Source of the DNA: an uncultured delta proteobacterium
GTDB taxonomy: Bacteria; Desulfobacterota; RBG-13-43-22
Length of the DNA: 64,000 nt
Direction: 5' to 3'
NCBI GenBank assembly: GCA_963843145.1
Contig: CAWJJC010000028.1
Coordinates: 704,001-768,000 of the forward strand
Shown here: positions 1-64,000 of the stretch, in pieces
Position numbering within the stretch: the first letter of the stretch is position 1
Layout of the letters: the number at the start of each line of letters is the position of its first letter
Position numbers and translations under genes: made by a program
The notes under the pieces: model-generated
Seen by the model: only the letters and a program-made list of their open reading frames with translations
Told to the model about the DNA's origin: nothing
The model's database searches: none

Positions 1-495
1 CTGGAAGAGGAGGTCGAGGCCGGGCGGTTTCGGCGGGACCTTTTCTATCGTTTGAACGTAATTTCTATCGAAATTCCTCCGCTCCGCGAGCGGTTGGAAG
101 ATATCCCGCTGCTAGCAAATTATTTTTTGAATAAATACGGAGAGTTGAACAATAAAAAAGTCCAAGGGTTTTCTCTTGAGGTCCATCGGGTGTTGAGCGG
201 CTATCACTGGCCCGGCAACGTGCGGGAATTGGAGAATGTCATTGAACGGGCGGTATCGCTGTGTCAGACCGCGACCATTGAGCCCGCCGATCTCCCCCCC
301 CGAATTATTTCCAGCCTGCCCGAGGCCGTGGAACAGGTCACCATTCCCATCGGATCTTCCTTGGAAGAGGCGGAACAGTTGGTTATCGAAAAGACCCTGA
401 TAAAAAACAAGGGCGACAAGAAGTTGACGGCCCGAATGCTGGGGATCAGCTTGTCCAGCCTCTATACTAAGATTGGTCGAAATGCCCCGGTCTAG
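1..495 (+). CDS. Sigma54-dependent (NtrC/Fis family) transcriptional activator, C-terminal part, truncated by the window edge
   Basis: Frame open from base 1: LEEEVEAGRFRRDLFYRLNV...PPLRER...WPGNVRELENVIERA, with a C-terminal Fis-type HTH (ARMLGISLSSLYTKI). Confidence 0.93.
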   Translation: MEEEVEAGRFRRDLFYRLNVISIEIPPLRERLEDIPLLANYFLNKYGELNNKKVQGFSLEVHRVLSGYHWPGNVRELENVIERAVSLCQTATIEPADLPPRIISSLPEAVEQVTIPIGSSLEEAEQLVIEKTLIKNKGDKKLTARMLGISLSSLYTKIGRNAPV

Positions 496-3400
496 CCCGC
501 AAAAATACCGTCCGGGCTCCTCCCGGTCAGGGAATCGAGCGATCGCCGGCCGGCTGTCGGACGGTCATCGTCTTTGTTTCCGGGATCTTTGGAACCACTA
601 CCGGCCCTGGCTGATCGGGTTGGCCTTCAGCGGGGCCGTACTCCTTTATCCCCTGGGGAATACGGAGGCCCAGGGTCCTTCCACCAAGGCCCCCGGCTTC
701 CGAGAGGTCCCGCCCGTTGAAACCAAGGTCAGACAGCTTCCGGGAGATGGATCGTATTCCGTGCCTTTATGGAAACAACACTGGGAGCGCGGTCGAAAAT
801 TTGTATTTCAAAAGGAATACGGGCCGGCGGTTACCGCTTATAAACAAGCATTAGCGCTTAAGCCGAATTTGGACGAGGCCCGATTGGAGTTGGTTCGGTT
901 GCTCGAAACCCTGCAGCGCTACGAAGAAGCGTCCCGGGAACTGGAACTCTTCGTCGAACACCAACCCAATCACCTCAAAGTGCAGCAGGAACTGGGAGAT
1001 CTTTTTTTGCTGCGGAAGGAATATCGTCGGGCGGCGGAATGGTATCAGCGGGTTCTGCTGAAGGATCCGGAAAACCTGAAGGTCCGTTTGTCGTTGGCCG
1101 GTGCTTTCTTTCAGATCGGAGAAATGGAGAAAGCCCTCTTGGAGTGGCGCCAGGTTCTCATCCGGGACCCGCAGAACCTGGAGGCGCGGATGAATTTGGC
1201 GGAGGGGTTGCGGGTTACCCGCCGGCTGGATGAAGCGATATCGATCTTCGAGGGCCTGGTCAAGTCGGTTCCCAAACAACCGGGTTTAAAAAAGAAATTA
1301 GCCCAGGCCCTGGTGGCGGCCCAACGAAATAAGGAAGCCCTTCCTTATCTGCAGGAAATTAACCGGTCCGACCCTAACGATCTGGAAGTCCAATTGTTAT
1401 TGGCCCGGGTTTTAGCGGCCGGAAAGAATTATGACCAATCGTTACCCTACCTGGAAACGTATTTGAAGAAAAAACCGGAAAACACGGCGGCCCTGCTGGA
1501 AAAAGCCCGAGTTCTATTAAACCAGGGACAAGTCAATCAGGCCCTGGATATCTTTCGACAGGTCAGGAAACTATCTCCCGATGACGTCAAAATCCAGCAA
1601 GAGATCGCCGAAGCCTATTTCGCGGCCGGCAAATATCCCGAGGCTCTGGAGGAGTTTCAGGCCCTAGGACGCCGGTTACCGGAAGATTATCAGGTCCAGG
1701 AAAAATTGGGCTATCTTTTTTTGCAGACGAAGCGCTATCCTCAGGCCGTTGCGGCTTATGAGGCCGTTCTGGCCCTGGAGCCGAATTATGTTTACGCCCA
1801 ACTGGGTCTGGCTCGGGCCTACAATCTTTCCGGCCAAAAAGAAAAGGCCGTTCCTTATTATCAACGCCTGTTGAAAAACAGGGAAAATCCGGAAATCAAA
1901 ATGGAACTGGCCTCCTTATTGATCGAAATGCAGCATTTTAAAGAGGCTTTTGAGATTTATGAGGGACTCCTCCGTGAAAATCCCAGCCTCTGGGAGGTCC
2001 GTTATCGCTGGGCGACGGCCCTCTATCGTTTGAAGGAGTTTCGACAGGCGAACGGCCAGTTGGAAAAATTGATTCAGGATCAACCGAATCACTCCGGCGT
2101 CTGGAGCTTGTACGGCGATAACGCCCTCGAGTGGGGAAACTATCGGGAAGCCCGGCGGGCGTTTCAGAAGGTATTATTGCTGGGTGAGGATGTGGGAAAC
2201 GTTTTGATCCGCCTGGGGGAAGTTTTCCGGCTGCAGGGACAGCCTTTTAAGGGGGCCAATTATTTGGATTGGGCCCTGACGCTGAAACCGGATGATCAGG
2301 AAATCCTAGTCCAAAAGGCTTTGGCCTTTATTGACGGCGGCAATTATGCTCAGGCTCAAAATCTGATTCGGCCCTTGTTGCTCAAAAATCCACGCTCGCT
2401 GTCCCTGAATCGGGTACAGGGGCGCTGGCTGATGGCCTTGGAGCGTAATGAGGAGTTTGAGCATCTTTCCCGTCATCTGGAGCAATCCTTTCCGGCGGAG
2501 CAGGCCCTTATTTTTCAAGACCGGGCCGATTACTTCGAGAGAAAAAAACAGGTGGGGCCGGCCCTGACCGCGCTGCGGGCCGCCCGGCTCCTAAAGCCCG
2601 ACGATCTGCAGATTCTTCGCCACCTGGGGCGTCTTTTGATCGAAAATCGGCGGTGGGCCGAAGCCGAAGGGTTTTATCAAGGCCTGATCACTGAAAAAAT
2701 CCTCTTGGCGGAAGCCCATCTCCGGCTGGCCTGGATTAAAAGGCATCAGGGAAAACCGGTTCAGGCCATTGAGCACTTATGGAGGGCGCTGGCCCAGGAT
2801 CCTGACTCGATCGAAGCCCGTTTTGGGTTGTGGCGCCTCCAGATTCGGAAGGAGGGGGGGGATGGTGCTTCCAAGATTGAAGAAAACCTTTGGGAATTTG
2901 CCAGGTCCCGAGAAAGGGGATTGCTGGAACTAGCCCAGCAGTTGGCGTCGGCGGAACAATGGGAGCCGGCCTTAGCCGCCTTTCGTGAAATCATCGAAAA
3001 AGGGGAGAAGGATGAAGTTATCCTGGCGGCCCTGAAGACGGCCGATTACCGGCTTTCCAGAGAAGAATATGAAACCGCCCAGGTCTTTCTGGATGCGGTT
3101 CAAAAAAGGTTTCCCCGAAATCAAAAAATTACCCGCAAGTTGATCCAGGCCGACAGCTTAAATAAATCGTTCGGCGAGGCCATTCAGGCGATTGATGGGT
3201 TATTGAGAACAGAGGATCCCCTGGACCCGGTGTTACATATTAGAAAAGCACGCCTTTTGGAAAAATGGAACAAACACAGCGCTTCCCAACGGACCTATGC
3301 CTTTTTACTTACCCCCCCGGTGGATCAACTTTTAAGGAAAAAAATCCACCAAGAGCAATGGCCGGAAGTCATTTCCGGGGCCGAATCGTTAAAGGCTTTA

Positions 3401-3694
3401 TTGGCAGAACCTCCTACCCAAACCATCTATCGATTTTACGAGGAATGGGTAAAAGGCCTGGAAACGGCAAACCTGGATTCCGGCCTGCTATCTCGAATCC
3501 GTGAATTTGTCGATGGCCTCCAAGCCAGGGCGTTGATCCAAAAAAAGGTTTTTTTGGAAATGGAAGGGAAAGACCGATTGCATCGGGGTCAATATCTGTC
3601 GGCCAGGGATATTCTGGGAACCCTCAAATTAATAGACCCGGAAAACGAAGAAGTGGACAGCGATCTGGATCGGAGTTACCGCCTTCAACCTTGA
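482..3694 (+). CDS. Large TPR-repeat protein with an N-terminal hydrophobic (signal/TM) segment
   Basis: About 1070 aa of tandem TPR motifs (A..Y..AL.L.P.N); hydrophobic stretch WLIGLAFSGAVLLYPL; start could be 473 or 482. Confidence 0.85.
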   Translation: MPRSSPQKYRPGSSRSGNRAIAGRLSDGHRLCFRDLWNHYRPWLIGLAFSGAVLLYPLGNTEAQGPSTKAPGFREVPPVETKVRQLPGDGSYSVPLWKQHWERGRKFVFQKEYGPAVTAYKQALALKPNLDEARLELVRLLETLQRYEEASRELELFVEHQPNHLKVQQELGDLFLLRKEYRRAAEWYQRVLLKDPENLKVRLSLAGAFFQIGEMEKALLEWRQVLIRDPQNLEARMNLAEGLRVTRRLDEAISIFEGLVKSVPKQPGLKKKLAQALVAAQRNKEALPYLQEINRSDPNDLEVQLLLARVLAAGKNYDQSLPYLETYLKKKPENTAALLEKARVLLNQGQVNQALDIFRQVRKLSPDDVKIQQEIAEAYFAAGKYPEALEEFQALGRRLPEDYQVQEKLGYLFLQTKRYPQAVAAYEAVLALEPNYVYAQLGLARAYNLSGQKEKAVPYYQRLLKNRENPEIKMELASLLIEMQHFKEAFEIYEGLLRENPSLWEVRYRWATALYRLKEFRQANGQLEKLIQDQPNHSGVWSLYGDNALEWGNYREARRAFQKVLLLGEDVGNVLIRLGEVFRLQGQPFKGANYLDWALTLKPDDQEILVQKALAFIDGGNYAQAQNLIRPLLLKNPRSLSLNRVQGRWLMALERNEEFEHLSRHLEQSFPAEQALIFQDRADYFERKKQVGPALTALRAARLLKPDDLQILRHLGRLLIENRRWAEAEGFYQGLITEKILLAEAHLRLAWIKRHQGKPVQAIEHLWRALAQDPDSIEARFGLWRLQIRKEGGDGASKIEENLWEFARSRERGLLELAQQLASAEQWEPALAAFREIIEKGEKDEVILAALKTADYRLSREEYETAQVFLDAVQKRFPRNQKITRKLIQADSLNKSFGEAIQAIDGLLRTEDPLDPVLHIRKARLLEKWNKHSASQRTYAFLLTPPVDQLLRKKIHQEQWPEVISGAESLKALLAEPPTQTIYRFYEEWVKGLETANLDSGLLSRIREFVDGLQARALIQKKVFLEMEGKDRLHRGQYLSARDILGTLKLIDPENEEVDSDLDRSYRLQP

Positions 3695-3710
3695 TCGCTT
3701 TTCTTATAGC

Positions 3711-3740
3711 TTGACAATCGGAAGGTTCTTGTTCTAATTT
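3711..3740 (+). promoter_or_regulatory. Putative sigma70 promoter
   Basis: TTGACA at 3711, then an 18-nt spacer and TAATTT, upstream of the ATG at 3775. Confidence 0.45.
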
Positions 3741-3774
3741 ATTGGTCAAATCAGCAATAATTTAATGTGGTATT

Positions 3775-4173
3775 ATGGCCTATCTGGATTATCAGTCCTT
3801 GTTTACTGCGGAAGTTCTGCAGAAATTGTTGCCCCTCCAACGAGCGGATCAATTTTTTCAAGCCCTCTATGGGGGGCTGGAAGAAGGGGCCTACGATATT
3901 CGCCTGGTTTTTAAACGCCATGATCCCGGCCTCAATTCTCTGGAGTTCGAATTGGAACTCCAGGAGCGCCCCGGTAAGTGTCTGGCCTGCAATCTGACTT
4001 ACGGACTTCCCCAGGTATTTTCCCGCCATCCGGTACTCGATTTAAAGGGAGTGACCCGGGAGATAGAAAAAGTTCTCCAGGGAAAGGCTCGCTGTCGGAA
4101 CTGGTCGCTGGGCAAGACAAATCCGCGGACCCAAACGCTGCACGTCATCCCCTTTATTCTCACCTTAGAATAA
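3775..4173 (+). CDS. Conserved hypothetical protein with a CxxC motif
   Basis: 132-aa ORF with EEGAYDI and PGKCLACNLTYGLP motifs; resembles a Desulfobacterota-type uncharacterised family. Confidence 0.7.
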   Translation: MAYLDYQSLFTAEVLQKLLPLQRADQFFQALYGGLEEGAYDIRLVFKRHDPGLNSLEFELELQERPGKCLACNLTYGLPQVFSRHPVLDLKGVTREIEKVLQGKARCRNWSLGKTNPRTQTLHVIPFILTLE

Positions 4174-4294
4174 CAATTTTTTTTCCGGTCGGCCAATTTT
4201 TGTTAGGCGGCGGGTCTCCCCAGACCAGCTTGTTCTTTTCATCTTTATAACCTATTGAAATTAAAGTATTAAATAATTACCTCTTTGGGCGCCT

Positions 4295-4311
4295 TTGGTA
4301 TTGTTCTTGCT
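4295..4311 (+). promoter_or_regulatory. Sigma54 -24/-12 promoter with an upstream AT-rich IHF-like tract
   Basis: TTGGTATTGTTCTTGCT: GG at 4297-98 and GC at 4309-10 with exact N10 spacing; TAACCTATTGAAATTA around 4248-4263. Confidence 0.6.
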
Positions 4312-4418
4312 GTATGTCCTAGAGAACACCTCAGGATTCTTGCAGGGCAGGAAAAATTATTTAAACCAGCAGGTTTATTTTTTTAAATTCATGCCGATAG
4401 AGGGGGATAGGAACTATA

Positions 4419-4961
4419 ATGATGGGTCAGGAGAATACCTTGGGATCCAGAAACACGGCAAGTTCGGAAAAAATAAGTATCGTCAGGAGAAGGCTGCAAA
4501 ATAATGATCCCGATGTCGGCTGGGGTAAAGGACTTCAAATCAAACTGGAAGATCGGACAGGAGTTAAGGAAATGGCTCTTAATCTCGATATAGCGCCGGG
4601 GGATTCCAAATTCATTCCGCTGGAAAACTTGGGGCAGGAACCCTTAAAGGTGCTGCAGGGTATCGCCGTGGAACGCCCGGTGATTGAAAACGGTAAGATC
4701 GTCTTTAATTTCCGGCTGAAAACCGACGATACCCTGAAAATGCTGACCATGACCCAGGTTGGGCAAATGCTGCAAATCAGCAAGAGTTTCTTGGTTCGAT
4801 TGGTGAAAGCCAAAAAAATAAGAAGCTACAAGTTTGGCCGCCTACGGCGATTTCTGCTAACCGACGTGATCGACTATTTGAGTTTCAGCCAAGATCAGGA
4901 CCTTTCGTCAAAAAAAATCAAACTCAACGGCAAGGGATATATTTCCAGGCTTGACCACTAA
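4419..4961 (+). CDS. Protein with a C-terminal excisionase-like HTH (HTH_17) DNA-binding domain
   Basis: MLTMTQVGQMLQISKSFLVRLVKAKKIRSYKFGRLRRF fits the xis-like HTH pattern; start uncertain (4419 or 4571). Confidence 0.75.
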   Translation: MMGQENTLGSRNTASSEKISIVRRRLQNNDPDVGWGKGLQIKLEDRTGVKEMALNLDIAPGDSKFIPLENLGQEPLKVLQGIAVERPVIENGKIVFNFRLKTDDTLKMLTMTQVGQMLQISKSFLVRLVKAKKIRSYKFGRLRRFLLTDVIDYLSFSQDQDLSSKKIKLNGKGYISRLDH

Positions 4962-4985
4962 AGCCCGGCCAAAAGGAGGAGCATT

Positions 4986-6386
4986 ATGTATTATGAATAT
5001 TGGGGCCTCAATAAACCACCCTTTGATAATGTCCCGGACCCTTCCATGTATGTGGATTGCCACCCGTCCATGGAAAGCGCACTGGCCGAATCCTTATTCG
5101 CCATTGAGGAGGGGAATGAGTGCCTGGCGGTGATTATCGGAGATGTGGGCTTGGGCAAGACCTTGTCGCTGCGAATGATCATCGACGCGCTGGATCAGGA
5201 GAAATATAAGATCGTTTTGGTTACCAACCCCAGCATCTCTTTCACCCAACTCATGCAGGAGTTGATCGGCCAGTTGACCGGGAGCCAATGTCTGGAAAAA
5301 AGAAAAGCCGTGCTCTTGGAGCGGTTCAACAAGATTATCTTTGAAACTATGGATGAGGGTAAAAAGGTGGTCTTGCTCATCGATGAAGCCAACGCCATGC
5401 CCTCCGCCAGTCTGGAGAATCTACGTCTCCTGACCAATATGCAGGACGATCAACGGAATCTGTTCACCATGGTTCTGGCCGGTCAGATGGAACTGGCCCG
5501 CCGATTGGAACACCCCAAAAGGCTTAATCTTTTCCAGCGGATTGGAACGTACAGCCATATCGAAAAGATTCAGACCGAAGAATTGGTCAAGGCCTACGTG
5601 GAGAAGCGGATAGCCCTGGCCGGTGGAACCCGGCCGGTCTTTTCAGAAGACGCCTTTCCTTTTATCTGGGAGCATTCCGCTCATGGTGTACCTCGGTTGA
5701 TCAATAAGATGTGCAAGCTGAGTATCAAGGCGGGGGAGACCAACGGCTTTGATCGTATCTCCGGGGAACTGATTCATCAAATCGGACAGCGGTTTGTCAG
5801 CATGACCGCTCCGGTGGCCCCGAAAAGAAAATCCAGAAAAAAAGCAGAGGAAAAAAAGACCGCCCCGAAGGAAAAGGCCGACCTCCGGTCTGCCGAGCCT
5901 GAATTGCTGAGCGGGGTGCCGGAGTTGGAGCAGGTGGCCGTCCCTCTAATGATTGGAACCACTGAGCCGGAGCAGGCTGCCGTTCCTCTGACGTTTGAAA
6001 CCAGTGAGCCGAAGCTAGAAGTAAAGAGCGCTCCGCCTCTGGAACTGATGACAGAACCCGCAGAAGCGGAGGTTGCTCACCCGGCGCCGGAATCTGAACC
6101 GAAACTGGAAGCGGAACCCGTCATCCCGGTCGAACCCCTTCCGGAAGAACTGGAAATCGGGGAGGTCAAAATCAGCCTGAACATCCATCCCGATTTACTC
6201 GCCGAAGCCAAGACGGGGACGGAGGAATTCCGGGTGAAGCTGGCGGGGGTACTGGCCGCCCAGGCGCTTAAAAAATATCCTGAATTAACCGCCTCTCCCG
6301 CGGTGGACCCGGTGAATATTTGGAGCGAAATCCGGGGGCATGTGCTGAAAAAGTTTGACCATCTCCATCAGCAGATCGCAGCTTAG
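4986..6386 (+). CDS. ExeA/GspA-family AAA ATPase with an acidic Pro/Glu-rich C-terminal extension
   Basis: MYYEYWGL..PF...PDP start, Walker A GDVGLGKT, Walker B LLIDEA, LAGQ and GVPRLIN motifs; GGAGG RBS. Confidence 0.9.
   Translation: MYYEYWGLNKPPFDNVPDPSMYVDCHPSMESALAESLFAIEEGNECLAVIIGDVGLGKTLSLRMIIDALDQEKYKIVLVTNPSISFTQLMQELIGQLTGSQCLEKRKAVLLERFNKIIFETMDEGKKVVLLIDEANAMPSASLENLRLLTNMQDDQRNLFTMVLAGQMELARRLEHPKRLNLFQRIGTYSHIEKIQTEELVKAYVEKRIALAGGTRPVFSEDAFPFIWEHSAHGVPRLINKMCKLSIKAGETNGFDRISGELIHQIGQRFVSMTAPVAPKRKSRKKAEEKKTAPKEKADLRSAEPELLSGVPELEQVAVPLMIGTTEPEQAAVPLTFETSEPKLEVKSAPPLELMTEPAEAEVAHPAPESEPKLEAEPVIPVEPLPEELEIGEVKISLNIHPDLLAEAKTGTEEFRVKLAGVLAAQALKKYPELTASPAVDPVNIWSEIRGHVLKKFDHLHQQIAA
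5922..6017 (+). repeat. Degenerate 42-nt (14-aa) intragenic tandem repeat
   Basis: ELEQVAVPLMIGTT / EPEQAAVPLTFETS / EPKL in the ExeA linker. Confidence 0.6.
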
Positions 6387-6415
6387 AAGGAGGCTCTCCG
6401 TAAGACCGGAACTCC

Positions 6416-7099
6416 ATGGACCAAAACATTCTGGCTCAAGAATGGTTTAAAAAGGGTTGCCATTGCGATCGGGATCCTGAAAATGCCCGCCAGGCCGTGG
6501 CGGCCTTTGAACAATGTTTGCGTTTGGACAGCCGCTTCGTCCCGGCCTATGTGAACCTGGGATTCATTCACCTCGAACAGGAGGATTTTGAGGCGGCCCG
6601 GGATTGCTTTCAAAAAGTCGTTCAACTGAAACCGAACGAACCCGAAGGCTATAACAATCTGGGTTTTGTCTATGAAAAAATGTCTCTGCTGAACAGTGCC
6701 AAACAGATGTACGAACAAGCGTTGCAGTTAGAAGCCGGAAATACTGAAGCCCTGATTAATCTGGCCCAGGTCCTGGAAAAGGAAGGGGATTATCATCAGG
6801 CCGTCGCCTATTATCAACAGGCCATTCGACTCCATCCCCAGGCGGTGGCCCCTCATTTCTGTCTGGCCACCCTCTATGACCGGCACGATATGTTTGATGA
6901 AGCCGAGAAAGAATACCAGGAGGTCTTGAAGGGCGATCCTTTGCATATTAAAGGCTTGTACAACCTGGGAAATCTGTATATCCAACTCGGTCAAGGTGGA
7001 AAGGCCATCGAACTCTTTCAGCGTTTGCTGCGATTGGAATCGCTGGGCTACGAGGAAGTCGATCGATTCAGCGCCCGACATTATGAACCCGTGCGATAG
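6416..7099 (+). CDS. TPR-repeat protein
   Basis: Tandem TPRs (AYVNLGF, GYNNLGFVY, ALINLA, GLYNLGNLY). Confidence 0.88.
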   Translation: MDQNILAQEWFKKGCHCDRDPENARQAVAAFEQCLRLDSRFVPAYVNLGFIHLEQEDFEAARDCFQKVVQLKPNEPEGYNNLGFVYEKMSLLNSAKQMYEQALQLEAGNTEALINLAQVLEKEGDYHQAVAYYQQAIRLHPQAVAPHFCLATLYDRHDMFDEAEKEYQEVLKGDPLHIKGLYNLGNLYIQLGQGGKAIELFQRLLRLESLGYEEVDRFSARHYEPVR

Positions 7100-7528
7100 G
7101 ATTCGGACGGCCGAAGCTTGAAACCGGGTCAGCCGGATCAGCCTGGGCGGTATGGCTCGACTCACTCGTTAACACTATTAAATTGACCTTTTAGACCCGC
7201 TGCAGTTTTCTCCCTATCCCCTAGAAACGGAATATCTTTAAGCGCTTCGAATCAATTCAATCCGGGCATGGGGACCGCTTTTTCTTTCCCGGAATTCATC
7301 TTTCCTTTAAAGATTTCGGCAAAATCCTTTTTAATCGGCGGAGGGGCGGTTCGAATGCCGGGTTTATCCTGAGGGGTTGGAACGGCTCCGGCCGTGGAAG
7401 TGGCCGGTTGGAGAAGCAACGGCAGGCAGAGGGGCATCCCCATCCCCAATGGCGATAGACACCCGAAGGCAATACCTGCTATAATTTACTCTCCTTGGGA
7501 ATTAACACGGTACTTTAGGAGAATACCC

Positions 7529-8605
7529 ATGAACCAGAAAAAGATTTCGGAGCCTGCTCATTCCAGTCTTTGCCGTCGAACCTTCATGAAACTCCTCGCT
7601 CAAGGTGCCATCGGCTTGGGGTTTGGGGTCCTGGTGTTTGACCGGGGGCTTGCTTTTTCAGCCGCGGCAGATGAAGATGAAGCCCATCGCCTGCTAATGC
7701 AGGGAACAAAAGACTTTAAGGGGGTCAAGGTCGCCGAGATCACCCCCAACGACATGTTCTATCTCACCACCTATGATGGATATCCCGAGGTTCGGTTGGA
7801 TGGTTTTTCCCTTCAAATCGAAGGATTGGTAAAAAAGCCCCTGAACCTCACGATGGACGAGTTAAAAAAGATGTCGGACAAGACCGAGAGCGTAACCCTG
7901 GCCTGCATTGGCAACCCGGTGGGCGGTGATGCTATCGGAAACGCGGTTTGGGAAGGCGTCTCTCTAAAAAAAATCCTGGAACTGGCAGAACCAAAACCGG
8001 GTATCCTGAAGGCCGTTTTCTACGCCGCCGAAGGTTATACCGATAGCATTCCCTATGGGCTGGCTTCGGGCGGGGACGTCTTTCTGGCTTATAACATGAA
8101 TGGTGAGCCGTTACCCCAAAAGCACGGTTTTCCTCTCCGGGCGATTGTTCCCGGAATCTATGGAATGAAAAACGTGAAGTGGCTGCAAAAAATCGAACTG
8201 GTTAATTTTGATTTTCGAGGCTATTGGGAGAAACGGGGCTGGTCGGATACAGCGGAGATCCTGACCCTTTCCCAGATATTAATGCCCATGTCGGGTCAAA
8301 GCCTGCCGGCCGGAACACACATTTTAGGGGGGATTGCCTATGCCGGTACCCGGGGGGTGCAGCGGGTGGAAATCTCTACAGACAACGCCAAAACGTGGCA
8401 TCCTGCGGAGTTGAAGCCGCCTCTTTCGAATTTTGCCTGGACCATCTGGCGCTACGAATGGAAGGCCGTCCGAAAAGGCAGTTACAAATTGCGGGTGCGC
8501 GCCACTGACGGAAAGGGGCAGATCCAGGAATCCGCTGGTTTCTTCGCCCGTTCCTATCCCAGCGGTTCCAAGGGTATTCATGAAATCAAGGTCAGCTTAG
8601 TATGA
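7529..8605 (+). CDS. Tat-exported sulfite-oxidase-family molybdopterin oxidoreductase with dimerisation domain
   Basis: Twin-arginine CRRTFMK; TLACIGN Mo-Cys; GNAVWEGV; MNGEPLP..HGFPLR..VPG.YGMKNVKWL; GYWEKRGW; VRATD. Confidence 0.9.
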   Translation: MNQKKISEPAHSSLCRRTFMKLLAQGAIGLGFGVLVFDRGLAFSAAADEDEAHRLLMQGTKDFKGVKVAEITPNDMFYLTTYDGYPEVRLDGFSLQIEGLVKKPLNLTMDELKKMSDKTESVTLACIGNPVGGDAIGNAVWEGVSLKKILELAEPKPGILKAVFYAAEGYTDSIPYGLASGGDVFLAYNMNGEPLPQKHGFPLRAIVPGIYGMKNVKWLQKIELVNFDFRGYWEKRGWSDTAEILTLSQILMPMSGQSLPAGTHILGGIAYAGTRGVQRVEISTDNAKTWHPAELKPPLSNFAWTIWRYEWKAVRKGSYKLRVRATDGKGQIQESAGFFARSYPSGSKGIHEIKVSLV

Positions 8606-8817
8606 ATTTTTTGACTGTAACGTTAAAGTTGGTCACTGCGCCGGCCTCGATGACCCGGCTGAGCGGCATGACCTCCAGGAAGGACAACTCGTCGGCCCCG
8701 ATGTCAGACAGGGCACCGGCTGGTATTTTGATCGGCAAAAATAGGTCTGAGGGGAGAAAGAGGCGGCGGCGATCGATATACCCAAAAAGATCAAACGCAG
8801 GACTTTGATTCGAGCGA

Positions 8818-9081
8818 TCATTCGGGTGAGTCGATTTCGTCCAGGGGAACCTCGAACCGGGCGTTCTTCTCAAACAGATCTTCCGCAATGGCCCGGGCCG
8901 CTTCCAGCGAGGCTTCATCCACCATGAGGGTGGCCCACCCCTTCTGGCCGATGAACAACCCGTCATAGGCCGTATCTTTATATTCCCGCAGGAGAAAAGG
9001 GATGCCCTCCTTCTCCAGGGAATCGGTCAACAGGTCGGCCTGAAAGCGGTTGTCCAAGGTGATCACTTTTTTCCAGTTCAT
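8818..9081 (-). CDS. DUF2007-like putative signal-transducing protein
   Basis: NRFQADLL...LEKEGIP...DTAYDGLF..QKGW..LMV pattern; GGAGG RBS. Confidence 0.75.
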   Translation of the reverse strand: MNWKKVITLDNRFQADLLTDSLEKEGIPFLLREYKDTAYDGLFIGQKGWATLMVDEASLEAARAIAEDLFEKNARFEVPLDEIDSPE

Positions 9082-9140
9082 ACTAACCCCTCCATTGTTC
9101 ACACCTGCCTCTGAGCAACTAGGCTTGGTCCCTTGCCTGC

Positions 9141-9169
9141 CGTCACCCTGAGTGAAACGAAGGGTCTCG
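9141..9169. repeat. REP-like small palindrome (GTCAyCCTGAGnGAAnCGAAGGnTCT type)
   Basis: CGTCACCCTGAGTGAAACGAAGGGTCTCG with an ACCCT/AGGGT stem, intergenic. Confidence 0.5.
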
Positions 9170-9532
9170 CTTTTCGGCCCAGGGTAGACTCTGCATTCAT
9201 TTCCGCAATTATATTACAACAAAGAAATTAACTTATCAAGGTCCCTGGAGAACGCGAATGAGGCTTCCCCCTTTGGGGTGGGGACCCCCTATCCGGTTTG
9301 GCCGCGGACCTGCGGAGAAAGAGTTTTTCACGGTACTCAGAACTTCATAGATGGCTAAAAAATCAATTGGCAGGAAGCTATTAATTCTTTATAATCAACA
9401 GAAATCATCGATTGGCAGTCCCCCAGCGATTACAATACAGGGCCTTTAATCCCAACACCCTGGCTCTTCCAGTCCACCGACGCGGGCGCGCAGACACCAG
9501 CCGTTGAGCTTCACTTTAGATGAGAACCTGAA

Positions 9533-10892
9533 ATGCGACGAACCATAGTAGAAGAATCGGTCCTCCTAGCCAGCGTCATCAAATGGATTGTGCTGGCTTC
9601 TTGCACCGGCGCGCTTGTCGGGCTGGGTACCACGGCCTTCCTCTTCCTCCTGGCTTTAGCCACGAATGCTTCCAACCAATACCGCTATATCTTTTTTCTC
9701 TTGCCGGTTGCCTTTTTTCTCAGTTCGCTGCTGATAAAATATCTGGCGCCCGACGCGGAAGGTCACGGCACGGAAAAAGTCATCGAAGCGATTCATAGGC
9801 GTGGAAGCCGTATTCCCCTGGCCGTGGTCCCGGTAAAACTTCTCGCCACCATAATTACGTTGGCGATTGGGGGCTCTGCCGGCAAGGAAGGACCGTGCGC
9901 TCAAATTGGGGCCGGCATTGCGGCATTTTTTGCCCGAGTGCTGAATCTTGAGGAGAACGATAGAAGAAAACTGGTGATCTGTGGAATCAGCGCCGGTTTT
10001 GCTACCGTTTTCGGCACACCTATTGCGGGGTCCATTTTCGGGGTAGAAGTCTTGTTCGTTGGCAGCCTTCTTTATGAGGTATTGTTACCTTCGTTCATTG
10101 CCGGGGTAACAGCCTATCAGGTGTCTACTTTCTTCGAAGTTCCGTATCTTCACACTCCGTCTATTCTTATAGCGAACATCAATGAGGCGCTTCTGTTGAA
10201 GGTGATTTTCTCCGGCATCATCTTCGGGGTTATTTCGGCGCTGCTGATTGTGGGTTTGCACCTGGGGCATAAACTTGCCGACAAATTTCGGGTCTGGACG
10301 CCAATCAAGGGACTTATCGGCGGTGGCTTCATCGTGCTCCTGGCTTTGGCTTTCGGAAATCAGTTTCTCGGCTTGGGTATGCAGACCATCAGTTCCTGCC
10401 TGAACGGTCAGCCGGCATCCTGGGATGCTCCGTTCCTCAAAATTGTCTTCACTTCCCTCACGCTCAGTTTCGGAGGAAGCGGAGGAATAGTCACCCCCAT
10501 ATTCTTCATCGGCAGCACCACGGGAGCACTGGTTGCACAGGTATTGCACATGGATTCCGCCATACTGGCCGCCATAGGTTTTGTGAGCCTTCTGGCGGGC
10601 GCCGCCAACACGCCCGATTGCCGCGAGCATCATGGCGGTAGAGATGTTCGGCCCTTCCGTAGGACCCTATGCGGCGGTGGCCTGCATCATCAGTTACCTG
10701 GTGACCGGCCATCGCAGCGTCTATCCCTCTCAGGTCTTGGCGGTAACGAAATCCTCGTCACTAAATGCGGAAATGGGGCAGGAAATGCACGCCGTTCATG
10801 CCTTGTATCAGAAAAGAAACAAAACCGTGACCGGTTTGCTCTTGACCCTACTGGACAAAGTGCATGACAAATGGAAAAGACGGGGGAAATGA
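9533..10892 (+). CDS. CLC-family chloride channel/antiporter, split by a +1 frameshift near 10613
   Basis: EGHGTE, GSAGKEGP, FGTPIAG and GGIVTP motifs; removing one C from ACGCCCGATT restores ANTPIAASIMAVEMFG and joins ORF 10632-10892. Confidence 0.88.
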
Positions 10893-10948
10893 AAACAATC
10901 GGTTTAACCGGCCGTCGAAGGCGGAAACCCCGGCCACAAGTTCAGTTA

Positions 10949-11947
10949 CTAACTCCCTGAATCGGCGGGGGGGTCCGGCCTTTTATTCTTAAGAAGTTTT
11001 CTTTTCAAGACCCGGTGCCAGTCGGTGAAATCCGGTTCTCCCTGATCCTGTTCCAGGTGGTCGCTCATCATTTTCAGCTTTCCCTCAAGGTCATCCAGGA
11101 AATGGACTACCAGGGCTTCCCGGGTCTGAGGCAGAACCGGTGAGCCGAATTCCAACTGGCCGTGGTGGGCCAGAACGATATGTTCCAACTGGGTGAGCAG
11201 CCGGGGATCGTCCCAGCCGATCGTGCGGGCCGCCTCTCGAACCATCTCCCAGCCTAGGACGATATGACCCAGCAATTGACCCTCGAAACTGTTTTGGGCC
11301 GTTAATCCCTCCTCAATCTCTTTAATCTTGCCCAGATCATGGAGCATGGCCCCGGCCAGTAACAGGCCGCGGTTCAGGTCGGGGAAAATATCCGCCGTCA
11401 TCCGGGTCAGCCGGACCACCCGGTGGGTGTGTTCCATCAAACCGCCCCGGTAGGCGTGGTGGTATTGTTTGGCTGCCGGGCGGATAAGCCAGGCTTCTTT
11501 ATGGGTTTGAAGCAGGTTCAGGGTGAGGGTCTTCAGGTCAGGAGGATCGATTTCGGTTTCCACCCAATGGAGGATTTCATTCCAGAGTTCCAGAGGATCG
11601 AGAGGCGAGACGGGGACCAGCAAACCGGGGTCGAAATGGGAGGCTTCCAGTTGTTCGGGTGGGATCAGGTGGGTTCCCTTGATCCGCTCAATCGTCAACT
11701 GGCGTTCGTCCTGATAGGAGTCCACTTTTCCGGCCACCCCGGCGAACTGGCCGGCTTCAAAGAGGGGATCCAACTGTTCGAGGGACTCGTTCCAGATTTT
11801 AGCTCCCAGGTTTCCGGTTCGATCGGCCAGGGTGATATCCAGATATTCCTTGCCGCCCCGGGTGCGGCGCCGCTCTTTTTTCTTGACCAAAAAATACTGA
11901 TTGACCTTGCTGCCGGGTTTCAGTTCATTGATAAAAGTATGAGGCAT
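10949..11947 (-). CDS. yhaM: YhaM/Cbf1-family 3'-5' exoribonuclease (OB fold plus HD domain)
   Basis: N-terminal OB fold (LADRTG...KIW); PAAK.YHHAY.GGL.EH; HDLGK; GHI; HHG.LEFGSP. Confidence 0.9.
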   Translation of the reverse strand: MPHTFINELKPGSKVNQYFLVKKKERRRTRGGKEYLDITLADRTGNLGAKIWNESLEQLDPLFEAGQFAGVAGKVDSYQDERQLTIERIKGTHLIPPEQLEASHFDPGLLVPVSPLDPLELWNEILHWVETEIDPPDLKTLTLNLLQTHKEAWLIRPAAKQYHHAYRGGLMEHTHRVVRLTRMTADIFPDLNRGLLLAGAMLHDLGKIKEIEEGLTAQNSFEGQLLGHIVLGWEMVREAARTIGWDDPRLLTQLEHIVLAHHGQLEFGSPVLPQTREALVVHFLDDLEGKLKMMSDHLEQDQGEPDFTDWHRVLKRKLLKNKRPDPPADSGS

Positions 11948-11972
11948 GGGCGGAGAGTTTCTTGCCGGTTAT
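11633..11972 (-). repeat. Copy 1 of a ~340-bp direct repeat (yhaM 5' end plus upstream sequence)
   Basis: Aligns to 13274-13614 at roughly 95% identity by eye. Confidence 0.9.
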
Positions 11973-12346
11973 GCCGCGTCCTTGAGCGTTCTGTACGGCT
12001 GAATCAGTACTTCTGCAGAAATACCCAAACCATTGTGAAGGTTTCTGATCATCTCCATAGTGAGCGGACGTTTTCGATTCAAGACTTCGGAAACGCGCGC
12101 ACGACTCCCAATAAAGGGCTCTAAGTCTCGGCGAGAGAGACCCCTACTTTCCATATGGTACAGAATGGCTTCAATAGGGTCAGGTAGAGGAATCGCGTAA
12201 TGCTTTTCCTCATAGACTTCCGTGAGGGTTGTCAGAACTTCAAGACGATCTGCTTCAGCCGTACCGGGCTTCGCGTCAAAGAGCCGCTCAATCTCTTTGA
12301 GTGCGGCCTCGTAATCGGCTTCTGTCCTTATTGGCTTTATTTTCAC
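11969..12346 (-). CDS. higA: HigA antitoxin (HTH)
   Basis: IKPIRTEADYEAAL...PDPIEAI...RARVSEVLNRKRPLT..MIR.LH..LGI. Confidence 0.92.
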   Translation of the reverse strand: MKIKPIRTEADYEAALKEIERLFDAKPGTAEADRLEVLTTLTEVYEEKHYAIPLPDPIEAILYHMESRGLSRRDLEPFIGSRARVSEVLNRKRPLTMEMIRNLHNGLGISAEVLIQPYRTLKDAA

Positions 12347-12359
12347 GTCTGGGACCTCC

Positions 12360-12653
12360 TTAGACTTTCGCGGCTTCTATCCTGTCGTACTCTTGGTGCG
12401 TGCCGACAAACCTGATAAACACAATGCCGTACTCATAGCGTATAGCGACGACCAATCTATAGCGGTTGCCCTTAAGGTTAAAGACAACCCTGTCGTTTCC
12501 TACAAAACTGGCACTTCGATAGTCTGCCTTGATGTCCGCAGAGCTTTTCCATATAGCATGCTTGGCATCGTCATACCACGCCTGGAGCGGCTGTCGCACA
12601 TCAGGATGCTGCTCCCAAAATTTCTTGAGTTTCTTTCGGGATATGACCCTCAT
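12360..12653 (-). CDS. higB: HigB mRNA-interferase toxin
   Basis: MRVISRKKL..FWE.HPD...RVVFNLKGN.YRLVV...IRFVGTH.EYD; lies upstream of higA. Confidence 0.92.
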   Translation of the reverse strand: MRVISRKKLKKFWEQHPDVRQPLQAWYDDAKHAIWKSSADIKADYRSASFVGNDRVVFNLKGNRYRLVVAIRYEYGIVFIRFVGTHQEYDRIEAAKV

Positions 12654-12724
12654 TAAAGATAGTATATCCTGTTCCCAAATAGGGAGCAACTAAAATTATC
12701 ACAGTTTTATAAGCGGTTCTATAG

Positions 12725-12788
12725 CCATAACGCTGGGCATGAGAGGCGCGCGGCTTTTTTCGCGTCCCGCTCAATGCGGTGGTTCGAA
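12725..12788 (-). mobile_element. Integron attC site
   Basis: Minus strand TTCGAAC-caccgcattgagcgggacgcgaaaaaagccgcgcgcctctcatgcccagc-GTTATGG, 64 bp imperfect palindrome overlapping the stop of the upstream gene. Confidence 0.8.
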
Positions 12789-13042
12789 ATTTTTAAGGGA
12801 TTCCAATAGTTCAACGTCGGCCAAATCCTTGGTCCTCCCCGAGGCCTTTTTATTGTGGATCAAATCGTCGATTGAAGGAATATGGACTTCAATCCCTTCG
12901 ATGATCACCGAAATTGAGTATCGATGTCCATAGTGGCCCGTGGATAACCGTGGGCCGCCAGCGCATAGGCGCCGACGAGGATGAATCTAACCTTCTCGTC
13001 GGACAAGGCATGTAATATGTCTCTATAGTCTTCGTTCAACAT
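12771..13042 (-). pseudogene. Nucleotidyltransferase-fold (MNT-like) gene with an internal deletion and frameshift
   Basis: MLNEDYRDILHAL...LVGAYALAAHGYPRATMDID, then a jump to another frame IPSIDDLIHNKKASGRTKDLADVELL; the central part is missing. Confidence 0.75.
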
Positions 13043-13178
13043 CGTGCTTTACGCTCAGAGATGCGATTTCTCGGGTTAATGGCCAGACGAGTCCAATGCG
13101 CTCTTCCGGTGTGCCGGGAACGTAATCGTCATTCCATTGGTCCGTCATTCTGTATATTGCTGTTTGTTTCCTGTCCAT
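13023..13178 (-). CDS. Small protein overlapping the nucleotidyltransferase start (putative TA partner, possibly prematurely stopped)
   Basis: MDRKQTAIYRMTDQWNDDYVPGTPEERIGLVWPLTREIASLSVKHDVERRL, 51 aa, below the ORF-track cutoff. Confidence 0.55.
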   Translation of the reverse strand: MDRKQTAIYRMTDQWNDDYVPGTPEERIGLVWPLTREIASLSVKHDVERRL

Positions 13179-13247
13179 AAATTCAAAATACCATTTTACC
13201 CCTGCAAGATCAATCGGATACTTATTCCGAACAAGTTCTTATAGGCT

Positions 13248-13589
13248 TTAGGGGGTCGGACCCAATGCCGCCTGAAATGGGAGGCCTACCAGTTGCTCGG
13301 GAGGGATCAGGTGGGTTCCCTTGATCCGCTCAATCGTCAACTGGCGTTCGTCCTGATAGGAGTCCACTTTCCCGGCCACCCCGGCGAACTGGCCGGCTTC
13401 AAAGAGGGGATCCAACTGTTCGAGGGACTCGCTCCAGATTTTAGCCCCCAGGCTCCCGGTTCGATCGGCCAGGATGATATCCAGATAATCCTTGCCGCCC
13501 CGGGTGCGGCGTCGCTCTTTTTTCTTGATCAAAAAATACTGATTGACCTTGCTGCCGGGTTTCAGTTCATTGATAAAGATATGAGGCAT
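13248..13589 (-). pseudogene. Truncated second copy of yhaM (OB fold only)
   Basis: First ~100 aa nearly identical to 10949-11947, then diverges; part of repeat 13274-13614. Confidence 0.88.
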
Positions 13590-13679
13590 GGGCGGAGAGA
13601 TTCTTACCGGTTATAATTTAATGAGGTTTTCTCAAAATTCAACGTAATAAGTCGTTTGAACCCTCTAATGCCCCGCGTA

Positions 13680-13737
13680 GCGGAACGCAGGCATCAGCCG
13701 CGCTGTTTTTTGCTTAGGCGGGATACATTTGTTGGCT
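13680..13737 (-). mobile_element. Degenerate integron attC site
   Basis: Minus strand AGCCAAC...gcaaaaaacagcgcggctgatgcctgc-GTTCCGC; R'' AGAGCCAAC is complementary to the cassette start ATTGGCTCT at 14403-14411. Confidence 0.62.
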
Positions 13738-13888
13738 CTGGTTTCTTAAGAGTAAGACGGACAATCTTGTGCCCAGAGGCGGTTTGAATGGAACGGAGAT
13801 CAGCACATATTGCAGAAAGATCACCTCGAAATTTTTGAGTGTGTTCCATTCGATGCATACGGACTTCTTCAACAATAGGGTCTTTCAT
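13694..13888 (-). CDS. Small putative antitoxin of the PIN pair
   Basis: MKDPIVEEVR..R..H start, typical of small genes following this PIN family; 3 nt after the PIN stop. Confidence 0.7.
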   Translation of the reverse strand: MKDPIVEEVRMHRMEHTQKFRGDLSAICADLRSIQTASGHKIVRLTLKKPEPTNVSRLSKKQRG

Positions 13889-13891
13889 TTT

Positions 13892-14365
13892 TTAAGCCTC
13901 CAATAATTCGTCAGGTGAGCAGATTTCAGGGCAAAGATATCCTTCATTTTCGACGATTTGCCTTATCGCCCTACGGGTGAAGGGGTTGTTCAGATGAGCA
14001 AAATTCCATGTGACAACCACATCGATACTGTTCACCGCTGCTACTGCAATATGAAGGGCATCTTCCGGATAATTAGCCGGTATGCCCCTCCCCGAAATGA
14101 TATTTCCAGCAAGAGATCTAACCTCGTTATCAATGTCGAGCATTGGAAAAGGTTTAATGGCTACCAGCCGAATCTTGGCTTGGTCTGAATCGCCTTTGCT
14201 GGCCTCTTCATACACGAGTGCCGAGATGTATGTCTCATACTTGGTTGATAGTTCAGGCCAAAGATCCCGAGTGGCCTCCTGATGGCCGGCAATCATTAAA
14301 TCACGGCTTGGCCGAGCAGTGTAATAGCTCACTATAGTCGTTTCGATATATATTCGTTTCTTCAT
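13892..14365 (-). CDS. PIN-domain (VapC-like) nuclease
   Basis: IYIETTIVSY...EDALHIAVA...VVTWNFAHL. Confidence 0.88.
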   Translation of the reverse strand: MKKRIYIETTIVSYYTARPSRDLMIAGHQEATRDLWPELSTKYETYISALVYEEASKGDSDQAKIRLVAIKPFPMLDIDNEVRSLAGNIISGRGIPANYPEDALHIAVAAVNSIDVVVTWNFAHLNNPFTRRAIRQIVENEGYLCPEICSPDELLEA

Positions 14366-14404
14366 ATTTCAATCATAACATTTTTCAGCGCTGTTTTAAA
14401 TCAG

Positions 14405-14493
14405 AGCCAATGCGGCGTTCACCCGTGGCACGCAGCTTGCGGGCCGGAGGCCAGGCAAGCAAGTAACATCGGTGTCCAATGGCCTGGTTGGCG
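14405..14493 (-). mobile_element. Integron attC site with R' mutated from GTT to ATT
   Basis: Minus strand CGCCAAC-caggccattggacaccgatg...ccacgggtgaacgccgc-ATTGGCT, 89 bp imperfect palindrome. Confidence 0.68.
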
Positions 14494-14563
14494 ACGACTG
14501 TGTCGGAGTCGACCGGAACATGGTACCGAAGGGGCAACGCCGCATTGGCGACGGCGCAGTCGT

Positions 14564-14624
14564 CGCCAACGTCGCAAATCAGCCGCGAGGCTTTTTGCGT
14601 CGGCTGCATTTGCCTTGGCTAGGG
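14564..14624 (-). mobile_element. Integron attC site with R'' mutated from AAC to AGC
   Basis: Minus strand CCCTAGC-caaggcaaatgcagccgacgcaaaaagcctcgcggctgatttgcgac-GTTGGCG; gcaaat/atttgc and cagccg/cggctg stems with extrahelical bases. Confidence 0.8.
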
Positions 14625-15104
14625 CTCTTTTTCTGAAGCTTCTAAACAAAAAGGTTCAAGCTTTATAATCAATCGATTAGCTAGACGATCCAATACGTTG
14701 ATATCAGGCAGCGTACTTTGACTTTCAACAATGTTTTTGAGTTCGAAGTATTCAAATCCTTTTCTGACATACCATCTGTTGGCTTTAACGATATTGTCCT
14801 GCTCCTCATCGGATATTGAAACTATCGAAAACAATCCGAGGTTTTTTGATTTCGTTAGAATTTTATCTAAATCATGTCCAAGGATTCTTTCTTTCAAACG
14901 ATCCCGACTGACACCACTTGCAAGCAAGTACGCCTTCTAGAAAGTTCTAATGCCGTCAAATCAAATAATAAGCTGCTGGTGAAAAGGCATTTTTGAACTA
15001 TTGAAGTGATGCGCTTTAAAAATCTTTTAATATATGATGAACGCCAATGGGCTAAGAAAAACGCGAACTGGCGGGACATTAATTGTAATATTTTTGTTGT
15101 CCAT
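14619..15104 (-). pseudogene. HEPN-like cassette gene with several indels
   Basis: Fragments across frames: MDNKNITINVPPVRVFLSPLAF / ALELS / KAYLLASG...ILGHDLDKIL; ELxxKA and GHDL are HEPN-like. Confidence 0.5.
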
Positions 15105-15126
15105 ATCCAAATACCAATAATCTTAA

Positions 15127-15185
15127 GCCCTACCCCCAGGATGAGGAACGCGGCTTAGCGCGTCTGCTCTGTCCGTTTGATGGGC
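15127..15185 (-). mobile_element. Degenerate integron attC site
   Basis: Minus strand GCCCATC-aaacggacagagcagacgcgctaagccgcgttcctcatcctggg-GGTAGGGC; the R' remnant pairs with R'' GCCCTAGC at 14618-14625. Confidence 0.55.
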
Positions 15186-15257
15186 CGGGGACCCGCAGGG
15201 CTAAAAACTTGTTGAGGGGGGCGCTCCGCAGCGAAAGTTGGGCGCTGCGCAAGAGCC

Positions 15258-15769
15258 TTACTTTGCTGGTGGCGACACCCATGGGTGAATGAGCTCACAC
15301 TTTCCAGAGCCCTCAGATGCTGGAACGATTTTGCTACGGTCCAAAGCGTAAACCAAAAGCCTATAGCGTCCCGTAGTCCAATTAATCATGTAGACGATTT
15401 TGCCATGAAAGGGAGAATCGTACTCTAGGCTCATTTTCCATCTGAATCTTTATCCACTTTCTCGTATAGCAATGGATCATCCGAAGCAACCCCCTTGAAA
15501 TAAGTTCTTACTACCAGATAGTCTCCCATAGGCGGCTCTGGCTTCGTGCCAGCCTTGTGGTTCGCGGCCCTCCTTTTCTCAATATCTGTAGTCTTGGCAA
15601 TAATGGCGAAACCGCCTTCGTCTTTATCAGGGAAGCATACATATTCGTCGGCATAATGATTAAAGGCGTTCGAGTCGCGCAGTTCGTTGTAATACTGGCG
15701 CGTGGTCTGGGCAATAGCTACGCCAGACACCGATATGAAAAGTAGCGCCAACAAAAACCGAATGTTCAT
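15258..15769 (-). pseudogene. Secreted hypothetical cassette protein, frameshifted near 15432
   Basis: Signal peptide MNIRFLLALLFISVSGVAIA; adding one G (TGAGC to TGGAGC) extends the frame WSLEYDSPFHG...CELIHPWVSPPAK to TAA at 15258; cassette bounded by GTTGGGC and GCCCAAC. Confidence 0.6.
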
Positions 15770-15794
15770 TACATGCTTCGCACTGTGTTGTAAA

Positions 15795-15854
15795 GCCCAA
15801 CGCAGAGCTAACCGGCTCGCCGAAGGCGAGACCGATTTGAGCGCCGGGTTGGGT
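15795..15854 (-). mobile_element. Canonical integron attC site (60 bp)
   Basis: Minus strand ACCCAAC-ccggcgctcaaatcggtctcgccttcggcgagccggttagctctgc-GTTGGGC; fits RYYYAAC...GTTRRRY with a central ctcgcc/ggcgag hairpin. Confidence 0.9.
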
Positions 15855-16360
15855 AGCTTAGACCTCATTTTTTTAATTCTAATGTTAGTTCCAAGACAGA
15901 TAACGCGAAGTTATCTAGTGGATTTTGTGAACAATGATTCTTCAGATACAACATCATAGAAGTTACATCCGTTGCCTTTCCCATATCCTGCCTTTTATAA
16001 ACACGGTGTAGGTTAATGGCTGATAGATATCCCTGCAACCACGTGACATAAAACCCGTAGTCATCATTCTGAAGTTCTTACGTTTTCAAAAATTGGCCGC
16101 ATGATCGAGTAGCAACTCCGAATAAGAGCAAATCTGTCTCAGGTGCGCCTTCCGCGAAAACATTATTCGTTTGTAACAGGATGACAAATAGAACGATGTA
16201 CTTGTACATGTCACCTCCGAGTATGGAAAGCCCAACAATATATTGAATAGTTTCTTTTCAATATCAAAAAACTCTGATGCCGTCAAGGTCGGCAACAAAT
16301 TAATTTACCTATCACCGAAGGCCATTAATTTCGGAGTGCCAGTGTACCCCGAGAATAAGC

Positions 16361-16395
16361 CTGGATTCCCGCTCAGAAGCACTGCGGGAATGACG
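16361..16395. repeat. REP-like palindrome (GGATTCCCGC...GCGGGAATGAC) at the island boundary, possibly the hemD terminator
   Basis: ATTCCCGC/GCGGGAAT inverted repeat immediately after the cobA-hemD stop. Confidence 0.6.
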
Positions 16396-16400
16396 ATCTA

Positions 16401-17922
16401 TCAGGGGTTCTGATAATACTGCTGGATGGCTTCCACCAGGTCCGGAATGGTAAAGGATTCGGGAATGATTTGGACCGTTAAGCCGTTATCCCGGGCCGTC
16501 TGAGCGGTAATCGGACCAATGCAGGCAATGGCGACGTTTGTCAGCCGGGGCCTGATATCCTGCCCTTCAAATAGGCTCAAGAAATTAAGGACCGTCGAAG
16601 AACTGGTAAAGGTCAGGCAATCTACGGTCCCGGCCTTTAGTTTCTCCAACAGGGGAATTTTTTCAGAATCGTCCGGCAGGGTTTGATAGGCGGGGGCCAC
16701 TACTACCTGGGCGCCCAGGCCCCGCAACCCTTCGGGCAGGATATCCCGGGCCTGCTCGGCCCTGGGGATCAAGATTTTTTTGCCGGCCATCCCCCAGGGA
16801 GCCAAGGCTTCCAGGATATACTCGGCCTGGAATTTTTCCGGCAACAGGTCGGCGCGTAATTTCCACTCCTTGAGTGCCCCGGCGGTAGCCGGACCGATGG
16901 CCCCGATTTTAGGTCCTTTAAGGTCCCTCAGGTCAAGTCCCAGGGTCATCAGCCGATTGAAAAAGGCCCCCACACCGTTCGGGCTGGTGAAAAGGACCCA
17001 GGAAAAAGAAACCAGGGAATGGATGGCCTGATCCAGGCCCTCCCAACTGGAGGGGGGGGCCAGACGAATGGTTGGAAACTCGAGGCAGGTGGCTCCCAGG
17101 TTTTCCAGGCGGTGTACCAGGTCACTGGCCTGCTCCCGGGTCCGGGTAACGACAATTTGTTTTCCAAACAGAGGGCGCCGCTCAAACCAGGACAAATGCT
17201 CCCTCAATTCGACCACCGACCCCACGACCAGGATGGCCGGCGGCCCCAGACCGGCGGCCTCGGCCAGTGGGACGATATCGGCCAGGGTACCGGTGACCGT
17301 GACCTGCTCGGGGGTGGTTCCCCAGCGAATCAAGGCCGCCGGGGTCAGCGGGAGATCTCCCGTTTTCGATCAACCGCTCCACGATCCGGGGCAGATTCTT
17401 GAAACCCATCAGAAAAACGAGGGTTTCAACGCCGGTAGCCAATTTCCCCCAGTCCAACCCGGTTTGGTCTTTCTGGGGATCTTCATGGCCGGTTATAAAG
17501 GCGACACTGGAGTTGTAACGACGGTGGGTCAAGGGGATGCCGGCATAAGCCGGAACGGCGATGGCCGAGGTGATCCCCGGAACCACTTCAAAGGGAATCC
17601 CCGCCTGCACCAGTTCTTCGGCCTCTTCACCCCCCCGGCCGAAGATGAAAGGATCGCCCCCCTTGAGTCGGACTACGTTTTTCCCTGTCCGAGCCCGGTC
17701 AATAATCAGTTGGTTGATTTCGCCTTGAGGGAGGGTATGATCTCCGCCCTTTTTACCCACATAGATGGTTTCAGCCGCATGGGATATGAATTTCAGCAGG
17801 GAAGGGTGGGCCAGGAAATCATATATGACCACCTCCGCCTCACCCAGTAAGCGCCGTCCCTTGAGCGTCAACAATTCCGGGTCCCCGGGGCCCGCCCCGA
17901 CTAAATAGACCTTACCCTTCAT
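16401..17922 (-). CDS. cobA: Fused uroporphyrinogen-III C-methyltransferase/synthase (CobA-HemD), +1 frameshift near 17350
   Basis: VYLVGAGPGDPELLT and RLKGGDPFIFGRGGEE (CobA); VVTR..EQA, FTSPNGV, FTSSSTV and IGPITA (HemD); removing one C restores RSPLTPAALIRWGT. Confidence 0.92.
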
Positions 17923-18859
17923 CACGGTTGCTCCCGTAAACCTGATCGAGAACCTCTCGGCCGCCCAACCCCAGCAGATGCTCGGCTAAAGCCGTCCCCA
18001 AGCCGTCGGGGTCCTGGATCGTCCCTTCCCGTTGATCCCTAAAAATAGTCTTCCCGTCCAGATCGGCGATTAATCCCGTCAGCCACAAACGCTCCCCCCG
18101 GACCCTGGCCAGGCCGGCCAAAGGGACCTGGCAACCCCCTTCCAATCGACGGAGAAAGGCCCGCTCGGCGCGGGCACAATGAGCGGATTCTTCATGATGC
18201 AAAAAGGCAATCCAATTTTCCAGACGAAAATCGTCGTCCCGAATTTCAAGGGCCAAAGCCCCTTGACCGACCGCCGGTAAGCAGACTTCGGGTTCCAGAT
18301 ACTCACTAATCAAATGGTTCCAGCCCAGGCGATGGAGTCCGGCCGCCGCCAGGACGATACCGGCCAATCCCTGGGTCTCCATCTTTCGAATCCGGGTGTC
18401 CAGGTTGCCCCTCAAGGGAAAAATTTCCAGGTCCGGCCGGTACCCCAGGAGTTGGGCCTTACGGCGTAGACTGCCGGTGCCGATCTTGGCCCGGGCCGGG
18501 ACCTGGGCCAGGGTGATTTTGAGCGGCGAAAGAAAAACGTCCCGGGGGTCTTCCCGAAGCGGAACGGCCCCGATCTTCAGCCCCTCCGGCAAGTCCCCCG
18601 GCATATCCTTCATGCTGTGGACGGCCAGATCGACTTTTTTAGTTAAAAGAGCTTCCTCGATCTCTTTGACGAAAAGCCCCTTCCCGCCCACCTGGGCCAG
18701 AGGGACATCCAGAATTTTATCCCCTTTGGTTTTGAGGGTGACCAACTCTACCTTCAGTTCCGGATGGTACTGCTCCAGACGATCCTTGACCCAATGGGCC
18801 TGCTGTAAGGCCAGGGGACTACCCCGGGTGCCGAGGCGAATAGCTTCCTCTTTGGTCAT
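17912..18859 (-). CDS. hemC: Porphobilinogen deaminase
   Basis: IRLGTRGSPLAL.Q, GKGLFVKE, AVHSMKD, LRGNLDTR, LEGGCQVP. Confidence 0.96.
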   Translation of the reverse strand: MTKEEAIRLGTRGSPLALQQAHWVKDRLEQYHPELKVELVTLKTKGDKILDVPLAQVGGKGLFVKEIEEALLTKKVDLAVHSMKDMPGDLPEGLKIGAVPLREDPRDVFLSPLKITLAQVPARAKIGTGSLRRKAQLLGYRPDLEIFPLRGNLDTRIRKMETQGLAGIVLAAAGLHRLGWNHLISEYLEPEVCLPAVGQGALALEIRDDDFRLENWIAFLHHEESAHCARAERAFLRRLEGGCQVPLAGLARVRGERLWLTGLIADLDGKTIFRDQREGTIQDPDGLGTALAEHLLGLGGREVLDQVYGSNRDEG

Positions 18860-18924
18860 TTCTCGTTTCCCGGCAGGAGAAGGGAGAGAGTGGTACGCGA
18901 CTGGTCGAGCATCTCGAGAAGAGG

Positions 18925-19143
18925 TTAGTGGCAGGTGGAGCAATTATGGGAGGCGCAACTGCCACAACTGGAGGATGAACCGGTCCCGACAAAGCGTTCC
19001 GACCCCTTAAAGGCAAAAGTGGACATCTTCCGTTCCAAGTTTTCCTTCTGGCATTTTGGGCAACAGATTTTTTCGGAGGATCTAAATACCAGCGCCTCAA
19101 AATCGTTTCCGCAATCCAAACAAATATATTCATAAATAGGCAT
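18925..19143 (-). CDS. FmdB-family zinc-ribbon protein
   Basis: MPIYEYICLDCG...CPKC, with a Cys-rich tail CGSCASHNCSTC. Confidence 0.88.
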   Translation of the reverse strand: MPIYEYICLDCGNDFEALVFRSSEKICCPKCQKENLERKMSTFAFKGSERFVGTGSSSSCGSCASHNCSTCH

Positions 19144-19295
19144 AAAAGGCTCCTTCTCGGCTATTTTTTTACATCTTTATAGATCTAATTTAATCACCAA
19201 ACCTGGTTTAGACAAGTTCAGGTTATTAACGGTCTCAAAATAATAATGACAGGATTCTTTAATGCCCCCTGGTCCCAGCCAAAGACAAAAGACGA

Positions 19296-19391
19296 TCTCT
19301 CACAGAGCACACAGAGCTCACAGAGAATAGTCAAAAGAAAAATTCGTCTTTCTTTGCGCCCTCTGCGAACTCGAGCGAAGCGGGCGAGAGA
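19296..19391. repeat. Intergenic palindromic element with 9-nt tandem units
   Basis: CTCACAGAG-CACACAGAG-CTCACAGAG (19299-19325) mirrored by TCTTTGCGCCCTCTGCG...GCGAGAGA. Confidence 0.6.
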
Positions 19392-19436
19392 AAAAGAGAA
19401 AACCCAGTGTAAGCACAATTATGAGACTATCAATAT

Positions 19437-20390
19437 TTAAGGGACCCAACCTTCCATCAAGGCGGCCGCCAACAGGGGGATCATCAGTTCATGATGCCCG
19501 ACCAGGTAAAATCCTTGTCCCCCCTCCAAGGTCGGTCTCCGAACCACGTTGGTAGCCGGCCGGTAATGGCGGACAAAATCAAAATTCACGGTAGTCAGGT
19601 TTTTTAAAGGCCAGCCCAGATTGCGCACCAGGGTGACTGCCTTGAGAAAGACTTCCGGAAGAATAACGGCGGAACCAATATTAATGAAGACCCCTCCCTC
19701 CAGGGTTCGGACCACGGAACAAAAGGTTTGAAAGTCCCGGTAGGAGGCCCGGCCGGTGGCCTCCGGATTCATCGAGGGATGGAGGTGGATAATATCGGTG
19801 CCGATGGCCACATGGACGGTCACCGGTATCTTTTTTTGGGCGGCCATGGCCAACAAACTACTCTGGAGATGAGGTGGGGAGGAATCGAGTAAGGCCTGAC
19901 CTACCGCTTCGCCCAGTCCTCTTCCTTCGCCGGCTCCCCGGGAAATGGCTTGGTTTAAGAACAGGGCCGTCTCCTTCGCCATCCCGAAAGTCCCTCGACC
20001 CAATTCCTGGTCCACGTCCTCCGAAGTCTGGCCGACCATGGCCAACTCGCTGTCGTGGATTATCCCGGCTCCGTTGAGGGCTAAGGCGGAAATGAATCCC
20101 TTTTCCATCAAGGCGATAAGCAGAGGATTTAATCCTACTTTGATGACATGGGCGCCCATGGCCCAAAAAATGGTCTTTTTGTTCTTTTTGGCTTGGGCAA
20201 TGGCGCGGACGACGGAGCGAAAATCCTGCCCGGCCAGAATGTGGGGCAGGGAGTCCAGAAAATACCGCAAAGAGTCCCCCGGATGCCAGGGGCGGGCGAA
20301 GTCATCCAATTTCACCTTGCTGGGGCGATTTTTCAGCGAATAGGTCTTCAAACGCTTCAAGGAGAGGTTGGGGTAAGGGCGTTTTTGCAT
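19437..20390 (-). CDS. Deoxyhypusine-synthase-like (DHS fold) conserved protein
   Basis: MGAHVIKVG, NGAGIIHD.E, HVAIGTDIIH.HP, IGSAVILPEVFLKA, GHHE.M.PLL. Confidence 0.75.
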   Translation of the reverse strand: MQKRPYPNLSLKRLKTYSLKNRPSKVKLDDFARPWHPGDSLRYFLDSLPHILAGQDFRSVVRAIAQAKKNKKTIFWAMGAHVIKVGLNPLLIALMEKGFISALALNGAGIIHDSELAMVGQTSEDVDQELGRGTFGMAKETALFLNQAISRGAGEGRGLGEAVGQALLDSSPPHLQSSLLAMAAQKKIPVTVHVAIGTDIIHLHPSMNPEATGRASYRDFQTFCSVVRTLEGGVFINIGSAVILPEVFLKAVTLVRNLGWPLKNLTTVNFDFVRHYRPATNVVRRPTLEGGQGFYLVGHHELMIPLLAAALMEGWVP

Positions 20391-20982
20391 CTCGGGTCCT
20401 TAGTACTCTTTGCCCGGGAAAACACTCTGCTTCGACCATCTGGCAAAGCAGGTGTTCGATGACCAGGTGCGTTTCCTGGATGAGGGGGGTTTCCGTGGAA
20501 GGAACGATCAGCGCGTAATCGGACCACCGGACCATTTGCCCCCCGTCCTGGCCGGTGAGGGCCAGGGTTTGAATCCCTTTCTCTTGAGCCGCCTGCAGCC
20601 CCCGGAGAATATTCGGGGAGTTGCCGCTGGTGCTGATCGCTATCAGGATATCCCCGGGTAGACCCAGGGCCTGGATCTGCTTTTCAAAGATCTGGTCGAA
20701 GCCGAAGTCATTTCCGATACTGGTGATAACGGAAGTGTCGGTACTCAAGGCCAAGGCGGGCAGAGGGGAACGGTTGAGGAGAAAGCGGTTGACGAATTCC
20801 GCGGCCAAATGCTGGGCGTCGGCTGCGCTGCCCCCATTGCCCATCAGCAGGAGCTTCCTTCCCTGCTGAAAGGCCTGGCTGATCAGGCCGGCCCAATGGA
20901 CCAACCGCTCTCCCTGGGATTCAAAGAAAAGCGTTTGCAGGCGATGAAGGGCTTCCAGATGCTGTTGAATAGTCGTATGCAT
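20302..20982 (-). CDS. gmhA: D-sedoheptulose-7-phosphate isomerase
   Basis: GNGGSAADAQHLAAE, IGNDFGF, ISTSGNS.N, IQE.H; the C-terminal overlap with the next gene may be an artefact. Confidence 0.93.
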   Translation of the reverse strand: MHTTIQQHLEALHRLQTLFFESQGERLVHWAGLISQAFQQGRKLLLMGNGGSAADAQHLAAEFVNRFLLNRSPLPALALSTDTSVITSIGNDFGFDQIFEKQIQALGLPGDILIAISTSGNSPNILRGLQAAQEKGIQTLALTGQDGGQMVRWSDYALIVPSTETPLIQETHLVIEHLLCQMVEAECFPGQRVLRTRDAKTPLPQPLLEAFEDLFAEKSPQQGEIG

Positions 20983-21091
20983 GGGTATGAAAATAGAACT
21001 CGGCACCAGAAGGCATTTATTGATAGTTAATAATTAACAATTGATTATTAATTATTATTTTCAACTTTTCTATCCTATTCAGGAGTCCCTG

Positions 21092-23704
21092 TCAACCTCT
21101 TCCGCCCGACACGTTTCCCGAGGGGGCGTCGGCCGAAATCTGGAGCTTTTGACGGGCCTCTTCCATTCCCGGATCAAAGGACAGGGCTTTTTCCCACCAA
21201 AGGCGGGCCGCTTCCATCTGGTCCAATTTTTCCAAGGATAGTCCTAGAAAATAACAGAGCGTCCCGCTTCGTTCGCCCAATTCCCAGGCGGTTTCCAATT
21301 CTTTTTGGGCGTCCTGGTATTGTCTATTTTGATAGAGCGCTCGGCCCAGCCAGAACCTGAAATGGGGGTTTCCTTTTTCCAGGTCGACGCTGTAGCGGCA
21401 GAATGATAAAGCGATGGGCAAGTTGGCCTCGCGGACCAAATAGAGCGCCCCTAATTGGTGCAAGGAATAGGCATCCCGGGGATTCACCCTGACGGCGGCC
21501 TTAAAAGCGGAAAGGGCCTCATCCCAGTTGCCTTTTTTTACCCAGCACTCCCCCAGGTAGCGATGAATAAACGCCTTATCAGGATGCAGGCGGCCGGCTT
21601 GAAGAAAACAGGGAAGCGCCTGCTCTAAGAGGCCGGCGTCCCGGTAAAGCTTTCCCAATTGATACTGGGCCCCAAAATGAAGGGGATTAAGCGCAACGGC
21701 CATTTTTAAGGATTCTCGGGCCAACGAAGGGTCCTGAAGTCGGAGATAAATCAGGCCCAGATTGTAATGTCCCATGAAATCCTGAGGATCTTTCCGCAGG
21801 GCTGTTTCAAATTCCCTGATAGCCGATTCCAGATCTCCTTGTTCTCCGAAGCAGACGCCCAGGCTGTTTCGCAGGGTATTATTCTCCGGATTCACGCCGA
21901 GTCCCTTCCGGTACTCACTCAGAGCGGCAACAATTTTCCCCTGATCGAAAAGCTTATCCCCGCTGATATTCAAACTGGTGTCGTCGAAGAGCGCTATTTG
22001 GCCGTGACCCAACAGCAGGGCATGGTCTAAGGCCTTAAGGGCATTATCCAGAATATCTATTTTTTGATAATCGGTTTGGGGAAAACCCGCCGCTCCAATG
22101 GTTAGCCTCAGGTTCAATTTTTCTCGGGCTTCTTCCTGAATAGACTGGAGTCGGGGCAGGGCGGAAGGGAGGGGCTCCAGCAGTTGCACCAGGATGAGGG
22201 TGTCCGGGGAGTAGCGGGCCAGGAGTTCCGGGGTCGGACTCTGAGTCCTGATGAGCTGGGTTAGTTGCTGGAAAAGCAACCGGCGTTCCACCCGTCCCAG
22301 AAGCTCTCCTTTGAATTCCCAATCCTGAATTTGGAGCAGGGCCATCCAAAACAAACTCCAGCTCGAATGGCCCTGATGAAAAGAACGTAAAAAGTCAGGG
22401 AGCGTCAACAGCCCCTGGTTACCCCCGGCAAGAGGATAGTCTCGGTCTGGGGGTACCGGTTCCGGGTCATCTCCCTCTAACGGGGGGATTTTATCCAAAC
22501 GCGCGATCCGGTCGCCGACCGCTACTTTGTTTAGCGGGTCCCTGATCCAGCAGATCTCGGCCAGGGAGGTTTTCGGGTAGGCTTCATTGAGCGAAACGAT
22601 GGCTTTAAAGACCTCGATTTCCTGATCCCTTTCCAGGATTCCAAAAAACAAGGGGGGCAGAGCCTGGTGATAAGCGCCTAAATTAATTCTGACCCGGTTC
22701 ATCGGTAAGACTTCCAGTACTTGGCCTCTCAAGCGGATGATATCCGAAAAGCTGCAAAATGTTCCGGGTTCCATCGTTTCGGCTAATTCCCGGGCCTGTT
22801 CTGCTTTGTGTTGAATCAGTGGCGGCCCCTCCACGGACAGGTCCGGATCGGCCAATTGCGAGGATTCCGCCGCGGTAAAATGATCCGGGAAGACAGCGAA
22901 CCCCCCCCGAATATCCACTGAAACCGGACCATAATTTTTTTCAAGGTCCAGATTGGCGACCCGCAGGATTTCCTTAAGGACCAGCAAACGTTCTTTCACC
23001 GCCGCCTCATCCACCCCTTCCCAGAGGATGGATATGCCTTCCACTCCGCTGCGGCCCACTTCGCCCGGCCAGGGCAAGGTCGACTCCAAGGCCGAAGATA
23101 TTTTTTTGACCCAAAAGGTAAACCGTTCCTGAAGAAACGTCTCGGCCCCTTCTGCGGATTGGAGACCGAAGGGCTGGAAGGTAACCAGTCCCAGGCTGAA
23201 CCGGGACCCGGGTTCCGGTTCGATAGGCTTCAAATGAAGGTGGTGGGGAAACAATTTGCCCTGGCGCGAAGCGCCCGTCAATTTTTCCCTGACCAATCGG
23301 CAAAAATGGTCTTGATTAAGCAGGCCCGTCAGAGGGTCTTTCTTTTGGACGGAGAGCAGGAAAGCTTTTTCCAGGAGCAACTGGAGGACTTTGGTCAGAA
23401 AGGGGAAATCATGGGGCCGGGTTTCCTGCGAAAGGACCCCTTCCAAAATAAGTTCCAGCCATAAGTAATCCCCCTCCCCGATCGGGATCCGGATGGTTGA
23501 CATAAAGGGTTTGATTTCCGGGGTACCGCACCAGAATCGGGGAATGGGCTCCGCCTTTAAGAATAGACTTTTTTCCTGCGGAGGGGTGGACGAAGCCGGG
23601 ATTAAAAAAAGATCATTGAAGGGTAGCAACGGGCCGATTTCTTTCCGAACCAAGTCGCTGATTACCCACCAATTTTTTGGATTCGCTAGAAAAAAAGAGG
23701 CCAT
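21092..23704 (-). CDS. Protein with degenerate GGDEF-like domains and C-terminal TPR repeats
   Basis: KDPLTGLLN start of a GGDEF fold; signature positions read GRSGVEG and ARYSPDT; seven or more TPRs at the C-terminus. Confidence 0.7.
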   Translation of the reverse strand: MASFFLANPKNWWVISDLVRKEIGPLLPFNDLFLIPASSTPPQEKSLFLKAEPIPRFWCGTPEIKPFMSTIRIPIGEGDYLWLELILEGVLSQETRPHDFPFLTKVLQLLLEKAFLLSVQKKDPLTGLLNQDHFCRLVREKLTGASRQGKLFPHHLHLKPIEPEPGSRFSLGLVTFQPFGLQSAEGAETFLQERFTFWVKKISSALESTLPWPGEVGRSGVEGISILWEGVDEAAVKERLLVLKEILRVANLDLEKNYGPVSVDIRGGFAVFPDHFTAAESSQLADPDLSVEGPPLIQHKAEQARELAETMEPGTFCSFSDIIRLRGQVLEVLPMNRVRINLGAYHQALPPLFFGILERDQEIEVFKAIVSLNEAYPKTSLAEICWIRDPLNKVAVGDRIARLDKIPPLEGDDPEPVPPDRDYPLAGGNQGLLTLPDFLRSFHQGHSSWSLFWMALLQIQDWEFKGELLGRVERRLLFQQLTQLIRTQSPTPELLARYSPDTLILVQLLEPLPSALPRLQSIQEEAREKLNLRLTIGAAGFPQTDYQKIDILDNALKALDHALLLGHGQIALFDDTSLNISGDKLFDQGKIVAALSEYRKGLGVNPENNTLRNSLGVCFGEQGDLESAIREFETALRKDPQDFMGHYNLGLIYLRLQDPSLARESLKMAVALNPLHFGAQYQLGKLYRDAGLLEQALPCFLQAGRLHPDKAFIHRYLGECWVKKGNWDEALSAFKAAVRVNPRDAYSLHQLGALYLVREANLPIALSFCRYSVDLEKGNPHFRFWLGRALYQNRQYQDAQKELETAWELGERSGTLCYFLGLSLEKLDQMEAARLWWEKALSFDPGMEEARQKLQISADAPSGNVSGGRG

Positions 23705-23714
23705 AAGAAGAAGG

Positions 23715-25118
23715 TCAGGGTCGGGAGATCCATTCTTTCAACCCCTGAAGCAAGACGGGCCGATCGGCTTCCTGCAGGGTGCGCAGATCCAGCAAAAGGC
23801 GCTCTTTTTCGATTCTTCCGATGATCGGTATCTCCCGGGAACGTAGGTGTTTTTCCAGTTTGTCTATCGTCCCGGTCTGAGGAGTCAGGACCAGGGCATA
23901 GGAATCCGGTGTCGAAAGGGGTAACGCCCCCCCGCCGACCTGGGATTGGGTGAGCGTTAATTCAAAGCGGATCTCCGGACCAATAGTTTGGCGTAGTAGG
24001 CGCAACCAGCGCCTGGCCCGGCGAAGAAGGTCGGGCAGGGTGAAGCTTAACATCCGCAAGGTGGGAATTTCCCTCAGGGCCTGGTCCGTCCGGCGGTAGA
24101 GATGCAGGGTGGCTTCCAGGGCGGCTAAGGTCAGTTTGTCGATCCGCAGCGCCCGGGTGAAGGGATTCCGGCGCAGGAGTTGAATTATTTCTTGATGACC
24201 GACGATAATCCCGGCCTGGGGGCCTCCCAGGAGTTTATCTCCGCTGAAGGTGACCAAATCCGCTCCTGAACCTACGGCTTCCGGAACGGTCGGTTCTTTT
24301 TCCAGCCCGAAGGGGGAGAGATCCAGCAGGCTTCCGCTTCCCAAATCTTCCATTACCGGGATCTGCTGGGTCCGACCCAAGCCGACCAGTTGTTCCAGGG
24401 GGACCTCGGCGGTAAAGCCTAAGAGTCTAAAATTGCTGGTGTGGACCTTGAGCAGCAAGGCCGTCCGGTCGGACAGCGCGTTTTCATAATCCCGCAAATG
24501 GGTCTTGTTGGTGGTCCCTACCTCCCGGAGAATGGCTCCGCTGCGGGACATGATTTCCGGGATGCGGAAAGATCCGCCGATTTCGATCAGTTGACCCCGG
24601 GAGACCACCACCTCCCGGCCCCGGGCCAGGGTATCAAGGGCCAGCAGGACGGCGGCGGCGTTGTTGTTGACCACCAGGGCCGCCTCCGCACCGGTCAATT
24701 CCAGGAGCAGGTCCTCCACGTGGCTGTAACGACTGCCTCGTTCGCCCCGGTCAAGATCATATTCCAAATTGGAATAATGGCGGGCCACCGATTCCATCTG
24801 GGCAATGGCCTGAGGGGCCAGTAGCGACCGGCCCAGGTTGGTATGGATCACCACTCCGGTGCCGTTGACCACCCGGCGAAGATGATAGGCGGTCTTGGAT
24901 TTTAAATACTGGCCCGTTTCCCGCCAGAGGACCTCGGGGCTGAGATCCGGTTGGCGGCCATGGAGCAGCATTTCCCGTTTACGGGTTAACAGGTCCCGGA
25001 GAACCTGGAGAATCAACGCGCGGGGGTAATGGACCAGGTATTCCGAGAAGTGAGGAAAGGTCAACAAAAAGGTAACCGAAGGGATTTGCCGTAACGGTAG
25101 AGTGGATTCTTCGGGCAT
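23715..25118 (-). CDS. selA: L-seryl-tRNA(Sec) selenium transferase
   Basis: VVNGTGVVIHTNLGRS, VNNNAAA, EIGGSFR, VGTTNKTH, FSGDKLLGGPQAG. Confidence 0.96.
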   Translation of the reverse strand: MPEESTLPLRQIPSVTFLLTFPHFSEYLVHYPRALILQVLRDLLTRKREMLLHGRQPDLSPEVLWRETGQYLKSKTAYHLRRVVNGTGVVIHTNLGRSLLAPQAIAQMESVARHYSNLEYDLDRGERGSRYSHVEDLLLELTGAEAALVVNNNAAAVLLALDTLARGREVVVSRGQLIEIGGSFRIPEIMSRSGAILREVGTTNKTHLRDYENALSDRTALLLKVHTSNFRLLGFTAEVPLEQLVGLGRTQQIPVMEDLGSGSLLDLSPFGLEKEPTVPEAVGSGADLVTFSGDKLLGGPQAGIIVGHQEIIQLLRRNPFTRALRIDKLTLAALEATLHLYRRTDQALREIPTLRMLSFTLPDLLRRARRWLRLLRQTIGPEIRFELTLTQSQVGGGALPLSTPDSYALVLTPQTGTIDKLEKHLRSREIPIIGRIEKERLLLDLRTLQEADRPVLLQGLKEWISRP

Positions 25119-25215
25119 GAATAGATTTATACTGGAAGACGATTCGGTTGACAATGAAAAAAAACGCCATTACCTGTTGCCCCGTTGGAGGTTATGGGAT
25201 AGTATGCCTTTTGAT

Positions 25216-26922
25216 ATGGAATGGCAATTTCTTTCTAGTAATCCGGAGGCCGCCCGGGAATTGGCCGAGGTCCTGGGGTTGTCCCCGCTGGTAGCTCAGC
25301 TTTTGCTTCATCGTGGTCTGGAGCAACTCGAATCGGCGCAGACCTTCCTCAACCCCACCCTGTCCGGGCTTTCTTCGCCTACCCTGATGAAAGACATGGA
25401 TCGGGCGGTGGCGCGAATCATTCAAGCCATTCGCCGGCAAGAGAAGATCGCCGTTTACGGAGATTACGACGCCGATGGTCTCACCGCCACCGCGGTGCTG
25501 GTGACCTTCCTGCGCCCTTTTTTCCCGGATATTTTGTACTATATCCCGCACCGTACCCGGGAGGGGTACGGGTTAAACCAGGGGAGCCTGACCCGCCTCC
25601 ATGAACAGGGAGCAACCCTGGTGATCACCGTGGATTGCGGCAGTTCCAACCATGACGAAATCGAGTGGGCCAAAGGCCTGGGTATAGAGGTTCTGGTGAC
25701 CGATCATCATCAAGTGGGCCTCCAAGGGGTTCCCCGGGCCGCGGCGGTTGTTAATCCGAAACAGGAAGGCTGCCGGTTTCCCTACAAGGAACTGGCCGGG
25801 GTCGGCGTGGCCTTTACCCTGGTGATCGCCTTGCGGCAGGCCCTGGAGGCGGAAGGGTTTTTTCAAGGGCCTAAACCCAATCTGCGATCCTATTTGGACT
25901 TGGTGGTACTCGGTACGGTGGCGGATATGGTGCCTCTGACCGGGGATAACCGGATTTACGCGGCCGACGGACTTCGGGTTTTGAACGATTCCACCCGGGA
26001 AGGGATTTTGGCCCTGAAGGCCGTCTCCGGGATTCTGCCTTCGGCGCGGATTTCCGCGGTGGATGTGGCCTTTCGTTTGGCCCCGCGCTTAAATGCCTTA
26101 GGCCGCCTGACCGAAGCCAAAGAGGGCATTGAATTGCTGATCACCGGGGAGCGGGAACGGGCTCGTTTGCTGGCCGAAACCATGGACCAGGAAAACCGCC
26201 GCCGCCAGGAAATCGAACAGCAGCTCCTGAAGGAAATCGACGAAACCATCAGCACCAATCCCGGACTCTATCAGCGGAAGTGCCTGGTGCTCTGGTCCGA
26301 AAAATGGCCCCGGGGCATCCTGGGATTGATCGCCTCCCGCCTGGTGGAACGGTGGTTTCGGCCGGTTTTTCTCTTTGGCCTGGAAGATGGGGTGGCCCAG
26401 GGGTCGGGTCGCAGTATCGGGGGGTTCCATCTGTTTAAGGCCCTGGAAGAATTGGCGCCTCGCCTGCTGCGGTTCGGCGGCCATGCGGCCGCGGCCGGGG
26501 CGGCCCTGAAGGCCGAAGACCTCCCGTTTTTTGAACAGGCCCTGGAGGCCCTGGTTGAAAAAACCCTGCCGCCGGAAAGTTTTATTCCCTCCCTGCAAGT
26601 GGAAGCGGAGGTGGACTTCAGCCTCCTGGGCAAATCCCTGGTCCCTTATTTGCCCCGGCTGGCCCCTTTCGGGCAAGGCAATCCGGAGCCGATTTTGGTA
26701 ACGCGGCAGGTCCGGGTCAAGACCCTGCGTCCGGTGGGCAACGGCCATTTGCGGATGACCTTGGAGAATAAAGGAATCACCCTGGATGGTTTCGGGTTCA
26801 ATCTGGGAGAATTGCCGCTGGTTCCGGGAAATTTCCTGGACTTGGCCTATACCATCGATCTGGATGCGCGCGGGGGGGGGGCGTTCTTAAAACTGAAAAT
26901 CAAAGATATCCAGTTGCCTTAG
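25216..26922 (+). CDS. recJ: Single-stranded-DNA exonuclease RecJ
   Basis: YGDYDADG, TVDCG, TDHH, GTVAD.VPL, PRLNA.GR, GSGRS, FGGH..AAG, PFG.GNPEP. Confidence 0.95.
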   Translation: MEWQFLSSNPEAARELAEVLGLSPLVAQLLLHRGLEQLESAQTFLNPTLSGLSSPTLMKDMDRAVARIIQAIRRQEKIAVYGDYDADGLTATAVLVTFLRPFFPDILYYIPHRTREGYGLNQGSLTRLHEQGATLVITVDCGSSNHDEIEWAKGLGIEVLVTDHHQVGLQGVPRAAAVVNPKQEGCRFPYKELAGVGVAFTLVIALRQALEAEGFFQGPKPNLRSYLDLVVLGTVADMVPLTGDNRIYAADGLRVLNDSTREGILALKAVSGILPSARISAVDVAFRLAPRLNALGRLTEAKEGIELLITGERERARLLAETMDQENRRRQEIEQQLLKEIDETISTNPGLYQRKCLVLWSEKWPRGILGLIASRLVERWFRPVFLFGLEDGVAQGSGRSIGGFHLFKALEELAPRLLRFGGHAAAAGAALKAEDLPFFEQALEALVEKTLPPESFIPSLQVEAEVDFSLLGKSLVPYLPRLAPFGQGNPEPILVTRQVRVKTLRPVGNGHLRMTLENKGITLDGFGFNLGELPLVPGNFLDLAYTIDLDARGGGAFLKLKIKDIQLP

Positions 26923-27479
26923 GAAGAAGGGGGGAGTCCCTTCCCCTGGGCCCAGCGATACAATTCCTCGCAGGTGGGGCAGAGTTCGGTCCCTTTGCAG
27001 TCCGTTTCCCCGAGCAGACAGGAGGAATTCATGACACATAAGGGATCGCGGCAATGGGTCAGGCCGAAGGTATGGCCCAATTCATGAATCGCTTCCTTGG
27101 CGATCCGCTCCCAATACAACTTCCGATCCGGATCCAATCCATAGGATTCCGGACGCAAACGAAAAAGGGAGATGATTGCCCCTTTGCCGGACACCTGGGC
27201 CTCGCCGAAAATGTATTTCATGATGGGGATGAATAAATCCACCGGAGTGACGCCCAAAACCTTCAACGTGTCCCCGGGCAGTTGCCGCAGCATTTTCTTC
27301 AATAAGCCGGTGGAATAGTACTGGTCCCGGTGGGAGTTATAACAACTCAAGGGCAAATCCTGGGTGGGGAGGAGTCTGCTGGGTGTCCCGAAGGCCGGTT
27401 CCACCGCTGATCGGATATGGAGCAGAATCTCCTCGGGAACCGGGCCCAGGGGAAGGAGGTAGATGACCGGATCGGACAT
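26919..27479 (-). CDS. Archaemetzincin-family zinc metalloprotease
   Basis: KEAIHELGHTFGLTHC....CVM and CPTC. Confidence 0.9.
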   Translation of the reverse strand: MSDPVIYLLPLGPVPEEILLHIRSAVEPAFGTPSRLLPTQDLPLSCYNSHRDQYYSTGLLKKMLRQLPGDTLKVLGVTPVDLFIPIMKYIFGEAQVSGKGAIISLFRLRPESYGLDPDRKLYWERIAKEAIHELGHTFGLTHCRDPLCVMNSSCLLGETDCKGTELCPTCEELYRWAQGKGLPPSS

Positions 27480-27488
27480 GGCGCGGGT

Positions 27489-27757
27489 TAAATCCGAAAT
27501 CCGAAATCGACTCGGCTGAGCTCGTCGCAGGCCGAAATCCGAAACAAATTCAAATGACCCAATTTCGAAATTCGAAACATTTCCTCCCCTCGGTATTGAG
27601 GCTTAGAAAGCAGCGAATCATGCGGCGTGATGATCCGGGGATTCACCCTTCTCCAACTCCGCCGTAGGTGGGAGCAAGAGGGGGGAGATGTTTCGATCAT
27701 TTGAATTTTGAACATTCGTGCTTGTTTCGAATTTCGTGTTTCGAATTTCGGATTTAA
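27489..27757. repeat. Large imperfect inverted-repeat element built from heptamer units
   Basis: Left arm AAATCCG-AAATCCG-AAAT...CGAAATCCGAAACAAATTCAAATG...; right arm ...CATTTGAATTTTG...TTGTTTCGAATTTCGTGTTTCGAATTTCGGATTT. Confidence 0.75.
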
Positions 27758-27803
27758 TACTCCGGTCCCATTTTTGAAACCGGTAAAAGCTTATTACTCT
27801 CGC

Positions 27804-29156
27804 CTACGTCCCTCGTTCAAATCCGTATTTTTTTATTTTGTTGTACAGGGTAACCCGATCGATGCCCAGGTCAACGGCGGTTTTGGAAATATTCCAGTGG
27901 TTTTCTTCCAGGATACGGCGAATGTGTTGTTTCTCCAGTTCCTGGAGGTTCTTGGACGAGGGTTCATTCAAGACCCCGGGGTTCGGTTGGAGAAAGGTAA
28001 AATCCTTGTCCGTCAGTTCGTGCCCCGGGCTGATAACCACGGCCCGCTCAATGGCATTTTCCAATTCCCGTACGTTTCCCGGCCAGTTATACTCCATCAA
28101 CAGCTCCAGGGCCGAGGGGGTCAGGCGTTCGATCTTTTTATTGATTTCGATGGCATAGCGTCGAAGAAAATGCTTGGCCAGCAGCGGGATGTCCTCTCTC
28201 CTTTCCCGCAAGGAGGGGAGGTGCAGGCCGACTACATTAAGCCGGTAGAAAAGGTCTGATCGGAAAATCCCCTGGGTAATGGCCTGCGCCAGGTCCCGAT
28301 TGGTGGCTGAGATGATCCGCACATCGACCTTAATCAGTTCCGTCCCGCCTAAGCGGCGAAAGGACTTTTCCTGCAAGACCCGTAACAGATCAATCTGTGT
28401 TTTTAGGGAAATCTCACCAACTTCATCTAAGAATAGAGTCCCCCCGTCCGCCATTTCGAAGCGCCCCTTTTTGGTGTGGGCGGCCCCGGTGAAGGCCCCC
28501 TTCTCGTAGCCGAAGAGTTCACTTTCCAGGAGGGTATCCGGCAAGGCCCCGCAACTGAGGGCAATAAAAGGTTCATAACGACGGGGACTGATGGCGTGAA
28601 TGGCCTTGGCCGCCAGTTCCTTCCCGGTACCCGATTCGCCGGTGATCAGGACCGTGGCCTGGGTGGGGGCCACATTTCGAATCAGCTCGAAGACTTGCTG
28701 CATGGCAGCGCTTTTCCCGATCAAATCTTCAAATTCGTACTTATCCTCCAATTTTTGCCGGAGCAGGATGTTTTCCAAAATGAGATTTTTGTGCTCCAGG
28801 ATCTTTTTGATCAACAGGGCCACTTCCTCGGGGTCGAAAGGTTTGACGATATAATCATAGGCCCCGGATTTTATGGCCTCCACAGCGGTATTCACCGACC
28901 CATAGGCGGTCATGATTATGACTTCGATGTCCGGGAACTCTTTTTTTACCTCCAGCAATACCTGAAGGCCGTCCATCCCGGGCATTTTGAGGTCCAGGAG
29001 CACCACCTGGAAGGGGGCCTGTCTGATTTTTTTCAGGGCCTGGATCCCGTTTTCCGCGGCTTCCACCTGATAACTTTCCTCTTTCAACCAATTGGTTAGG
29101 GATTCCCGGACGATTTGTTCGTCATCGACGATGAGGATTCTGGGCTGTTCGGTCAT
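27804..29156 (-). CDS. Sigma54-dependent response regulator (NtrC/AtoC family)
   Basis: Receiver domain (ILIVDDE, LLDLKMPGMDG), GESGTGKE, ESELFG.EKGAFTGA, Fis HTH. Confidence 0.96.
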   Translation of the reverse strand: MTEQPRILIVDDEQIVRESLTNWLKEESYQVEAAENGIQALKKIRQAPFQVVLLDLKMPGMDGLQVLLEVKKEFPDIEVIIMTAYGSVNTAVEAIKSGAYDYIVKPFDPEEVALLIKKILEHKNLILENILLRQKLEDKYEFEDLIGKSAAMQQVFELIRNVAPTQATVLITGESGTGKELAAKAIHAISPRRYEPFIALSCGALPDTLLESELFGYEKGAFTGAAHTKKGRFEMADGGTLFLDEVGEISLKTQIDLLRVLQEKSFRRLGGTELIKVDVRIISATNRDLAQAITQGIFRSDLFYRLNVVGLHLPSLRERREDIPLLAKHFLRRYAIEINKKIERLTPSALELLMEYNWPGNVRELENAIERAVVISPGHELTDKDFTFLQPNPGVLNEPSSKNLQELEKQHIRRILEENHWNISKTAVDLGIDRVTLYNKIKKYGFERGT

Positions 29157-29165
29157 ACCTCCTCC

Positions 29166-31610
29166 TTAGGGGGCCTCGATCTCTTGGACGGGGAGCTGAA
29201 CCCGAAAGGTGGTCCCCTGTCCCGGCGTACTATCTACCTTGATCAGTCCCTGGTGGTTATCGATAATGCCGTAGGAAACGGAGAGCCCCAACCCCACCCC
29301 CTTCCCCTCGGCCTTGGTGCTGAAAAAAGGTTCAAAGAGGTTGTCCAGGTGTTCCCGGGGGATGCCGATGCCGTTGTCCCGGATTTCCACCTCGATAAGT
29401 TTTCCTTTGGGCAGGAACCGGCTGGCGACGACCAGGGTACCCCCCTGGGGCATGGACTCCACCCCGTTGATGATGATATTCATCAGGGCCTGCTGAATCT
29501 GCTTGAAATCACAGGTAACCGGCGGCAGATCGGAGCCGAGCTGGCGAAGGAGCGTTACCCCCGAGATCTCAATTTTATGGGTCAGGATGCCCAAGGCCTG
29601 CTCGATAATATCGTTGATCGGAACCGGTTCTTTGCGTACCACCGAGGGCCGGGAAAAGGAGAGCAGGTTCTTGACGATCTCGCCGCAACGGGCGGTTTCC
29701 TTTTCCATAATGGTCAGGAAGCCTTTGATATCCTCCAGCCGTTCCGGGCTGGCCGGACCCTTGGCAAAAATCTTGATCAATAACTTGATATAATTCAAGA
29801 CCCCGGCGATGGGGTTATTGATTTCATGGGCGATGGTGGCCGCCAGTTTTCCCAGAGAGGCCAGTCGGGCCGACTGGATCAGTTGTTCCTGGGTGGATTT
29901 CAGTTCCTCATAGGCCTGTTCAATCTCTTGAATATTCCGGCGGATAACCCGTTCCGCCCGCCGCTGTTCGGTCACGTCCTGCAGGGTGGTGATGGCCGCC
30001 TGGATCCGCCCCTCGGGATCGCGGATCGGAGCGGCCAGGAAGAAGATTTCTCGCCCTCCCTGCCCCAGGGAGGGAAAGAAATCCTCGGCTTGGTAGGCTC
30101 CGGGGATTATGGGCGATTCCTTTAGCCCTTTATCTCCATAATACCGTTTCAAAATAGAGTAATCCTCTTCCAGGATGCCATCGGCCAGAATGGGGCGGGG
30201 TTCCGAATAGAAGGCCTGCCACTGGTTATTCGTGCCGATCAGCTCCCCGGTTTTCTTCCCGGTAAGCAGTTCACAGGCCTTGTTCCAGTGGATGATCCGG
30301 TGAGACCGGTCCACGACAAAAGTGGCTACGGGCGAACCTTCCAAGATCCCTTCAATGGTCTTTTTTTCTTTGACCAGCACCCGTTCGGCTTTTTTTTGTT
30401 CGGTAATATCCTTGATCAGCAACACATAGCCGATGACCTGGGATTGGGAATCCTTGAGCACATTTCCGGAAAGGAGGGCCTCTATCTCCGCCGCTCCTCT
30501 GACTTGTAACTGGGTTTCAAAATCCCGTACCAGGCCGAACTGGCGGATTTGATCCCGGACGGAAAACCAGTCCGAAGGAGAAATAAAAAGGGAAGCCACG
30601 TTAATCGATTCCAAGACCTCAATTTTGGAATTATGGCCGAGGAGCTTTATGCCTGCCAGATTGATATCCAGCAAGCGGCCGGAAGGGTTGGTCAGTAGAA
30701 TTCCATTTTGAGATTCTTGGAAAATAAGCCGGTATTTTTCTTCGGATTTTCGGAAATCATCGGTACGTTCCTCCACAATTTTTTCCAGGTCCTGCGTATA
30801 GCTAGATATGCGATCGCTCATTTCATTGCAGGCCCGGGCCAGGCTCCCGATTTCATCTTCGGTTTCTATCGGAATATAGGTCCTGGGGCCTTTGCCGCCT
30901 ATTTCGAGAGTCCCTTGAAGGAGCCGTTTAATCGGGCGATTCACAAAGAAGAGGATATATCCGATAATAATGGCCGTAATGAATAAAAACAGAACCAGGT
31001 CGAATAAAACGGTGTTAATGATGTTGCGGCGAATCTCCTGATCGATACGGAAGAGGGAGGTGGTTACTTCCAGGAGGCCCAATTTGCGTTCTTTGGGAGA
31101 ATGGGCGTGACAGGGGGCGGTGGAGCAACTGGTTTCATTAGGTAGGGGCGTGATGATGCTGAGCACATGCTCTTGCCCTGTTCCTCTTTCAAACCGAGCC
31201 CGCTGGGAGAGGGACAGTTTTTCCAACGGCACGGAGACCCCGTGGCAGACCGTGCAAGCCGAGTCCTGTTTCGTCAGCGCGGTTCCGATTTCACTGACCC
31301 GAGAGGAATACCTGACTACCCCTTTTTTGCTGAAAACCCGGATGTTTTCGATCCCCTCCTGGCTTCCGAGGGCCTCGACGATCTTGAGTACATGCGGCCG
31401 GTCGTTCAGCAGCATTCCGAAGCGGGTGGCCCGCTGGACGGTTTCACTGAATCGTTCGGCCCGCAGGATAAGCCGGGTGAGCAATTGTTGCCGTAAATCG
31501 CGGATATTAAAAAAGGTAAAGGACCCGATGGACAGGAGCAGGATGAGCCCCACCGAAAAGCCCATTTTCCAGGCCAGGCTTTTTCTAAGGCGTGACACCA
31601 CTGGGATCAA
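29166..31610 (-). CDS. Sensor histidine kinase with periplasmic c-heme motifs, HAMP and two PAS domains
   Basis: Two TM segments flank CTVCH and CSTAPCH; AHEINNP H-box; N, G1, F and G2 boxes (GVGLGLSV). Confidence 0.92.
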   Translation of the reverse strand: MIPVVSRLRKSLAWKMGFSVGLILLLSIGSFTFFNIRDLRQQLLTRLILRAERFSETVQRATRFGMLLNDRPHVLKIVEALGSQEGIENIRVFSKKGVVRYSSRVSEIGTALTKQDSACTVCHGVSVPLEKLSLSQRARFERGTGQEHVLSIITPLPNETSCSTAPCHAHSPKERKLGLLEVTTSLFRIDQEIRRNIINTVLFDLVLFLFITAIIIGYILFFVNRPIKRLLQGTLEIGGKGPRTYIPIETEDEIGSLARACNEMSDRISSYTQDLEKIVEERTDDFRKSEEKYRLIFQESQNGILLTNPSGRLLDINLAGIKLLGHNSKIEVLESINVASLFISPSDWFSVRDQIRQFGLVRDFETQLQVRGAAEIEALLSGNVLKDSQSQVIGYVLLIKDITEQKKAERVLVKEKKTIEGILEGSPVATFVVDRSHRIIHWNKACELLTGKKTGELIGTNNQWQAFYSEPRPILADGILEEDYSILKRYYGDKGLKESPIIPGAYQAEDFFPSLGQGGREIFFLAAPIRDPEGRIQAAITTLQDVTEQRRAERVIRRNIQEIEQAYEELKSTQEQLIQSARLASLGKLAATIAHEINNPIAGVLNYIKLLIKIFAKGPASPERLEDIKGFLTIMEKETARCGEIVKNLLSFSRPSVVRKEPVPINDIIEQALGILTHKIEISGVTLLRQLGSDLPPVTCDFKQIQQALMNIIINGVESMPQGGTLVVASRFLPKGKLIEVEIRDNGIGIPREHLDNLFEPFFSTKAEGKGVGLGLSVSYGIIDNHQGLIKVDSTPGQGTTFRVQLPVQEIEAP

Positions 31611-31706
31611 ATCAGCCTCCCTTGAGGCAGGGTCCGGGGAGATTCGACTGGTTATAAAAAGGGTGGTGGAAGCGGTCTCTAGCCCTTATCTTCTGAGGGC
31701 CTCCCT

Positions 31707-33929
31707 CTAAGTGAACTTCAGGCGGACAGCTCCGGCGGGAAATCCCTCCACAGACAAGATGGGGGACCCGGGATGGTCCGGCCGCGGACAAGGCCACTGC
31801 AGACCGCCTTGTTCCAATCGAGACACGGATAATCCGGCCCAGGCTGGGAGGTTCCGGGCGATTTCATCCAGGGTTTGTTCGGGGGTCAGTCGGGGCCAGG
31901 GGGTCCCCAAGCTGGCGGCCAAGCGGTGCAGAAGATCTCCGGTCCATAACGTTCCCGGTGAGGGCGGGATAGAGGGCTTCAGGAGTTGCACCCGTCTTTC
32001 CACGTTGGTAAAAGTTCCCATTTTTTCGGAGTAGGGTAGGGCCGGGAGGACTAACTCCGCCTGTTCCGCCGCTTCCGAAAGAAAGAGGTCCTGGACGACC
32101 AAAAAGATCCCGGAGGCCTTCAAGGCCGCGGCTTGATCGGGGGAGCAATGGCTGCGACCGGCCGGATCCTCGGCGATGAGCAGCAACCCTTTTAGTTTTC
32201 CAGTCGCGAGGTGGGCCAAAAGATCCAAATTCTCTGGATTGACAGCCCCCAATTCCCAGGCCCCCAGGGTATTGGCTTTAGGCGCCAGGAAGGCCAATCC
32301 GCCGCCGGCTGGCCCCAGGTTTCCGGTGATCAACTGCAGGTTCAGGGCGGATTGAACCAGTTCCCGATCAAAGGGTGTGCCCCCCAGCGGGGGCGGGCAG
32401 ATCAGGGCCAGGGGGCGGTGTTCGACCAGAAAGTCCACAGCCTCTTGAAGCTCTTGGGTTGTCAGCCCCGTCTCTAAGGCGATTGATTCCAAGGTCCGGT
32501 CTGCCAGGGTCGATTTCAAGTCTTCGATCCCGGTGGTCTGCCGTTCAACCAAGGGGGCGTCATAGTGCTGTCCCAGAATCAGGGCGTTCAATAAACCCTG
32601 GATCAGGGCGGCCTCCGTTCCCGGCTTTGGGCCGAGCAAGAGTTCGGCCTGTCGCCGGAAGGTTCGGGGCACCTCATCGATGACCAGCAAGTGGGCGCCT
32701 TTTTGAACGGCCTGGCGAACCTTGATCCCCACTATGGGATGGGTTTCCATGAGTTGCGAGCCCAGCAGGATGATTCCCGCGCTGTTCATCAGATCGTCCG
32801 TCGGGTTGGTCATACCGCTGAGGCCCAACCGTTGAGTCAGCGTTTCCTGCACCGGGGCCCAGATTTCCGAGCCGGCGTGGTCGATCTGGGATGTTCCCCA
32901 GACGGTGCGGGCAAATTTTTGCCAGAGATAAAGTTCCTCGTTGGTCAGCACCGGGGAGAGCCGCAGGCCCAAGGATTCAGGACCGGATTGGGCTATCAGG
33001 GTTTTGGTTTTATCGGCCAGAAATTCCAGGGCCTTTTCCCAGGGAACCTCAGTCCAAGCCCCTGCCTGTTTCAGCAGCGGGGTCTTCAGGCGTTGAGGCG
33101 AATTCAGATAGGCGTATTCAAATCGGCCCTGACGGCAGAGGGCCCCCTGGTTGGCCGGAGAACTGAAATTAGAAGTTATTTTGATCAGTTCCTGATCTTT
33201 GCTATTGAGGTCGAAAACACAGCCGCAACCGCAGAGCGGACAGACGCTCTGGGTCTTGCGCATCTCCCAGTTTCGGCCCCGGCCCCGGGGTAGTTTTTCG
33301 GAGAGGGCATCCACCGGGCAGAGGGCCACGCATTGGCCGTCAAGTTCGCACCCGGATTGGCCCAGGATATTGCCGAAGGCGGTTGAAATCCGTTGATTGA
33401 ACCCCCGGTCGGCTTTAGTCAGCACATGGGCGCACTGCATTTCCGAGCAGGCCCGGATACAGCGCCGGCAGAGTATACACTTGTTCAGGTCCCAATGGAT
33501 ATAGGGATTGGGATCGTGATCCACCGGGTAACTATGGGTTTGTCCGGAGAGAGAACTTTCCTTGATCCCGTATTCATAAGCCAGATCCATCAATTCACAG
33601 CTTCCGGCGGCATTGCAGGTCAGACAATCCAGGGGGTGATCGGAGAGGATCAATTCCAGAACATATTTTCGGGCCTTGATGACCGGATCGGTATCTGTTT
33701 CAATAACCATCCCTTCCCGGGCCGGATAGACACAAGCGGCCACCAGGGAACTCCAGCGCCCACGGACCATTTCCACCACGCAAAGGCGGCAGGATTCCTC
33801 AGGCGGCAGGGCCGGGTGATAACAGAGGGTGGGGATGCGAATATCGGCCTTGCGGGCCGCCGTCAGAATAGTATCCCCGACATCGGCCTCGACGGACCGG
33901 CCGTTGATGGTTAAGTGAATCTTGGACAT
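31707..33929 (-). CDS. NuoG/FdhA-like Fe-S subunit lacking the Mo/W ligand
   Basis: [2Fe-2S] IPTLC..CRLC..C; HPLDCLTC..C; CILCRRCIRAC; CELDGQCVALCP; CPLCGCGC..C; DHAGSEIW replaces the FdhA DxCARxC/UH motif. Confidence 0.85.
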   Translation of the reverse strand: MSKIHLTINGRSVEADVGDTILTAARKADIRIPTLCYHPALPPEESCRLCVVEMVRGRWSSLVAACVYPAREGMVIETDTDPVIKARKYVLELILSDHPLDCLTCNAAGSCELMDLAYEYGIKESSLSGQTHSYPVDHDPNPYIHWDLNKCILCRRCIRACSEMQCAHVLTKADRGFNQRISTAFGNILGQSGCELDGQCVALCPVDALSEKLPRGRGRNWEMRKTQSVCPLCGCGCVFDLNSKDQELIKITSNFSSPANQGALCRQGRFEYAYLNSPQRLKTPLLKQAGAWTEVPWEKALEFLADKTKTLIAQSGPESLGLRLSPVLTNEELYLWQKFARTVWGTSQIDHAGSEIWAPVQETLTQRLGLSGMTNPTDDLMNSAGIILLGSQLMETHPIVGIKVRQAVQKGAHLLVIDEVPRTFRRQAELLLGPKPGTEAALIQGLLNALILGQHYDAPLVERQTTGIEDLKSTLADRTLESIALETGLTTQELQEAVDFLVEHRPLALICPPPLGGTPFDRELVQSALNLQLITGNLGPAGGGLAFLAPKANTLGAWELGAVNPENLDLLAHLATGKLKGLLLIAEDPAGRSHCSPDQAAALKASGIFLVVQDLFLSEAAEQAELVLPALPYSEKMGTFTNVERRVQLLKPSIPPSPGTLWTGDLLHRLAASLGTPWPRLTPEQTLDEIARNLPAWAGLSVSRLEQGGLQWPCPRPDHPGSPILSVEGFPAGAVRLKFT

Positions 33930-33945
33930 GAGTGCTTTCCTTGTC

Positions 33946-34674
33946 TTAGATCATCCCGCAGACCCCGGCGGGACAGCGCTTCTCCCGAAGGTGGGCCTCG
34001 AATTCTTCCCGAAAATAATGAATAATGGCGACGATGATCTTGGAGGTCTTCCCGGCAAAACTGCAATAGGCGGCCTGGGTCATCAGGCTGATGAGGGTCT
34101 CAATTTCCTGGAGGGCGCTCCCGCCGGCCCGGCCCCGGGTTATGGCCTCGACCACCTCTCCTAAACGCTTGATCCCCAATCGACAGGGAACGCACTTACC
34201 GCAGGATTCTTCCGCGTGGAACTGAATCAAATAGCGGGTCATCTGGACCATGCAATAGGAGGAATCCAGGGTCATGATGCATTCGGATTCTTTTTCCCAG
34301 ATCAGATCGCTGCGGATGGATTGTAAAGGATCCAGTCTCAGGATGGGGAAAAGGATTTTTCCTCCTATCAGGGTATCCTTCAGGATATAGGGGATGTGTC
34401 CGGGCTGGACCTGCTGATAAAAAAGGCCCAGTCGGGGAAGACTGACATAGGGGCCCTTCCGGCAGGTCCCGCGGCAGCCTATCTTGGCTGGTTCCAGTTG
34501 CAGGGGAAATTGAAGCCTTTCGGCCTCCTTTTTCAACCCGGCATACAGCGCAAAACTCCCGCAGGGCAATTCCGGTTGATGCCCCCCGCAAACCGTCAAA
34601 TGCGGTTTTTCCACGGGGGTCATTAAACCGAGGGGTTTCTGGGGCTTGGTCGTTCGGGTCAATGGTTCCGCCAT
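33946..34674 (-). CDS. Mini NuoF/HydB-like protein: thioredoxin-like [2Fe-2S] domain plus C-terminal [4Fe-4S] domain, no FMN domain
   Basis: VCGG.....PC...GCRGTC..GP, then directly CMVQM..Y...[14 protein letters not shown]...C...AH..EKRCPAGVC. Confidence 0.8.
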   Translation of the reverse strand: MAEPLTRTTKPQKPLGLMTPVEKPHLTVCGGHQPELPCGSFALYAGLKKEAERLQFPLQLEPAKIGCRGTCRKGPYVSLPRLGLFYQQVQPGHIPYILKDTLIGGKILFPILRLDPLQSIRSDLIWEKESECIMTLDSSYCMVQMTRYLIQFHAEESCGKCVPCRLGIKRLGEVVEAITRGRAGGSALQEIETLISLMTQAAYCSFAGKTSKIIVAIIHYFREEFEAHLREKRCPAGVCGMI

Positions 34675-34683
34675 GATGGTTCG

Positions 34684-37600
34684 TTACTCCGCCAAGTCGC
34701 AGCGCAGGCAGCGTCGGGCCTCGTCCATCGCCTGCTTCTCGCTGAGACCCAATTCGGCCTCCTGAAAATTCGTTGACCTTTCCTTGACCGGGACCAGGCC
34801 CATCTCCGGGCGATCCGCAGGGAGGGCTTCCCCTTCGGGAACGATCGCTTTTTCCAACCGCAACCGGGGCTTGGAGGCTGGGAACTTATTTTCCTGGCCG
34901 GAGAGAAAGTTGTCGATTGACCAGGCGGCCCGTTTGCCGACGGCCACGGCCTCAATCACTGAAGCCATCCCGGAAATCAGGTCCCCCCCGGCGAAGACAC
35001 CTGGAATCTGGGTTTGCAGGGTTTCTGGATCCACAGCCAGGGTCTGTCCGCCGGTTACCGCCAGGGGAGCGATGGGGGACAGGAAGGAAAGATCCGGCTT
35101 CAGACCCACGGCGGTAATCACCATCTCGGCCGGCAGAATGAACTCCGTGCCTTCCTGGGGCAGGATCCGCCGGCGTCCGCTGGTATCGGTGCTTAGCGGT
35201 TCAAGCCGCAGGCACTCCAGGCCGCTCACCCGATGATTTTTGGCGATGATTTTTGTGGGGGTGGTCAAGAAATGAAACTGCACTCCTTCCTCCCGGGCCG
35301 CCCTGAGCTCCAGGGGATCGGCCGGAAGATCCTCCTCCGTGCGCCGGTAGACCAGATGGACCGTGGCCCCCAGGCGGATCGCCGCCCGGGCGGCATCGAC
35401 GGCCTCATAGCCGCCGCCGACCACGGCCACCCGCTTTCTGGCCAGGGGCTCAGGGGAGTCGTTGACCTTTTTGAGAAAATCCAAGGCGTCCATGATCCCC
35501 TCGTAGAGGTTTTCTCCGAAGACGCCCATCTCCAGTCCCTGATGGGCACCGGTGGCCAGGAAGAGGGCTTCATAGCCCTCGTTCTTCAACTGCTCCAGGG
35601 AGAGATCTTTCCCGACCGGGGTCTGGGTCTTGACTTCGATTCCCAGGGCCAGGATATACTGAATATCCCGCTGGAGATGCTCCCGGGGAAGACGGAATTC
35701 CGGAATGGCCAAAGCCAACATCCCTCCCAGGACCGGGGAGGCCTCGAAGAGGGTAACCGGATAGCCTTTTTTGGCCAGAAAATAGGCCGCGGACAATCCA
35801 GCCGGCCCCCCGCCCACTACGGCCACTTTTTGCGATCGGGTTTTCGGAACCGGCGGGGGCAGGACCAGAGGCCGGGTACCTTCGAAATCGGAAATGAAAC
35901 GTTTAAGCTGCATGATGGCGATGGGAGAATCCACCTCGCCCCGGGTGCAGGTGACCTCGCAGCCATGATTGCAGATACGGCCGCAGACGGAAGGGAAGGG
36001 GTTGTCGGCCCGGACGATTTCCAGGGCTTGCTCGTAATGGCCGGAGGCGGTCAGGGCCACGTAACTGGCCACATCAATCCCGGCCGGACAACCTTTCTGG
36101 CAGGGGGCGGCCGCCAGGCGCCGGCAGACGCCGGCCGGGCATTCCTTATCCCGGATGTGGGCCTCGTATTCCTCCCGGAAGTATTTGATGGTGGACAGGA
36201 CCGGGTTGGCCGACGATTTGCCCAGTCCGCAAAGGGCCGCCTCGGTGATGGTCCCGCCCAAGGCCTGCAGCCGTTCGATATCGCCTTCCTTTCCCTGACC
36301 TTGGCAGATGCGGGTCACGATCTCATGCATGCGCTTGACCCCCAACCGGCAGGGCACGCACTTGCCGCAGGACTCTTCCTCCAGAAAGTGCAGAAAATAA
36401 CGGGCCATATCCACCATGCAGGTTTCTTCGTCGAGGACGATCATCCCCCCGGAACCCATCATGGAACCGGCTTCTTTTAATTTTTCGTAATCCACCGGAA
36501 GGTCAATCAGGGCGTTGGGGATACAGCCCCCCGAGGGGCCGCCGGTTTGGACCGCTTTGAATGTTTTGCCCTTGGGAATGCCCCCGCCGATCTCGTAAAT
36601 AATCTTCCGCAGCGGGGTGCCCATGGCCACTTCCACCAAGCCGGAGTTGTTTATTTTCCCCACCAGAGAGAAAATCTTGGTCCCCTTACTGCGCTCAGTG
36701 CCGATGGAGGCATGCCAAGCCCCGCCTTGGTTGACAATCAGGGGAACGGTAGCCCAGGTTTCGACGTTGTTCAGGTTGCTCGGACGGTTCCACAGCCCCT
36801 TTTCGACCGTATGGATATGTTTGCCGCGCGGTTCCCCCACCTTCCCCTCCAGGGAGGCCATGAGGGCGGTGGATTCTCCGCAGACGAAAGCCCCGGCCCC
36901 GCGGGTGACAAAAATTTCCAGGCTGAAGGGGGTGCCCAGAATATTCCGGCCCAGAAGCCCCAATTCTTTAGCCTGCTGGATGGCCCAGAGGGCATTTTTT
37001 GTGGCCAGGGGGTATTCATAACGGCAGTAAATGTAGCCTTCCACGGCCCCGATGGCATAGGCCCCGATAATCATTCCCTCAATGATTTGATGGGGATTTC
37101 CCTCCAGGAGCGCCCGGTCCATATAGGCCCCGGGGTCCCCCTCGTCGGCGTTGCACATCACATATTTAATGGCGCCTTTGGCCTTCCGGCAGGATTCCCA
37201 TTTGGTCCCGGTAGGAAAACCGCCCCCCCCTCGGCCCCTGAGGCCGGAAAGCTTGATTTCTTCGATGAGTTCTTCGGGTGTCGCCTCGGAGAGGGCCTTG
37301 ACCAGTCCGGCATACCCGCCCCGGGAGATATAGTCCTCGATATCCGAATAGTAAGTTCCTGCCGGAGTCCCGAGAGACGATCTGTTCCTGGTTGGCGTAA
37401 AACGGAAGGTCCGCTTCGTGAACGATTTTCTTTCCGTCGGCCGGGTGGGTGTAGAGGAGTTTTTCGATGATTTCCCCGCCGATCAGCGTCCGCTCCACGA
37501 TCTCGGGGACATGGCGCAGACGGAGTTTTTCATAAAAGATGTTTTCCGGTTCAATTACGGCAATCGGACCCCGGGAGCAAAAGCCATGGCAACCGGTGGG

Positions 37601-37792
37601 AGTGACCCAGAATTCCTCCTGCAGCCCCTTTTCAACTATCAGGTCCTGGAGGGCCTTGGCAATCGCTTCTCCCGCATGGGAAGCACAGGCCGGTCCAGCG
37701 CAGACCCGAACCCGTTTCTTTATCCGCTCCCGGCGTTTGAGAATATCCTGGCGGAAGATTTCCAGCTCTGCGGGATTATTAAGACGATTCAT
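34684..37792 (-). CDS. nuoF: NuoF/HydB-like flavoprotein fused to a GltD/NfnB-like FAD-NADPH domain; +1 frameshift near 37355
   Basis: CAGPAC..GCHGFC; [13 protein letters not shown]; [14 protein letters not shown]; GAGAFVCGE; GGPSGGC; ESCGKCVPC; then [46 protein letters not shown]. Confidence 0.9.
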
Positions 37793-37802
37793 GGTGGTTC
37801 GG

Positions 37803-38294
37803 TTAGCCCTCTTTCTTTACTAATTCTTTGATCAATTCGCAAACTTTGTTGGGAGTCATCTCACTGTGCGTATCATCATTTACCCGGACAATCGGGGCCG
37901 AAGCACAGGCACCGACGCAGTTGACCGTCTCCAGCGTAATGGCCAGGTCCGTCGTGGTCTCACCGGGTTTCAAATGCAGTTCTTTGTCCAGACACTCAAT
38001 CAAACGCTGGGCCCCTTTGACGTGGCAGGCCGTCCCGGTGCAGACATGGACCAGAGTCCGCCCGCGGGGGGTGAGGCTGAAGACTTTAAAAAAAGTCGCT
38101 ACACTGAAAACCTGACTGATGGGCAGTTTCACCTGTCCGGCCACCCAAACCAGGCTTTCCTGAGGCAGGTAATGAAAATGCTGGTTGATATCCAACAGGA
38201 TTTGAAGGACCGAGGCTGGCCGCGCCCCTTGTTCGGCCACGATGGCCGAAAGCGTTTGCAGGTCCTTTTCCGAAAGTTGTTTTTCGACTGCCAT
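37803..38294 (-). CDS. nuoE: NuoE/HydC-like [2Fe-2S] subunit
   Basis: VATFF..F...PRG...VCTGTACHVKG...VNCVGACASAP. Confidence 0.93.
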   Translation of the reverse strand: MAVEKQLSEKDLQTLSAIVAEQGARPASVLQILLDINQHFHYLPQESLVWVAGQVKLPISQVFSVATFFKVFSLTPRGRTLVHVCTGTACHVKGAQRLIECLDKELHLKPGETTTDLAITLETVNCVGACASAPIVRVNDDTHSEMTPNKVCELIKELVKKEG

Positions 38295-38312
38295 AATTAA
38301 ATGTCCATTCTC

Positions 38313-39740
38313 TTAGGAAATGAGGCTCTTACAGGCCGTTCGGGCCAGATCGAAGAACCAGGTGGGGAGCGTCCCCAAAAGAATGATGGCCAGGATCAAA
38401 CCCACGTTCAATAGTTTGCCGGAGAGCGTCAAGGAAATATTCGGCCGTTCGTCCGGATCCTGCCCGTAGGCCGAGCGGACCATATTTAAGTAGAAGAAAA
38501 TGGAGATGGCCGTATTGACGGCGGCGAGGATCACCAGCGCCAGGTGGCCCGCCTTTAAGGCGGCGGTAAATAGAAAAAGTTTTCCGGTAAAACCGGCCGT
38601 GGGAGGGATGCCGGCCAGAGCAAAAGCGCCCACCGCCAGGGTAAAAGCCAGGAGCGGCGACCGTTTATAGAGGCCGGAGAGGTCGGCCAGGCTGATATTC
38701 TCCCCCTGCCGGGAGATGAAACAGATGACCGAGAAACAGGCCAAGTTCATCAGCAGGTAGGCGGTCATATGGAAAAAAGCAGCGGCATAGCCATTGCTGT
38801 TCAACGTCAAAACGCCCAGGAGTATATATCCGGCATGGGCAATGCTGGAATAGGCCAAGAGGCGTTTAATATCCCGCTGGACCAGGGCCACCAGGTTGCC
38901 GAAGGTCATGGAAACCGCCGCCAACAGGACCAGGATCTGAACCAGGTCGAGGTTGTCGGGACCGCCCAGACTGACCATTCGCAGCAGCAGGGCCAGGCCG
39001 GCGAGTTTAGGCATGGTGGCGATAAAGGCGGTGGTTTCGTTGGCCGCGCCCTGGTAGACGTCGGGCGTCCAGAAATGGAAGGGGATTACCGCCAGTTTAA
39101 AGAAGAAACCGCTGAGCACCAGGAGCAGACCGACTACGCCCAGGGGGTGGGTCAAGACCAGGGGCAATTTCTGGATGATCACCGTGAGGTAGGTGGATTG
39201 GGTCAGTCCGAAGAGATAGCTCATGCCGAAGATCATGACCCCGGTGGCGGCGGCCCCGAAAATGATGTATTTGATGGCCGCTTCCATCTGGTGCCCGGAA
39301 TTCTGCTTTCGCAGAGGAATCAGGATATAGAGGGAATAGGAGGACAGTTCCATGGCGACAAAGATGGTCAGAAGTTCCACGCTGCTGACCAGGAGCGTCA
39401 AACCCAGGGAGCTTAAGACCATCAACATGAAATATTCGGGATGGAGTCGGTCGTCGATACTTATTAAATCACGACCGATAAAGATTACCAGGAAGAGCCC
39501 GAGCTGAATCAGGACCTTGAAGGCCTGGGAAAAGAGGTCCACCCGATAGGCGTGATAAAAAAGCTCGCCGGATAAGGGGAGAGACAAAACGCTGATCGCC
39601 ACCCCGGCGGCCGATAGCCAGAGGGCCAACAGATGGGTCACCCGGACCGGCGATGGCCATAAGGATCGGACAAAGAAAAGCAGGGCCAAAAAGAGTAGAT
39701 AGAGCTCCGGTAAAAATAGTTTAAGGTCCGATAATCCCAT
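38313..39740 (-). CDS. nuoN: Complex I subunit N
   Basis: ELSS...Y.L, EAAIKY, FKLAVIPFHFWTPDVYQGA, KRLLAYSSIAHAGY. Confidence 0.92.
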   Translation of the reverse strand: MGLSDLKLFLPELYLLFLALLFFVRSLWPSPVRVTHLLALWLSAAGVAISVLSLPLSGELFYHAYRVDLFSQAFKVLIQLGLFLVIFIGRDLISIDDRLHPEYFMLMVLSSLGLTLLVSSVELLTIFVAMELSSYSLYILIPLRKQNSGHQMEAAIKYIIFGAAATGVMIFGMSYLFGLTQSTYLTVIIQKLPLVLTHPLGVVGLLLVLSGFFFKLAVIPFHFWTPDVYQGAANETTAFIATMPKLAGLALLLRMVSLGGPDNLDLVQILVLLAAVSMTFGNLVALVQRDIKRLLAYSSIAHAGYILLGVLTLNSNGYAAAFFHMTAYLLMNLACFSVICFISRQGENISLADLSGLYKRSPLLAFTLAVGAFALAGIPPTAGFTGKLFLFTAALKAGHLALVILAAVNTAISIFFYLNMVRSAYGQDPDERPNISLTLSGKLLNVGLILAIILLGTLPTWFFDLARTACKSLIS

Positions 39741-39789
39741 TTCTTATTCCATCCCAGGTCCTGTAATTGCTTTCCAGAGAAAAGGTTTC

Positions 39790-41301
39790 TTAGCGCAGCC
39801 AGGCCACGACCTGGCCGCCGACCTGCACCTGCTGGATCAGATGGTCCACCGTGGCGTGCATGACCTCCAGAAAAGGACCCGGGCCGAAGCCTATCCAGAG
39901 CACCAACAAAGCCAGGGGAACCAGATAAATGAATTCCCGCACATTCAGGTCGAAAAAATGGTGGCCCTCCCCCTCTTCTTCCCGCTTCCCCCAGGCGATC
40001 TTTTGCAGCAGACGGAGCATATAGGCGGCCGCCAGGACCACGCCGGGTATGGTCAGGAAGCCATAGACTTTATGGCCGGTAAAAGTGCCGATCAAGACCA
40101 AGAGCTCGCCGACGAAACTGTTGGTTCCGGGAAAGGCCATGGAGGAAAGGGAAAATAAGCCGAAAAAAGCGACATAGAGGGGCATGATCTTCCCCAGGCC
40201 GGAGTTGACCGTAATCAAACGACTGTGAGTGCGTTCGTAGATAATGCCCACGCCCAGGAAAAGGCCCCCGGTAGTGATGCCATGGTTGATCATTTGCAGG
40301 ATACCCCCCTCGAGACCGTACTTATTAAAAATGAACGTCCCCAGAGTGACAAAACCCATGTGGGCCACGCTGGAATAGGCGATCAGGCGCTTCATGTCGG
40401 TTTGCCCCAGGGCTACATATCCACCATAGATGATGGAAATAACGGACAGTATCAGAATCAACGGCGCGAAATAAATACTGGCCTCCGGGGTGATGGGCAG
40501 GCAGAAGCGCAGAAAACCGTAGGTCCCCATTTTTAAGAGGATACTGGCCAGGATGACACTGCCGGCCGTGGGGGCCTCTACGTGGGCCGCGGGCAACCAG
40601 GTGTGGAAAGGGGCCATGGGAACCTTGATGGCAAAGGCAATGGCAAAGGCCAGGAAGATCCAGAACTGGAACTGAAAGGAATAAGGCTGAGACATCATTT
40701 CCGGGATGCTGAAGCTCCCGGTTTTTAGAAAGAGGGCGATCATGGCCACCAGGAGGAAAACGCTCCCGGCCATAGTATAAATAAAAAACTTAATGGAAGC
40801 ATAGACCTTTTCCGGGCCGCCCCAGACGGCGATCAGGAGATACATGGGGACCAGCATGGCTTCCCAGAAGATATAGAAGAGGACGAAATCCAGGGCCGAG
40901 AAGACGCCGACACAGGCGGTTTCCATGAGCAGGAGACAGAAGTGAAATTCCCGGACCCGTTTGGAGATATATTTCCAGGAGGAGAGGACGCAGATCGGGG
41001 TGATTAAAGTGCTCAACAACACCAGGAGCAGGCTGATGCCGTCCACCCCCAGGGTGTAATTAATCTTAAAAAAGGGGATCCAGGAGACGTGTTCACCGAA
41101 CTGGTACTTATAGGTGGAGGCGTCGAAATAGAAGTAGAGCGGCCAGGAGAGCACCATGGTGACCAGGCTGATCAATAGGGTCCAGACCTTGGCGGCCGTT
41201 TCATTTTTCAACAAAAAGAGGACCAGGGCACCGGCCAGGGGCAGAAAGATAAGGGTACTCAGGATCGGAAAATTGAGGGGGTTGAGAATCAGGAAATCCA
41301 T
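39790..41301 (-). CDS. nuoM: Complex I subunit M
   Basis: LGVDGIS, FYIFWEAMLVPMY, FAIKVPMAPFHTWLP.AHVEAP, LLKMGTYG, QMINHG, PGTNSFVGE. Confidence 0.94.
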   Translation of the reverse strand: MDFLILNPLNFPILSTLIFLPLAGALVLFLLKNETAAKVWTLLISLVTMVLSWPLYFYFDASTYKYQFGEHVSWIPFFKINYTLGVDGISLLLVLLSTLITPICVLSSWKYISKRVREFHFCLLLMETACVGVFSALDFVLFYIFWEAMLVPMYLLIAVWGGPEKVYASIKFFIYTMAGSVFLLVAMIALFLKTGSFSIPEMMSQPYSFQFQFWIFLAFAIAFAIKVPMAPFHTWLPAAHVEAPTAGSVILASILLKMGTYGFLRFCLPITPEASIYFAPLILILSVISIIYGGYVALGQTDMKRLIAYSSVAHMGFVTLGTFIFNKYGLEGGILQMINHGITTGGLFLGVGIIYERTHSRLITVNSGLGKIMPLYVAFFGLFSLSSMAFPGTNSFVGELLVLIGTFTGHKVYGFLTIPGVVLAAAYMLRLLQKIAWGKREEEGEGHHFFDLNVREFIYLVPLALLVLWIGFGPGPFLEVMHATVDHLIQQVQVGGQVVAWLR

Positions 41302-41327
41302 GCTTTTCTATCCACCCTGTTCCTTGC

Positions 41328-43085
41328 TCAGGTTAAAAGATAAACACCTACGATGGCAAAAATCGCCACCAGGGCCAGGGCCAGGTAATATTGAAGATTA
41401 CCGCTCTCGACGACGCGGATCTTTTCCCCCACTCCTCGGGTCCCGTAGGCTACATTATCCACCACGCCATCGATGCCCCAGCGGTCAAACCAGGCAAAAA
41501 AGCGGGCCAGGGACATTAAGATCCGCAGGACCACGGTCCGGTAAAACTCCCCCCAGGCCTGATCCAGACCTTGCAGGGGACGACGGGCGAACCAGAAAAA
41601 ACCGGAAATAAGGCCTCGTACGAAAAAGTCGAAATCCAGGTTAATCTTGCCTTCCGGCGCCAGCTTTTTGACCAGCAAAAAGAAACCCAGGCCGGTAAAG
41701 AGCAGGATCTGGACGGTTTCCGAAAGGTGATAGGACGAATAGGGATTGAACTCCACCGGGTAGGGCAGCAGCTCATAGAGGGCCCGGGGATACACGCCGA
41801 TGATCAGGCAGAGGAGGGAGGTCAACCCCATGGCCCAGAGCATATTCTTAGGCGGTTCCTTGGGCCTCAGGCCGCAGTCCTTGCCGAACCAGGCGAAATA
41901 CGGCAGCTTCAACCCCACGGACAGAAAGGTGCCCACCGAGGCCAGCAGGAGCAGGAGCATCAGGTTCGGATGATGGGCCTCCCCGGCCCCGGCGATGACC
42001 AGGGACTTGCTGACGAAGCCGCTGAACAGGGGAAACCCCGAAATGGATATCCCGCCCACCACATAAAAAATCAGGGTTAAAGGCATGTACTTGTACAGGC
42101 CGCCCAGTTCGTTTAACTTCGAACGCCCGGTCATCTGCAGCACCGCGCCGGCTCCCATGAACAGCAGGGCCTTGTAGAGAATATGAGCATAGGCATGGGC
42201 GCAGGCCCCGTTGAGGGCCAATTCCGTACCGATCCCCACCCCGGCCACCATGTAGCCCACCTGGCTGATAATGTGGTAGGCCAGGATACGGCGCATATCG
42301 TTTTCAATGGTCGCGTAGATGACGCCGTAGATGGTCATGACCGTGCCCATAATGGCCAGCACCTCGTAGCCGGGGAAGCCCCGGGCCAGCACATAGACGG
42401 CTGTCTTGGTGGTGTAGGCGCACATAAAGACGGCGCCGGTCACCGTGGCCTCGGGATAGGCATCGGGCAGCCAGGCGTGAAGCGGGAAGACTGCCGCGTT
42501 CAAGCAAAAGCCGGCCAGAATGAGATACTGGGCCAGTCCGGCCCCGGCCTCCGGGATCAGGATGAAGGCCATGCTGCCGGTCTGCTGATAATTGAGCACG
42601 ATCCCGGCCAGGAGCAACAGCCCGCCGAAGACGTGCCAGAGGAGGTAGCGGAAGCCGGCCCGGATCGAGACCGGGACCCGGCGGGCCCAGATCAGAAAGA
42701 CCGAACCGAAGGCCATCATCTCCCAGAAGATGAAGACCGTCAGAAAATCCCCGGCAAAGGTGACGCCCAGGGAACCGCCGATATAGAAGCAGGCCGCCAC
42801 CTGCTGCCCGGGATCTTTTATGTGCAGTCCGTAAAGGAACCCGAGGATGGACATGAGGGTGAAGACATGGGCGAAGATGATGCTCAGCTTGTCCACTCGG
42901 CCGACGACGATCTCAAAGCCCAGGTAGTGGAAGCCGCCGTAGACCCCGGGGGTCATGGTCAGCACATCCAAGAAGGCCAGGGCCGGAAGGACCAGCAGGT
43001 AGATCTGCCGCAGGCGGCCGGGCAGCAGGGGAATCAGCAAGGCCCCAAAGATATAAATCAGACCCGGGTGGATCCAGTTATCCAT
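41328..43085 (-). CDS. Mrp-type antiporter-like subunit with a C-terminal NuoL/MrpA-like arm
   Basis: FWEMMA, NAAVFPLHAWLPDAYPEA, TTKTAVY, RRILAYHIISQVGYM; C-terminal FDRWGIDGVV...SGNLQYY plus a terminal TM helix. Confidence 0.85.
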   Translation of the reverse strand: MDNWIHPGLIYIFGALLIPLLPGRLRQIYLLVLPALAFLDVLTMTPGVYGGFHYLGFEIVVGRVDKLSIIFAHVFTLMSILGFLYGLHIKDPGQQVAACFYIGGSLGVTFAGDFLTVFIFWEMMAFGSVFLIWARRVPVSIRAGFRYLLWHVFGGLLLLAGIVLNYQQTGSMAFILIPEAGAGLAQYLILAGFCLNAAVFPLHAWLPDAYPEATVTGAVFMCAYTTKTAVYVLARGFPGYEVLAIMGTVMTIYGVIYATIENDMRRILAYHIISQVGYMVAGVGIGTELALNGACAHAYAHILYKALLFMGAGAVLQMTGRSKLNELGGLYKYMPLTLIFYVVGGISISGFPLFSGFVSKSLVIAGAGEAHHPNLMLLLLLASVGTFLSVGLKLPYFAWFGKDCGLRPKEPPKNMLWAMGLTSLLCLIIGVYPRALYELLPYPVEFNPYSSYHLSETVQILLFTGLGFFLLVKKLAPEGKINLDFDFFVRGLISGFFWFARRPLQGLDQAWGEFYRTVVLRILMSLARFFAWFDRWGIDGVVDNVAYGTRGVGEKIRVVESGNLQYYLALALVAIFAIVGVYLLT

Positions 43086-43326
43086 AAAAATCCTCCCGCC
43101 GGCCGAGAATGGTGTGGGCCAGACCCTTACTCACCCGAATCAAAACGATGCAGCCCACGAATCCAAAGACGGCCCAAAATCCCGGGATCCGATCTCCAAA
43201 AAAATGCGCTTCATAACGGGGGACCAGGAAATCAAAGACAATGGCCAGACCCATGAGGGCGTAGAGAAAAATCTTCAGGCCCTTTAGACGATTTCGTAAA
43301 AAATCCATCGGTTCGGCCCAGTTCAT
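43078..43326 (-). CDS. Small two-TM protein linked to the Mrp subunits
   Basis: HFFGDRIPGFWAVFGFVGC...LGRREDFY; overlaps both neighbouring genes. Confidence 0.75.
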   Translation of the reverse strand: MNWAEPMDFLRNRLKGLKIFLYALMGLAIVFDFLVPRYEAHFFGDRIPGFWAVFGFVGCIVLIRVSKGLAHTILGRREDFYG

Positions 43327-44789
43327 CGGAGCACCACCTTGATGATATTCATAAAATAATCGGGATAAAGGCCTAACAGCACCGAGGCCAGGGCCGTCAG
43401 CAGCAGCGGGACCACCATGAAGGCCGGGGCTTCGTGATAGCCCCGGCCCTCCGGGGGTTTTTCGAAGTAGGCCTTATAGAGGATGGGAGCGAAATATCCG
43501 GCATTGAGAATGGTGCTGCCCAGGAGGAAAAAAAGGAGGGAGGGGGCCTTGGCCTCCAGGGCGCCGAGGAGCAGGTACCATTTGGTCACGAAGCCACAGA
43601 CCAAAGGCACGCCGATCATGCTTAAGGAGGCCACGCCGAAGGCACCCATGGTAAAGGGCATGGTCCGGCCGGCGCCGCTCAGGTCGCTGATCTTCTTGGT
43701 GTGCAGGGCCACGTAGATGGCGCCGGCGCCCATGAAGAGGGTGATCTTGGAAAAGGCGTGGTTGACGATATGGATCAGCCCGCCGGCGATCCCGCTGGGG
43801 GTCAGCAAGGCCACACCCAGGACGATATACGACAACTGGCTGACCGTGGAATAGGCTAGTCGGGCCTTGAGGTCGTCTTTGGTCAGGGCGATCACCGAGG
43901 CGGTGACAATGGTGATGCCGGCGAGGAAAGCGGTGGGCAGGCCCAGATGCAGGTGGTCCAGCAGGTTTACCCCGAAGACGGAGAGCATGACCCGGCAGAT
44001 ACAGAAGACGCCGGCCTTGACCACGGCCACGGCATGGAGCAGGGCGCTGACCGGGGTAGGGGCCACCATGGCCGAAGGCAGCCAGTTATGGAGGGGCATG
44101 ATGGCCGCCTTGGTCAGACCGGCAATGTAGAAGATGTAGATAACGGTCACCAGCAGCGGGTTGGCGTCGGCCGGAAACATCCCCTGGGCGATCCCCACGG
44201 GGAAATCCAGGGTACCGGTCAGGACATAGGTCAGGATAATGGCCGGCAGCAGAAAGGCCTTGGCCGTGCCGGTCAGATAGACCATGTACTTGCGGGCCCC
44301 TTCAAAGGCCTCGGCGTCCTGATGATGGGCGACTAACGGATAGGTGTAGATGGTAATGAGTTCGTAAAAGAGATAAAAACTGAAGAGGTTGCCGGAAAAG
44401 GCCACGCCCACGGCCCCGACGATGGCGACGGCAAAACAGTGGTAGTAGCGGGTCTGGGCGTGCTCCTCCAGGGCACGCATGTAGCCGATATTGTAAAAGG
44501 AGACCAGGATCCAGAGAAAGGAGGAAATGGTGGCGAAAATCATCCCCAGGGCGTCCACCCGGAACTTGAAGCTGATTCCCGGCAGGATAACGAAGGGGGT
44601 GCATTCGATCATCTTCCCGGCCAGGATCTCCGGAGTCATGGAGAGGACGGTCAGGAAAGTCACCACGGCCCCCAGGACGGACCAGGCCTCCCGGAGATTG
44701 GGCTTTTTCCCGGAGGCCATGATCAGGATGGCGGTCAGGGAGGCGATCAAGACCGCAATGAAAGGTTTGCTGGAGTAGATGATGTCCAT
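43323..44789 (-). CDS. MrpD-family antiporter-like subunit
   Basis: FYELIT..TYPLV.H, KAAIMPLHNWLPSAMVAPTPVSALLHAVAVVKAG, LKARLAYSTVSQLSY; no long amphipathic arm (488 aa). Confidence 0.87.
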   Translation of the reverse strand: MDIIYSSKPFIAVLIASLTAILIMASGKKPNLREAWSVLGAVVTFLTVLSMTPEILAGKMIECTPFVILPGISFKFRVDALGMIFATISSFLWILVSFYNIGYMRALEEHAQTRYYHCFAVAIVGAVGVAFSGNLFSFYLFYELITIYTYPLVAHHQDAEAFEGARKYMVYLTGTAKAFLLPAIILTYVLTGTLDFPVGIAQGMFPADANPLLVTVIYIFYIAGLTKAAIMPLHNWLPSAMVAPTPVSALLHAVAVVKAGVFCICRVMLSVFGVNLLDHLHLGLPTAFLAGITIVTASVIALTKDDLKARLAYSTVSQLSYIVLGVALLTPSGIAGGLIHIVNHAFSKITLFMGAGAIYVALHTKKISDLSGAGRTMPFTMGAFGVASLSMIGVPLVCGFVTKWYLLLGALEAKAPSLLFFLLGSTILNAGYFAPILYKAYFEKPPEGRGYHEAPAFMVVPLLLTALASVLLGLYPDYFMNIIKVVLR

Positions 44790-44803
44790 GGTCTCGGAGA
44801 CGC

Positions 44804-45112
44804 CTATCCTTTCAGTTCGCTGACGGTGTCCACCCGGATTTCCTTGAACCGGCGGTAGACGGCAATGATGATGCTCAGGGCAATGGCCGCTTCGGCGGCG
44901 GCCACCCCCATGATGAACAGGGTAAAGATTTGACCTACCGTCGGGTCAGGGGTCAAGAACATATTAAAGGCCATAAAATTCAAACCGGCGCCATTAAGGA
45001 TCAGTTCGGTGGCGATCAACATGCCGATCAGGGAGGTGTGCTGCAACAGACCAAAAATTCCGATGCAGAACATCAGGGCGCCTAAAACCAGGTAGCTAGA
45101 CAGGCTTTCCAT
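44804..45112 (-). CDS. nuoK: Complex I subunit K
   Basis: ELILNG...NF, GQIF.LF...VAAAEAAIAL. Confidence 0.93.
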   Translation of the reverse strand: MESLSSYLVLGALMFCIGIFGLLQHTSLIGMLIATELILNGAGLNFMAFNMFLTPDPTVGQIFTLFIMGVAAAEAAIALSIIIAVYRRFKEIRVDTVSELKG

Positions 45113-45114
45113 GG

Positions 45115-45654
45115 CTACTTCCTTTCCCGGCCCAAGGCCAGGTTGGTGATCAGGATCGCCCCGATGATGGCCACGACCAGCAGGAGGGAGATCAATTCAA
45201 AGACCAGAAAGTACCGGGTCAGCAAGGCCTGCCCGAGGCTCTTGGTGGTCCAATCACGGGCTGGAGCTGCCCAGGGAGCCCATTGGGCGTTGAGGATCAT
45301 TTGGATTATGGCGATGAAAGCAATAACGCTGACGACCAAGGCCACGACCACCTTGGTAAGAGAAGGTTTTCTTAAGTCCAAATCCAAAGGTGGAGAAAGC
45401 ATGATGGCAAAAATATAGGTAACGCAAATGGCCCCCACATAAATCAATAATTGCATCATGGCCACAAATTGGCTTCCTAAAAATAGATAAATCCCGGCTA
45501 TGCCGAACATGGCCTGGGCCAGCCCCAGGACGTTGTGGACGATTTTTGAGGGAATTACGGCCAGTACTGCACCGGTCAGGGTAATAAAAATCATAATCCA
45601 GAAGGCCACTTGGGCCACCAGGATCGGCGGTATGAAATCTGCAATGGTATTCAT
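45115..45654 (-). CDS. nuoJ: Complex I subunit J
   Basis: QLLIYVGAI, LG..L...Y.L.FELIS.LL..AIIGAI. Confidence 0.92.
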   Translation of the reverse strand: MNTIADFIPPILVAQVAFWIMIFITLTGAVLAVIPSKIVHNVLGLAQAMFGIAGIYLFLGSQFVAMMQLLIYVGAICVTYIFAIMLSPPLDLDLRKPSLTKVVVALVVSVIAFIAIIQMILNAQWAPWAAPARDWTTKSLGQALLTRYFLVFELISLLLVVAIIGAILITNLALGRERK

Positions 45655-46112
45655 CGGCTTTTCTCTAAGCGCCCCATGATATCTATCACCGTATCCCAAC
45701 GGGAATAAAAGACCAACTCGTATTCCTTGGAGAATTTAAGCGTTTGTTTCGGGCAGAGATCGACGCACAAGCCGCAAAGGCTGCACTTGGAAAAATCAAT
45801 ATAATAGCGATATCCGTATTTCAAGCCCCCGGCCCTGGCTTTCCCCCCCTGGACTTTAATGACATGGGAAGGGCAGACGCGCGCGCATAGGCCGCAAGCC
45901 ACGCAATGATGGGTCTTGGTGTCGTCAAAGCGGATGGCTTCGATGTGTCCCCTGAAATTGGGGGTCATGGTCAGTTTCTGCCGGGGGTATTGGACCGTCA
46001 CAATGCGGGTGAAAAGACGTTTCAAGGTGATCCACAGCCCGACTACCAGGCTCTTGCCACCCGTTAGGATCTCCTCAAAGTACTGAATAAAGGCATTGGG
46101 GGGGGTATTCAT
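45651..46112 (-). CDS. nuoI: Complex I subunit I (2x[4Fe-4S])
   Basis: TVQYP...FRG, CVACGLCARVCP, CSLCGLCVDLCP. Confidence 0.93.
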   Translation of the reverse strand: MNTPPNAFIQYFEEILTGGKSLVVGLWITLKRLFTRIVTVQYPRQKLTMTPNFRGHIEAIRFDDTKTHHCVACGLCARVCPSHVIKVQGGKARAGGLKYGYRYYIDFSKCSLCGLCVDLCPKQTLKFSKEYELVFYSRWDTVIDIMGRLEKSR

Positions 46113-46113
46113 C

Positions 46114-47112
46114 TTAAATAACCTTAAGGACAATGGCGGTAATCAGAAGATTGACCAAGGCAAAGGGGATCAGGACCTTCCAGGCGAAATTCATCAGTTG
46201 ATCGAAGCGGATTCGGGGATAAGTCCAGCGGGCCCACATGACCACGAAGATCAGAAAATAGGTTTTAATCAGAAACCAGATCATTCCTGAGAAAAAAGGT
46301 CCGTACCAGCCCCCCAGGAAAAGGACCGTAAACATGGAGGCGGCTATGACCATATTGGTATATTCCGCCAGAAAGAAGAGCGAAAAACGCATACCGGTAT
46401 ATTCGGTATGAAAGCCGGAAACCAGCTCCGATTCGGCCTCCACCAGATCAAAGGGTGCCCGGTTGGTTTCAGCCGTGGTGGCAATGAAAAAGATAAGGGC
46501 GGCAATGGGCTGATAGAAGATAAACCAAAGGGAAGACTGCGCCCGGACGATATCACCCATTTTAAAGGTGTTGGTCATGATAATGACCGACATGGTGGCC
46601 AAGAGCAAGGGGATCTCATAGGCCACATTCTGGGCCACCGACCGGATGGCGCCGATCAGGGAATATTTATTATTGGAGGACCATCCGGCCATCAGGATCG
46701 AGATGACGGAAATACTGGAAAAGGCAAAGATGAGCAGGATGCCGACATTCACATCCTTAACCTGCATCAGCGGGCTGAAAGGGATCGGCACAAAACCGAC
46801 AAAGGCCGGAGCGACGACAATGATGGGGGCCAGAAAGAAGATCAATTTGTCGGTGGATTGCGGGGTGACCAATTCCTTGCCCAGCAGTTTCACGGCGTCG
46901 ATCAGGGTCTGGAGTATTCCATGAGGTCCGACTTCCATCGGCCCGGGCCGGAGCTGGATATGGCCGGCCACTTTACGTTCTACCAGGACCAGGAAAGCGA
47001 CGTTTAGTGGAACAATAGCGGCAATGATCAGCAGTCCGACAATGCCGGCCGTGACGTCGGAGCCCAGGAAAGCATAAATATCTTTGAGGTAGGGAAGTTG
47101 GGTAATATTCAC
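46114..47112 (-). CDS. nuoH: Complex I subunit H
   Basis: [50 protein letters not shown]. Confidence 0.95.
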
Positions 47113-48236
47113 CGATCAATCTCCGGAACGGTCACATCGATACTCCCGAAAATGGCGATGACATCAGCCAGGAAATGTCCCGGACAGATCTCGGTCAGGA
47201 CGAATAAATTAGAAAAGGAGGGGGCCCGCACCTTGATACGATAAGGGACCCGGGACCCGTCGCTGACGATATAAAAACCCACGGCTCCGCGAGCGCTCTC
47301 AAAGGTGCAATAATAATCGCCTTCCGGCGGGGTGACAAACATGGGCACCTTGGCCCGGATCGGTCCCGGAGGGAGATGGTCCAGGGCCTGCTCGATGATG
47401 TTCAGGCTTTGCTCCATCTCGGCCATTCGGACCTGATAACGGGCCAGGCAATCTCCGGCTTCTCGGGTTGGAATCTCGAACCTAAACTCCGGATAGGCCG
47501 AGTAGGGTTCCTGCTTGCGGACATCATAGGCGACCCCGGAACCTCGCAAGGTCGGACCGGTGACCCCATATTCCAGGGCCACTTCCTTGGTAATGACGCC
47601 CACGTCCTGAGACCGCTTGATAAAGATGATATTTTGGTTGATCAGATTTTCGTAATCCCAGAACCGGCCGCGCAACCGATCGATAAAGCGGCGGGTCCCG
47701 TCATAAAATTCCTTGGTAATATCGTTGCGAACCCCGCCAAAACGACCGTAACTGTAGGTCAGGCGGGAACCGGTTATCCCTTCTAAAAGATCCAGAATAT
47801 GTTCCCGATCATCCCAACCCCAAAGAAAAGGGGTGATGGCCCCGAGTCCCATGGCGTAGTCCATGGCCCCGATGAAATGGCTGGCGATGCGGTTCAATTC
47901 CGAGGTGATGACCCGGATGTATTCCGCCCTTCGAGGGACCTCGATGCCGCAGAGTTTTTCCACGGCCATACAATAGCCGTGGTTAAAGATCATGCCGGAA
48001 AGATAATCCATCCGGGCCGGATTGGGCAGAAATTGTTCATAGGTCCGGTTTTCGGCCATTTTTTCATGGCCTCGGTGGGAGTAGCCGATGATTGGTTCTA
48101 CTTTGATCACCACTTCCCCATCGAGGGTCACCAAGAGGTGCATGACCCCATGGGTGCTGGGGTGCTGAGGGCCAAGGTTGAGTTGATAGACCCGCTGGTC
48201 GATAGAGGTATCGTCTATGGTTTTAGGGTTCAGCAT
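47109..48236 (-). CDS. nuoD: Complex I subunit D
   Basis: [30 protein letters not shown]-terminal EIDR; no NiFe CxxC pairs. Confidence 0.95.
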
Positions 48237-48724
48237 AGGATGTCGTCTATCTCAGTGGTAAATTTGGTCTTGCCGAAATTCTTTAACAACGGAAAATATT
48301 CCGCATCATCGGGATTGATGATGCGTTTGAGGTCCGGGTGTCCTTGAAAGCGGATTCCGAAAAAATCGTAGACCTCCCGCTCCAGCCAGATGGCCTCGGG
48401 ATAGATGTCCCAGACGCTGAAGGGCCTGATCTCCCGGAGAAGTTTGACGCGGGCCATTACCCGGAAGCAGGCCTCGTGGTAAGTGCTGAATAAATAGATC
48501 AGGTGAAAATATTCCAAAAAATCCACGGCCGTAACGGTTTCCAGGAAAAAACGCCTATCTTTCATCTCCCGCGCCACCCGGCGCATGCCGCGCATGATCA
48601 GCCGCACTTCCAGGTGATAGCCGCATTCCCGGTAATCCCGGTCATGCAGTTCAGCCTCGGGAATTACCTGAAGCAGACTATTTCTTACGTTTTCGAGCGG
48701 CTTTGTCGGCTCTGCGGTTGGCAT
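48230..48724 (-). CDS. nuoC: Complex I subunit C
   Basis: [30 protein letters not shown]. Confidence 0.9.
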
Positions 48725-49244
48725 CTATGATTCCCTTGGTAATCTTGGTTTGTATCTTTATAAATCCCTGGAGCAGGGCCTCCGGTCGAGGGGGGCACCC
48801 GGGGATATAGACATCCACCGGGATAATTTTGTCCGCCCCATTGACGATAGCGTACTGCCCGTCATAAGAAAAAGGCCCTCCGGAGATGGCGCAGTTACCC
48901 ATGGCAATAACATAGCGGGGGGCCGGCATCTGATCATAAAGGGTCTTGATGGTCGAAACCAGTTTATGGGGTATGGTTCCGGCCACCACCATGACATCGG
49001 ATTGCCGAGGAGTGCCTCGAGGAATGATGCCGAATCGGTCCCAGTCAAACCGGGCCACCCCGGCGGCCATCATTTCGATGGCGCAACAGGCGATCCCAAA
49101 AGTCAGGGGCCAGAGGGCATTGACCCGGGCCAAATCCAGGAGATCCTGCACGGGGGCAAAGCCCACCACTGCCGGGCTTTCCACATAATCCTGGGAAAGG
49201 TCCCTGGAGGGGATGCAAATTGGAACGTTTCCCTTTACCTCCAT
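48678..49244 (-). CDS. nuoB: Complex I subunit B
   Basis: [41 protein letters not shown]. Confidence 0.95.
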
Positions 49245-49618
49245 CGGAAGGCTCCTTTACGCCAGGCATAGACAATGGCCAAAGATATTAAAAAGAGAAA
49301 GATAAACAACTCGAGCAGCTCGAAAGCTCCCGTTCCTCTTTGATAGGCCATGAGGACCGGAAAGAGATAGAGCACATCTACATCGAAGGCCAGAAAGATC
49401 AAGGCAAAAAGGTAGTAGGAGGCCCCAAACTGCATCCAGGCCGTCCCGATAGGAGGCATCCCGCTTTCGTAGGTCACCAGCCTTTTTTCTCCATAGATCC
49501 GGGGACCGAGCACGAAATTGATGACCACCATGGAGAGGGGTAATATCAGGCCAAAAAAGAAGAATATGAAGACAAACAAGAATTCACCGAGGCCGGCTTG
49601 TACCATCTGGGAAAACAA
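49235..49618 (-). CDS. nuoA: Complex I subunit A
   Basis: [30 protein letters not shown]. Confidence 0.92.
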
Positions 49619-49764
49619 GGGGCGGTCCTCCTTTTTAGCCCAAGAATACCCTGTTCTTCAGGCTTGTTTAACTAACCCACCGAGTGGGTTCAGGTCAAGG
49701 AAAAAATAAGGGCAACTGAGAAAAACATAATGGGAAAAATAGGGTATAGCCGTAAAAAAACTAT

Positions 49765-49793
49765 AATCTAAATAAGGCCGGGGGAAGTGTCAA
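49765..49793 (-). promoter_or_regulatory. Putative sigma70 promoter of the complex I operon
   Basis: Minus strand TTGACA-N17-TAGATT upstream of nuoA. Confidence 0.6.
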
Positions 49794-49837
49794 GCGAAAA
49801 CCTTGATCAGCAGGGCGAAGCGTCGATTAACCTGAAT

Positions 49838-50767
49838 TTAATTTGCCAACCAGTTCCGGGCCTGCTCCACGTCCTTATGGATTTGGGCATGCAGGGCTTC
49901 CGGCCCGGCAAAAGTTTTTTCGCCGCGCAACCTTTTAAGAAAATGGACGGTCAAGTTCTGCTCGTAAAGGGGGCGGTCAAAATCGAATAGATAGGTTTCC
50001 ACCGAAATATGTTTCCCGGCAAAGGTGGGGTTGAAACCCACGTTGGTTACCCCGAAAAACTCGCCGACAGGCGTTTCTACCTTAACAATATAAACTCCGC
50101 GCTGAGGAAGAAGTTTTTCCCGAGGTTCCAGGTTGGCCGTGGGATAGCCGACCACCGAGCGGCCGATGCCCTGTCCTTTAATCACCCGACCGGAAAGAAA
50201 AAAAGGGCGTCCTAAAAGGGACTTGGCTTCCTCCATGGCCCCCGAGGTGATCAGTTCCCGGATCCGGGTACTGCTGACCACTTGCCCCCGAATAGTCACC
50301 GGGGGGTGGATATGGACCTTGAAATCCCATTGCTCTCCCAATTCTTTTAATAAATGAATGTTCCCTTCCCGCTTGCGCCCGAAGGTATAGTCATAGCCGA
50401 TGACGATTTCTTTCATTCCGATAGTATCCAGGAGGACCTCCCGAATAAAGGTTTTCGCCGGCAATTGAGCGAATTCCCGGGAAAAAGGCAGGGATAAGAC
50501 TACCTCAATCCCCTGTTGAAAAATGAGCCGGGCTTTGTTTTCATCGGCTACGATCTGGTGGGGGGCTTTGGAGGGCCGAAGTATCTGGGCCGGGTGGGGA
50601 TTGAAGGTCATGACCACGGCCGTGCCCCCAATGGCTTGGGCCCGCTCCCGAACTTTTTGAAACAGGCCCTGGTGGCCCAGGTGGATCCCGTCAAAATTGC
50701 CGATGGTCAGGACCGCGGCCGAAAAAGGCTGAAAGATCTGGCTGAGGTCGGTGATAAGTATTTGCAT
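49838..50767 (-). CDS. ribF: Bifunctional riboflavin kinase/FAD synthetase
   Basis: TIGNFDGIHLGHQ, SSTRIR, GYPTAN, NVGFNPTF. Confidence 0.95.
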   Translation of the reverse strand: MQILITDLSQIFQPFSAAVLTIGNFDGIHLGHQGLFQKVRERAQAIGGTAVVMTFNPHPAQILRPSKAPHQIVADENKARLIFQQGIEVVLSLPFSREFAQLPAKTFIREVLLDTIGMKEIVIGYDYTFGRKREGNIHLLKELGEQWDFKVHIHPPVTIRGQVVSSTRIRELITSGAMEEAKSLLGRPFFLSGRVIKGQGIGRSVVGYPTANLEPREKLLPQRGVYIVKVETPVGEFFGVTNVGFNPTFAGKHISVETYLFDFDRPLYEQNLTVHFLKRLRGEKTFAGPEALHAQIHKDVEQARNWLAN

Positions 50768-50783
50768 GGTGTTGAATGAAGAC

Positions 50784-50812
50784 TTGACAGTAGGGACGAA
50801 TCAATTTATAAT
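50784..50812 (+). promoter_or_regulatory. Consensus sigma70 promoter for tRNA-Leu
   Basis: TTGACA-N17-TATAAT, exact consensus. Confidence 0.85.
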
Positions 50813-50920
50813 CCCCAACATTAGGAAAAGCAATAAAAAATATCCCGCCGCCTCTCCTCCCAGCACCCCGTGATCCCCTGATCGGAATGGGGCCGGAGTA
50901 AAAGAAGGGGATATTTTTTT

Positions 50921-51007
50921 GCCGAAGTGGCGGAATTGGTAGACGCGCTAGGTTCAGGGTCTAGTAGGTGTACGCCTGTAGGGGTTCGAGTCCCCTCTTC
51001 GGCACCA
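50921..51007 (+). tRNA. tRNA-Leu (CAG)
   Basis: GCCGAAG/CTTCGGC acceptor stem, D-loop GGAATTGGTAGAC, anticodon loop TT-CAG-GG, long variable arm, GGTTCGAGTCC, encoded CCA. Confidence 0.97.
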
Positions 51008-51014
51008 AATGGAT

Positions 51015-51056
51015 GAAAGCGGGCGAGATTCCAATATCTTGCCCGCTTTCGTTTTT
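51015..51056 (+). terminator. Rho-independent terminator after the tRNA
   Basis: GAAAGCGGGCGAGAT/ATCTTGCCCGCTTTC stem followed by GTTTTT. Confidence 0.8.
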
Positions 51057-51113
51057 GGGCGGGTGCGGTGAGAGCGGATCTTTCGGTAATTATTTTCATA
51101 AAATGAGATCGTC

Positions 51114-52907
51114 ATGTTAACCGAACTCCATTCGTTCCATATTCCGGTCATGGGAATCGGCCATTCCATCGACACGCCGATTCGCGTGGCCCCTTTGGGT
51201 ATTTCTTCCGTGATCTCCCTGGTGGATGATCTCCTGCTGGAGCAGCTCCGCCATTATTACAGCCGGATCCATAATCTTCCCTGGACCGCTATTCCGAATG
51301 AAGTGGGGGACAGCCGAGCCAAACGGATCACCGCTTATCTTGATCTGGTCCTTCATCTGGTGAACCAGAAAATGGAGGCCATGCGACGAGAACCCTTTTT
51401 CGGAAATAATGACAAAGACACCTACTTCCAGCTTCTTCCGGAGGAGAGTCCGCTTAAGGCGGACTATCAAAAACTCAAAGGCCTTCCTCCGGGGCCGGAG
51501 CGAGAGTCCCTGGCCCGGGACCTGGACTCAAAGATGCGTCCGGGTTCCATCGACGTGAATATTATGGTCAAGCTGGACCGGGAGAACCGTGATTCCCAGG
51601 GGAAACCATTGGGCGGCGAATTTTCGGATGCCCAGGCGGCGCTCCGCGGGTTTGCCGAGAGTCGTCTCGACTCCTGCCTAGTTTTGTCCGCTGGGATGAG
51701 CAAGAAATTATTCGCCTCGATCGCCCAATTCCGCGATTTCTACCGGGATTCCAAAGGTGAGCTGAAGAAAAAGATCGTCTTGAAGGTCAGTGATTTTCGC
51801 TCGGCCTTCGTCCAGGCCAAATTGCTGGCCAAACGGGGGCTGGAGGTGTCGGAATTCCGCGTGGAATCCGGCCTCAATTGCGGGGGCCATGCCTTTCCCA
51901 CCCGCGGGAAACTACTGCCCTGGATTTTAAAGGAGTTCAGAGAAAAATGGGGGCAATTGAAAGGCAGCGCGGCCTCCCTGGTGGGCGACTACTACGGGAA
52001 GATGGGGTGGTCTTATCCGGCTTTCGCTCTGCCGGAGCCTCTTTTGACCGTTCAAGGTGGAATCGGTACCTCCGGGGAAGCCCGTCGCTTAAGGGAAGGA
52101 TTCGGCGCCGATCGGACGGGCTGGGGGAGCCCTTTTCTCCTGGTGCCCGAAGCCACTAACGTGGACGATGTCACCCGTGAGCTTTTGAGACAGGCCAAAG
52201 CGGGCGACCTCTACCTGAGCGATATCTCGCCCCTGGGCATTCCTTTCAACACCCTGCGGGGAACCGGCTCGGAGATTTGGACCCATGAGCAATGGCGGAG
52301 GGGGGCTCCCGGTTCTCCCTGCGGCAAGGGCTTTGCCGTCACCAGCACCGAATTTTCGGAAACCCCTCTGTGCCTGGCCTCGCGCCAATATCAAGGCCTG
52401 AAGCTGGCGGAGATTGACGGGCGGGATATCCCGACCGGGGAAAAAGAATTGCTGAAAGCGGCGGTGGTGAAAAAAACCTGTATTTGTACCCACCTGGGGA
52501 ACGGGGTACTCATCAAGTTAGGCTTGAAATCTCAAATGGCGGCCCCCCCGGCCGTTTGTCCGGGTCCCAACTTAGCCTGGTTTGATCGGCTCTACAGCCT
52601 CAAAGAAATGGTGGACCATATTTACGGGCGCGGCCCCTCCCTTGTTCGCCAGGAGCGTCCGCACATGTTTGCCCAGGAACTGGTCATCAATGTGGACTAT
52701 TTTGAAGAACTCCTTTCCGGCGGCGGTTCAGCCGATTCCAAGGCGCTGCTGGAATACAAAGAAAACCTGGATCAGGGGATCGCGCTTTGTCTGGATATTG
52801 CCCGTACGACCCCCTATGCCGACGAAAACCTGGCCTCCCTGGCCCGCTGCGCCAAGGAGCAACAACTCCGCCTGAACTCCCTCTATTCCAAAAGCCTGGC
52901 GGCCTGA
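51114..52907 (+). CDS. Conserved hypothetical protein, probable FMN-binding TIM barrel with Cys motifs
   Basis: HSFHIPVMG, LSAG, ESGLNCGGHAF, QGGIGT, GWGSPFLL resemble nitronate monooxygenase/FabK motifs; also CICTHL and CPGPN. Confidence 0.65.
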   Translation: MLTELHSFHIPVMGIGHSIDTPIRVAPLGISSVISLVDDLLLEQLRHYYSRIHNLPWTAIPNEVGDSRAKRITAYLDLVLHLVNQKMEAMRREPFFGNNDKDTYFQLLPEESPLKADYQKLKGLPPGPERESLARDLDSKMRPGSIDVNIMVKLDRENRDSQGKPLGGEFSDAQAALRGFAESRLDSCLVLSAGMSKKLFASIAQFRDFYRDSKGELKKKIVLKVSDFRSAFVQAKLLAKRGLEVSEFRVESGLNCGGHAFPTRGKLLPWILKEFREKWGQLKGSAASLVGDYYGKMGWSYPAFALPEPLLTVQGGIGTSGEARRLREGFGADRTGWGSPFLLVPEATNVDDVTRELLRQAKAGDLYLSDISPLGIPFNTLRGTGSEIWTHEQWRRGAPGSPCGKGFAVTSTEFSETPLCLASRQYQGLKLAEIDGRDIPTGEKELLKAAVVKKTCICTHLGNGVLIKLGLKSQMAAPPAVCPGPNLAWFDRLYSLKEMVDHIYGRGPSLVRQERPHMFAQELVINVDYFEELLSGGGSADSKALLEYKENLDQGIALCLDIARTTPYADENLASLARCAKEQQLRLNSLYSKSLAA

Positions 52908-53052
52908 TCGCCATCCGTTTTGAGCCGGTCGCTTTCGTCGGCCTGTTTTCGCCCCCCTTGGCCGTATTTCATCCTTGCCAAAATGGGACAAGGGAGTGTA
53001 TTTATCTTCGCTTGAGGTTATAAATGACCGCCGCGGTCCCCTGTTCGTTTCC

Positions 53053-56052
53053 ATGAAAAAATCCGAGAAGAAAATCTATAATGCCGCCTCCCGGCCGAAG
53101 ACGGAAAAAAAAGGGAGGGAGGACGTCCCTCCGGACCGTATCCAGTTGGAGCGGATCGAATTTCACCGCCAGGGAATGGCTCTGGTTCCAGCGGGTTCCG
53201 ATCTGGGGCCCGGAGTGGCCTATTTCATTAAGGGAAATGGACGGGACCTGGACCAGCGCTACTGCTCCTGTTCCCTCTCCGCCCGCCAGACCTGCCCCCA
53301 CCTGTTGAGGCTTTCGCGCTATTATCAGGAAGCCCAGCGGTTATTTGGCGGGGTCTCGCCCGGGGAGGCCTTCCAGAGAAGCTCCTGGCATCTGCTGGCC
53401 GCGCTGCTGGCCCAGGACTGCCGGGAAACCGCTGAATCAATATCCCTGCAATTCCTCCAGCACGCTCATTCGCGAATCATCCGGGTAACCGATTCCCAGG
53501 GAGAGGAAATGGTGCTTTATCTTTCGACGGGGCCGGATGCCGGACGTTTCCTGGAGCGGTTTGATGGGAACTTGGCCGATAATCAAGTTCCCCAGCGGGC
53601 CGCGCTGCTAAAAAAACTGGGAGAACTGACCTGGACCGATTCGGAGCGGGCCATGAATCAAATGGGCTACCAAACCTACGGCCAGGTATTCGAGCAGAAT
53701 TTCTGGCATCGTTTTGCCTACCATGGTTTTCGGGAATTTCTGGGGCTGGAAATTTCCTTTGTACCGGCTATCGAGAAGGAGTCGGGTCGATTTATGGTGA
53801 CCGGAAGGCATCCTGGGGGGGCGCCGCTGTTTCACTTGGTCATTCCCCGGAAAGGGGTAAAGGGATTTTTGAAAGGCTTCCGCGACCGACTGCCGAACCA
53901 GCACGGCCTGTCCATCCATCCTCTTCCGCTCAAGTCCATCTTCAAGATTTCCGCCAATACTAAGATGGACCTGACCGTCCGGCCCCTGATCCAGGTCTTG
54001 CAGGCCGATGGAGAGATAAAATATCTCAAAAAAGAAGGGCTGGAAAAATTCCGTTATGGGGACCTGATTTACGTCAAGGAACTGGGGATCCTGGCGGAAC
54101 TGGAGCCCCCCGGCCCCCTGGAACGGAAATTTGCCGCGCCGGTCAAGATGGTTCTCAAAAAATCGCAGGTCCCCAGATTCCTGGAGGAATACGGGCAGGC
54201 CCTGCGCCAGGGGGCACACCTGATCGATCCTTCGCTAGAGAAATTACTCATCCACCGCCAAGTGAATCAGGTGGAGATTTCACCTCGGGCCCTGGATCGG
54301 GATTGGTGTTGGCTCGACCTTCGCTATGGCATCGGAAAAAGCTCCCTTTCCTTGACGGAAATCCTCAAGGCTCGCGAAGCGGGTCAACGGTATATCCCTG
54401 TTCCAGACGGCTGGGTGGATTGCCTAGCGCTTGAACTGGAGGGCTTGCCGCTCCTGAAAGAGGCCCAGGGGTTGGGAAAGAGCCCTACCGGGCGGGAAGG
54501 GTTGAGGCTTTCCCGCCTGGATCTTTTCCGTCTTCAGGCTACCGGGACTGCTCCCTGGGAAGTGGTGGGGGCCACCAGGGAAGCAGCCGCCATAAAGTAT
54601 CTCCTGGCATTGAGGCCCGCTAAACCTCTGGGAACCCTGAAAGGCATGAAGTCCCCCTTGCGGGACTATCAGAAGGTCGGAGTGGACTGGCTCTCCTTTC
54701 TTTTTGAAAACCGATTGGGGGGTCTCCTCTGCGATGACATGGGCCTGGGCAAGACCCATCAGATTATGGCCCTGATGGTCAAGTTACGGGAGCAGGAGAA
54801 GAATCACCAGCCCCTGCTGGTGGTCTGTCCCACGACGGTCCTGAGCCATTGGAGCAAAAAAATCTTCGACCATACCCGGGGCTTAAAAGCGCAACTGTTC
54901 CATGGGGGAGAACGGGATCTGGCCGCGACCCTAAAAAAGAATCCGGTCCTGATAACTACCTACGGCATTCTCCGAAACGATATTGATCAGTTGAAAGAAA
55001 TTTCTTTTGCCCTGGCGGTTTTCGATGAAATTCAAAACCTGAAAAATGCGGATACCCTGACCTACCAGGCGGCCCAAAAGATTCGGGCCGCTACCAAGTT
55101 GGGATTGACCGGTACGCCTATTGAAAACCATTTATTCGAGTTAAAATCCTTGTTGGACCTGGTGGCCCTGGGCTACCTGGGATCGGATCAGGCTTTCAGC
55201 GAACGCTACGTCAAACCCATCGAAAAGGACCTTAACGGCCTCCAGCGGGAAAGACTGAACCGGATGATCTCCCCCCTGGTATTGCGCCGCCTGAAAAAAA
55301 CCGTTCTGGCGGAACTTCCGGAAAAGATCGAAGACCTGCGGTTTTGTGCTTTGAGCGAGGACCAGGTCCGGCTCTATCGGCAGTCCGTTGCCTCCCGGGG
55401 CCAGGGGTTGTTGGCAGCCCTCCAGGATAAAAAAACCCCGGTCCCGTACCTTCACATTTTCGCCCTCTTGACCTTACTTAAACAGATTTGTGACCACCCG
55501 GCGCTGGTGGAAAAAAAGCCGGAGGCGTATGAAAAATACGAATCCGGCAAATGGGAGCTGTTCCGGGAATTGCTGGAAGAGGGTCTGGACAGCGGCCAGA
55601 AGATCGTGGTTTATAGTCAATTTCTGGGCATGATCGGGATAATGGAACGATACCTGAAGGGAATGGGGGTGGGGTTCGCAGCCTTGACCGGCTCCAGTCG
55701 GAAGCGGGGAGAGCTCATTGCCCGGTTCAATGAGGATCCCGATTGCCGGGTTTTCCTGGGCAGTCTGAAGGCCGGCGGGACCGGAATTGATCTGGTGGCC
55801 GCTTCCATGGTCATCCATTATGACCGCTGGTGGAACGCCGCCCGTGAGGATCAGGCCACGGATCGGGTCCACCGTATCGGGCAGCAGCGGGGAGTTCAGG
55901 TCTTCAAGTTGGTGACCACCGGGACCTTGGAAGAAAAAATATCGGCTATCATCGAAAGAAAGAAAAACCTCATGGAGGCCATTGTCCGGGAGGATGATCC
56001 CAACCTGCTTAAAACGTTTACCCGGGAAGAACTGATCGACCTGCTCACCTGA
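53053..56052 (+). CDS. SNF2-family helicase with a SWIM-like N-terminal zinc motif
   Basis: CSC...CPH; LRDYQ..G..WL, LCDDMGLGKT, DEIQ, LTGTPIEN, QICDHP, SLKAGGTG, DRWWN, QATDRVHRIGQ. Confidence 0.93.
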   Translation: MKKSEKKIYNAASRPKTEKKGREDVPPDRIQLERIEFHRQGMALVPAGSDLGPGVAYFIKGNGRDLDQRYCSCSLSARQTCPHLLRLSRYYQEAQRLFGGVSPGEAFQRSSWHLLAALLAQDCRETAESISLQFLQHAHSRIIRVTDSQGEEMVLYLSTGPDAGRFLERFDGNLADNQVPQRAALLKKLGELTWTDSERAMNQMGYQTYGQVFEQNFWHRFAYHGFREFLGLEISFVPAIEKESGRFMVTGRHPGGAPLFHLVIPRKGVKGFLKGFRDRLPNQHGLSIHPLPLKSIFKISANTKMDLTVRPLIQVLQADGEIKYLKKEGLEKFRYGDLIYVKELGILAELEPPGPLERKFAAPVKMVLKKSQVPRFLEEYGQALRQGAHLIDPSLEKLLIHRQVNQVEISPRALDRDWCWLDLRYGIGKSSLSLTEILKAREAGQRYIPVPDGWVDCLALELEGLPLLKEAQGLGKSPTGREGLRLSRLDLFRLQATGTAPWEVVGATREAAAIKYLLALRPAKPLGTLKGMKSPLRDYQKVGVDWLSFLFENRLGGLLCDDMGLGKTHQIMALMVKLREQEKNHQPLLVVCPTTVLSHWSKKIFDHTRGLKAQLFHGGERDLAATLKKNPVLITTYGILRNDIDQLKEISFALAVFDEIQNLKNADTLTYQAAQKIRAATKLGLTGTPIENHLFELKSLLDLVALGYLGSDQAFSERYVKPIEKDLNGLQRERLNRMISPLVLRRLKKTVLAELPEKIEDLRFCALSEDQVRLYRQSVASRGQGLLAALQDKKTPVPYLHIFALLTLLKQICDHPALVEKKPEAYEKYESGKWELFRELLEEGLDSGQKIVVYSQFLGMIGIMERYLKGMGVGFAALTGSSRKRGELIARFNEDPDCRVFLGSLKAGGTGIDLVAASMVIHYDRWWNAAREDQATDRVHRIGQQRGVQVFKLVTTGTLEEKISAIIERKKNLMEAIVREDDPNLLKTFTREELIDLLT

Positions 56053-56062
56053 TTTTTCCCTA

Positions 56063-56091
56063 TTGACCTGCCGGTAAACCGGTTTTAATAT
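56063..56091 (+). promoter_or_regulatory. Putative sigma70 promoter
   Basis: TTGACC-N17-TAATAT, placing +1 a few nt before the long inverted repeat. Confidence 0.6.
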
Positions 56092-56103
56092 AAAAACAGA
56101 CGC

Positions 56104-56412
56104 TTCGCCCTTTTGGGTGGGTACCCCCCAGATCTGGTATGGCCGATGGGTCTCGGCGAAAGGGCTTTCCAAAGGTACTCCGGACTTCGAACCCGGGCCT
56201 AAATTACCAATTTTATTTGAAGCAGGCCCAAACTCAAAGGCTTTGGATGCTTCTTCGGCCGGCCCTGCCTCCGTGAAGATTTAGAAACATGGGGGCCGGG
56301 TTAGAACCTATAAAGCAAGGTGGAAAACCCTTTCGCCGAGACCCATCGGCCACGAAGGCCTGATTTCAGTCTAATCTACCAGATATTGTGGCCACCCACC
56401 CAAAAGGGCGAA
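56104..56412 (+). ncRNA. Candidate structured RNA or long inverted-repeat element (~310 nt)
   Basis: 56104-56122 pairs perfectly with 56394-56412 (19 bp); ATCTGGTA/TACCAGAT (8 bp); 56140-56171 pairs with 56321-56352 (31 of 32 bp); internal hairpins. The repeat is certain; RNA function is inferred. Confidence 0.5.
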
Positions 56413-56445
56413 CAACCTAAAAAAAACGCTCAAGAAAAGGACCCC

Positions 56446-56661
56446 ATGGCCTGCGTTAAACCCGACGGCAGTCTCACCGAGACGGCTAAAGTCCTGTTGA
56501 GACAAATCGAAAACCCGCTGAACGCCGAGGAGATCGCTTCCCGGGTCAACCAACCTTTGTTTAAGGTTCGCAGCGTCATGCGCGAACTGGTGAGCAACAG
56601 CCTGGCGATGGAAGAGAACGGTAAGTTTCAGGTTTCATCCAAAGGGAAAGAGAAATGGTAG
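56446..56661 (+). CDS. Small winged-HTH protein with an N-terminal MACVxPDG motif
   Basis: AEEIASRVNQPLFKVRSVMRELVSNSL...FQVSSKG wHTH pattern; AAGGA RBS. Confidence 0.75.
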   Translation: MACVKPDGSLTETAKVLLRQIENPLNAEEIASRVNQPLFKVRSVMRELVSNSLAMEENGKFQVSSKGKEKW

Positions 56662-56742
56662 TCTTATTGCCCGTCTCATTTCAGCGAACTTATCAGGACT
56701 GAATTAAGAAGTAAAAAGTAAAATCAAACAGGAGGTGCCCGT

Positions 56743-57396
56743 ATGGAGCATATTCAGGAGGGTCCCGTGGCCATTCCCCGAATCGGTTCTCCCGCGCCCC
56801 CCTTTGAGGCCGTAACCTCGATGGGGACCCTTAAACTGGAGGATTTTAAAGGAGGCTGGCTGATTTTATTTTCCCATCCGGCGGATTTTACGCCGGTCTG
56901 CACCACGGAGTTTATCGCCTTTGCCAAACTGCACCCCAAACTGCGGGAGATGAACTGCGAACTGATGGGCCTGAGCATCGACAGCGTTTATTCCCATATC
57001 GCCTGGGTCCGCAATATCGAAGAGAAACTGAAGGTCAAGATTACCTTTCCCGTGATCGCCGATTTGAACAAGGACGTGGCCGGCCTGTACGGCATGATCA
57101 TGCCCGGGGAGAGCACTACCGAGACCTCCCGCTGCGTGTTTATCATCGACGAAAAACAGGTCATCCGGGCCATCATCTACTATCCCCTGACTACCGGCCG
57201 GAACACCGCTGAAATCCTGCGAGTGCTCCAGGCCCTGCAAACGACGGATAAAAATGGCGTGGCCACGCCGGCCAACTGGCGTCCCGGAGACGAAGTGATC
57301 ATCCCGCCGCCCAGGACCCAGGAAATGGCCGAAGAGCGGGTGGCCAACAAAGAGACCAAGTGCAAAGACTGGTACTTCTGTAAGAAAAAATTATAG
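56743..57396 (+). CDS. Peroxiredoxin (Prx6/archaeal type)
   Basis: FSHPADFTPVCTTEF, GRN..EILR...LQ, TPANW.PG, C-terminal CKDWYFC. Confidence 0.95.
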   Translation: MEHIQEGPVAIPRIGSPAPPFEAVTSMGTLKLEDFKGGWLILFSHPADFTPVCTTEFIAFAKLHPKLREMNCELMGLSIDSVYSHIAWVRNIEEKLKVKITFPVIADLNKDVAGLYGMIMPGESTTETSRCVFIIDEKQVIRAIIYYPLTTGRNTAEILRVLQALQTTDKNGVATPANWRPGDEVIIPPPRTQEMAEERVANKETKCKDWYFCKKKL

Positions 57397-57445
57397 CCGG
57401 AGGCACCCATGGTCTGTATCAATCCCGATGGGACCCTAAGCGAGA

Positions 57446-57871
57446 ATGCAACTGAAAGAAATTATTAAAGGGACGAGTCCCTTTGCTGAAATGCTCGGGA
57501 TTCGGGTAGCCGGGTTCGGGGACGGCGTCGGGCAATGTGTCTTGGAAATAAGAGAGGAAATGCTGAATCTGCATGGTTCCGTACACGGAGGGGTCATTTA
57601 TTCCCTGGCCGATATCGGCATGGGTGTGGCCTTGCATTCTCTTCTGGACCAGGGAGAAGGGTGTTCGACTATCGAGATCAAGATGAACTACTTCGTCCCG
57701 GCCCGGGGCCAACGCCTGACCTGTACCAGCCGGGTCCTTCAAAAAGGGAAATCCATTGCCGTACTGGAGGCCGAAATTAAAGATCGCCGCCGGCTGATTG
57801 CCAAAGGAATGGGAACCTTTGCCGTATTATCGGCCGTGGGTAGTTCCGGGAAAGAGAAGCCTAACCAATAA
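57446..57871 (+). CDS. PaaI-family hotdog thioesterase
   Basis: NLHGSVHGGVIYSLADIGMG, TIEIKMNY. Confidence 0.88.
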   Translation: MQLKEIIKGTSPFAEMLGIRVAGFGDGVGQCVLEIREEMLNLHGSVHGGVIYSLADIGMGVALHSLLDQGEGCSTIEIKMNYFVPARGQRLTCTSRVLQKGKSIAVLEAEIKDRRRLIAKGMGTFAVLSAVGSSGKEKPNQ

Positions 57872-57957
57872 GTTAGCCGTGCAGGTCAGCGCTGGGAAGA
57901 TCCGCGTGTATGAGACGGTACACGACTATCATTTTGGGAGGATTGGCAGCCGAATTT

Positions 57958-59479
57958 CTAAGCGGGGGGCCTCGATTTCAGCGGTCCGACCGCCAGTAGA
58001 TAAAGAAGCCGGGAGTCGGCATTCAATCCCAGCAGGTCGGCCGCTTCCTGGTCATACAAAGCCCCAATTCCGCAGCAGCCCAACCCCAGGGCCGTAGCCG
58101 CCAGGTAGAGACGCTCTCCCAGTCGGCCGGCGGTCATCAGCGCGTAGCGATATCCTCGGGGCCCCCATTGTTCGTCCAATTGCCGCAGATTGCTCATCAA
58201 TAGAAAATGGACCGCCGCCTGAGCCAACCAGGCCTGATCCAGGCAGATCCGGGTCATCTGCCGGGTAAAGGAGCCGGCAACGGCCGGTCCTATGGATTTC
58301 GAAAGACCGTCCAGAAGGTAAAAACCCGGAGGAATTCCTTCGACTCTTTCGGCCAGGCAACCTACGGCCAGGGTCTGATGGGGTTTCCAGCCCTCGCCCG
58401 ATTCCGTTTCTTCAAAATAGGCCAGCGACGACCAGAGGGCCTGCCAGCTTTTCCCGCTCATGGGGGTCGTGACATAATTGCGCTGGGAGCGGCGTGAAAA
58501 GACGGCCCGGTCCAGGTTCACCCTTTCCTCCGGGGAAGAGAACCCGGGAAGGGGAGACCAGACTTTCACTTCCGGTCCGATCAGACGGACCATAGTGCCT
58601 GAAGCAGCCGGTTCGGTTGTTATGGGACCTCCGGCTTCGTAGGCTTCCCGTATAAGCGGATAGTCCACCTCCAGGTTGGCCACCCGGCTGGCCTGCTGAA
58701 GGGCTGAAGGCAAAGGGCGGAGAGACGAATCCGCGACGAACGCCGGAGAATCCTGGGGTCTATTGGCTCGAACAATGGCCAGGGGGACTTCCAACTTCTC
58801 GTCCAGCCCGAGCATTCGGCCCAAGGTCCGGTCCTCAAAATCGGCGGTGAGTTGATAGGGCAGGGACAGGGCTTTCAGGGCCAGGACCAAGTGTTCGATG
58901 ACGTGGCCCGTGTCCAGCAGGTGATAGCGAAAGGCCCGGTTGCGGTATTTCCAGGAACTGCGGAAAAAGATGGCGGTTAGAAAAAAAGTGATGAGGGGAT
59001 CTCGGGAGGCCTGCTCCGGCCGGTTGCCTCGAAGGGGGATCTGGACCATTTCCGGAGCGAAGCTGGGAAAGCCCATGCCGGGCAACGGAAAAATGATACA
59101 GCCCGTCCTCCAGCCCCTTCACCCCGGCCAGCGCCGCGTAGATCTCGGTCGGATAGAGGGCCCCGGCCGAGGCCGTGGAGCGGTAATAAAAATTTCCGTC
59201 CGGATGATGGGCCTTGGCGGTCAGGCTGTGCGTCAACAGAAGAATGGCGGACAGGTCTTCCGCCGTGAGTTCCGGACGGGGATCCGTACCCGGGGCCTGC
59301 CGGAACAGATTCCCTATTGGAATTTGGGGCAGGTTGGGCTCCCGGGGCAGCAGGATTGGCTCTATCCCGGGATAGGTTTTATAGACGTTGGGCTGATTGG
59401 CCCAGTCCATAGAATGCCCACTCATCCGATCGCGCCGGTAACTGGTTTCCAAATGGTACTGGGCGGCGGAAAGCGTCAT
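57958..59479 (-). CDS. SagB/ThcOx-family tandem nitroreductase, +1 frameshift around 58990-59050
   Basis: YH..T, DWANQP..YK.Y, SAGALYPTE.Y, RSSWKY..RAFRY.LLD.GH, RRS.R, RGYRY....AG..G, GIGA.YD. Confidence 0.88.
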
Positions 59480-59534
59480 GAGGCGGAAATACTAACCAAA
59501 AATATCGGGTTTCGGATTTAGGTTGCGAAGCGGG

Positions 59535-59975
59535 TCAAGCATCCTTCAGTTTGCGGACGATGGAACGTCCGTATTCTTGCGCCATCTGAATGCCGCCGCC
59601 CAGGGCCACGCTTTTCAGCCGCAAGGCGTCACTGACCAGGTTCATTTTGAAAATGTTCTTCATCGTCTGGTAAATGCGCTCCGGGGCCTCGCCGCTCCAG
59701 CCGAAGGCCCCAAAAGCGCCGCCCACCCTTCCTTCCAGGCCGGCCTTTTCCGCCAGAAAAAGGAAGGTTTTCATGGGCTGGATCATTTCCCCGTGATAGG
59801 TGGGGGCGCCGAAGACGAAGGCCCGATATCCGGCCAGCAGCTTTTCGTCCTTGATCGTCGAGACATTGACCACCTCGGCCTCCAGTCCTTCCATCCGGAT
59901 TCCCTCGGCGATGGCCTCGGCGATTTTTGTCGTGTCGCCGCTCCGGGTGGCATAGGCAATTAAAACGTCGGGCAT
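59535..59975 (-). CDS. Flavodoxin-domain protein
   Basis: IAYATRSGDT..IAE, FGAPTYHG, AFGAFGWSGEA. Confidence 0.9.
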   Translation of the reverse strand: MPDVLIAYATRSGDTTKIAEAIAEGIRMEGLEAEVVNVSTIKDEKLLAGYRAFVFGAPTYHGEMIQPMKTFLFLAEKAGLEGRVGGAFGAFGWSGEAPERIYQTMKNIFKMNLVSDALRLKSVALGGGIQMAQEYGRSIVRKLKDA

Positions 59976-59994
59976 CCCTGTTCTCCTTTTAAAG

Positions 59995-60510
59995 TTAAAG
60001 CAATTTTTTGACGGCCTGCAAGACCTCCCCGTAATCGGGTTCCTGAGTCAGCTCCTTGACCACCTGGAGGTAACGAATGATCCCCTCCCGGTCCAGCACG
60101 TAGACGATCCGGGCCAGAAGGCGCAATTCCTTGATCAGTGCCCCGTAAGCCGTCCCGAAGGCCGCCTCCCGATGATCCGAGAGGGTGATCAGTTTATCGA
60201 TTCCGGCGGCGCCGCACCAGCGTTTCTGAGCAAAGGGCAGGTCCATGCTGATGGTCAGGATCTGCACCTCGGACCCCAGGTTGGCCGCCTCGGCGTTGAA
60301 CCGACGGGTCTCCAGGTCGCAAACCGGCGTATCCAGGGAGGGGACCGCGGTGATAATCACCACTTTTCCCCGAAAGGCGGAAAGACGAACGGGTTGCAGG
60401 TCGTTGTCTAAGATCTCAAAATCGGGGGCCGGGTCTCCCACTTGGAGGGCCGATCCCACCAGGGTCAGGGGATTTCCCTGAAAGGTAATGATTCCGGTTC
60501 GTTCTTCCAT
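59995..60510 (-). CDS. tpx: Thiol peroxidase
   Basis: VPSLDTPVC...TRRFN, ISMDLPFAQKRWCGA, LSDHR, EPDY. Confidence 0.95.
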   Translation of the reverse strand: MEERTGIITFQGNPLTLVGSALQVGDPAPDFEILDNDLQPVRLSAFRGKVVIITAVPSLDTPVCDLETRRFNAEAANLGSEVQILTISMDLPFAQKRWCGAAGIDKLITLSDHREAAFGTAYGALIKELRLLARIVYVLDREGIIRYLQVVKELTQEPDYGEVLQAVKKLL

Positions 60511-60523
60511 GCGTGGTCTCCTT

Positions 60524-60733
60524 TCATGTCCCTTCCGCGGCCGTGGACCCAGGACCGCCTAACGGGCGAAAATTCTTCTTCGTGGCTCCGCAGATCGGGC
60601 AGCGCCACTCCTCGGGAAGTTCGGCAAAACAAACCCCCTTAGGGATTTTGAATTTTCGATCTCCCCGGTCCGGATCATAGATGCACCCGCAATTGGCGCT
60701 TTGGCACTGGTACATCTCTTCAGGCTTAGCCAT
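60524..60733 (-). CDS. Rubredoxin variant (Cx4C...CPxC)
   Basis: YQCQSANCGCIYDP..GD...F.ELP..W.CPICGA.K..F; GAGGAGG RBS. Confidence 0.88.
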   Translation of the reverse strand: MAKPEEMYQCQSANCGCIYDPDRGDRKFKIPKGVCFAELPEEWRCPICGATKKNFRPLGGPGSTAAEGT

Positions 60734-60804
60734 ATAGACCTCCTCTAGACAAGGACCCAAAAATTCGAGTTTCCGGCCAAGAATCAAAAAATTCTTAGCC
60801 GGCT

Positions 60805-61299
60805 TTAGCTGACCTTAAAAAAGGCCTTGGCTTTGGCCCCGCAGATCGGGCAGGTTTCCGGGGGTTCGTTTTCCACGGTATTGCCGCAGACGGAGCAGAC
60901 GTAATAATCCACCGCCGCCAGTTCTCCCATTTTTTCCGCGGCCTGCTGATAGAGTTTGGCATGGATCTGCTCCACGGCGTTGGCGTAGGCGAAACTCCGC
61001 AAGGCGGCTTTATGTCCCTCGGCCTCGGCGTCCACAATCATGGCCGGATACATGCTCTTGAACTCGTGGGTCTCTCCGGCAATGGCCTCTCGCAGATGGT
61101 CCGCTGTATTCCCGATCTTTCCGGCCGCCCGAAGATGGGCGTGGGCATGAACGGTCTCGGCTTCGGCCGCGGCCCGAAAAAGCTTGGCGATTTGAGAAAA
61201 GCCTTCGGCCTCGGCCTGCTTGGCAAAGGCCAGGTATTTTCGATTGGCCTGGGATTCCCCGGCGAAGGCCTCCATCAAATTGGTTTCTGTTTTGGACAT
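60805..61299 (-). CDS. rbr: Rubrerythrin
   Basis: AFAGESQA..KY, E..HA, GE..E, E..H, C-terminal CSVCG...CPICGA. Confidence 0.93.
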   Translation of the reverse strand: MSKTETNLMEAFAGESQANRKYLAFAKQAEAEGFSQIAKLFRAAAEAETVHAHAHLRAAGKIGNTADHLREAIAGETHEFKSMYPAMIVDAEAEGHKAALRSFAYANAVEQIHAKLYQQAAEKMGELAAVDYYVCSVCGNTVENEPPETCPICGAKAKAFFKVS

Positions 61300-61347
61300 A
61301 ACCTACTCCTTTCAGTTCAGTACAATAGTAAAGGCGAACAGTAATTG

Positions 61348-62532
61348 TTATTTATTGAGCGCCTGCCCGATCCGTTGTCCTAATTGAAATGCCGCGGCCA
61401 GCCCCTCCGTATCCGGGACAAACTGAATTTTCAGCCCGCCGTCGACGAGGTCCATCTTCATGGCCTCCAGTTCCTGGTTGATCAGCTTGACGGCTTCCCC
61501 GCTCCAGCCGTAGGAGCCGAAGGCGGCCGCCAGTTTCTTCCGGGGCTTCAGGCCTTTGAGGTAGGTCAGAAAATCGCTGACCGTGGGGTAGAGGCCGTTA
61601 TTGAGCGTCGGAGAACCGATGATCACCGCCCCGGCGTCAAGTATTTCGGTGACGATGTCGCTGCGGTGAAATGACCGGAGGTGCATGGGCCGGGCCTCGA
61701 TGCCCTCCTCGACCAGACCGCTGACGATGGTTTCGGCCATCGCCTGCGTACTGTGCCACATGGAATCATAGACCACAATGGCCTTCTTTTTGGGTTCCTG
61801 CCGGCTCCACTCCACGTAAGCCTGAATGATCTTCAGCGGATCTTTCCGCCAGATGATCCCGTGATCGGGGCAGATGGTCTGAATGTCGAGGTTCATTTGG
61901 GTGACCTTTTCCACCAACTGCAGAATCAAAGGGGCGTAGAGCAGGAGAATATTGGCGAAATATTTTCGGGCGTGGTGCATGATGGCTTCGCCGATCTGGT
62001 CATCAAAACGCTCCGGACCGGCATAATGCTGGCCAAACCCGTCGCTGGAAAAGAGGATTTTATCTTCGGGACAATAGGTAAACATGCTGTCCGGCCAGTG
62101 GACCATTCGGGTTTCCAGGAAGGTCAAATTCCGCCGTCCGAGGTTCAAAGACCCGCCGTTTTCCACGGGCTGGAAATTCCACTTTTCCCGGTAATGGAGG
62201 GGCAGGTTTTTGTGCCCGACCTTGGAACAGAACAGGGGTTTTCCCTCCCCGATTTTATGCATGATCCGGGGCAGACCGCCCGAGTGGTCCGGCTCGGTGT
62301 GGTTGCTGACTACGTAATCCACTTTTTTAGGGTCGATAATCTCGGCAATGTTGGTCAAAAGCTGATCGGCGAATTCTTTTTTGACCGTATCGACCAAGGT
62401 GACTTTTTCATCCAGGATCAAGTAGGCGTTGTAGGTAGTCCCGGCTTCGGTCAGATACCCGTGAAAGTCTCTGAGGTTCCAGTCGACGGCTCCAACCCAA
62501 TAGATATCCTTGGCGATTTGGACGGGTTTCAT
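61348..62532 (-). CDS. fprA: Flavodiiron protein (FprA/rubredoxin:oxygen oxidoreductase type)
   Basis: GTTYNAYL, NHTEPDHSG, HWPDSM, SSDGFGQH, PDHG, flavodoxin domain GSPT.N and FGSYGWSGE. Confidence 0.94.
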   Translation of the reverse strand: MKPVQIAKDIYWVGAVDWNLRDFHGYLTEAGTTYNAYLILDEKVTLVDTVKKEFADQLLTNIAEIIDPKKVDYVVSNHTEPDHSGGLPRIMHKIGEGKPLFCSKVGHKNLPLHYREKWNFQPVENGGSLNLGRRNLTFLETRMVHWPDSMFTYCPEDKILFSSDGFGQHYAGPERFDDQIGEAIMHHARKYFANILLLYAPLILQLVEKVTQMNLDIQTICPDHGIIWRKDPLKIIQAYVEWSRQEPKKKAIVVYDSMWHSTQAMAETIVSGLVEEGIEARPMHLRSFHRSDIVTEILDAGAVIIGSPTLNNGLYPTVSDFLTYLKGLKPRKKLAAAFGSYGWSGEAVKLINQELEAMKMDLVDGGLKIQFVPDTEGLAAAFQLGQRIGQALNK

Positions 62533-63674
62533 TTGTTTCTCCTTGTCTGGTTTTTATCGGGAACAGGCCCGGAGGGGGCTGTCGGCAATTCGCAGGAACT
62601 GATGGGCATGGTAATTTTGGCCACCGCTCCCTTGTCCAGGCCGCTGGCCAGGCTGAAGGAACAACCCGGATGTTCTTCAATAATGCGTTTGGAAACCGAT
62701 AAGCCCAGGCCGGTCCCCTGTTTCTTGGTGGTATAGAAAGGAACAAAGATCTTATCCCGTTCCGGTTCGGGAATGCCGGGGCCCTCATCGGAGACGGTAA
62801 TCTCCACCCGGTCATCCAGACACTGAGCGCGGATGGTCAATTTACCCCCCTGGTTCATGGCCTCCATGCCATTTCGGGACAAATTCAAAATGACTTGCTT
62901 TAATTTATCCTTATCTCCCTCCACCATCACCGGAGCGGAGGGGGCCTCCAAAACCACATCGAGCTGTTTATTCCGGGCTTCCTCGCGGATCAAGTCATGA
63001 ACTTCTTTCAGCAGGCCGGCCATGTCGATAGTTTCCAGGTTCAACGTTTTCGGTCGATAAAGGTCCCGCAGTTCTCCAATCAGGTTTTCCAGACGCTGCA
63101 CTTCAGCGGTGATGATTTGCAGCTTCGATTGGCTTTTGGGGTCCTGGGCCGAACGTAGCAACTGCCGGGCATACCCCCCGATCATCACTAACGGATTTTT
63201 GATCTCATGAGAAACCTCAGCCACCAACTGGCCCAAGGCAGCCAATCGTTCGGACTTCAAAACCTGCTCCTGCAGGGCCTTGGTTTCCGTCAGATCGCGG
63301 ATGATGCCGGTAAAAAAAGTCTTCTCCCCGATATTGGACACCGAAAAGGAAATGGAAAGGGGAAATAGTTCCCCGTTTTTGCGAGCCGTCAGAAATTCCG
63401 ACTGGTGGCCGATAAGCTTCGGCTGCCGGGTGTCCAGATAGCGGGCCACCGCCTTCTTGTGCCCCTGGGAACACTGGGGGGTCAAAATGACCCCCAAGTC
63501 TTTTCCCAGGATTTCCTCTCGGTTGACTCCGAAGATCCGTTCGGCCTCCCGGTTAAAAATGACCACCCGATGATTTTCATCAATGGTGACGAAACCTTCG
63601 TTGGTATTTTCAATGGCCCCTTGGAGAATGGTTAGGGCCTGACTGGGCTCCCGAAAGGGATCGTTTTCCTCCAT
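62529..63674 (-). CDS. Cytoplasmic PAS-domain histidine kinase (FixL-like)
   Basis: FNREAERIFG...H...V.RYL.T....IG...RKNGE.FP PAS; HEIKNPL; QVILNL..N; PFYTTK..GTGLGL. Confidence 0.9.
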   Translation of the reverse strand: MEENDPFREPSQALTILQGAIENTNEGFVTIDENHRVVIFNREAERIFGVNREEILGKDLGVILTPQCSQGHKKAVARYLDTRQPKLIGHQSEFLTARKNGELFPLSISFSVSNIGEKTFFTGIIRDLTETKALQEQVLKSERLAALGQLVAEVSHEIKNPLVMIGGYARQLLRSAQDPKSQSKLQIITAEVQRLENLIGELRDLYRPKTLNLETIDMAGLLKEVHDLIREEARNKQLDVVLEAPSAPVMVEGDKDKLKQVILNLSRNGMEAMNQGGKLTIRAQCLDDRVEITVSDEGPGIPEPERDKIFVPFYTTKKQGTGLGLSVSKRIIEEHPGCSFSLASGLDKGAVAKITMPISSCELPTAPSGPVPDKNQTRRNK

Positions 63675-63708
63675 AACGATTTATGGTCATCCAGAAGGAA
63701 AGGGAGCG

Positions 63709-63867
63709 TTATTCCGCTTCGAACTGATCTTTGGCCGCCCCGCAGACCGGGCAAACCCAGGTATCCGGAAGGTCTTCGAATTTGGTGCCCGGTTTAATAC
63801 CGTTATCCGGGTCACCGGCCGCTGGATCATAGACATACCCGCAAACGCCACAGACGTATCGTTTCAT
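63709..63867 (-). CDS. rub: Rubredoxin (canonical, 52 aa, below the ORF-track cutoff)
   Basis: [52 protein letters not shown]; AAGGAG RBS. Confidence 0.95.
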
Positions 63868-63881
63868 GTTTTTTTCTCCTT

Positions 63882-64000
63882 TCAGGAAATTACTTCGTAT
63901 CCGGCTTTCTTGATTTTTTCCTTGATCAGATTGGGGTCAACCGGTTTGGTTTCCGTAAAGGTGGCTTCCGCCTTTTCCAGATTGACGGAGACGTCCTCCA
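63882..64000 (-). CDS. Heavy-metal-associated (CopZ-like) protein, C-terminal part
   Basis: [14 protein letters not shown]......VD...[12 protein letters not shown]; truncated by the window edge. Confidence 0.75.

Follow-up and report, generated by a model that had tools for sequence, protein, structure and literature searches.

Which kind of complex I does this locus encode, and does the flavoprotein module at its 3' end feed electrons into it? The locus lies in a 64,000-nucleotide stretch of DNA (the window) from an uncultured, sulfite-reducing soil bacterium of an order within Thermodesulfobacteriota. A preliminary description of the window had reported a tightly packed nuo operon with four antiporter-like subunits and a HydABC-like NADH/NADPH input module, and knew of no characterised enzyme with the whole combination.

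Gene content and layout

Every gene named in that description is present, in a single minus-strand cluster of 17 genes from 49618 to 31707; Pfam matches are listed below. The order is nuoABCDHIJK, X1, the gene for an 82-aa membrane protein, X2, nuoMN, E, F::GltD, miniF and G.

49765..49793, minus: sigma-70-like promoter match TTGACA-17-TAGATT upstream of nuoA (10 of 12 positions; weak evidence)
49235..49618, minus: nuoA (PF00507, 96 bits)
48678..49244, minus: nuoB, carrier of cluster N2 (PF01058, 99 bits)
48230..48724, minus: nuoC, separate from nuoD (PF00329, 94 bits)
47109..48236, minus: nuoD with quinone-site His and Tyr (PF00346, 315 bits)
46114..47112, minus: nuoH (PF00146, 409 bits)
45651..46133, minus: nuoI, two 4Fe-4S clusters (Fer4 families)
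45115..45699, minus: nuoJ (PF00499, 114 bits)
44804..45112, minus: nuoK (PF00420, 78 bits)
43323..44789, minus: X1, Mrp-like antiporter subunit 1, 488 aa (PF00361, Proton_antipo_M; PF00662, Proton_antipo_N)
43078..43326, minus: 82-aa membrane protein
41328..43085, minus: X2, Mrp-like antiporter subunit 2, 585 aa (PF00361)
39790..41301, minus: nuoM (PF00361, 263 bits, and PF01059; M clade in the tree)
38313..39740, minus: nuoN (PF00361, 230 bits; N clade in the tree)
37803..38294, minus: E, HydC/BfuC-like [2Fe-2S] subunit (PF01257, 2Fe-2S_thioredx, 151 bits)
34684..37792, minus: F::GltD, HydB/BfuB-like flavoprotein with a GltD-type domain (Complex1_51K, SLBB, NADH_4Fe-4S, Fer4_20, Pyr_redox_2)
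33946..34674, minus: miniF, a HydB remnant of 242 aa (NADH_4Fe-4S the only Pfam match)
31707..33929, minus: G, NuoG/BfuA-like Fe-S subunit, 740 aa (Fer2_4, NADH-G_4Fe-4S_3, Fer4_Nqo3, Molybdop_Fe4S4, Molybdopterin)

The cluster is as tightly packed as first reported: neighbouring genes are spaced -49 to +49 bp apart, with no gap above 49 bp, and a scan of the 18-bp gap between nuoN and E found no terminator-like site. The evidence for a nuoA promoter is weak because the eight sigma-70-like matches over the region do not exceed the 9.7 expected from shuffles. The host genome, which is 98% complete, carries dsrAB and looks like that of an organotrophic or hydrogenotrophic sulfite/sulfate reducer. 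It also encodes a canonical nuoBCD-E-F-G...L-M-N cluster elsewhere.

A membrane arm with four antiporter-like subunits

The NuoB translation shows CC, GNC and GCPP cysteine motifs, NuoC has a length of 164 aa in 16 relatives, and eight cysteines of NuoI are invariant across 34 sequences. The quinone-site motifs HPSTH and RMDY noted earlier in NuoD are present, and H25, H29 and Y78 are invariant among 26 aligned sequences (alignment A4).

The arm has four antiporter-like genes and no canonical nuoL, as first described; in our tree none of them groups with the canonical NuoL that this genome also encodes. X1 has an N-terminus of the NuoL/MrpA type and no lateral helix. Its closest solved relatives are MbhH, MbsH, NdhF, NuoL and MrpA, and it shares a clade with copies from S. 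meliloti, Desulfuromusa and mrp operons (SH-aLRT 96). X2 ends in a NuoL-like lateral helix and anchor helix: residues 64-581 align to 69-603 of Nqo12, the predicted model has helices at 486-501, 504-553 and 564-584, and the top matches in a fold search were MrpA, NdhF and NuoL across 630-670 columns. It, too, joins the S. meliloti copy in a supported clade (SH-aLRT 100). The 82-aa protein between X1 and X2 has two hydrophobic segments by hydropathy and gave no match in the Pfam search; homologues are present at 53 loci, including mrp-type loci and S. meliloti, where the counterpart has 84 aa and is annotated 'hypothetical'.

The suggestion that the extra pumping subunit derives from Mrp also held, with orthologues of both X1 and X2 inside a Campylobacterales Mrp operon that has three antiporter-like subunits (L067). 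The X1-small-X2 trio has the same order there, at 44% and 42% identity. Unlike the window cluster, that operon lacks redox subunits and carries mrpE, F, G, an MnhB-type gene, mrpC and mrpD. The X2 encoded there is shorter by about 20 residues, and the C-terminal amphipathic stretch of nuo-linked X2 is 20 residues longer than that of mrp-linked X2.

The S. meliloti pSymA cluster, nuoJ-K-(487 aa)-(84 aa)-(586 aa)-M-N, has the same order of K, MrpD-like, small, MrpD-like, M and N genes. X2 is 56% identical, and the tree places each of X1, X2, M and N with its rhizobial counterparts. However, the rhizobial genes run J-K-...-N-A-B-C-D-E-F-G with canonical NuoEFG, whereas here A to N are colinear and the head is of the Bfu type and follows nuoN alongside miniF. 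Rhizobial green complex I uses ubiquinone. According to PMC7415380 and PMC9040806, the name 'green complex I' for this four-antiporter design comes from Degli Esposti & Martinez-Romero 2016. The Nitrospira '2M' complex I (Chadwick 2018) and Complex_I_3 of Ca. Manganitrophus (PMC9040806) are also described as having four (or five) antiporter-like subunits and a longer lateral helix, but 2M as described adds a second NuoM and retains NuoL, whereas the window locus replaces NuoL.

A putative Bfu-type head

The domains, motifs and structure-relative scores bear out a HydABC-like set with one site for FMN/NADH and another, of the GltD type, for FAD/NAD(P)H. The names nuoE, nuoF and nuoG first given to its genes had to be dropped. 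The best eight matches of E to solved structures are HydC, NfnC and similar proteins (141-99 bits), ahead of the complex I 24-kDa subunits, none of which exceeds 97 bits, and E is 40% identical to three HydC-like paralogues versus 26% to the canonical NuoE of the same genome. F scores 517 bits to HydB versus 297 to Nqo1. Its HydB-like part comprises an N-terminal thioredoxin-like [2Fe-2S] domain, as in HydB, followed by an FMN/NADH domain, SLBB and an N3-type 4Fe-4S domain; the preliminary description had overlooked the first of these. Its GltD-type part carries two 4Fe-4S clusters, FAD and NAD(P)H sites.

G scores 379 bits to FdsA versus about 170-200 to NuoG. Over residues 3-736 it aligns to FdsA, as found in the NAD-dependent formate dehydrogenase FdsABG (PDB 6tg9, 9wxb), with every Fe-S motif kept. 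Unlike FdsA, it has Ile-Trp in place of the active-site Cys-His and lacks the C-terminal molybdopterin-binding domain (the last ~150 residues). By its sequence, G is a derivative of an FdsA-type formate dehydrogenase and predicted to be catalytically dead, and therefore only an Fe-S and scaffold role is possible, as for NuoG and StnC. As predicted from sequence, E, F and G are HydC-like, HydB-like and dead FdsA-like, that is, a Bfu-type (Stn/NfnABC-like) set. MiniF retains an N-terminal [2Fe-2S] domain and an N3-type 4Fe-4S domain, and its FMN domain is absent.

E, F and G match the Stn/NfnABC chains strongly; PDB 8oh5 we take to be StnABC. Stn/NfnABC (PDB 9n5u) likewise combine a HydC-/HydB-like core with a GltD-like FAD/NADPH domain and an inactive formate-dehydrogenase-like domain (PMC10482914, PMC11829005). 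As described, however, they are soluble tetramers with no adjoining membrane genes and no miniF, and their GltD domain belongs to the NuoG-like subunit and not, as here, to the C-terminal end of the HydB-like one. Heads of this kind on complex I have been proposed as Nuo-Bfu, in which BfuABC replaces NuoEFG, predicted for example in Geobacter sulfurreducens and accompanied by co-expression data in Geobacter (Schut et al. 2022, PMC9304861). As in the window, NuoEFG gives way to a HydABC-like module; the acceptor proposed there is menaquinone, and confurcation is raised as a way to increase driving force. Unlike the window locus, Nuo-Bfu as set out in the main text of that paper has 14 genes A-N with BfuABC mid-cluster and three antiporter-like subunits; the window BfuB carries a GltD domain, its module is 3'-terminal around miniF, and there are four antiporter-like subunits. 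Thus the claim of novelty stands in part: we found no characterised enzyme with the whole combination, but the arm is the named 'green complex I' and a HydABC-type head on complex I was proposed in 2022 (PMC9304861).

Distribution across relatives

How widely are these two halves shared? The synteny search suggested in the preliminary description found the order A-K-X1-s82-X2-M-N, where contigs allow, in 50 related loci (L001-L050) and in L073, among them those of Desulfuromusa kysingii DSM 7343 and Ca. Adiutrix. The four-antiporter green-type arm is widespread in Thermodesulfobacteriota. MiniF follows nuoN in all 19 Desulfobacterales-type loci that extend beyond nuoN; this placement is a new observation, and miniF is an Fe-S protein specific to this clade. 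E and the F orthologue are both absent from 16 of those 19 loci, and none of E, F and G was found behind the arm in the 20 loci from other clades. Most relatives therefore run the same arm without E, F and G, and the arm does not need this head.

The BfuB::GltD fusion lies behind a green-type arm in five of the order's 21 genomes, also a new observation, the fusion itself being common in soluble clusters. The order N-E-F is kept in all five genomes of the order with this F orthologue, from three genera (F identity 74-100%), and miniF-G follows in the four whose contig continues. These five genomes are close kin, and their shared gene order may reflect descent alone, which counts against attachment of the head. 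Paralogous F::GltD genes, 46-54% identical, adjoin other 'third-substrate' modules, for example a NuoG-like gene and then a PF01058 gene (L189) or an intact FdhA with MetF/V (L190).

Does the head feed the arm?

The reading that we think most likely, at roughly even odds, is a 'green'-type complex I with a recruited Bfu-type head as its electron-input module, similar to Nuo-Bfu. Synteny and analogy make physical attachment of head to arm plausible, at about even chances. Since F::GltD paralogues adjoin catalytic third-substrate modules, the catalytic partner here would, by analogy, be the Nuo complex.

It is also possible, though we think it rather less than probable, that a soluble Nfn-type Bfu transhydrogenase (NADPH, NAD+, ferredoxin) is built from E, F::GltD and G, whether or not miniF belongs to it, and is simply co-transcribed with green complex I. 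Ferredoxin or diffusible miniF would then link the two, and the membrane complex would oxidise ferredoxin (or miniF) and reduce menaquinone. The E-F::GltD-G set is complete for such an enzyme and could act as one, its known counterparts are soluble, and the arm is head-less in most lineages. Against attachment, too, G is closer to FdsA than to any complex I NuoG. Outside nuo operons the HydB::GltD fusion occurs very often: among the best 120 listed relatives, from many phyla, all have the GltD-type domain and all but one (a 725-aa piece) the FMN domain. Within the order, 17 of the 21 genomes hold between them 22 paralogue loci with neither nuoN nor miniF nearby. Moreover, the 98%-complete genome gave no rnfC match above the cut-off, and a ferredoxin-oxidising membrane complex is therefore needed. 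However, the F orthogroup (at least 74% identity) was found only beside nuoN (5/5). The soluble paralogue clusters carry a HATPase-like gene that is missing here, where miniF and a larger, dead-FdsA G are present instead, and a soluble enzyme would leave this F without the further catalytic module with which its paralogues are paired.

If the head does feed the arm, in which direction do electrons flow? The preliminary description raised reverse electron transport from menaquinol to NAD(P)+ as one possibility, beside an ion-coupled transhydrogenase or bifurcating complex. Under reverse flow, ion-motive force would drive menaquinol electrons up to NAD(P)+, ferredoxin or both, with a fourth pump to supply the extra energy. 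We consider this unlikely as the main mode. From potentials in PMC9304861, oxidation by menaquinone would yield about 40 kJ per electron pair for NADH and about 59 kJ for NADPH, less than the roughly 72 kJ needed to move five ions at 150 mV. This makes plain forward oxidation of NADH at full stoichiometry unlikely, and at ordinary ion-motive force the equilibrium would lie on the reverse side; PMC9040806 argues in the same way for Ca. Manganitrophus and its five-pump complex. However, a dsrAB-bearing host of this apparent metabolism needs electrons to enter the quinone pool, and ferredoxin confurcation would make the forward direction feasible. To our knowledge, the stoichiometry of a four-antiporter complex has never been measured.

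A point overlooked in the preliminary description is that F::GltD is frameshifted in this assembly, which counts against an intact head. Compared with L001 and L002 it has one additional base at 37344/37345, which splits it into ORFs of 208 aa (37166-37792) and 825 aa (34684-37161). Skipping one base restores an open 1035-aa frame with all cofactor motifs, which matches the intact L002 gene (1039 aa) at 73% identity from end to end. The insertion cuts the gene before the FMN loop, lies outside any long homopolymer and has a parallel in the broken F of L001's genome, of the same genus, but it is very improbable that the head is decaying in this strain, making no FMN/NADH site and leaving the complex to work like its head-less relatives: the 886 codons past the frameshift are open, unlike drift after inactivation, L002, L007 and G005 have an unbroken F, and the L001 break is at another site, in a run of eight G, in a genome with split matches in six further operon genes (B, D, I, K, X2 and G), a pattern typical of long-read assembly errors. 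The frameshift may be an assembly error.

How would such a head and such an arm work together? The sequences give gene content, motif and domain integrity, family links and synteny directly; attachment, substrates, direction of flow and pumping stoichiometry we infer. In the reading of a green-type complex I with a recruited head, the core would be an 11-subunit-type menaquinone reductase in which Mrp-derived X1 and X2 and the 82-aa protein replace NuoL, X2 bearing the lateral helix. The Bfu-type set would have been recruited to the operon's 3' end in this family of the uncultured order, with E as BfuC/HydC, F as BfuB/HydB fused to the GltD NAD(P)H/FAD domain and G as a dead FdsA-like BfuA, and E, F, miniF and G would together form the electron-input head. 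FMN would take electrons from NADH and FAD from NADPH, possibly with reduced ferredoxin as well, and the electrons would pass along the Fe-S chain of G, miniF or both, reaching menaquinone by way of NuoI and NuoB and driving ion translocation through the four antiporter-like subunits. Each half is a design already published; the combination, predicted here from genes, is new.

Operon organization

The operon comprises 17 genes on the minus strand of the window, running from 49618 to 31707 with overlaps or gaps of no more than 49 bp. The gene order is A-B-C-D-H-I-J-K-X1-s82-X2-M-N, followed by four soluble-type genes that make up a candidate head. All 10 of the standard nuo genes (nuoA, B, C, D, H, I, J, K, M, and N) score above the curated Pfam cut-off. 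The others are listed here with their Pfam assignments.

Further genes of the operon (49618 to 31707, minus strand), in order of transcription
X1: 488 aa, antiporter-like, with a NuoL-type N-terminal domain and the core domain
s82: 82-aa membrane protein between X1 and X2, matching no Pfam family
X2: 585 aa, antiporter-like
E: after nuoN, thioredoxin-like [2Fe-2S] protein
F::GltD (F): after nuoN, long flavoprotein
miniF: 242 aa, Pfam match limited to the 4Fe-4S domain of NuoF
G: 740 aa, NuoG-like

NuoD retains the HPSTH and RMDY motifs, with the quinone-site His and Tyr invariant in the alignment, and the cluster cysteines are likewise retained in NuoB (the N2 cysteines) and NuoI (two CxxCxxCxxxCP motifs, invariant in the alignment). 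We take these residues to define their respective sites. The preliminary description was correct in its gene content, its tight packing, and the NuoD motifs. No single protein of the operon carries Proton_antipo_N, Proton_antipo_M, and a C-terminal lateral helix together, as a canonical NuoL would. These features are divided, with the N-terminal domain on X1 and the lateral helix on X2. Nor does the operon qualify as an Mrp antiporter, since the MrpB, E, F, and G subunits are missing from it by Pfam.

The gene directly upstream of nuoA is ribF (FAD synthetase/riboflavin kinase; 49838-50767, minus strand), which holds the same position in 11 related loci, some of them with operons that encode no flavoprotein. 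Downstream of G, after a gap of 96 bp, lie genes for a PAS/HAMP histidine kinase and a sigma-54-dependent response regulator (27804-31610, minus strand). With one mismatch, the sigma-54 promoter consensus is matched three times in the window, no more often than by chance and never near the nuo operon. A promoter and terminator scan of the window gave counts not above those of shuffles, and in that scan the gap between nuoN and E held no such site.

Membrane arm

A search of plasmid proteins with X2 led to Sinorhizobium and Rhizobium replicons (56-57% identity). The annotation of S. meliloti pSymA places three genes between nuoJ-nuoK and nuoM-nuoN, in order a 487-aa 'antiporter subunit D family' protein, a hypothetical protein of 84 aa, and a 586-aa 'antiporter subunit D', and nuoA-G come after nuoN. 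The 'green complex I' of Degli Esposti and Martinez-Romero is a complex in which NuoL is replaced by two MrpD-like subunits (Yu et al., PMC9040806). Judged by its sequence, the window arm is of this known design, with two MrpD-like subunits between nuoK and nuoM. Whereas the rhizobial operon is rearranged, with J-K-...-N placed before A-B-C-D-E-F-G, the window arm lacks that rearrangement.

The order A-K-X1-s82-X2-M-N recurs in 51 related loci (L001-L050 and L073), as far as their contigs reach. The sources are Desulfobacterales-type MAGs, Desulfobacterium sp. N47, Desulfonema, Syntrophorhabdus, Desulfuromusa kysingii DSM 7343, and Ca. Adiutrix. In the Syntrophorhabdus-type arms (L024-L048 and L073) nuoC and nuoD are fused (~524 aa), while the Desulfobacterales type has separate genes of 164 and 375 aa. 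The trio of X1, small protein, and X2 also occurs without nuo genes in about 20 loci of Alphaproteobacteria, Campylobacterota, and Verrucomicrobiota (L051-L072). One of these is a Campylobacterales mrp operon (L067:4302-11695), in which mrpE, F, G, an MnhB-type gene, mrpC, and mrpD precede the trio; it thus has three antiporter-like subunits (mrpD, X1-like, and X2-like), the small protein separating the X1-like from the X2-like one.

A tree built from 21 antiporter-like proteins puts X1 in one supported clade and X2 in another (SH-aLRT 96 and 100, respectively), both of which include rhizobial, Desulfuromusa, and Campylobacterales copies. In it, the window's M joins the M clade and its N the N clade, and the NuoL of the same genome is placed apart from X1 and X2. 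Because the trio is present in a Campylobacterales mrp operon, the window trio is Mrp-derived, an origin that the preliminary description had already assigned to the extra antiporter subunits. A recent split of NuoL into X1 and X2 is ruled out, as both proteins have orthologues in an mrp operon.

X2 has a C-terminus of the NuoL type, and its alignment with Thermus Nqo12 extends to residue 603. Residues 472-567 hold no hydrophobic segment. In the structural model, this part of the protein has helices at 486-501 and 504-553 and a terminal helix at 564-584, with a confidence of just 47-72 there, and the best fold matches of the model are MrpA, NdhF, and NuoL over 630-670 columns. When 17 nuo-linked and 11 non-nuo X2 proteins were aligned, 20 residues of the C-terminal stretch were missing from 10 of the 11 non-nuo proteins, the exception being L072. 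It has been proposed that an added pump goes with a longer lateral helix (PMC9040806), and the 20 extra residues of nuo-linked X2, as seen in this alignment, fit that idea.

Soluble-type genes after nuoN

For the FMN part of F, the scores are 517-474 bits with the HydB subunits of bifurcating hydrogenases and with the B subunits of enzymes of the NfnABC type, and 297 bits with Thermus Nqo1. The GltD part scores 382-307 bits against the NuoG/GltD fusion subunits of these enzymes and against NfnB. E gives its best scores with HydC and NfnC, and G scores 379 bits against FdsA and ~170-200 bits against complex I subunits (all comparisons with solved structures). E and G are 26-28% identical to the canonical NuoE and NuoG of the same genome. 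A canonical N-module is ruled out for E-F-G by the higher scores to HydC, HydB, and FdsA than to complex I chains.

At the sequence level, and with one base skipped in F, F and E together contain the FMN, SLBB, and N3-type 4Fe-4S domains of BfuB and the [2Fe-2S] domain of BfuC, that is, the B1-FMN-C1 'flavobicluster'. The match of F to HydB chains ends at residue 350-360 of an 825-aa ORF, where the Fer4_20 domain of GltD starts. Schut et al. (PMC9304861) work with four InterPro domains, among them the C-terminal ferredoxin-type 2 x [4Fe-4S] domain of BfuB.

The base in question matters to the reading of F, which appears in the window as two ORFs of 208 and 825 aa in different frames. Alignment with the related loci L001 and L002 shows one extra base at 37344/37345 in the window. 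Skipping one base opens a frame of 1035 codons that matches the intact 1039-aa gene of L002 along its whole length at 73% identity. Within this frame are the FMN loop, the N3 cysteines, and the glycine motifs of the FAD and NAD(P)H sites, including motif stretches of 22 and 10 residues. F is also intact in L007 and in G005, a genome of the same order. In the closest relative (L001, same genus), F is broken elsewhere, within a run of eight G (L001:15850-15930), and six other operon genes of that locus give split matches, which points to long-read homopolymer errors of that assembly. Given the open, conserved frame, the intact relatives, and the error pattern of L001, we lean toward an assembly error in the window as well; real decay of F in this strain seems very improbable.

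In G, the active-site Cys-His of FdsA is replaced by Ile-Trp in the alignment, and the protein is shorter by ~150 C-terminal residues, so that the molybdopterin-binding domain is missing. These two features rule out an active formate dehydrogenase. With its active site replaced and that domain lost, G is predicted to serve as an Fe-S scaffold, comparable in this to NuoG and to the inactive FdhF-like domain carried by StnC (PMC10482914).

An inactive formate-dehydrogenase-like domain is thus common to Stn/Nfn-Bfu enzymes and G. The two differ in where NADPH would enter: in Stn/NfnABC, the GltD-like NADPH/FAD domain lies inside the NuoG-like subunit (StnC/NfnA), whereas in the window it is on the HydB-like subunit and there is none in G. 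As in the predicted Nuo-Bfu complexes, BfuABC genes stand in a nuo operon instead of nuoEFG; here, however, the module is at the 3' end and not between D and H.

MiniF and the variable end of the operon

MiniF aligns to residues 6-90 (N-terminal [2Fe-2S] domain) and 432-539 (4Fe-4S helical domain) of HydB, and what lies between is missing. Across 50 sequences, eight cysteines, arranged as two sets of four, never vary, and neither do C141, C234, H153, and H228. A search of 5.8 billion proteins yielded 78 clusters with at least 50% identity, after which matches drop to 34% and are pieces of HydB. The sources name these relatives '(2Fe-2S) ferredoxin' or 'hypothetical'. A metagenome scan with generic HydB 4Fe-4S motif patterns gave 80 loci, none of which entered the analysis; their match is limited to residues ~112-242 (the N3-type domain), as it is for HydB genes.

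MiniF is found after nuoN in all 19 Desulfobacterales-type loci that reach past nuoN, a count that leaves out L020, where nuoN is cut at residue 77. What accompanies it varies. Twelve of the 19 have no further gene related to the window queries after miniF, and in five of these (L004, L006, L010, L011, and L019) Pfam identifies unrelated genes there. Three (L001, L002, and L007) resemble the window, with E and F before miniF and G after it. The remaining four (L013, L015, L016, and L026) have a [2Fe-2S]-GltD-formate dehydrogenase fusion after miniF. By comparison, no E, F, miniF, or G follows nuoN in any of the 20 loci from non-Desulfobacterales clades that reach past nuoN.

In L016 (16111-20238), the fusion is a gene of ~1370 aa that follows nuoN-miniF and a small ORF. 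It reads as 830 + 540 aa, and what separates the two parts is a TGA in frame that coincides precisely with the selenocysteine, CARL-U-HS(S). The same fusion is present in L013, L015 (Desulfobacterium sp. N47), and L026. It would be an NADPH-linked, and probably active, formate dehydrogenase module at the end of a complex I operon.

Relatives of F and other gene sets of the genome

Among the best 120 F relatives listed, a GltD-type domain is present in all 120 and an FMN domain in all but one piece. Many phyla of bacteria and archaea are represented, and the proteins bear the names NuoF or FAD-dependent oxidoreductase. Two paralogous HydB::GltD genes of the same order lie in soluble-type clusters. 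The first (L189; genome G017, contig C42) stands in the order HydC-like, HATPase-like, 124-aa gene, F::GltD, 572-aa NuoG-like, and, at the contig end, a gene of PF01058, the NuoB/NiFe small-subunit family. The second (L190; G013, C31) follows an intact FdhA and precedes MetV/MetF-like genes. Given the frequency of the fusion among relatives and its varied neighbors, the gene described as nuoF::gltD is a widespread and apparently uncharacterized form of BfuB that pairs with different partner modules.

The source genome (G000) also has an ordinary complex I cluster (L188; C20:182825-197426), in which nuoA is followed by a fusion of nuoBCD (818 aa), by E, F, and G of the canonical kind, and by H, I, J, K, L (a NuoL of 624 aa), M, and N, so that two distinct complexes I are encoded in this organism. 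The genome further encodes three HydC/HydB pairs sharing 57-70% identity with the FMN part of F, a 1290-aa StnC-like [2Fe-2S]-GltD-FdhA fusion (C9:20613-24485), and an FdsA-like gene that reads as 395 + 556 aa, possibly a selenocysteine split (C28:66034-68904).

Discussion

Is the candidate head attached to the arm? E, F, miniF, and G would form the electron-input head of the membrane complex, and we regard the chances of attachment as about even. Alternatively, E-F-G may be a soluble transhydrogenase that is merely co-transcribed with the arm, a reading that we consider a serious one, if less probable. Gene neighborhoods in the order bear on both. Among the 21 genomes sampled (one family, four genera), five have an F orthologue (at least 74% identity); it is preceded by nuoN and E in all five and followed by miniF-G in all four whose contig continues. 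Full-length F::GltD paralogues with 46-54% identity occur at 22 loci in 17 of the 21 genomes, and none of these loci has nuoN or miniF within 1.5 kb.

The driving force available to such an enzyme can be calculated. With potentials of -280 mV for NADH, -380 mV for NADPH, -500 mV for ferredoxin, and -74 mV for menaquinone (PMC9304861), two electrons passed to menaquinone yield ~40 kJ from NADH, ~59 kJ from NADPH, and ~82 kJ from ferredoxin. Combined donors yield ~61 kJ (NADH and ferredoxin) or ~71 kJ (NADPH and ferredoxin) per two electrons. Moving five ions at 150 mV costs ~72 kJ; the number of five for each electron pair has been hypothesized in the literature and is not a measured value. As a plain NADH dehydrogenase, a four-pump menaquinone-linked enzyme makes little sense. 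Set against ~72 kJ, the yields suggest that it suits ferredoxin-level donors, a confurcating head, or operation in reverse. Predominantly reverse electron flow is a separate question from attachment, and we think it improbable. The genome has dsrAB, no rnfC above the cut-off, and a menA-like gene that scores just below its cut-off. With dsrAB present and no rnfC found at that threshold, a pump that oxidizes ferredoxin and reduces quinone would fill a gap.

A broader and more speculative proposal, which we hold to be unlikely, is that the green complex I of the Desulfobacterales type is a plug-in platform, with miniF as its docking and electron-entry subunit and with dehydrogenase modules that vary. 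MiniF, a remnant of HydB without FMN and with one [2Fe-2S] and one [4Fe-4S] cluster, would serve as a clade-specific adaptor. Most lineages may have no module, N47 and Desulfonema a selenocysteine formate dehydrogenase joined to GltD, and the window family a full Bfu core with NADH and NADPH sites. The window version would confurcate NADPH (and/or NADH) with reduced ferredoxin, releasing ~70 kJ per electron pair. This would roughly pay for a fifth pumped ion and make the enzyme an ion-pumping, quinone-linked counterpart of Nfn.

The preliminary description had proposed that an arm with an additional Mrp-derived pump is joined to a head with both NADH and NADPH sites. As an interpretation this is reasonable, but two published lines anticipate most of it. 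Schut et al. 2022 define the Bfu family and predict a membrane-bound 'Nuo-Bfu' with BfuABC for NuoEFG and menaquinone as acceptor, in which confurcation of NADH and reduced ferredoxin supplies the energy missing from NADH alone (PMC9304861); a four-pump complex I is already in print (PMC9040806). The combination itself is without a precedent that we could find. None of the papers listed by our literature searches describes a green-type arm that carries a Bfu or GltD head, a BfuB::GltD protein, or miniF, and the words 'GltD', 'fused', and 'fusion' are absent from the main text of PMC9304861. Novelty, at the level of a variant, lies in the pairing of the green arm with a Bfu head, in the presence of a GltD-bearing BfuB within a nuo operon, and in miniF.

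How do strict anaerobes that use menaquinone, a quinone of low potential, pay for complex I ion pumping, and what donates electrons to the many complexes of sulfate reducers and syntrophs that lack NuoEFG? The locus touches both open questions. It joins three ideas that have been discussed separately, namely extra pumping subunits, confurcating heads of the Bfu type, and NADPH entry through GltD domains, and it brings to light miniF, a small, undescribed Fe-S protein and possible adaptor. If the head is not attached, E-F-G would be an ordinary soluble transhydrogenase co-regulated with a ferredoxin-oxidizing complex. An attached head would make this the first complex I to have an NADPH site of its own, and would offer a natural test of whether driving force is matched to the number of pumps.
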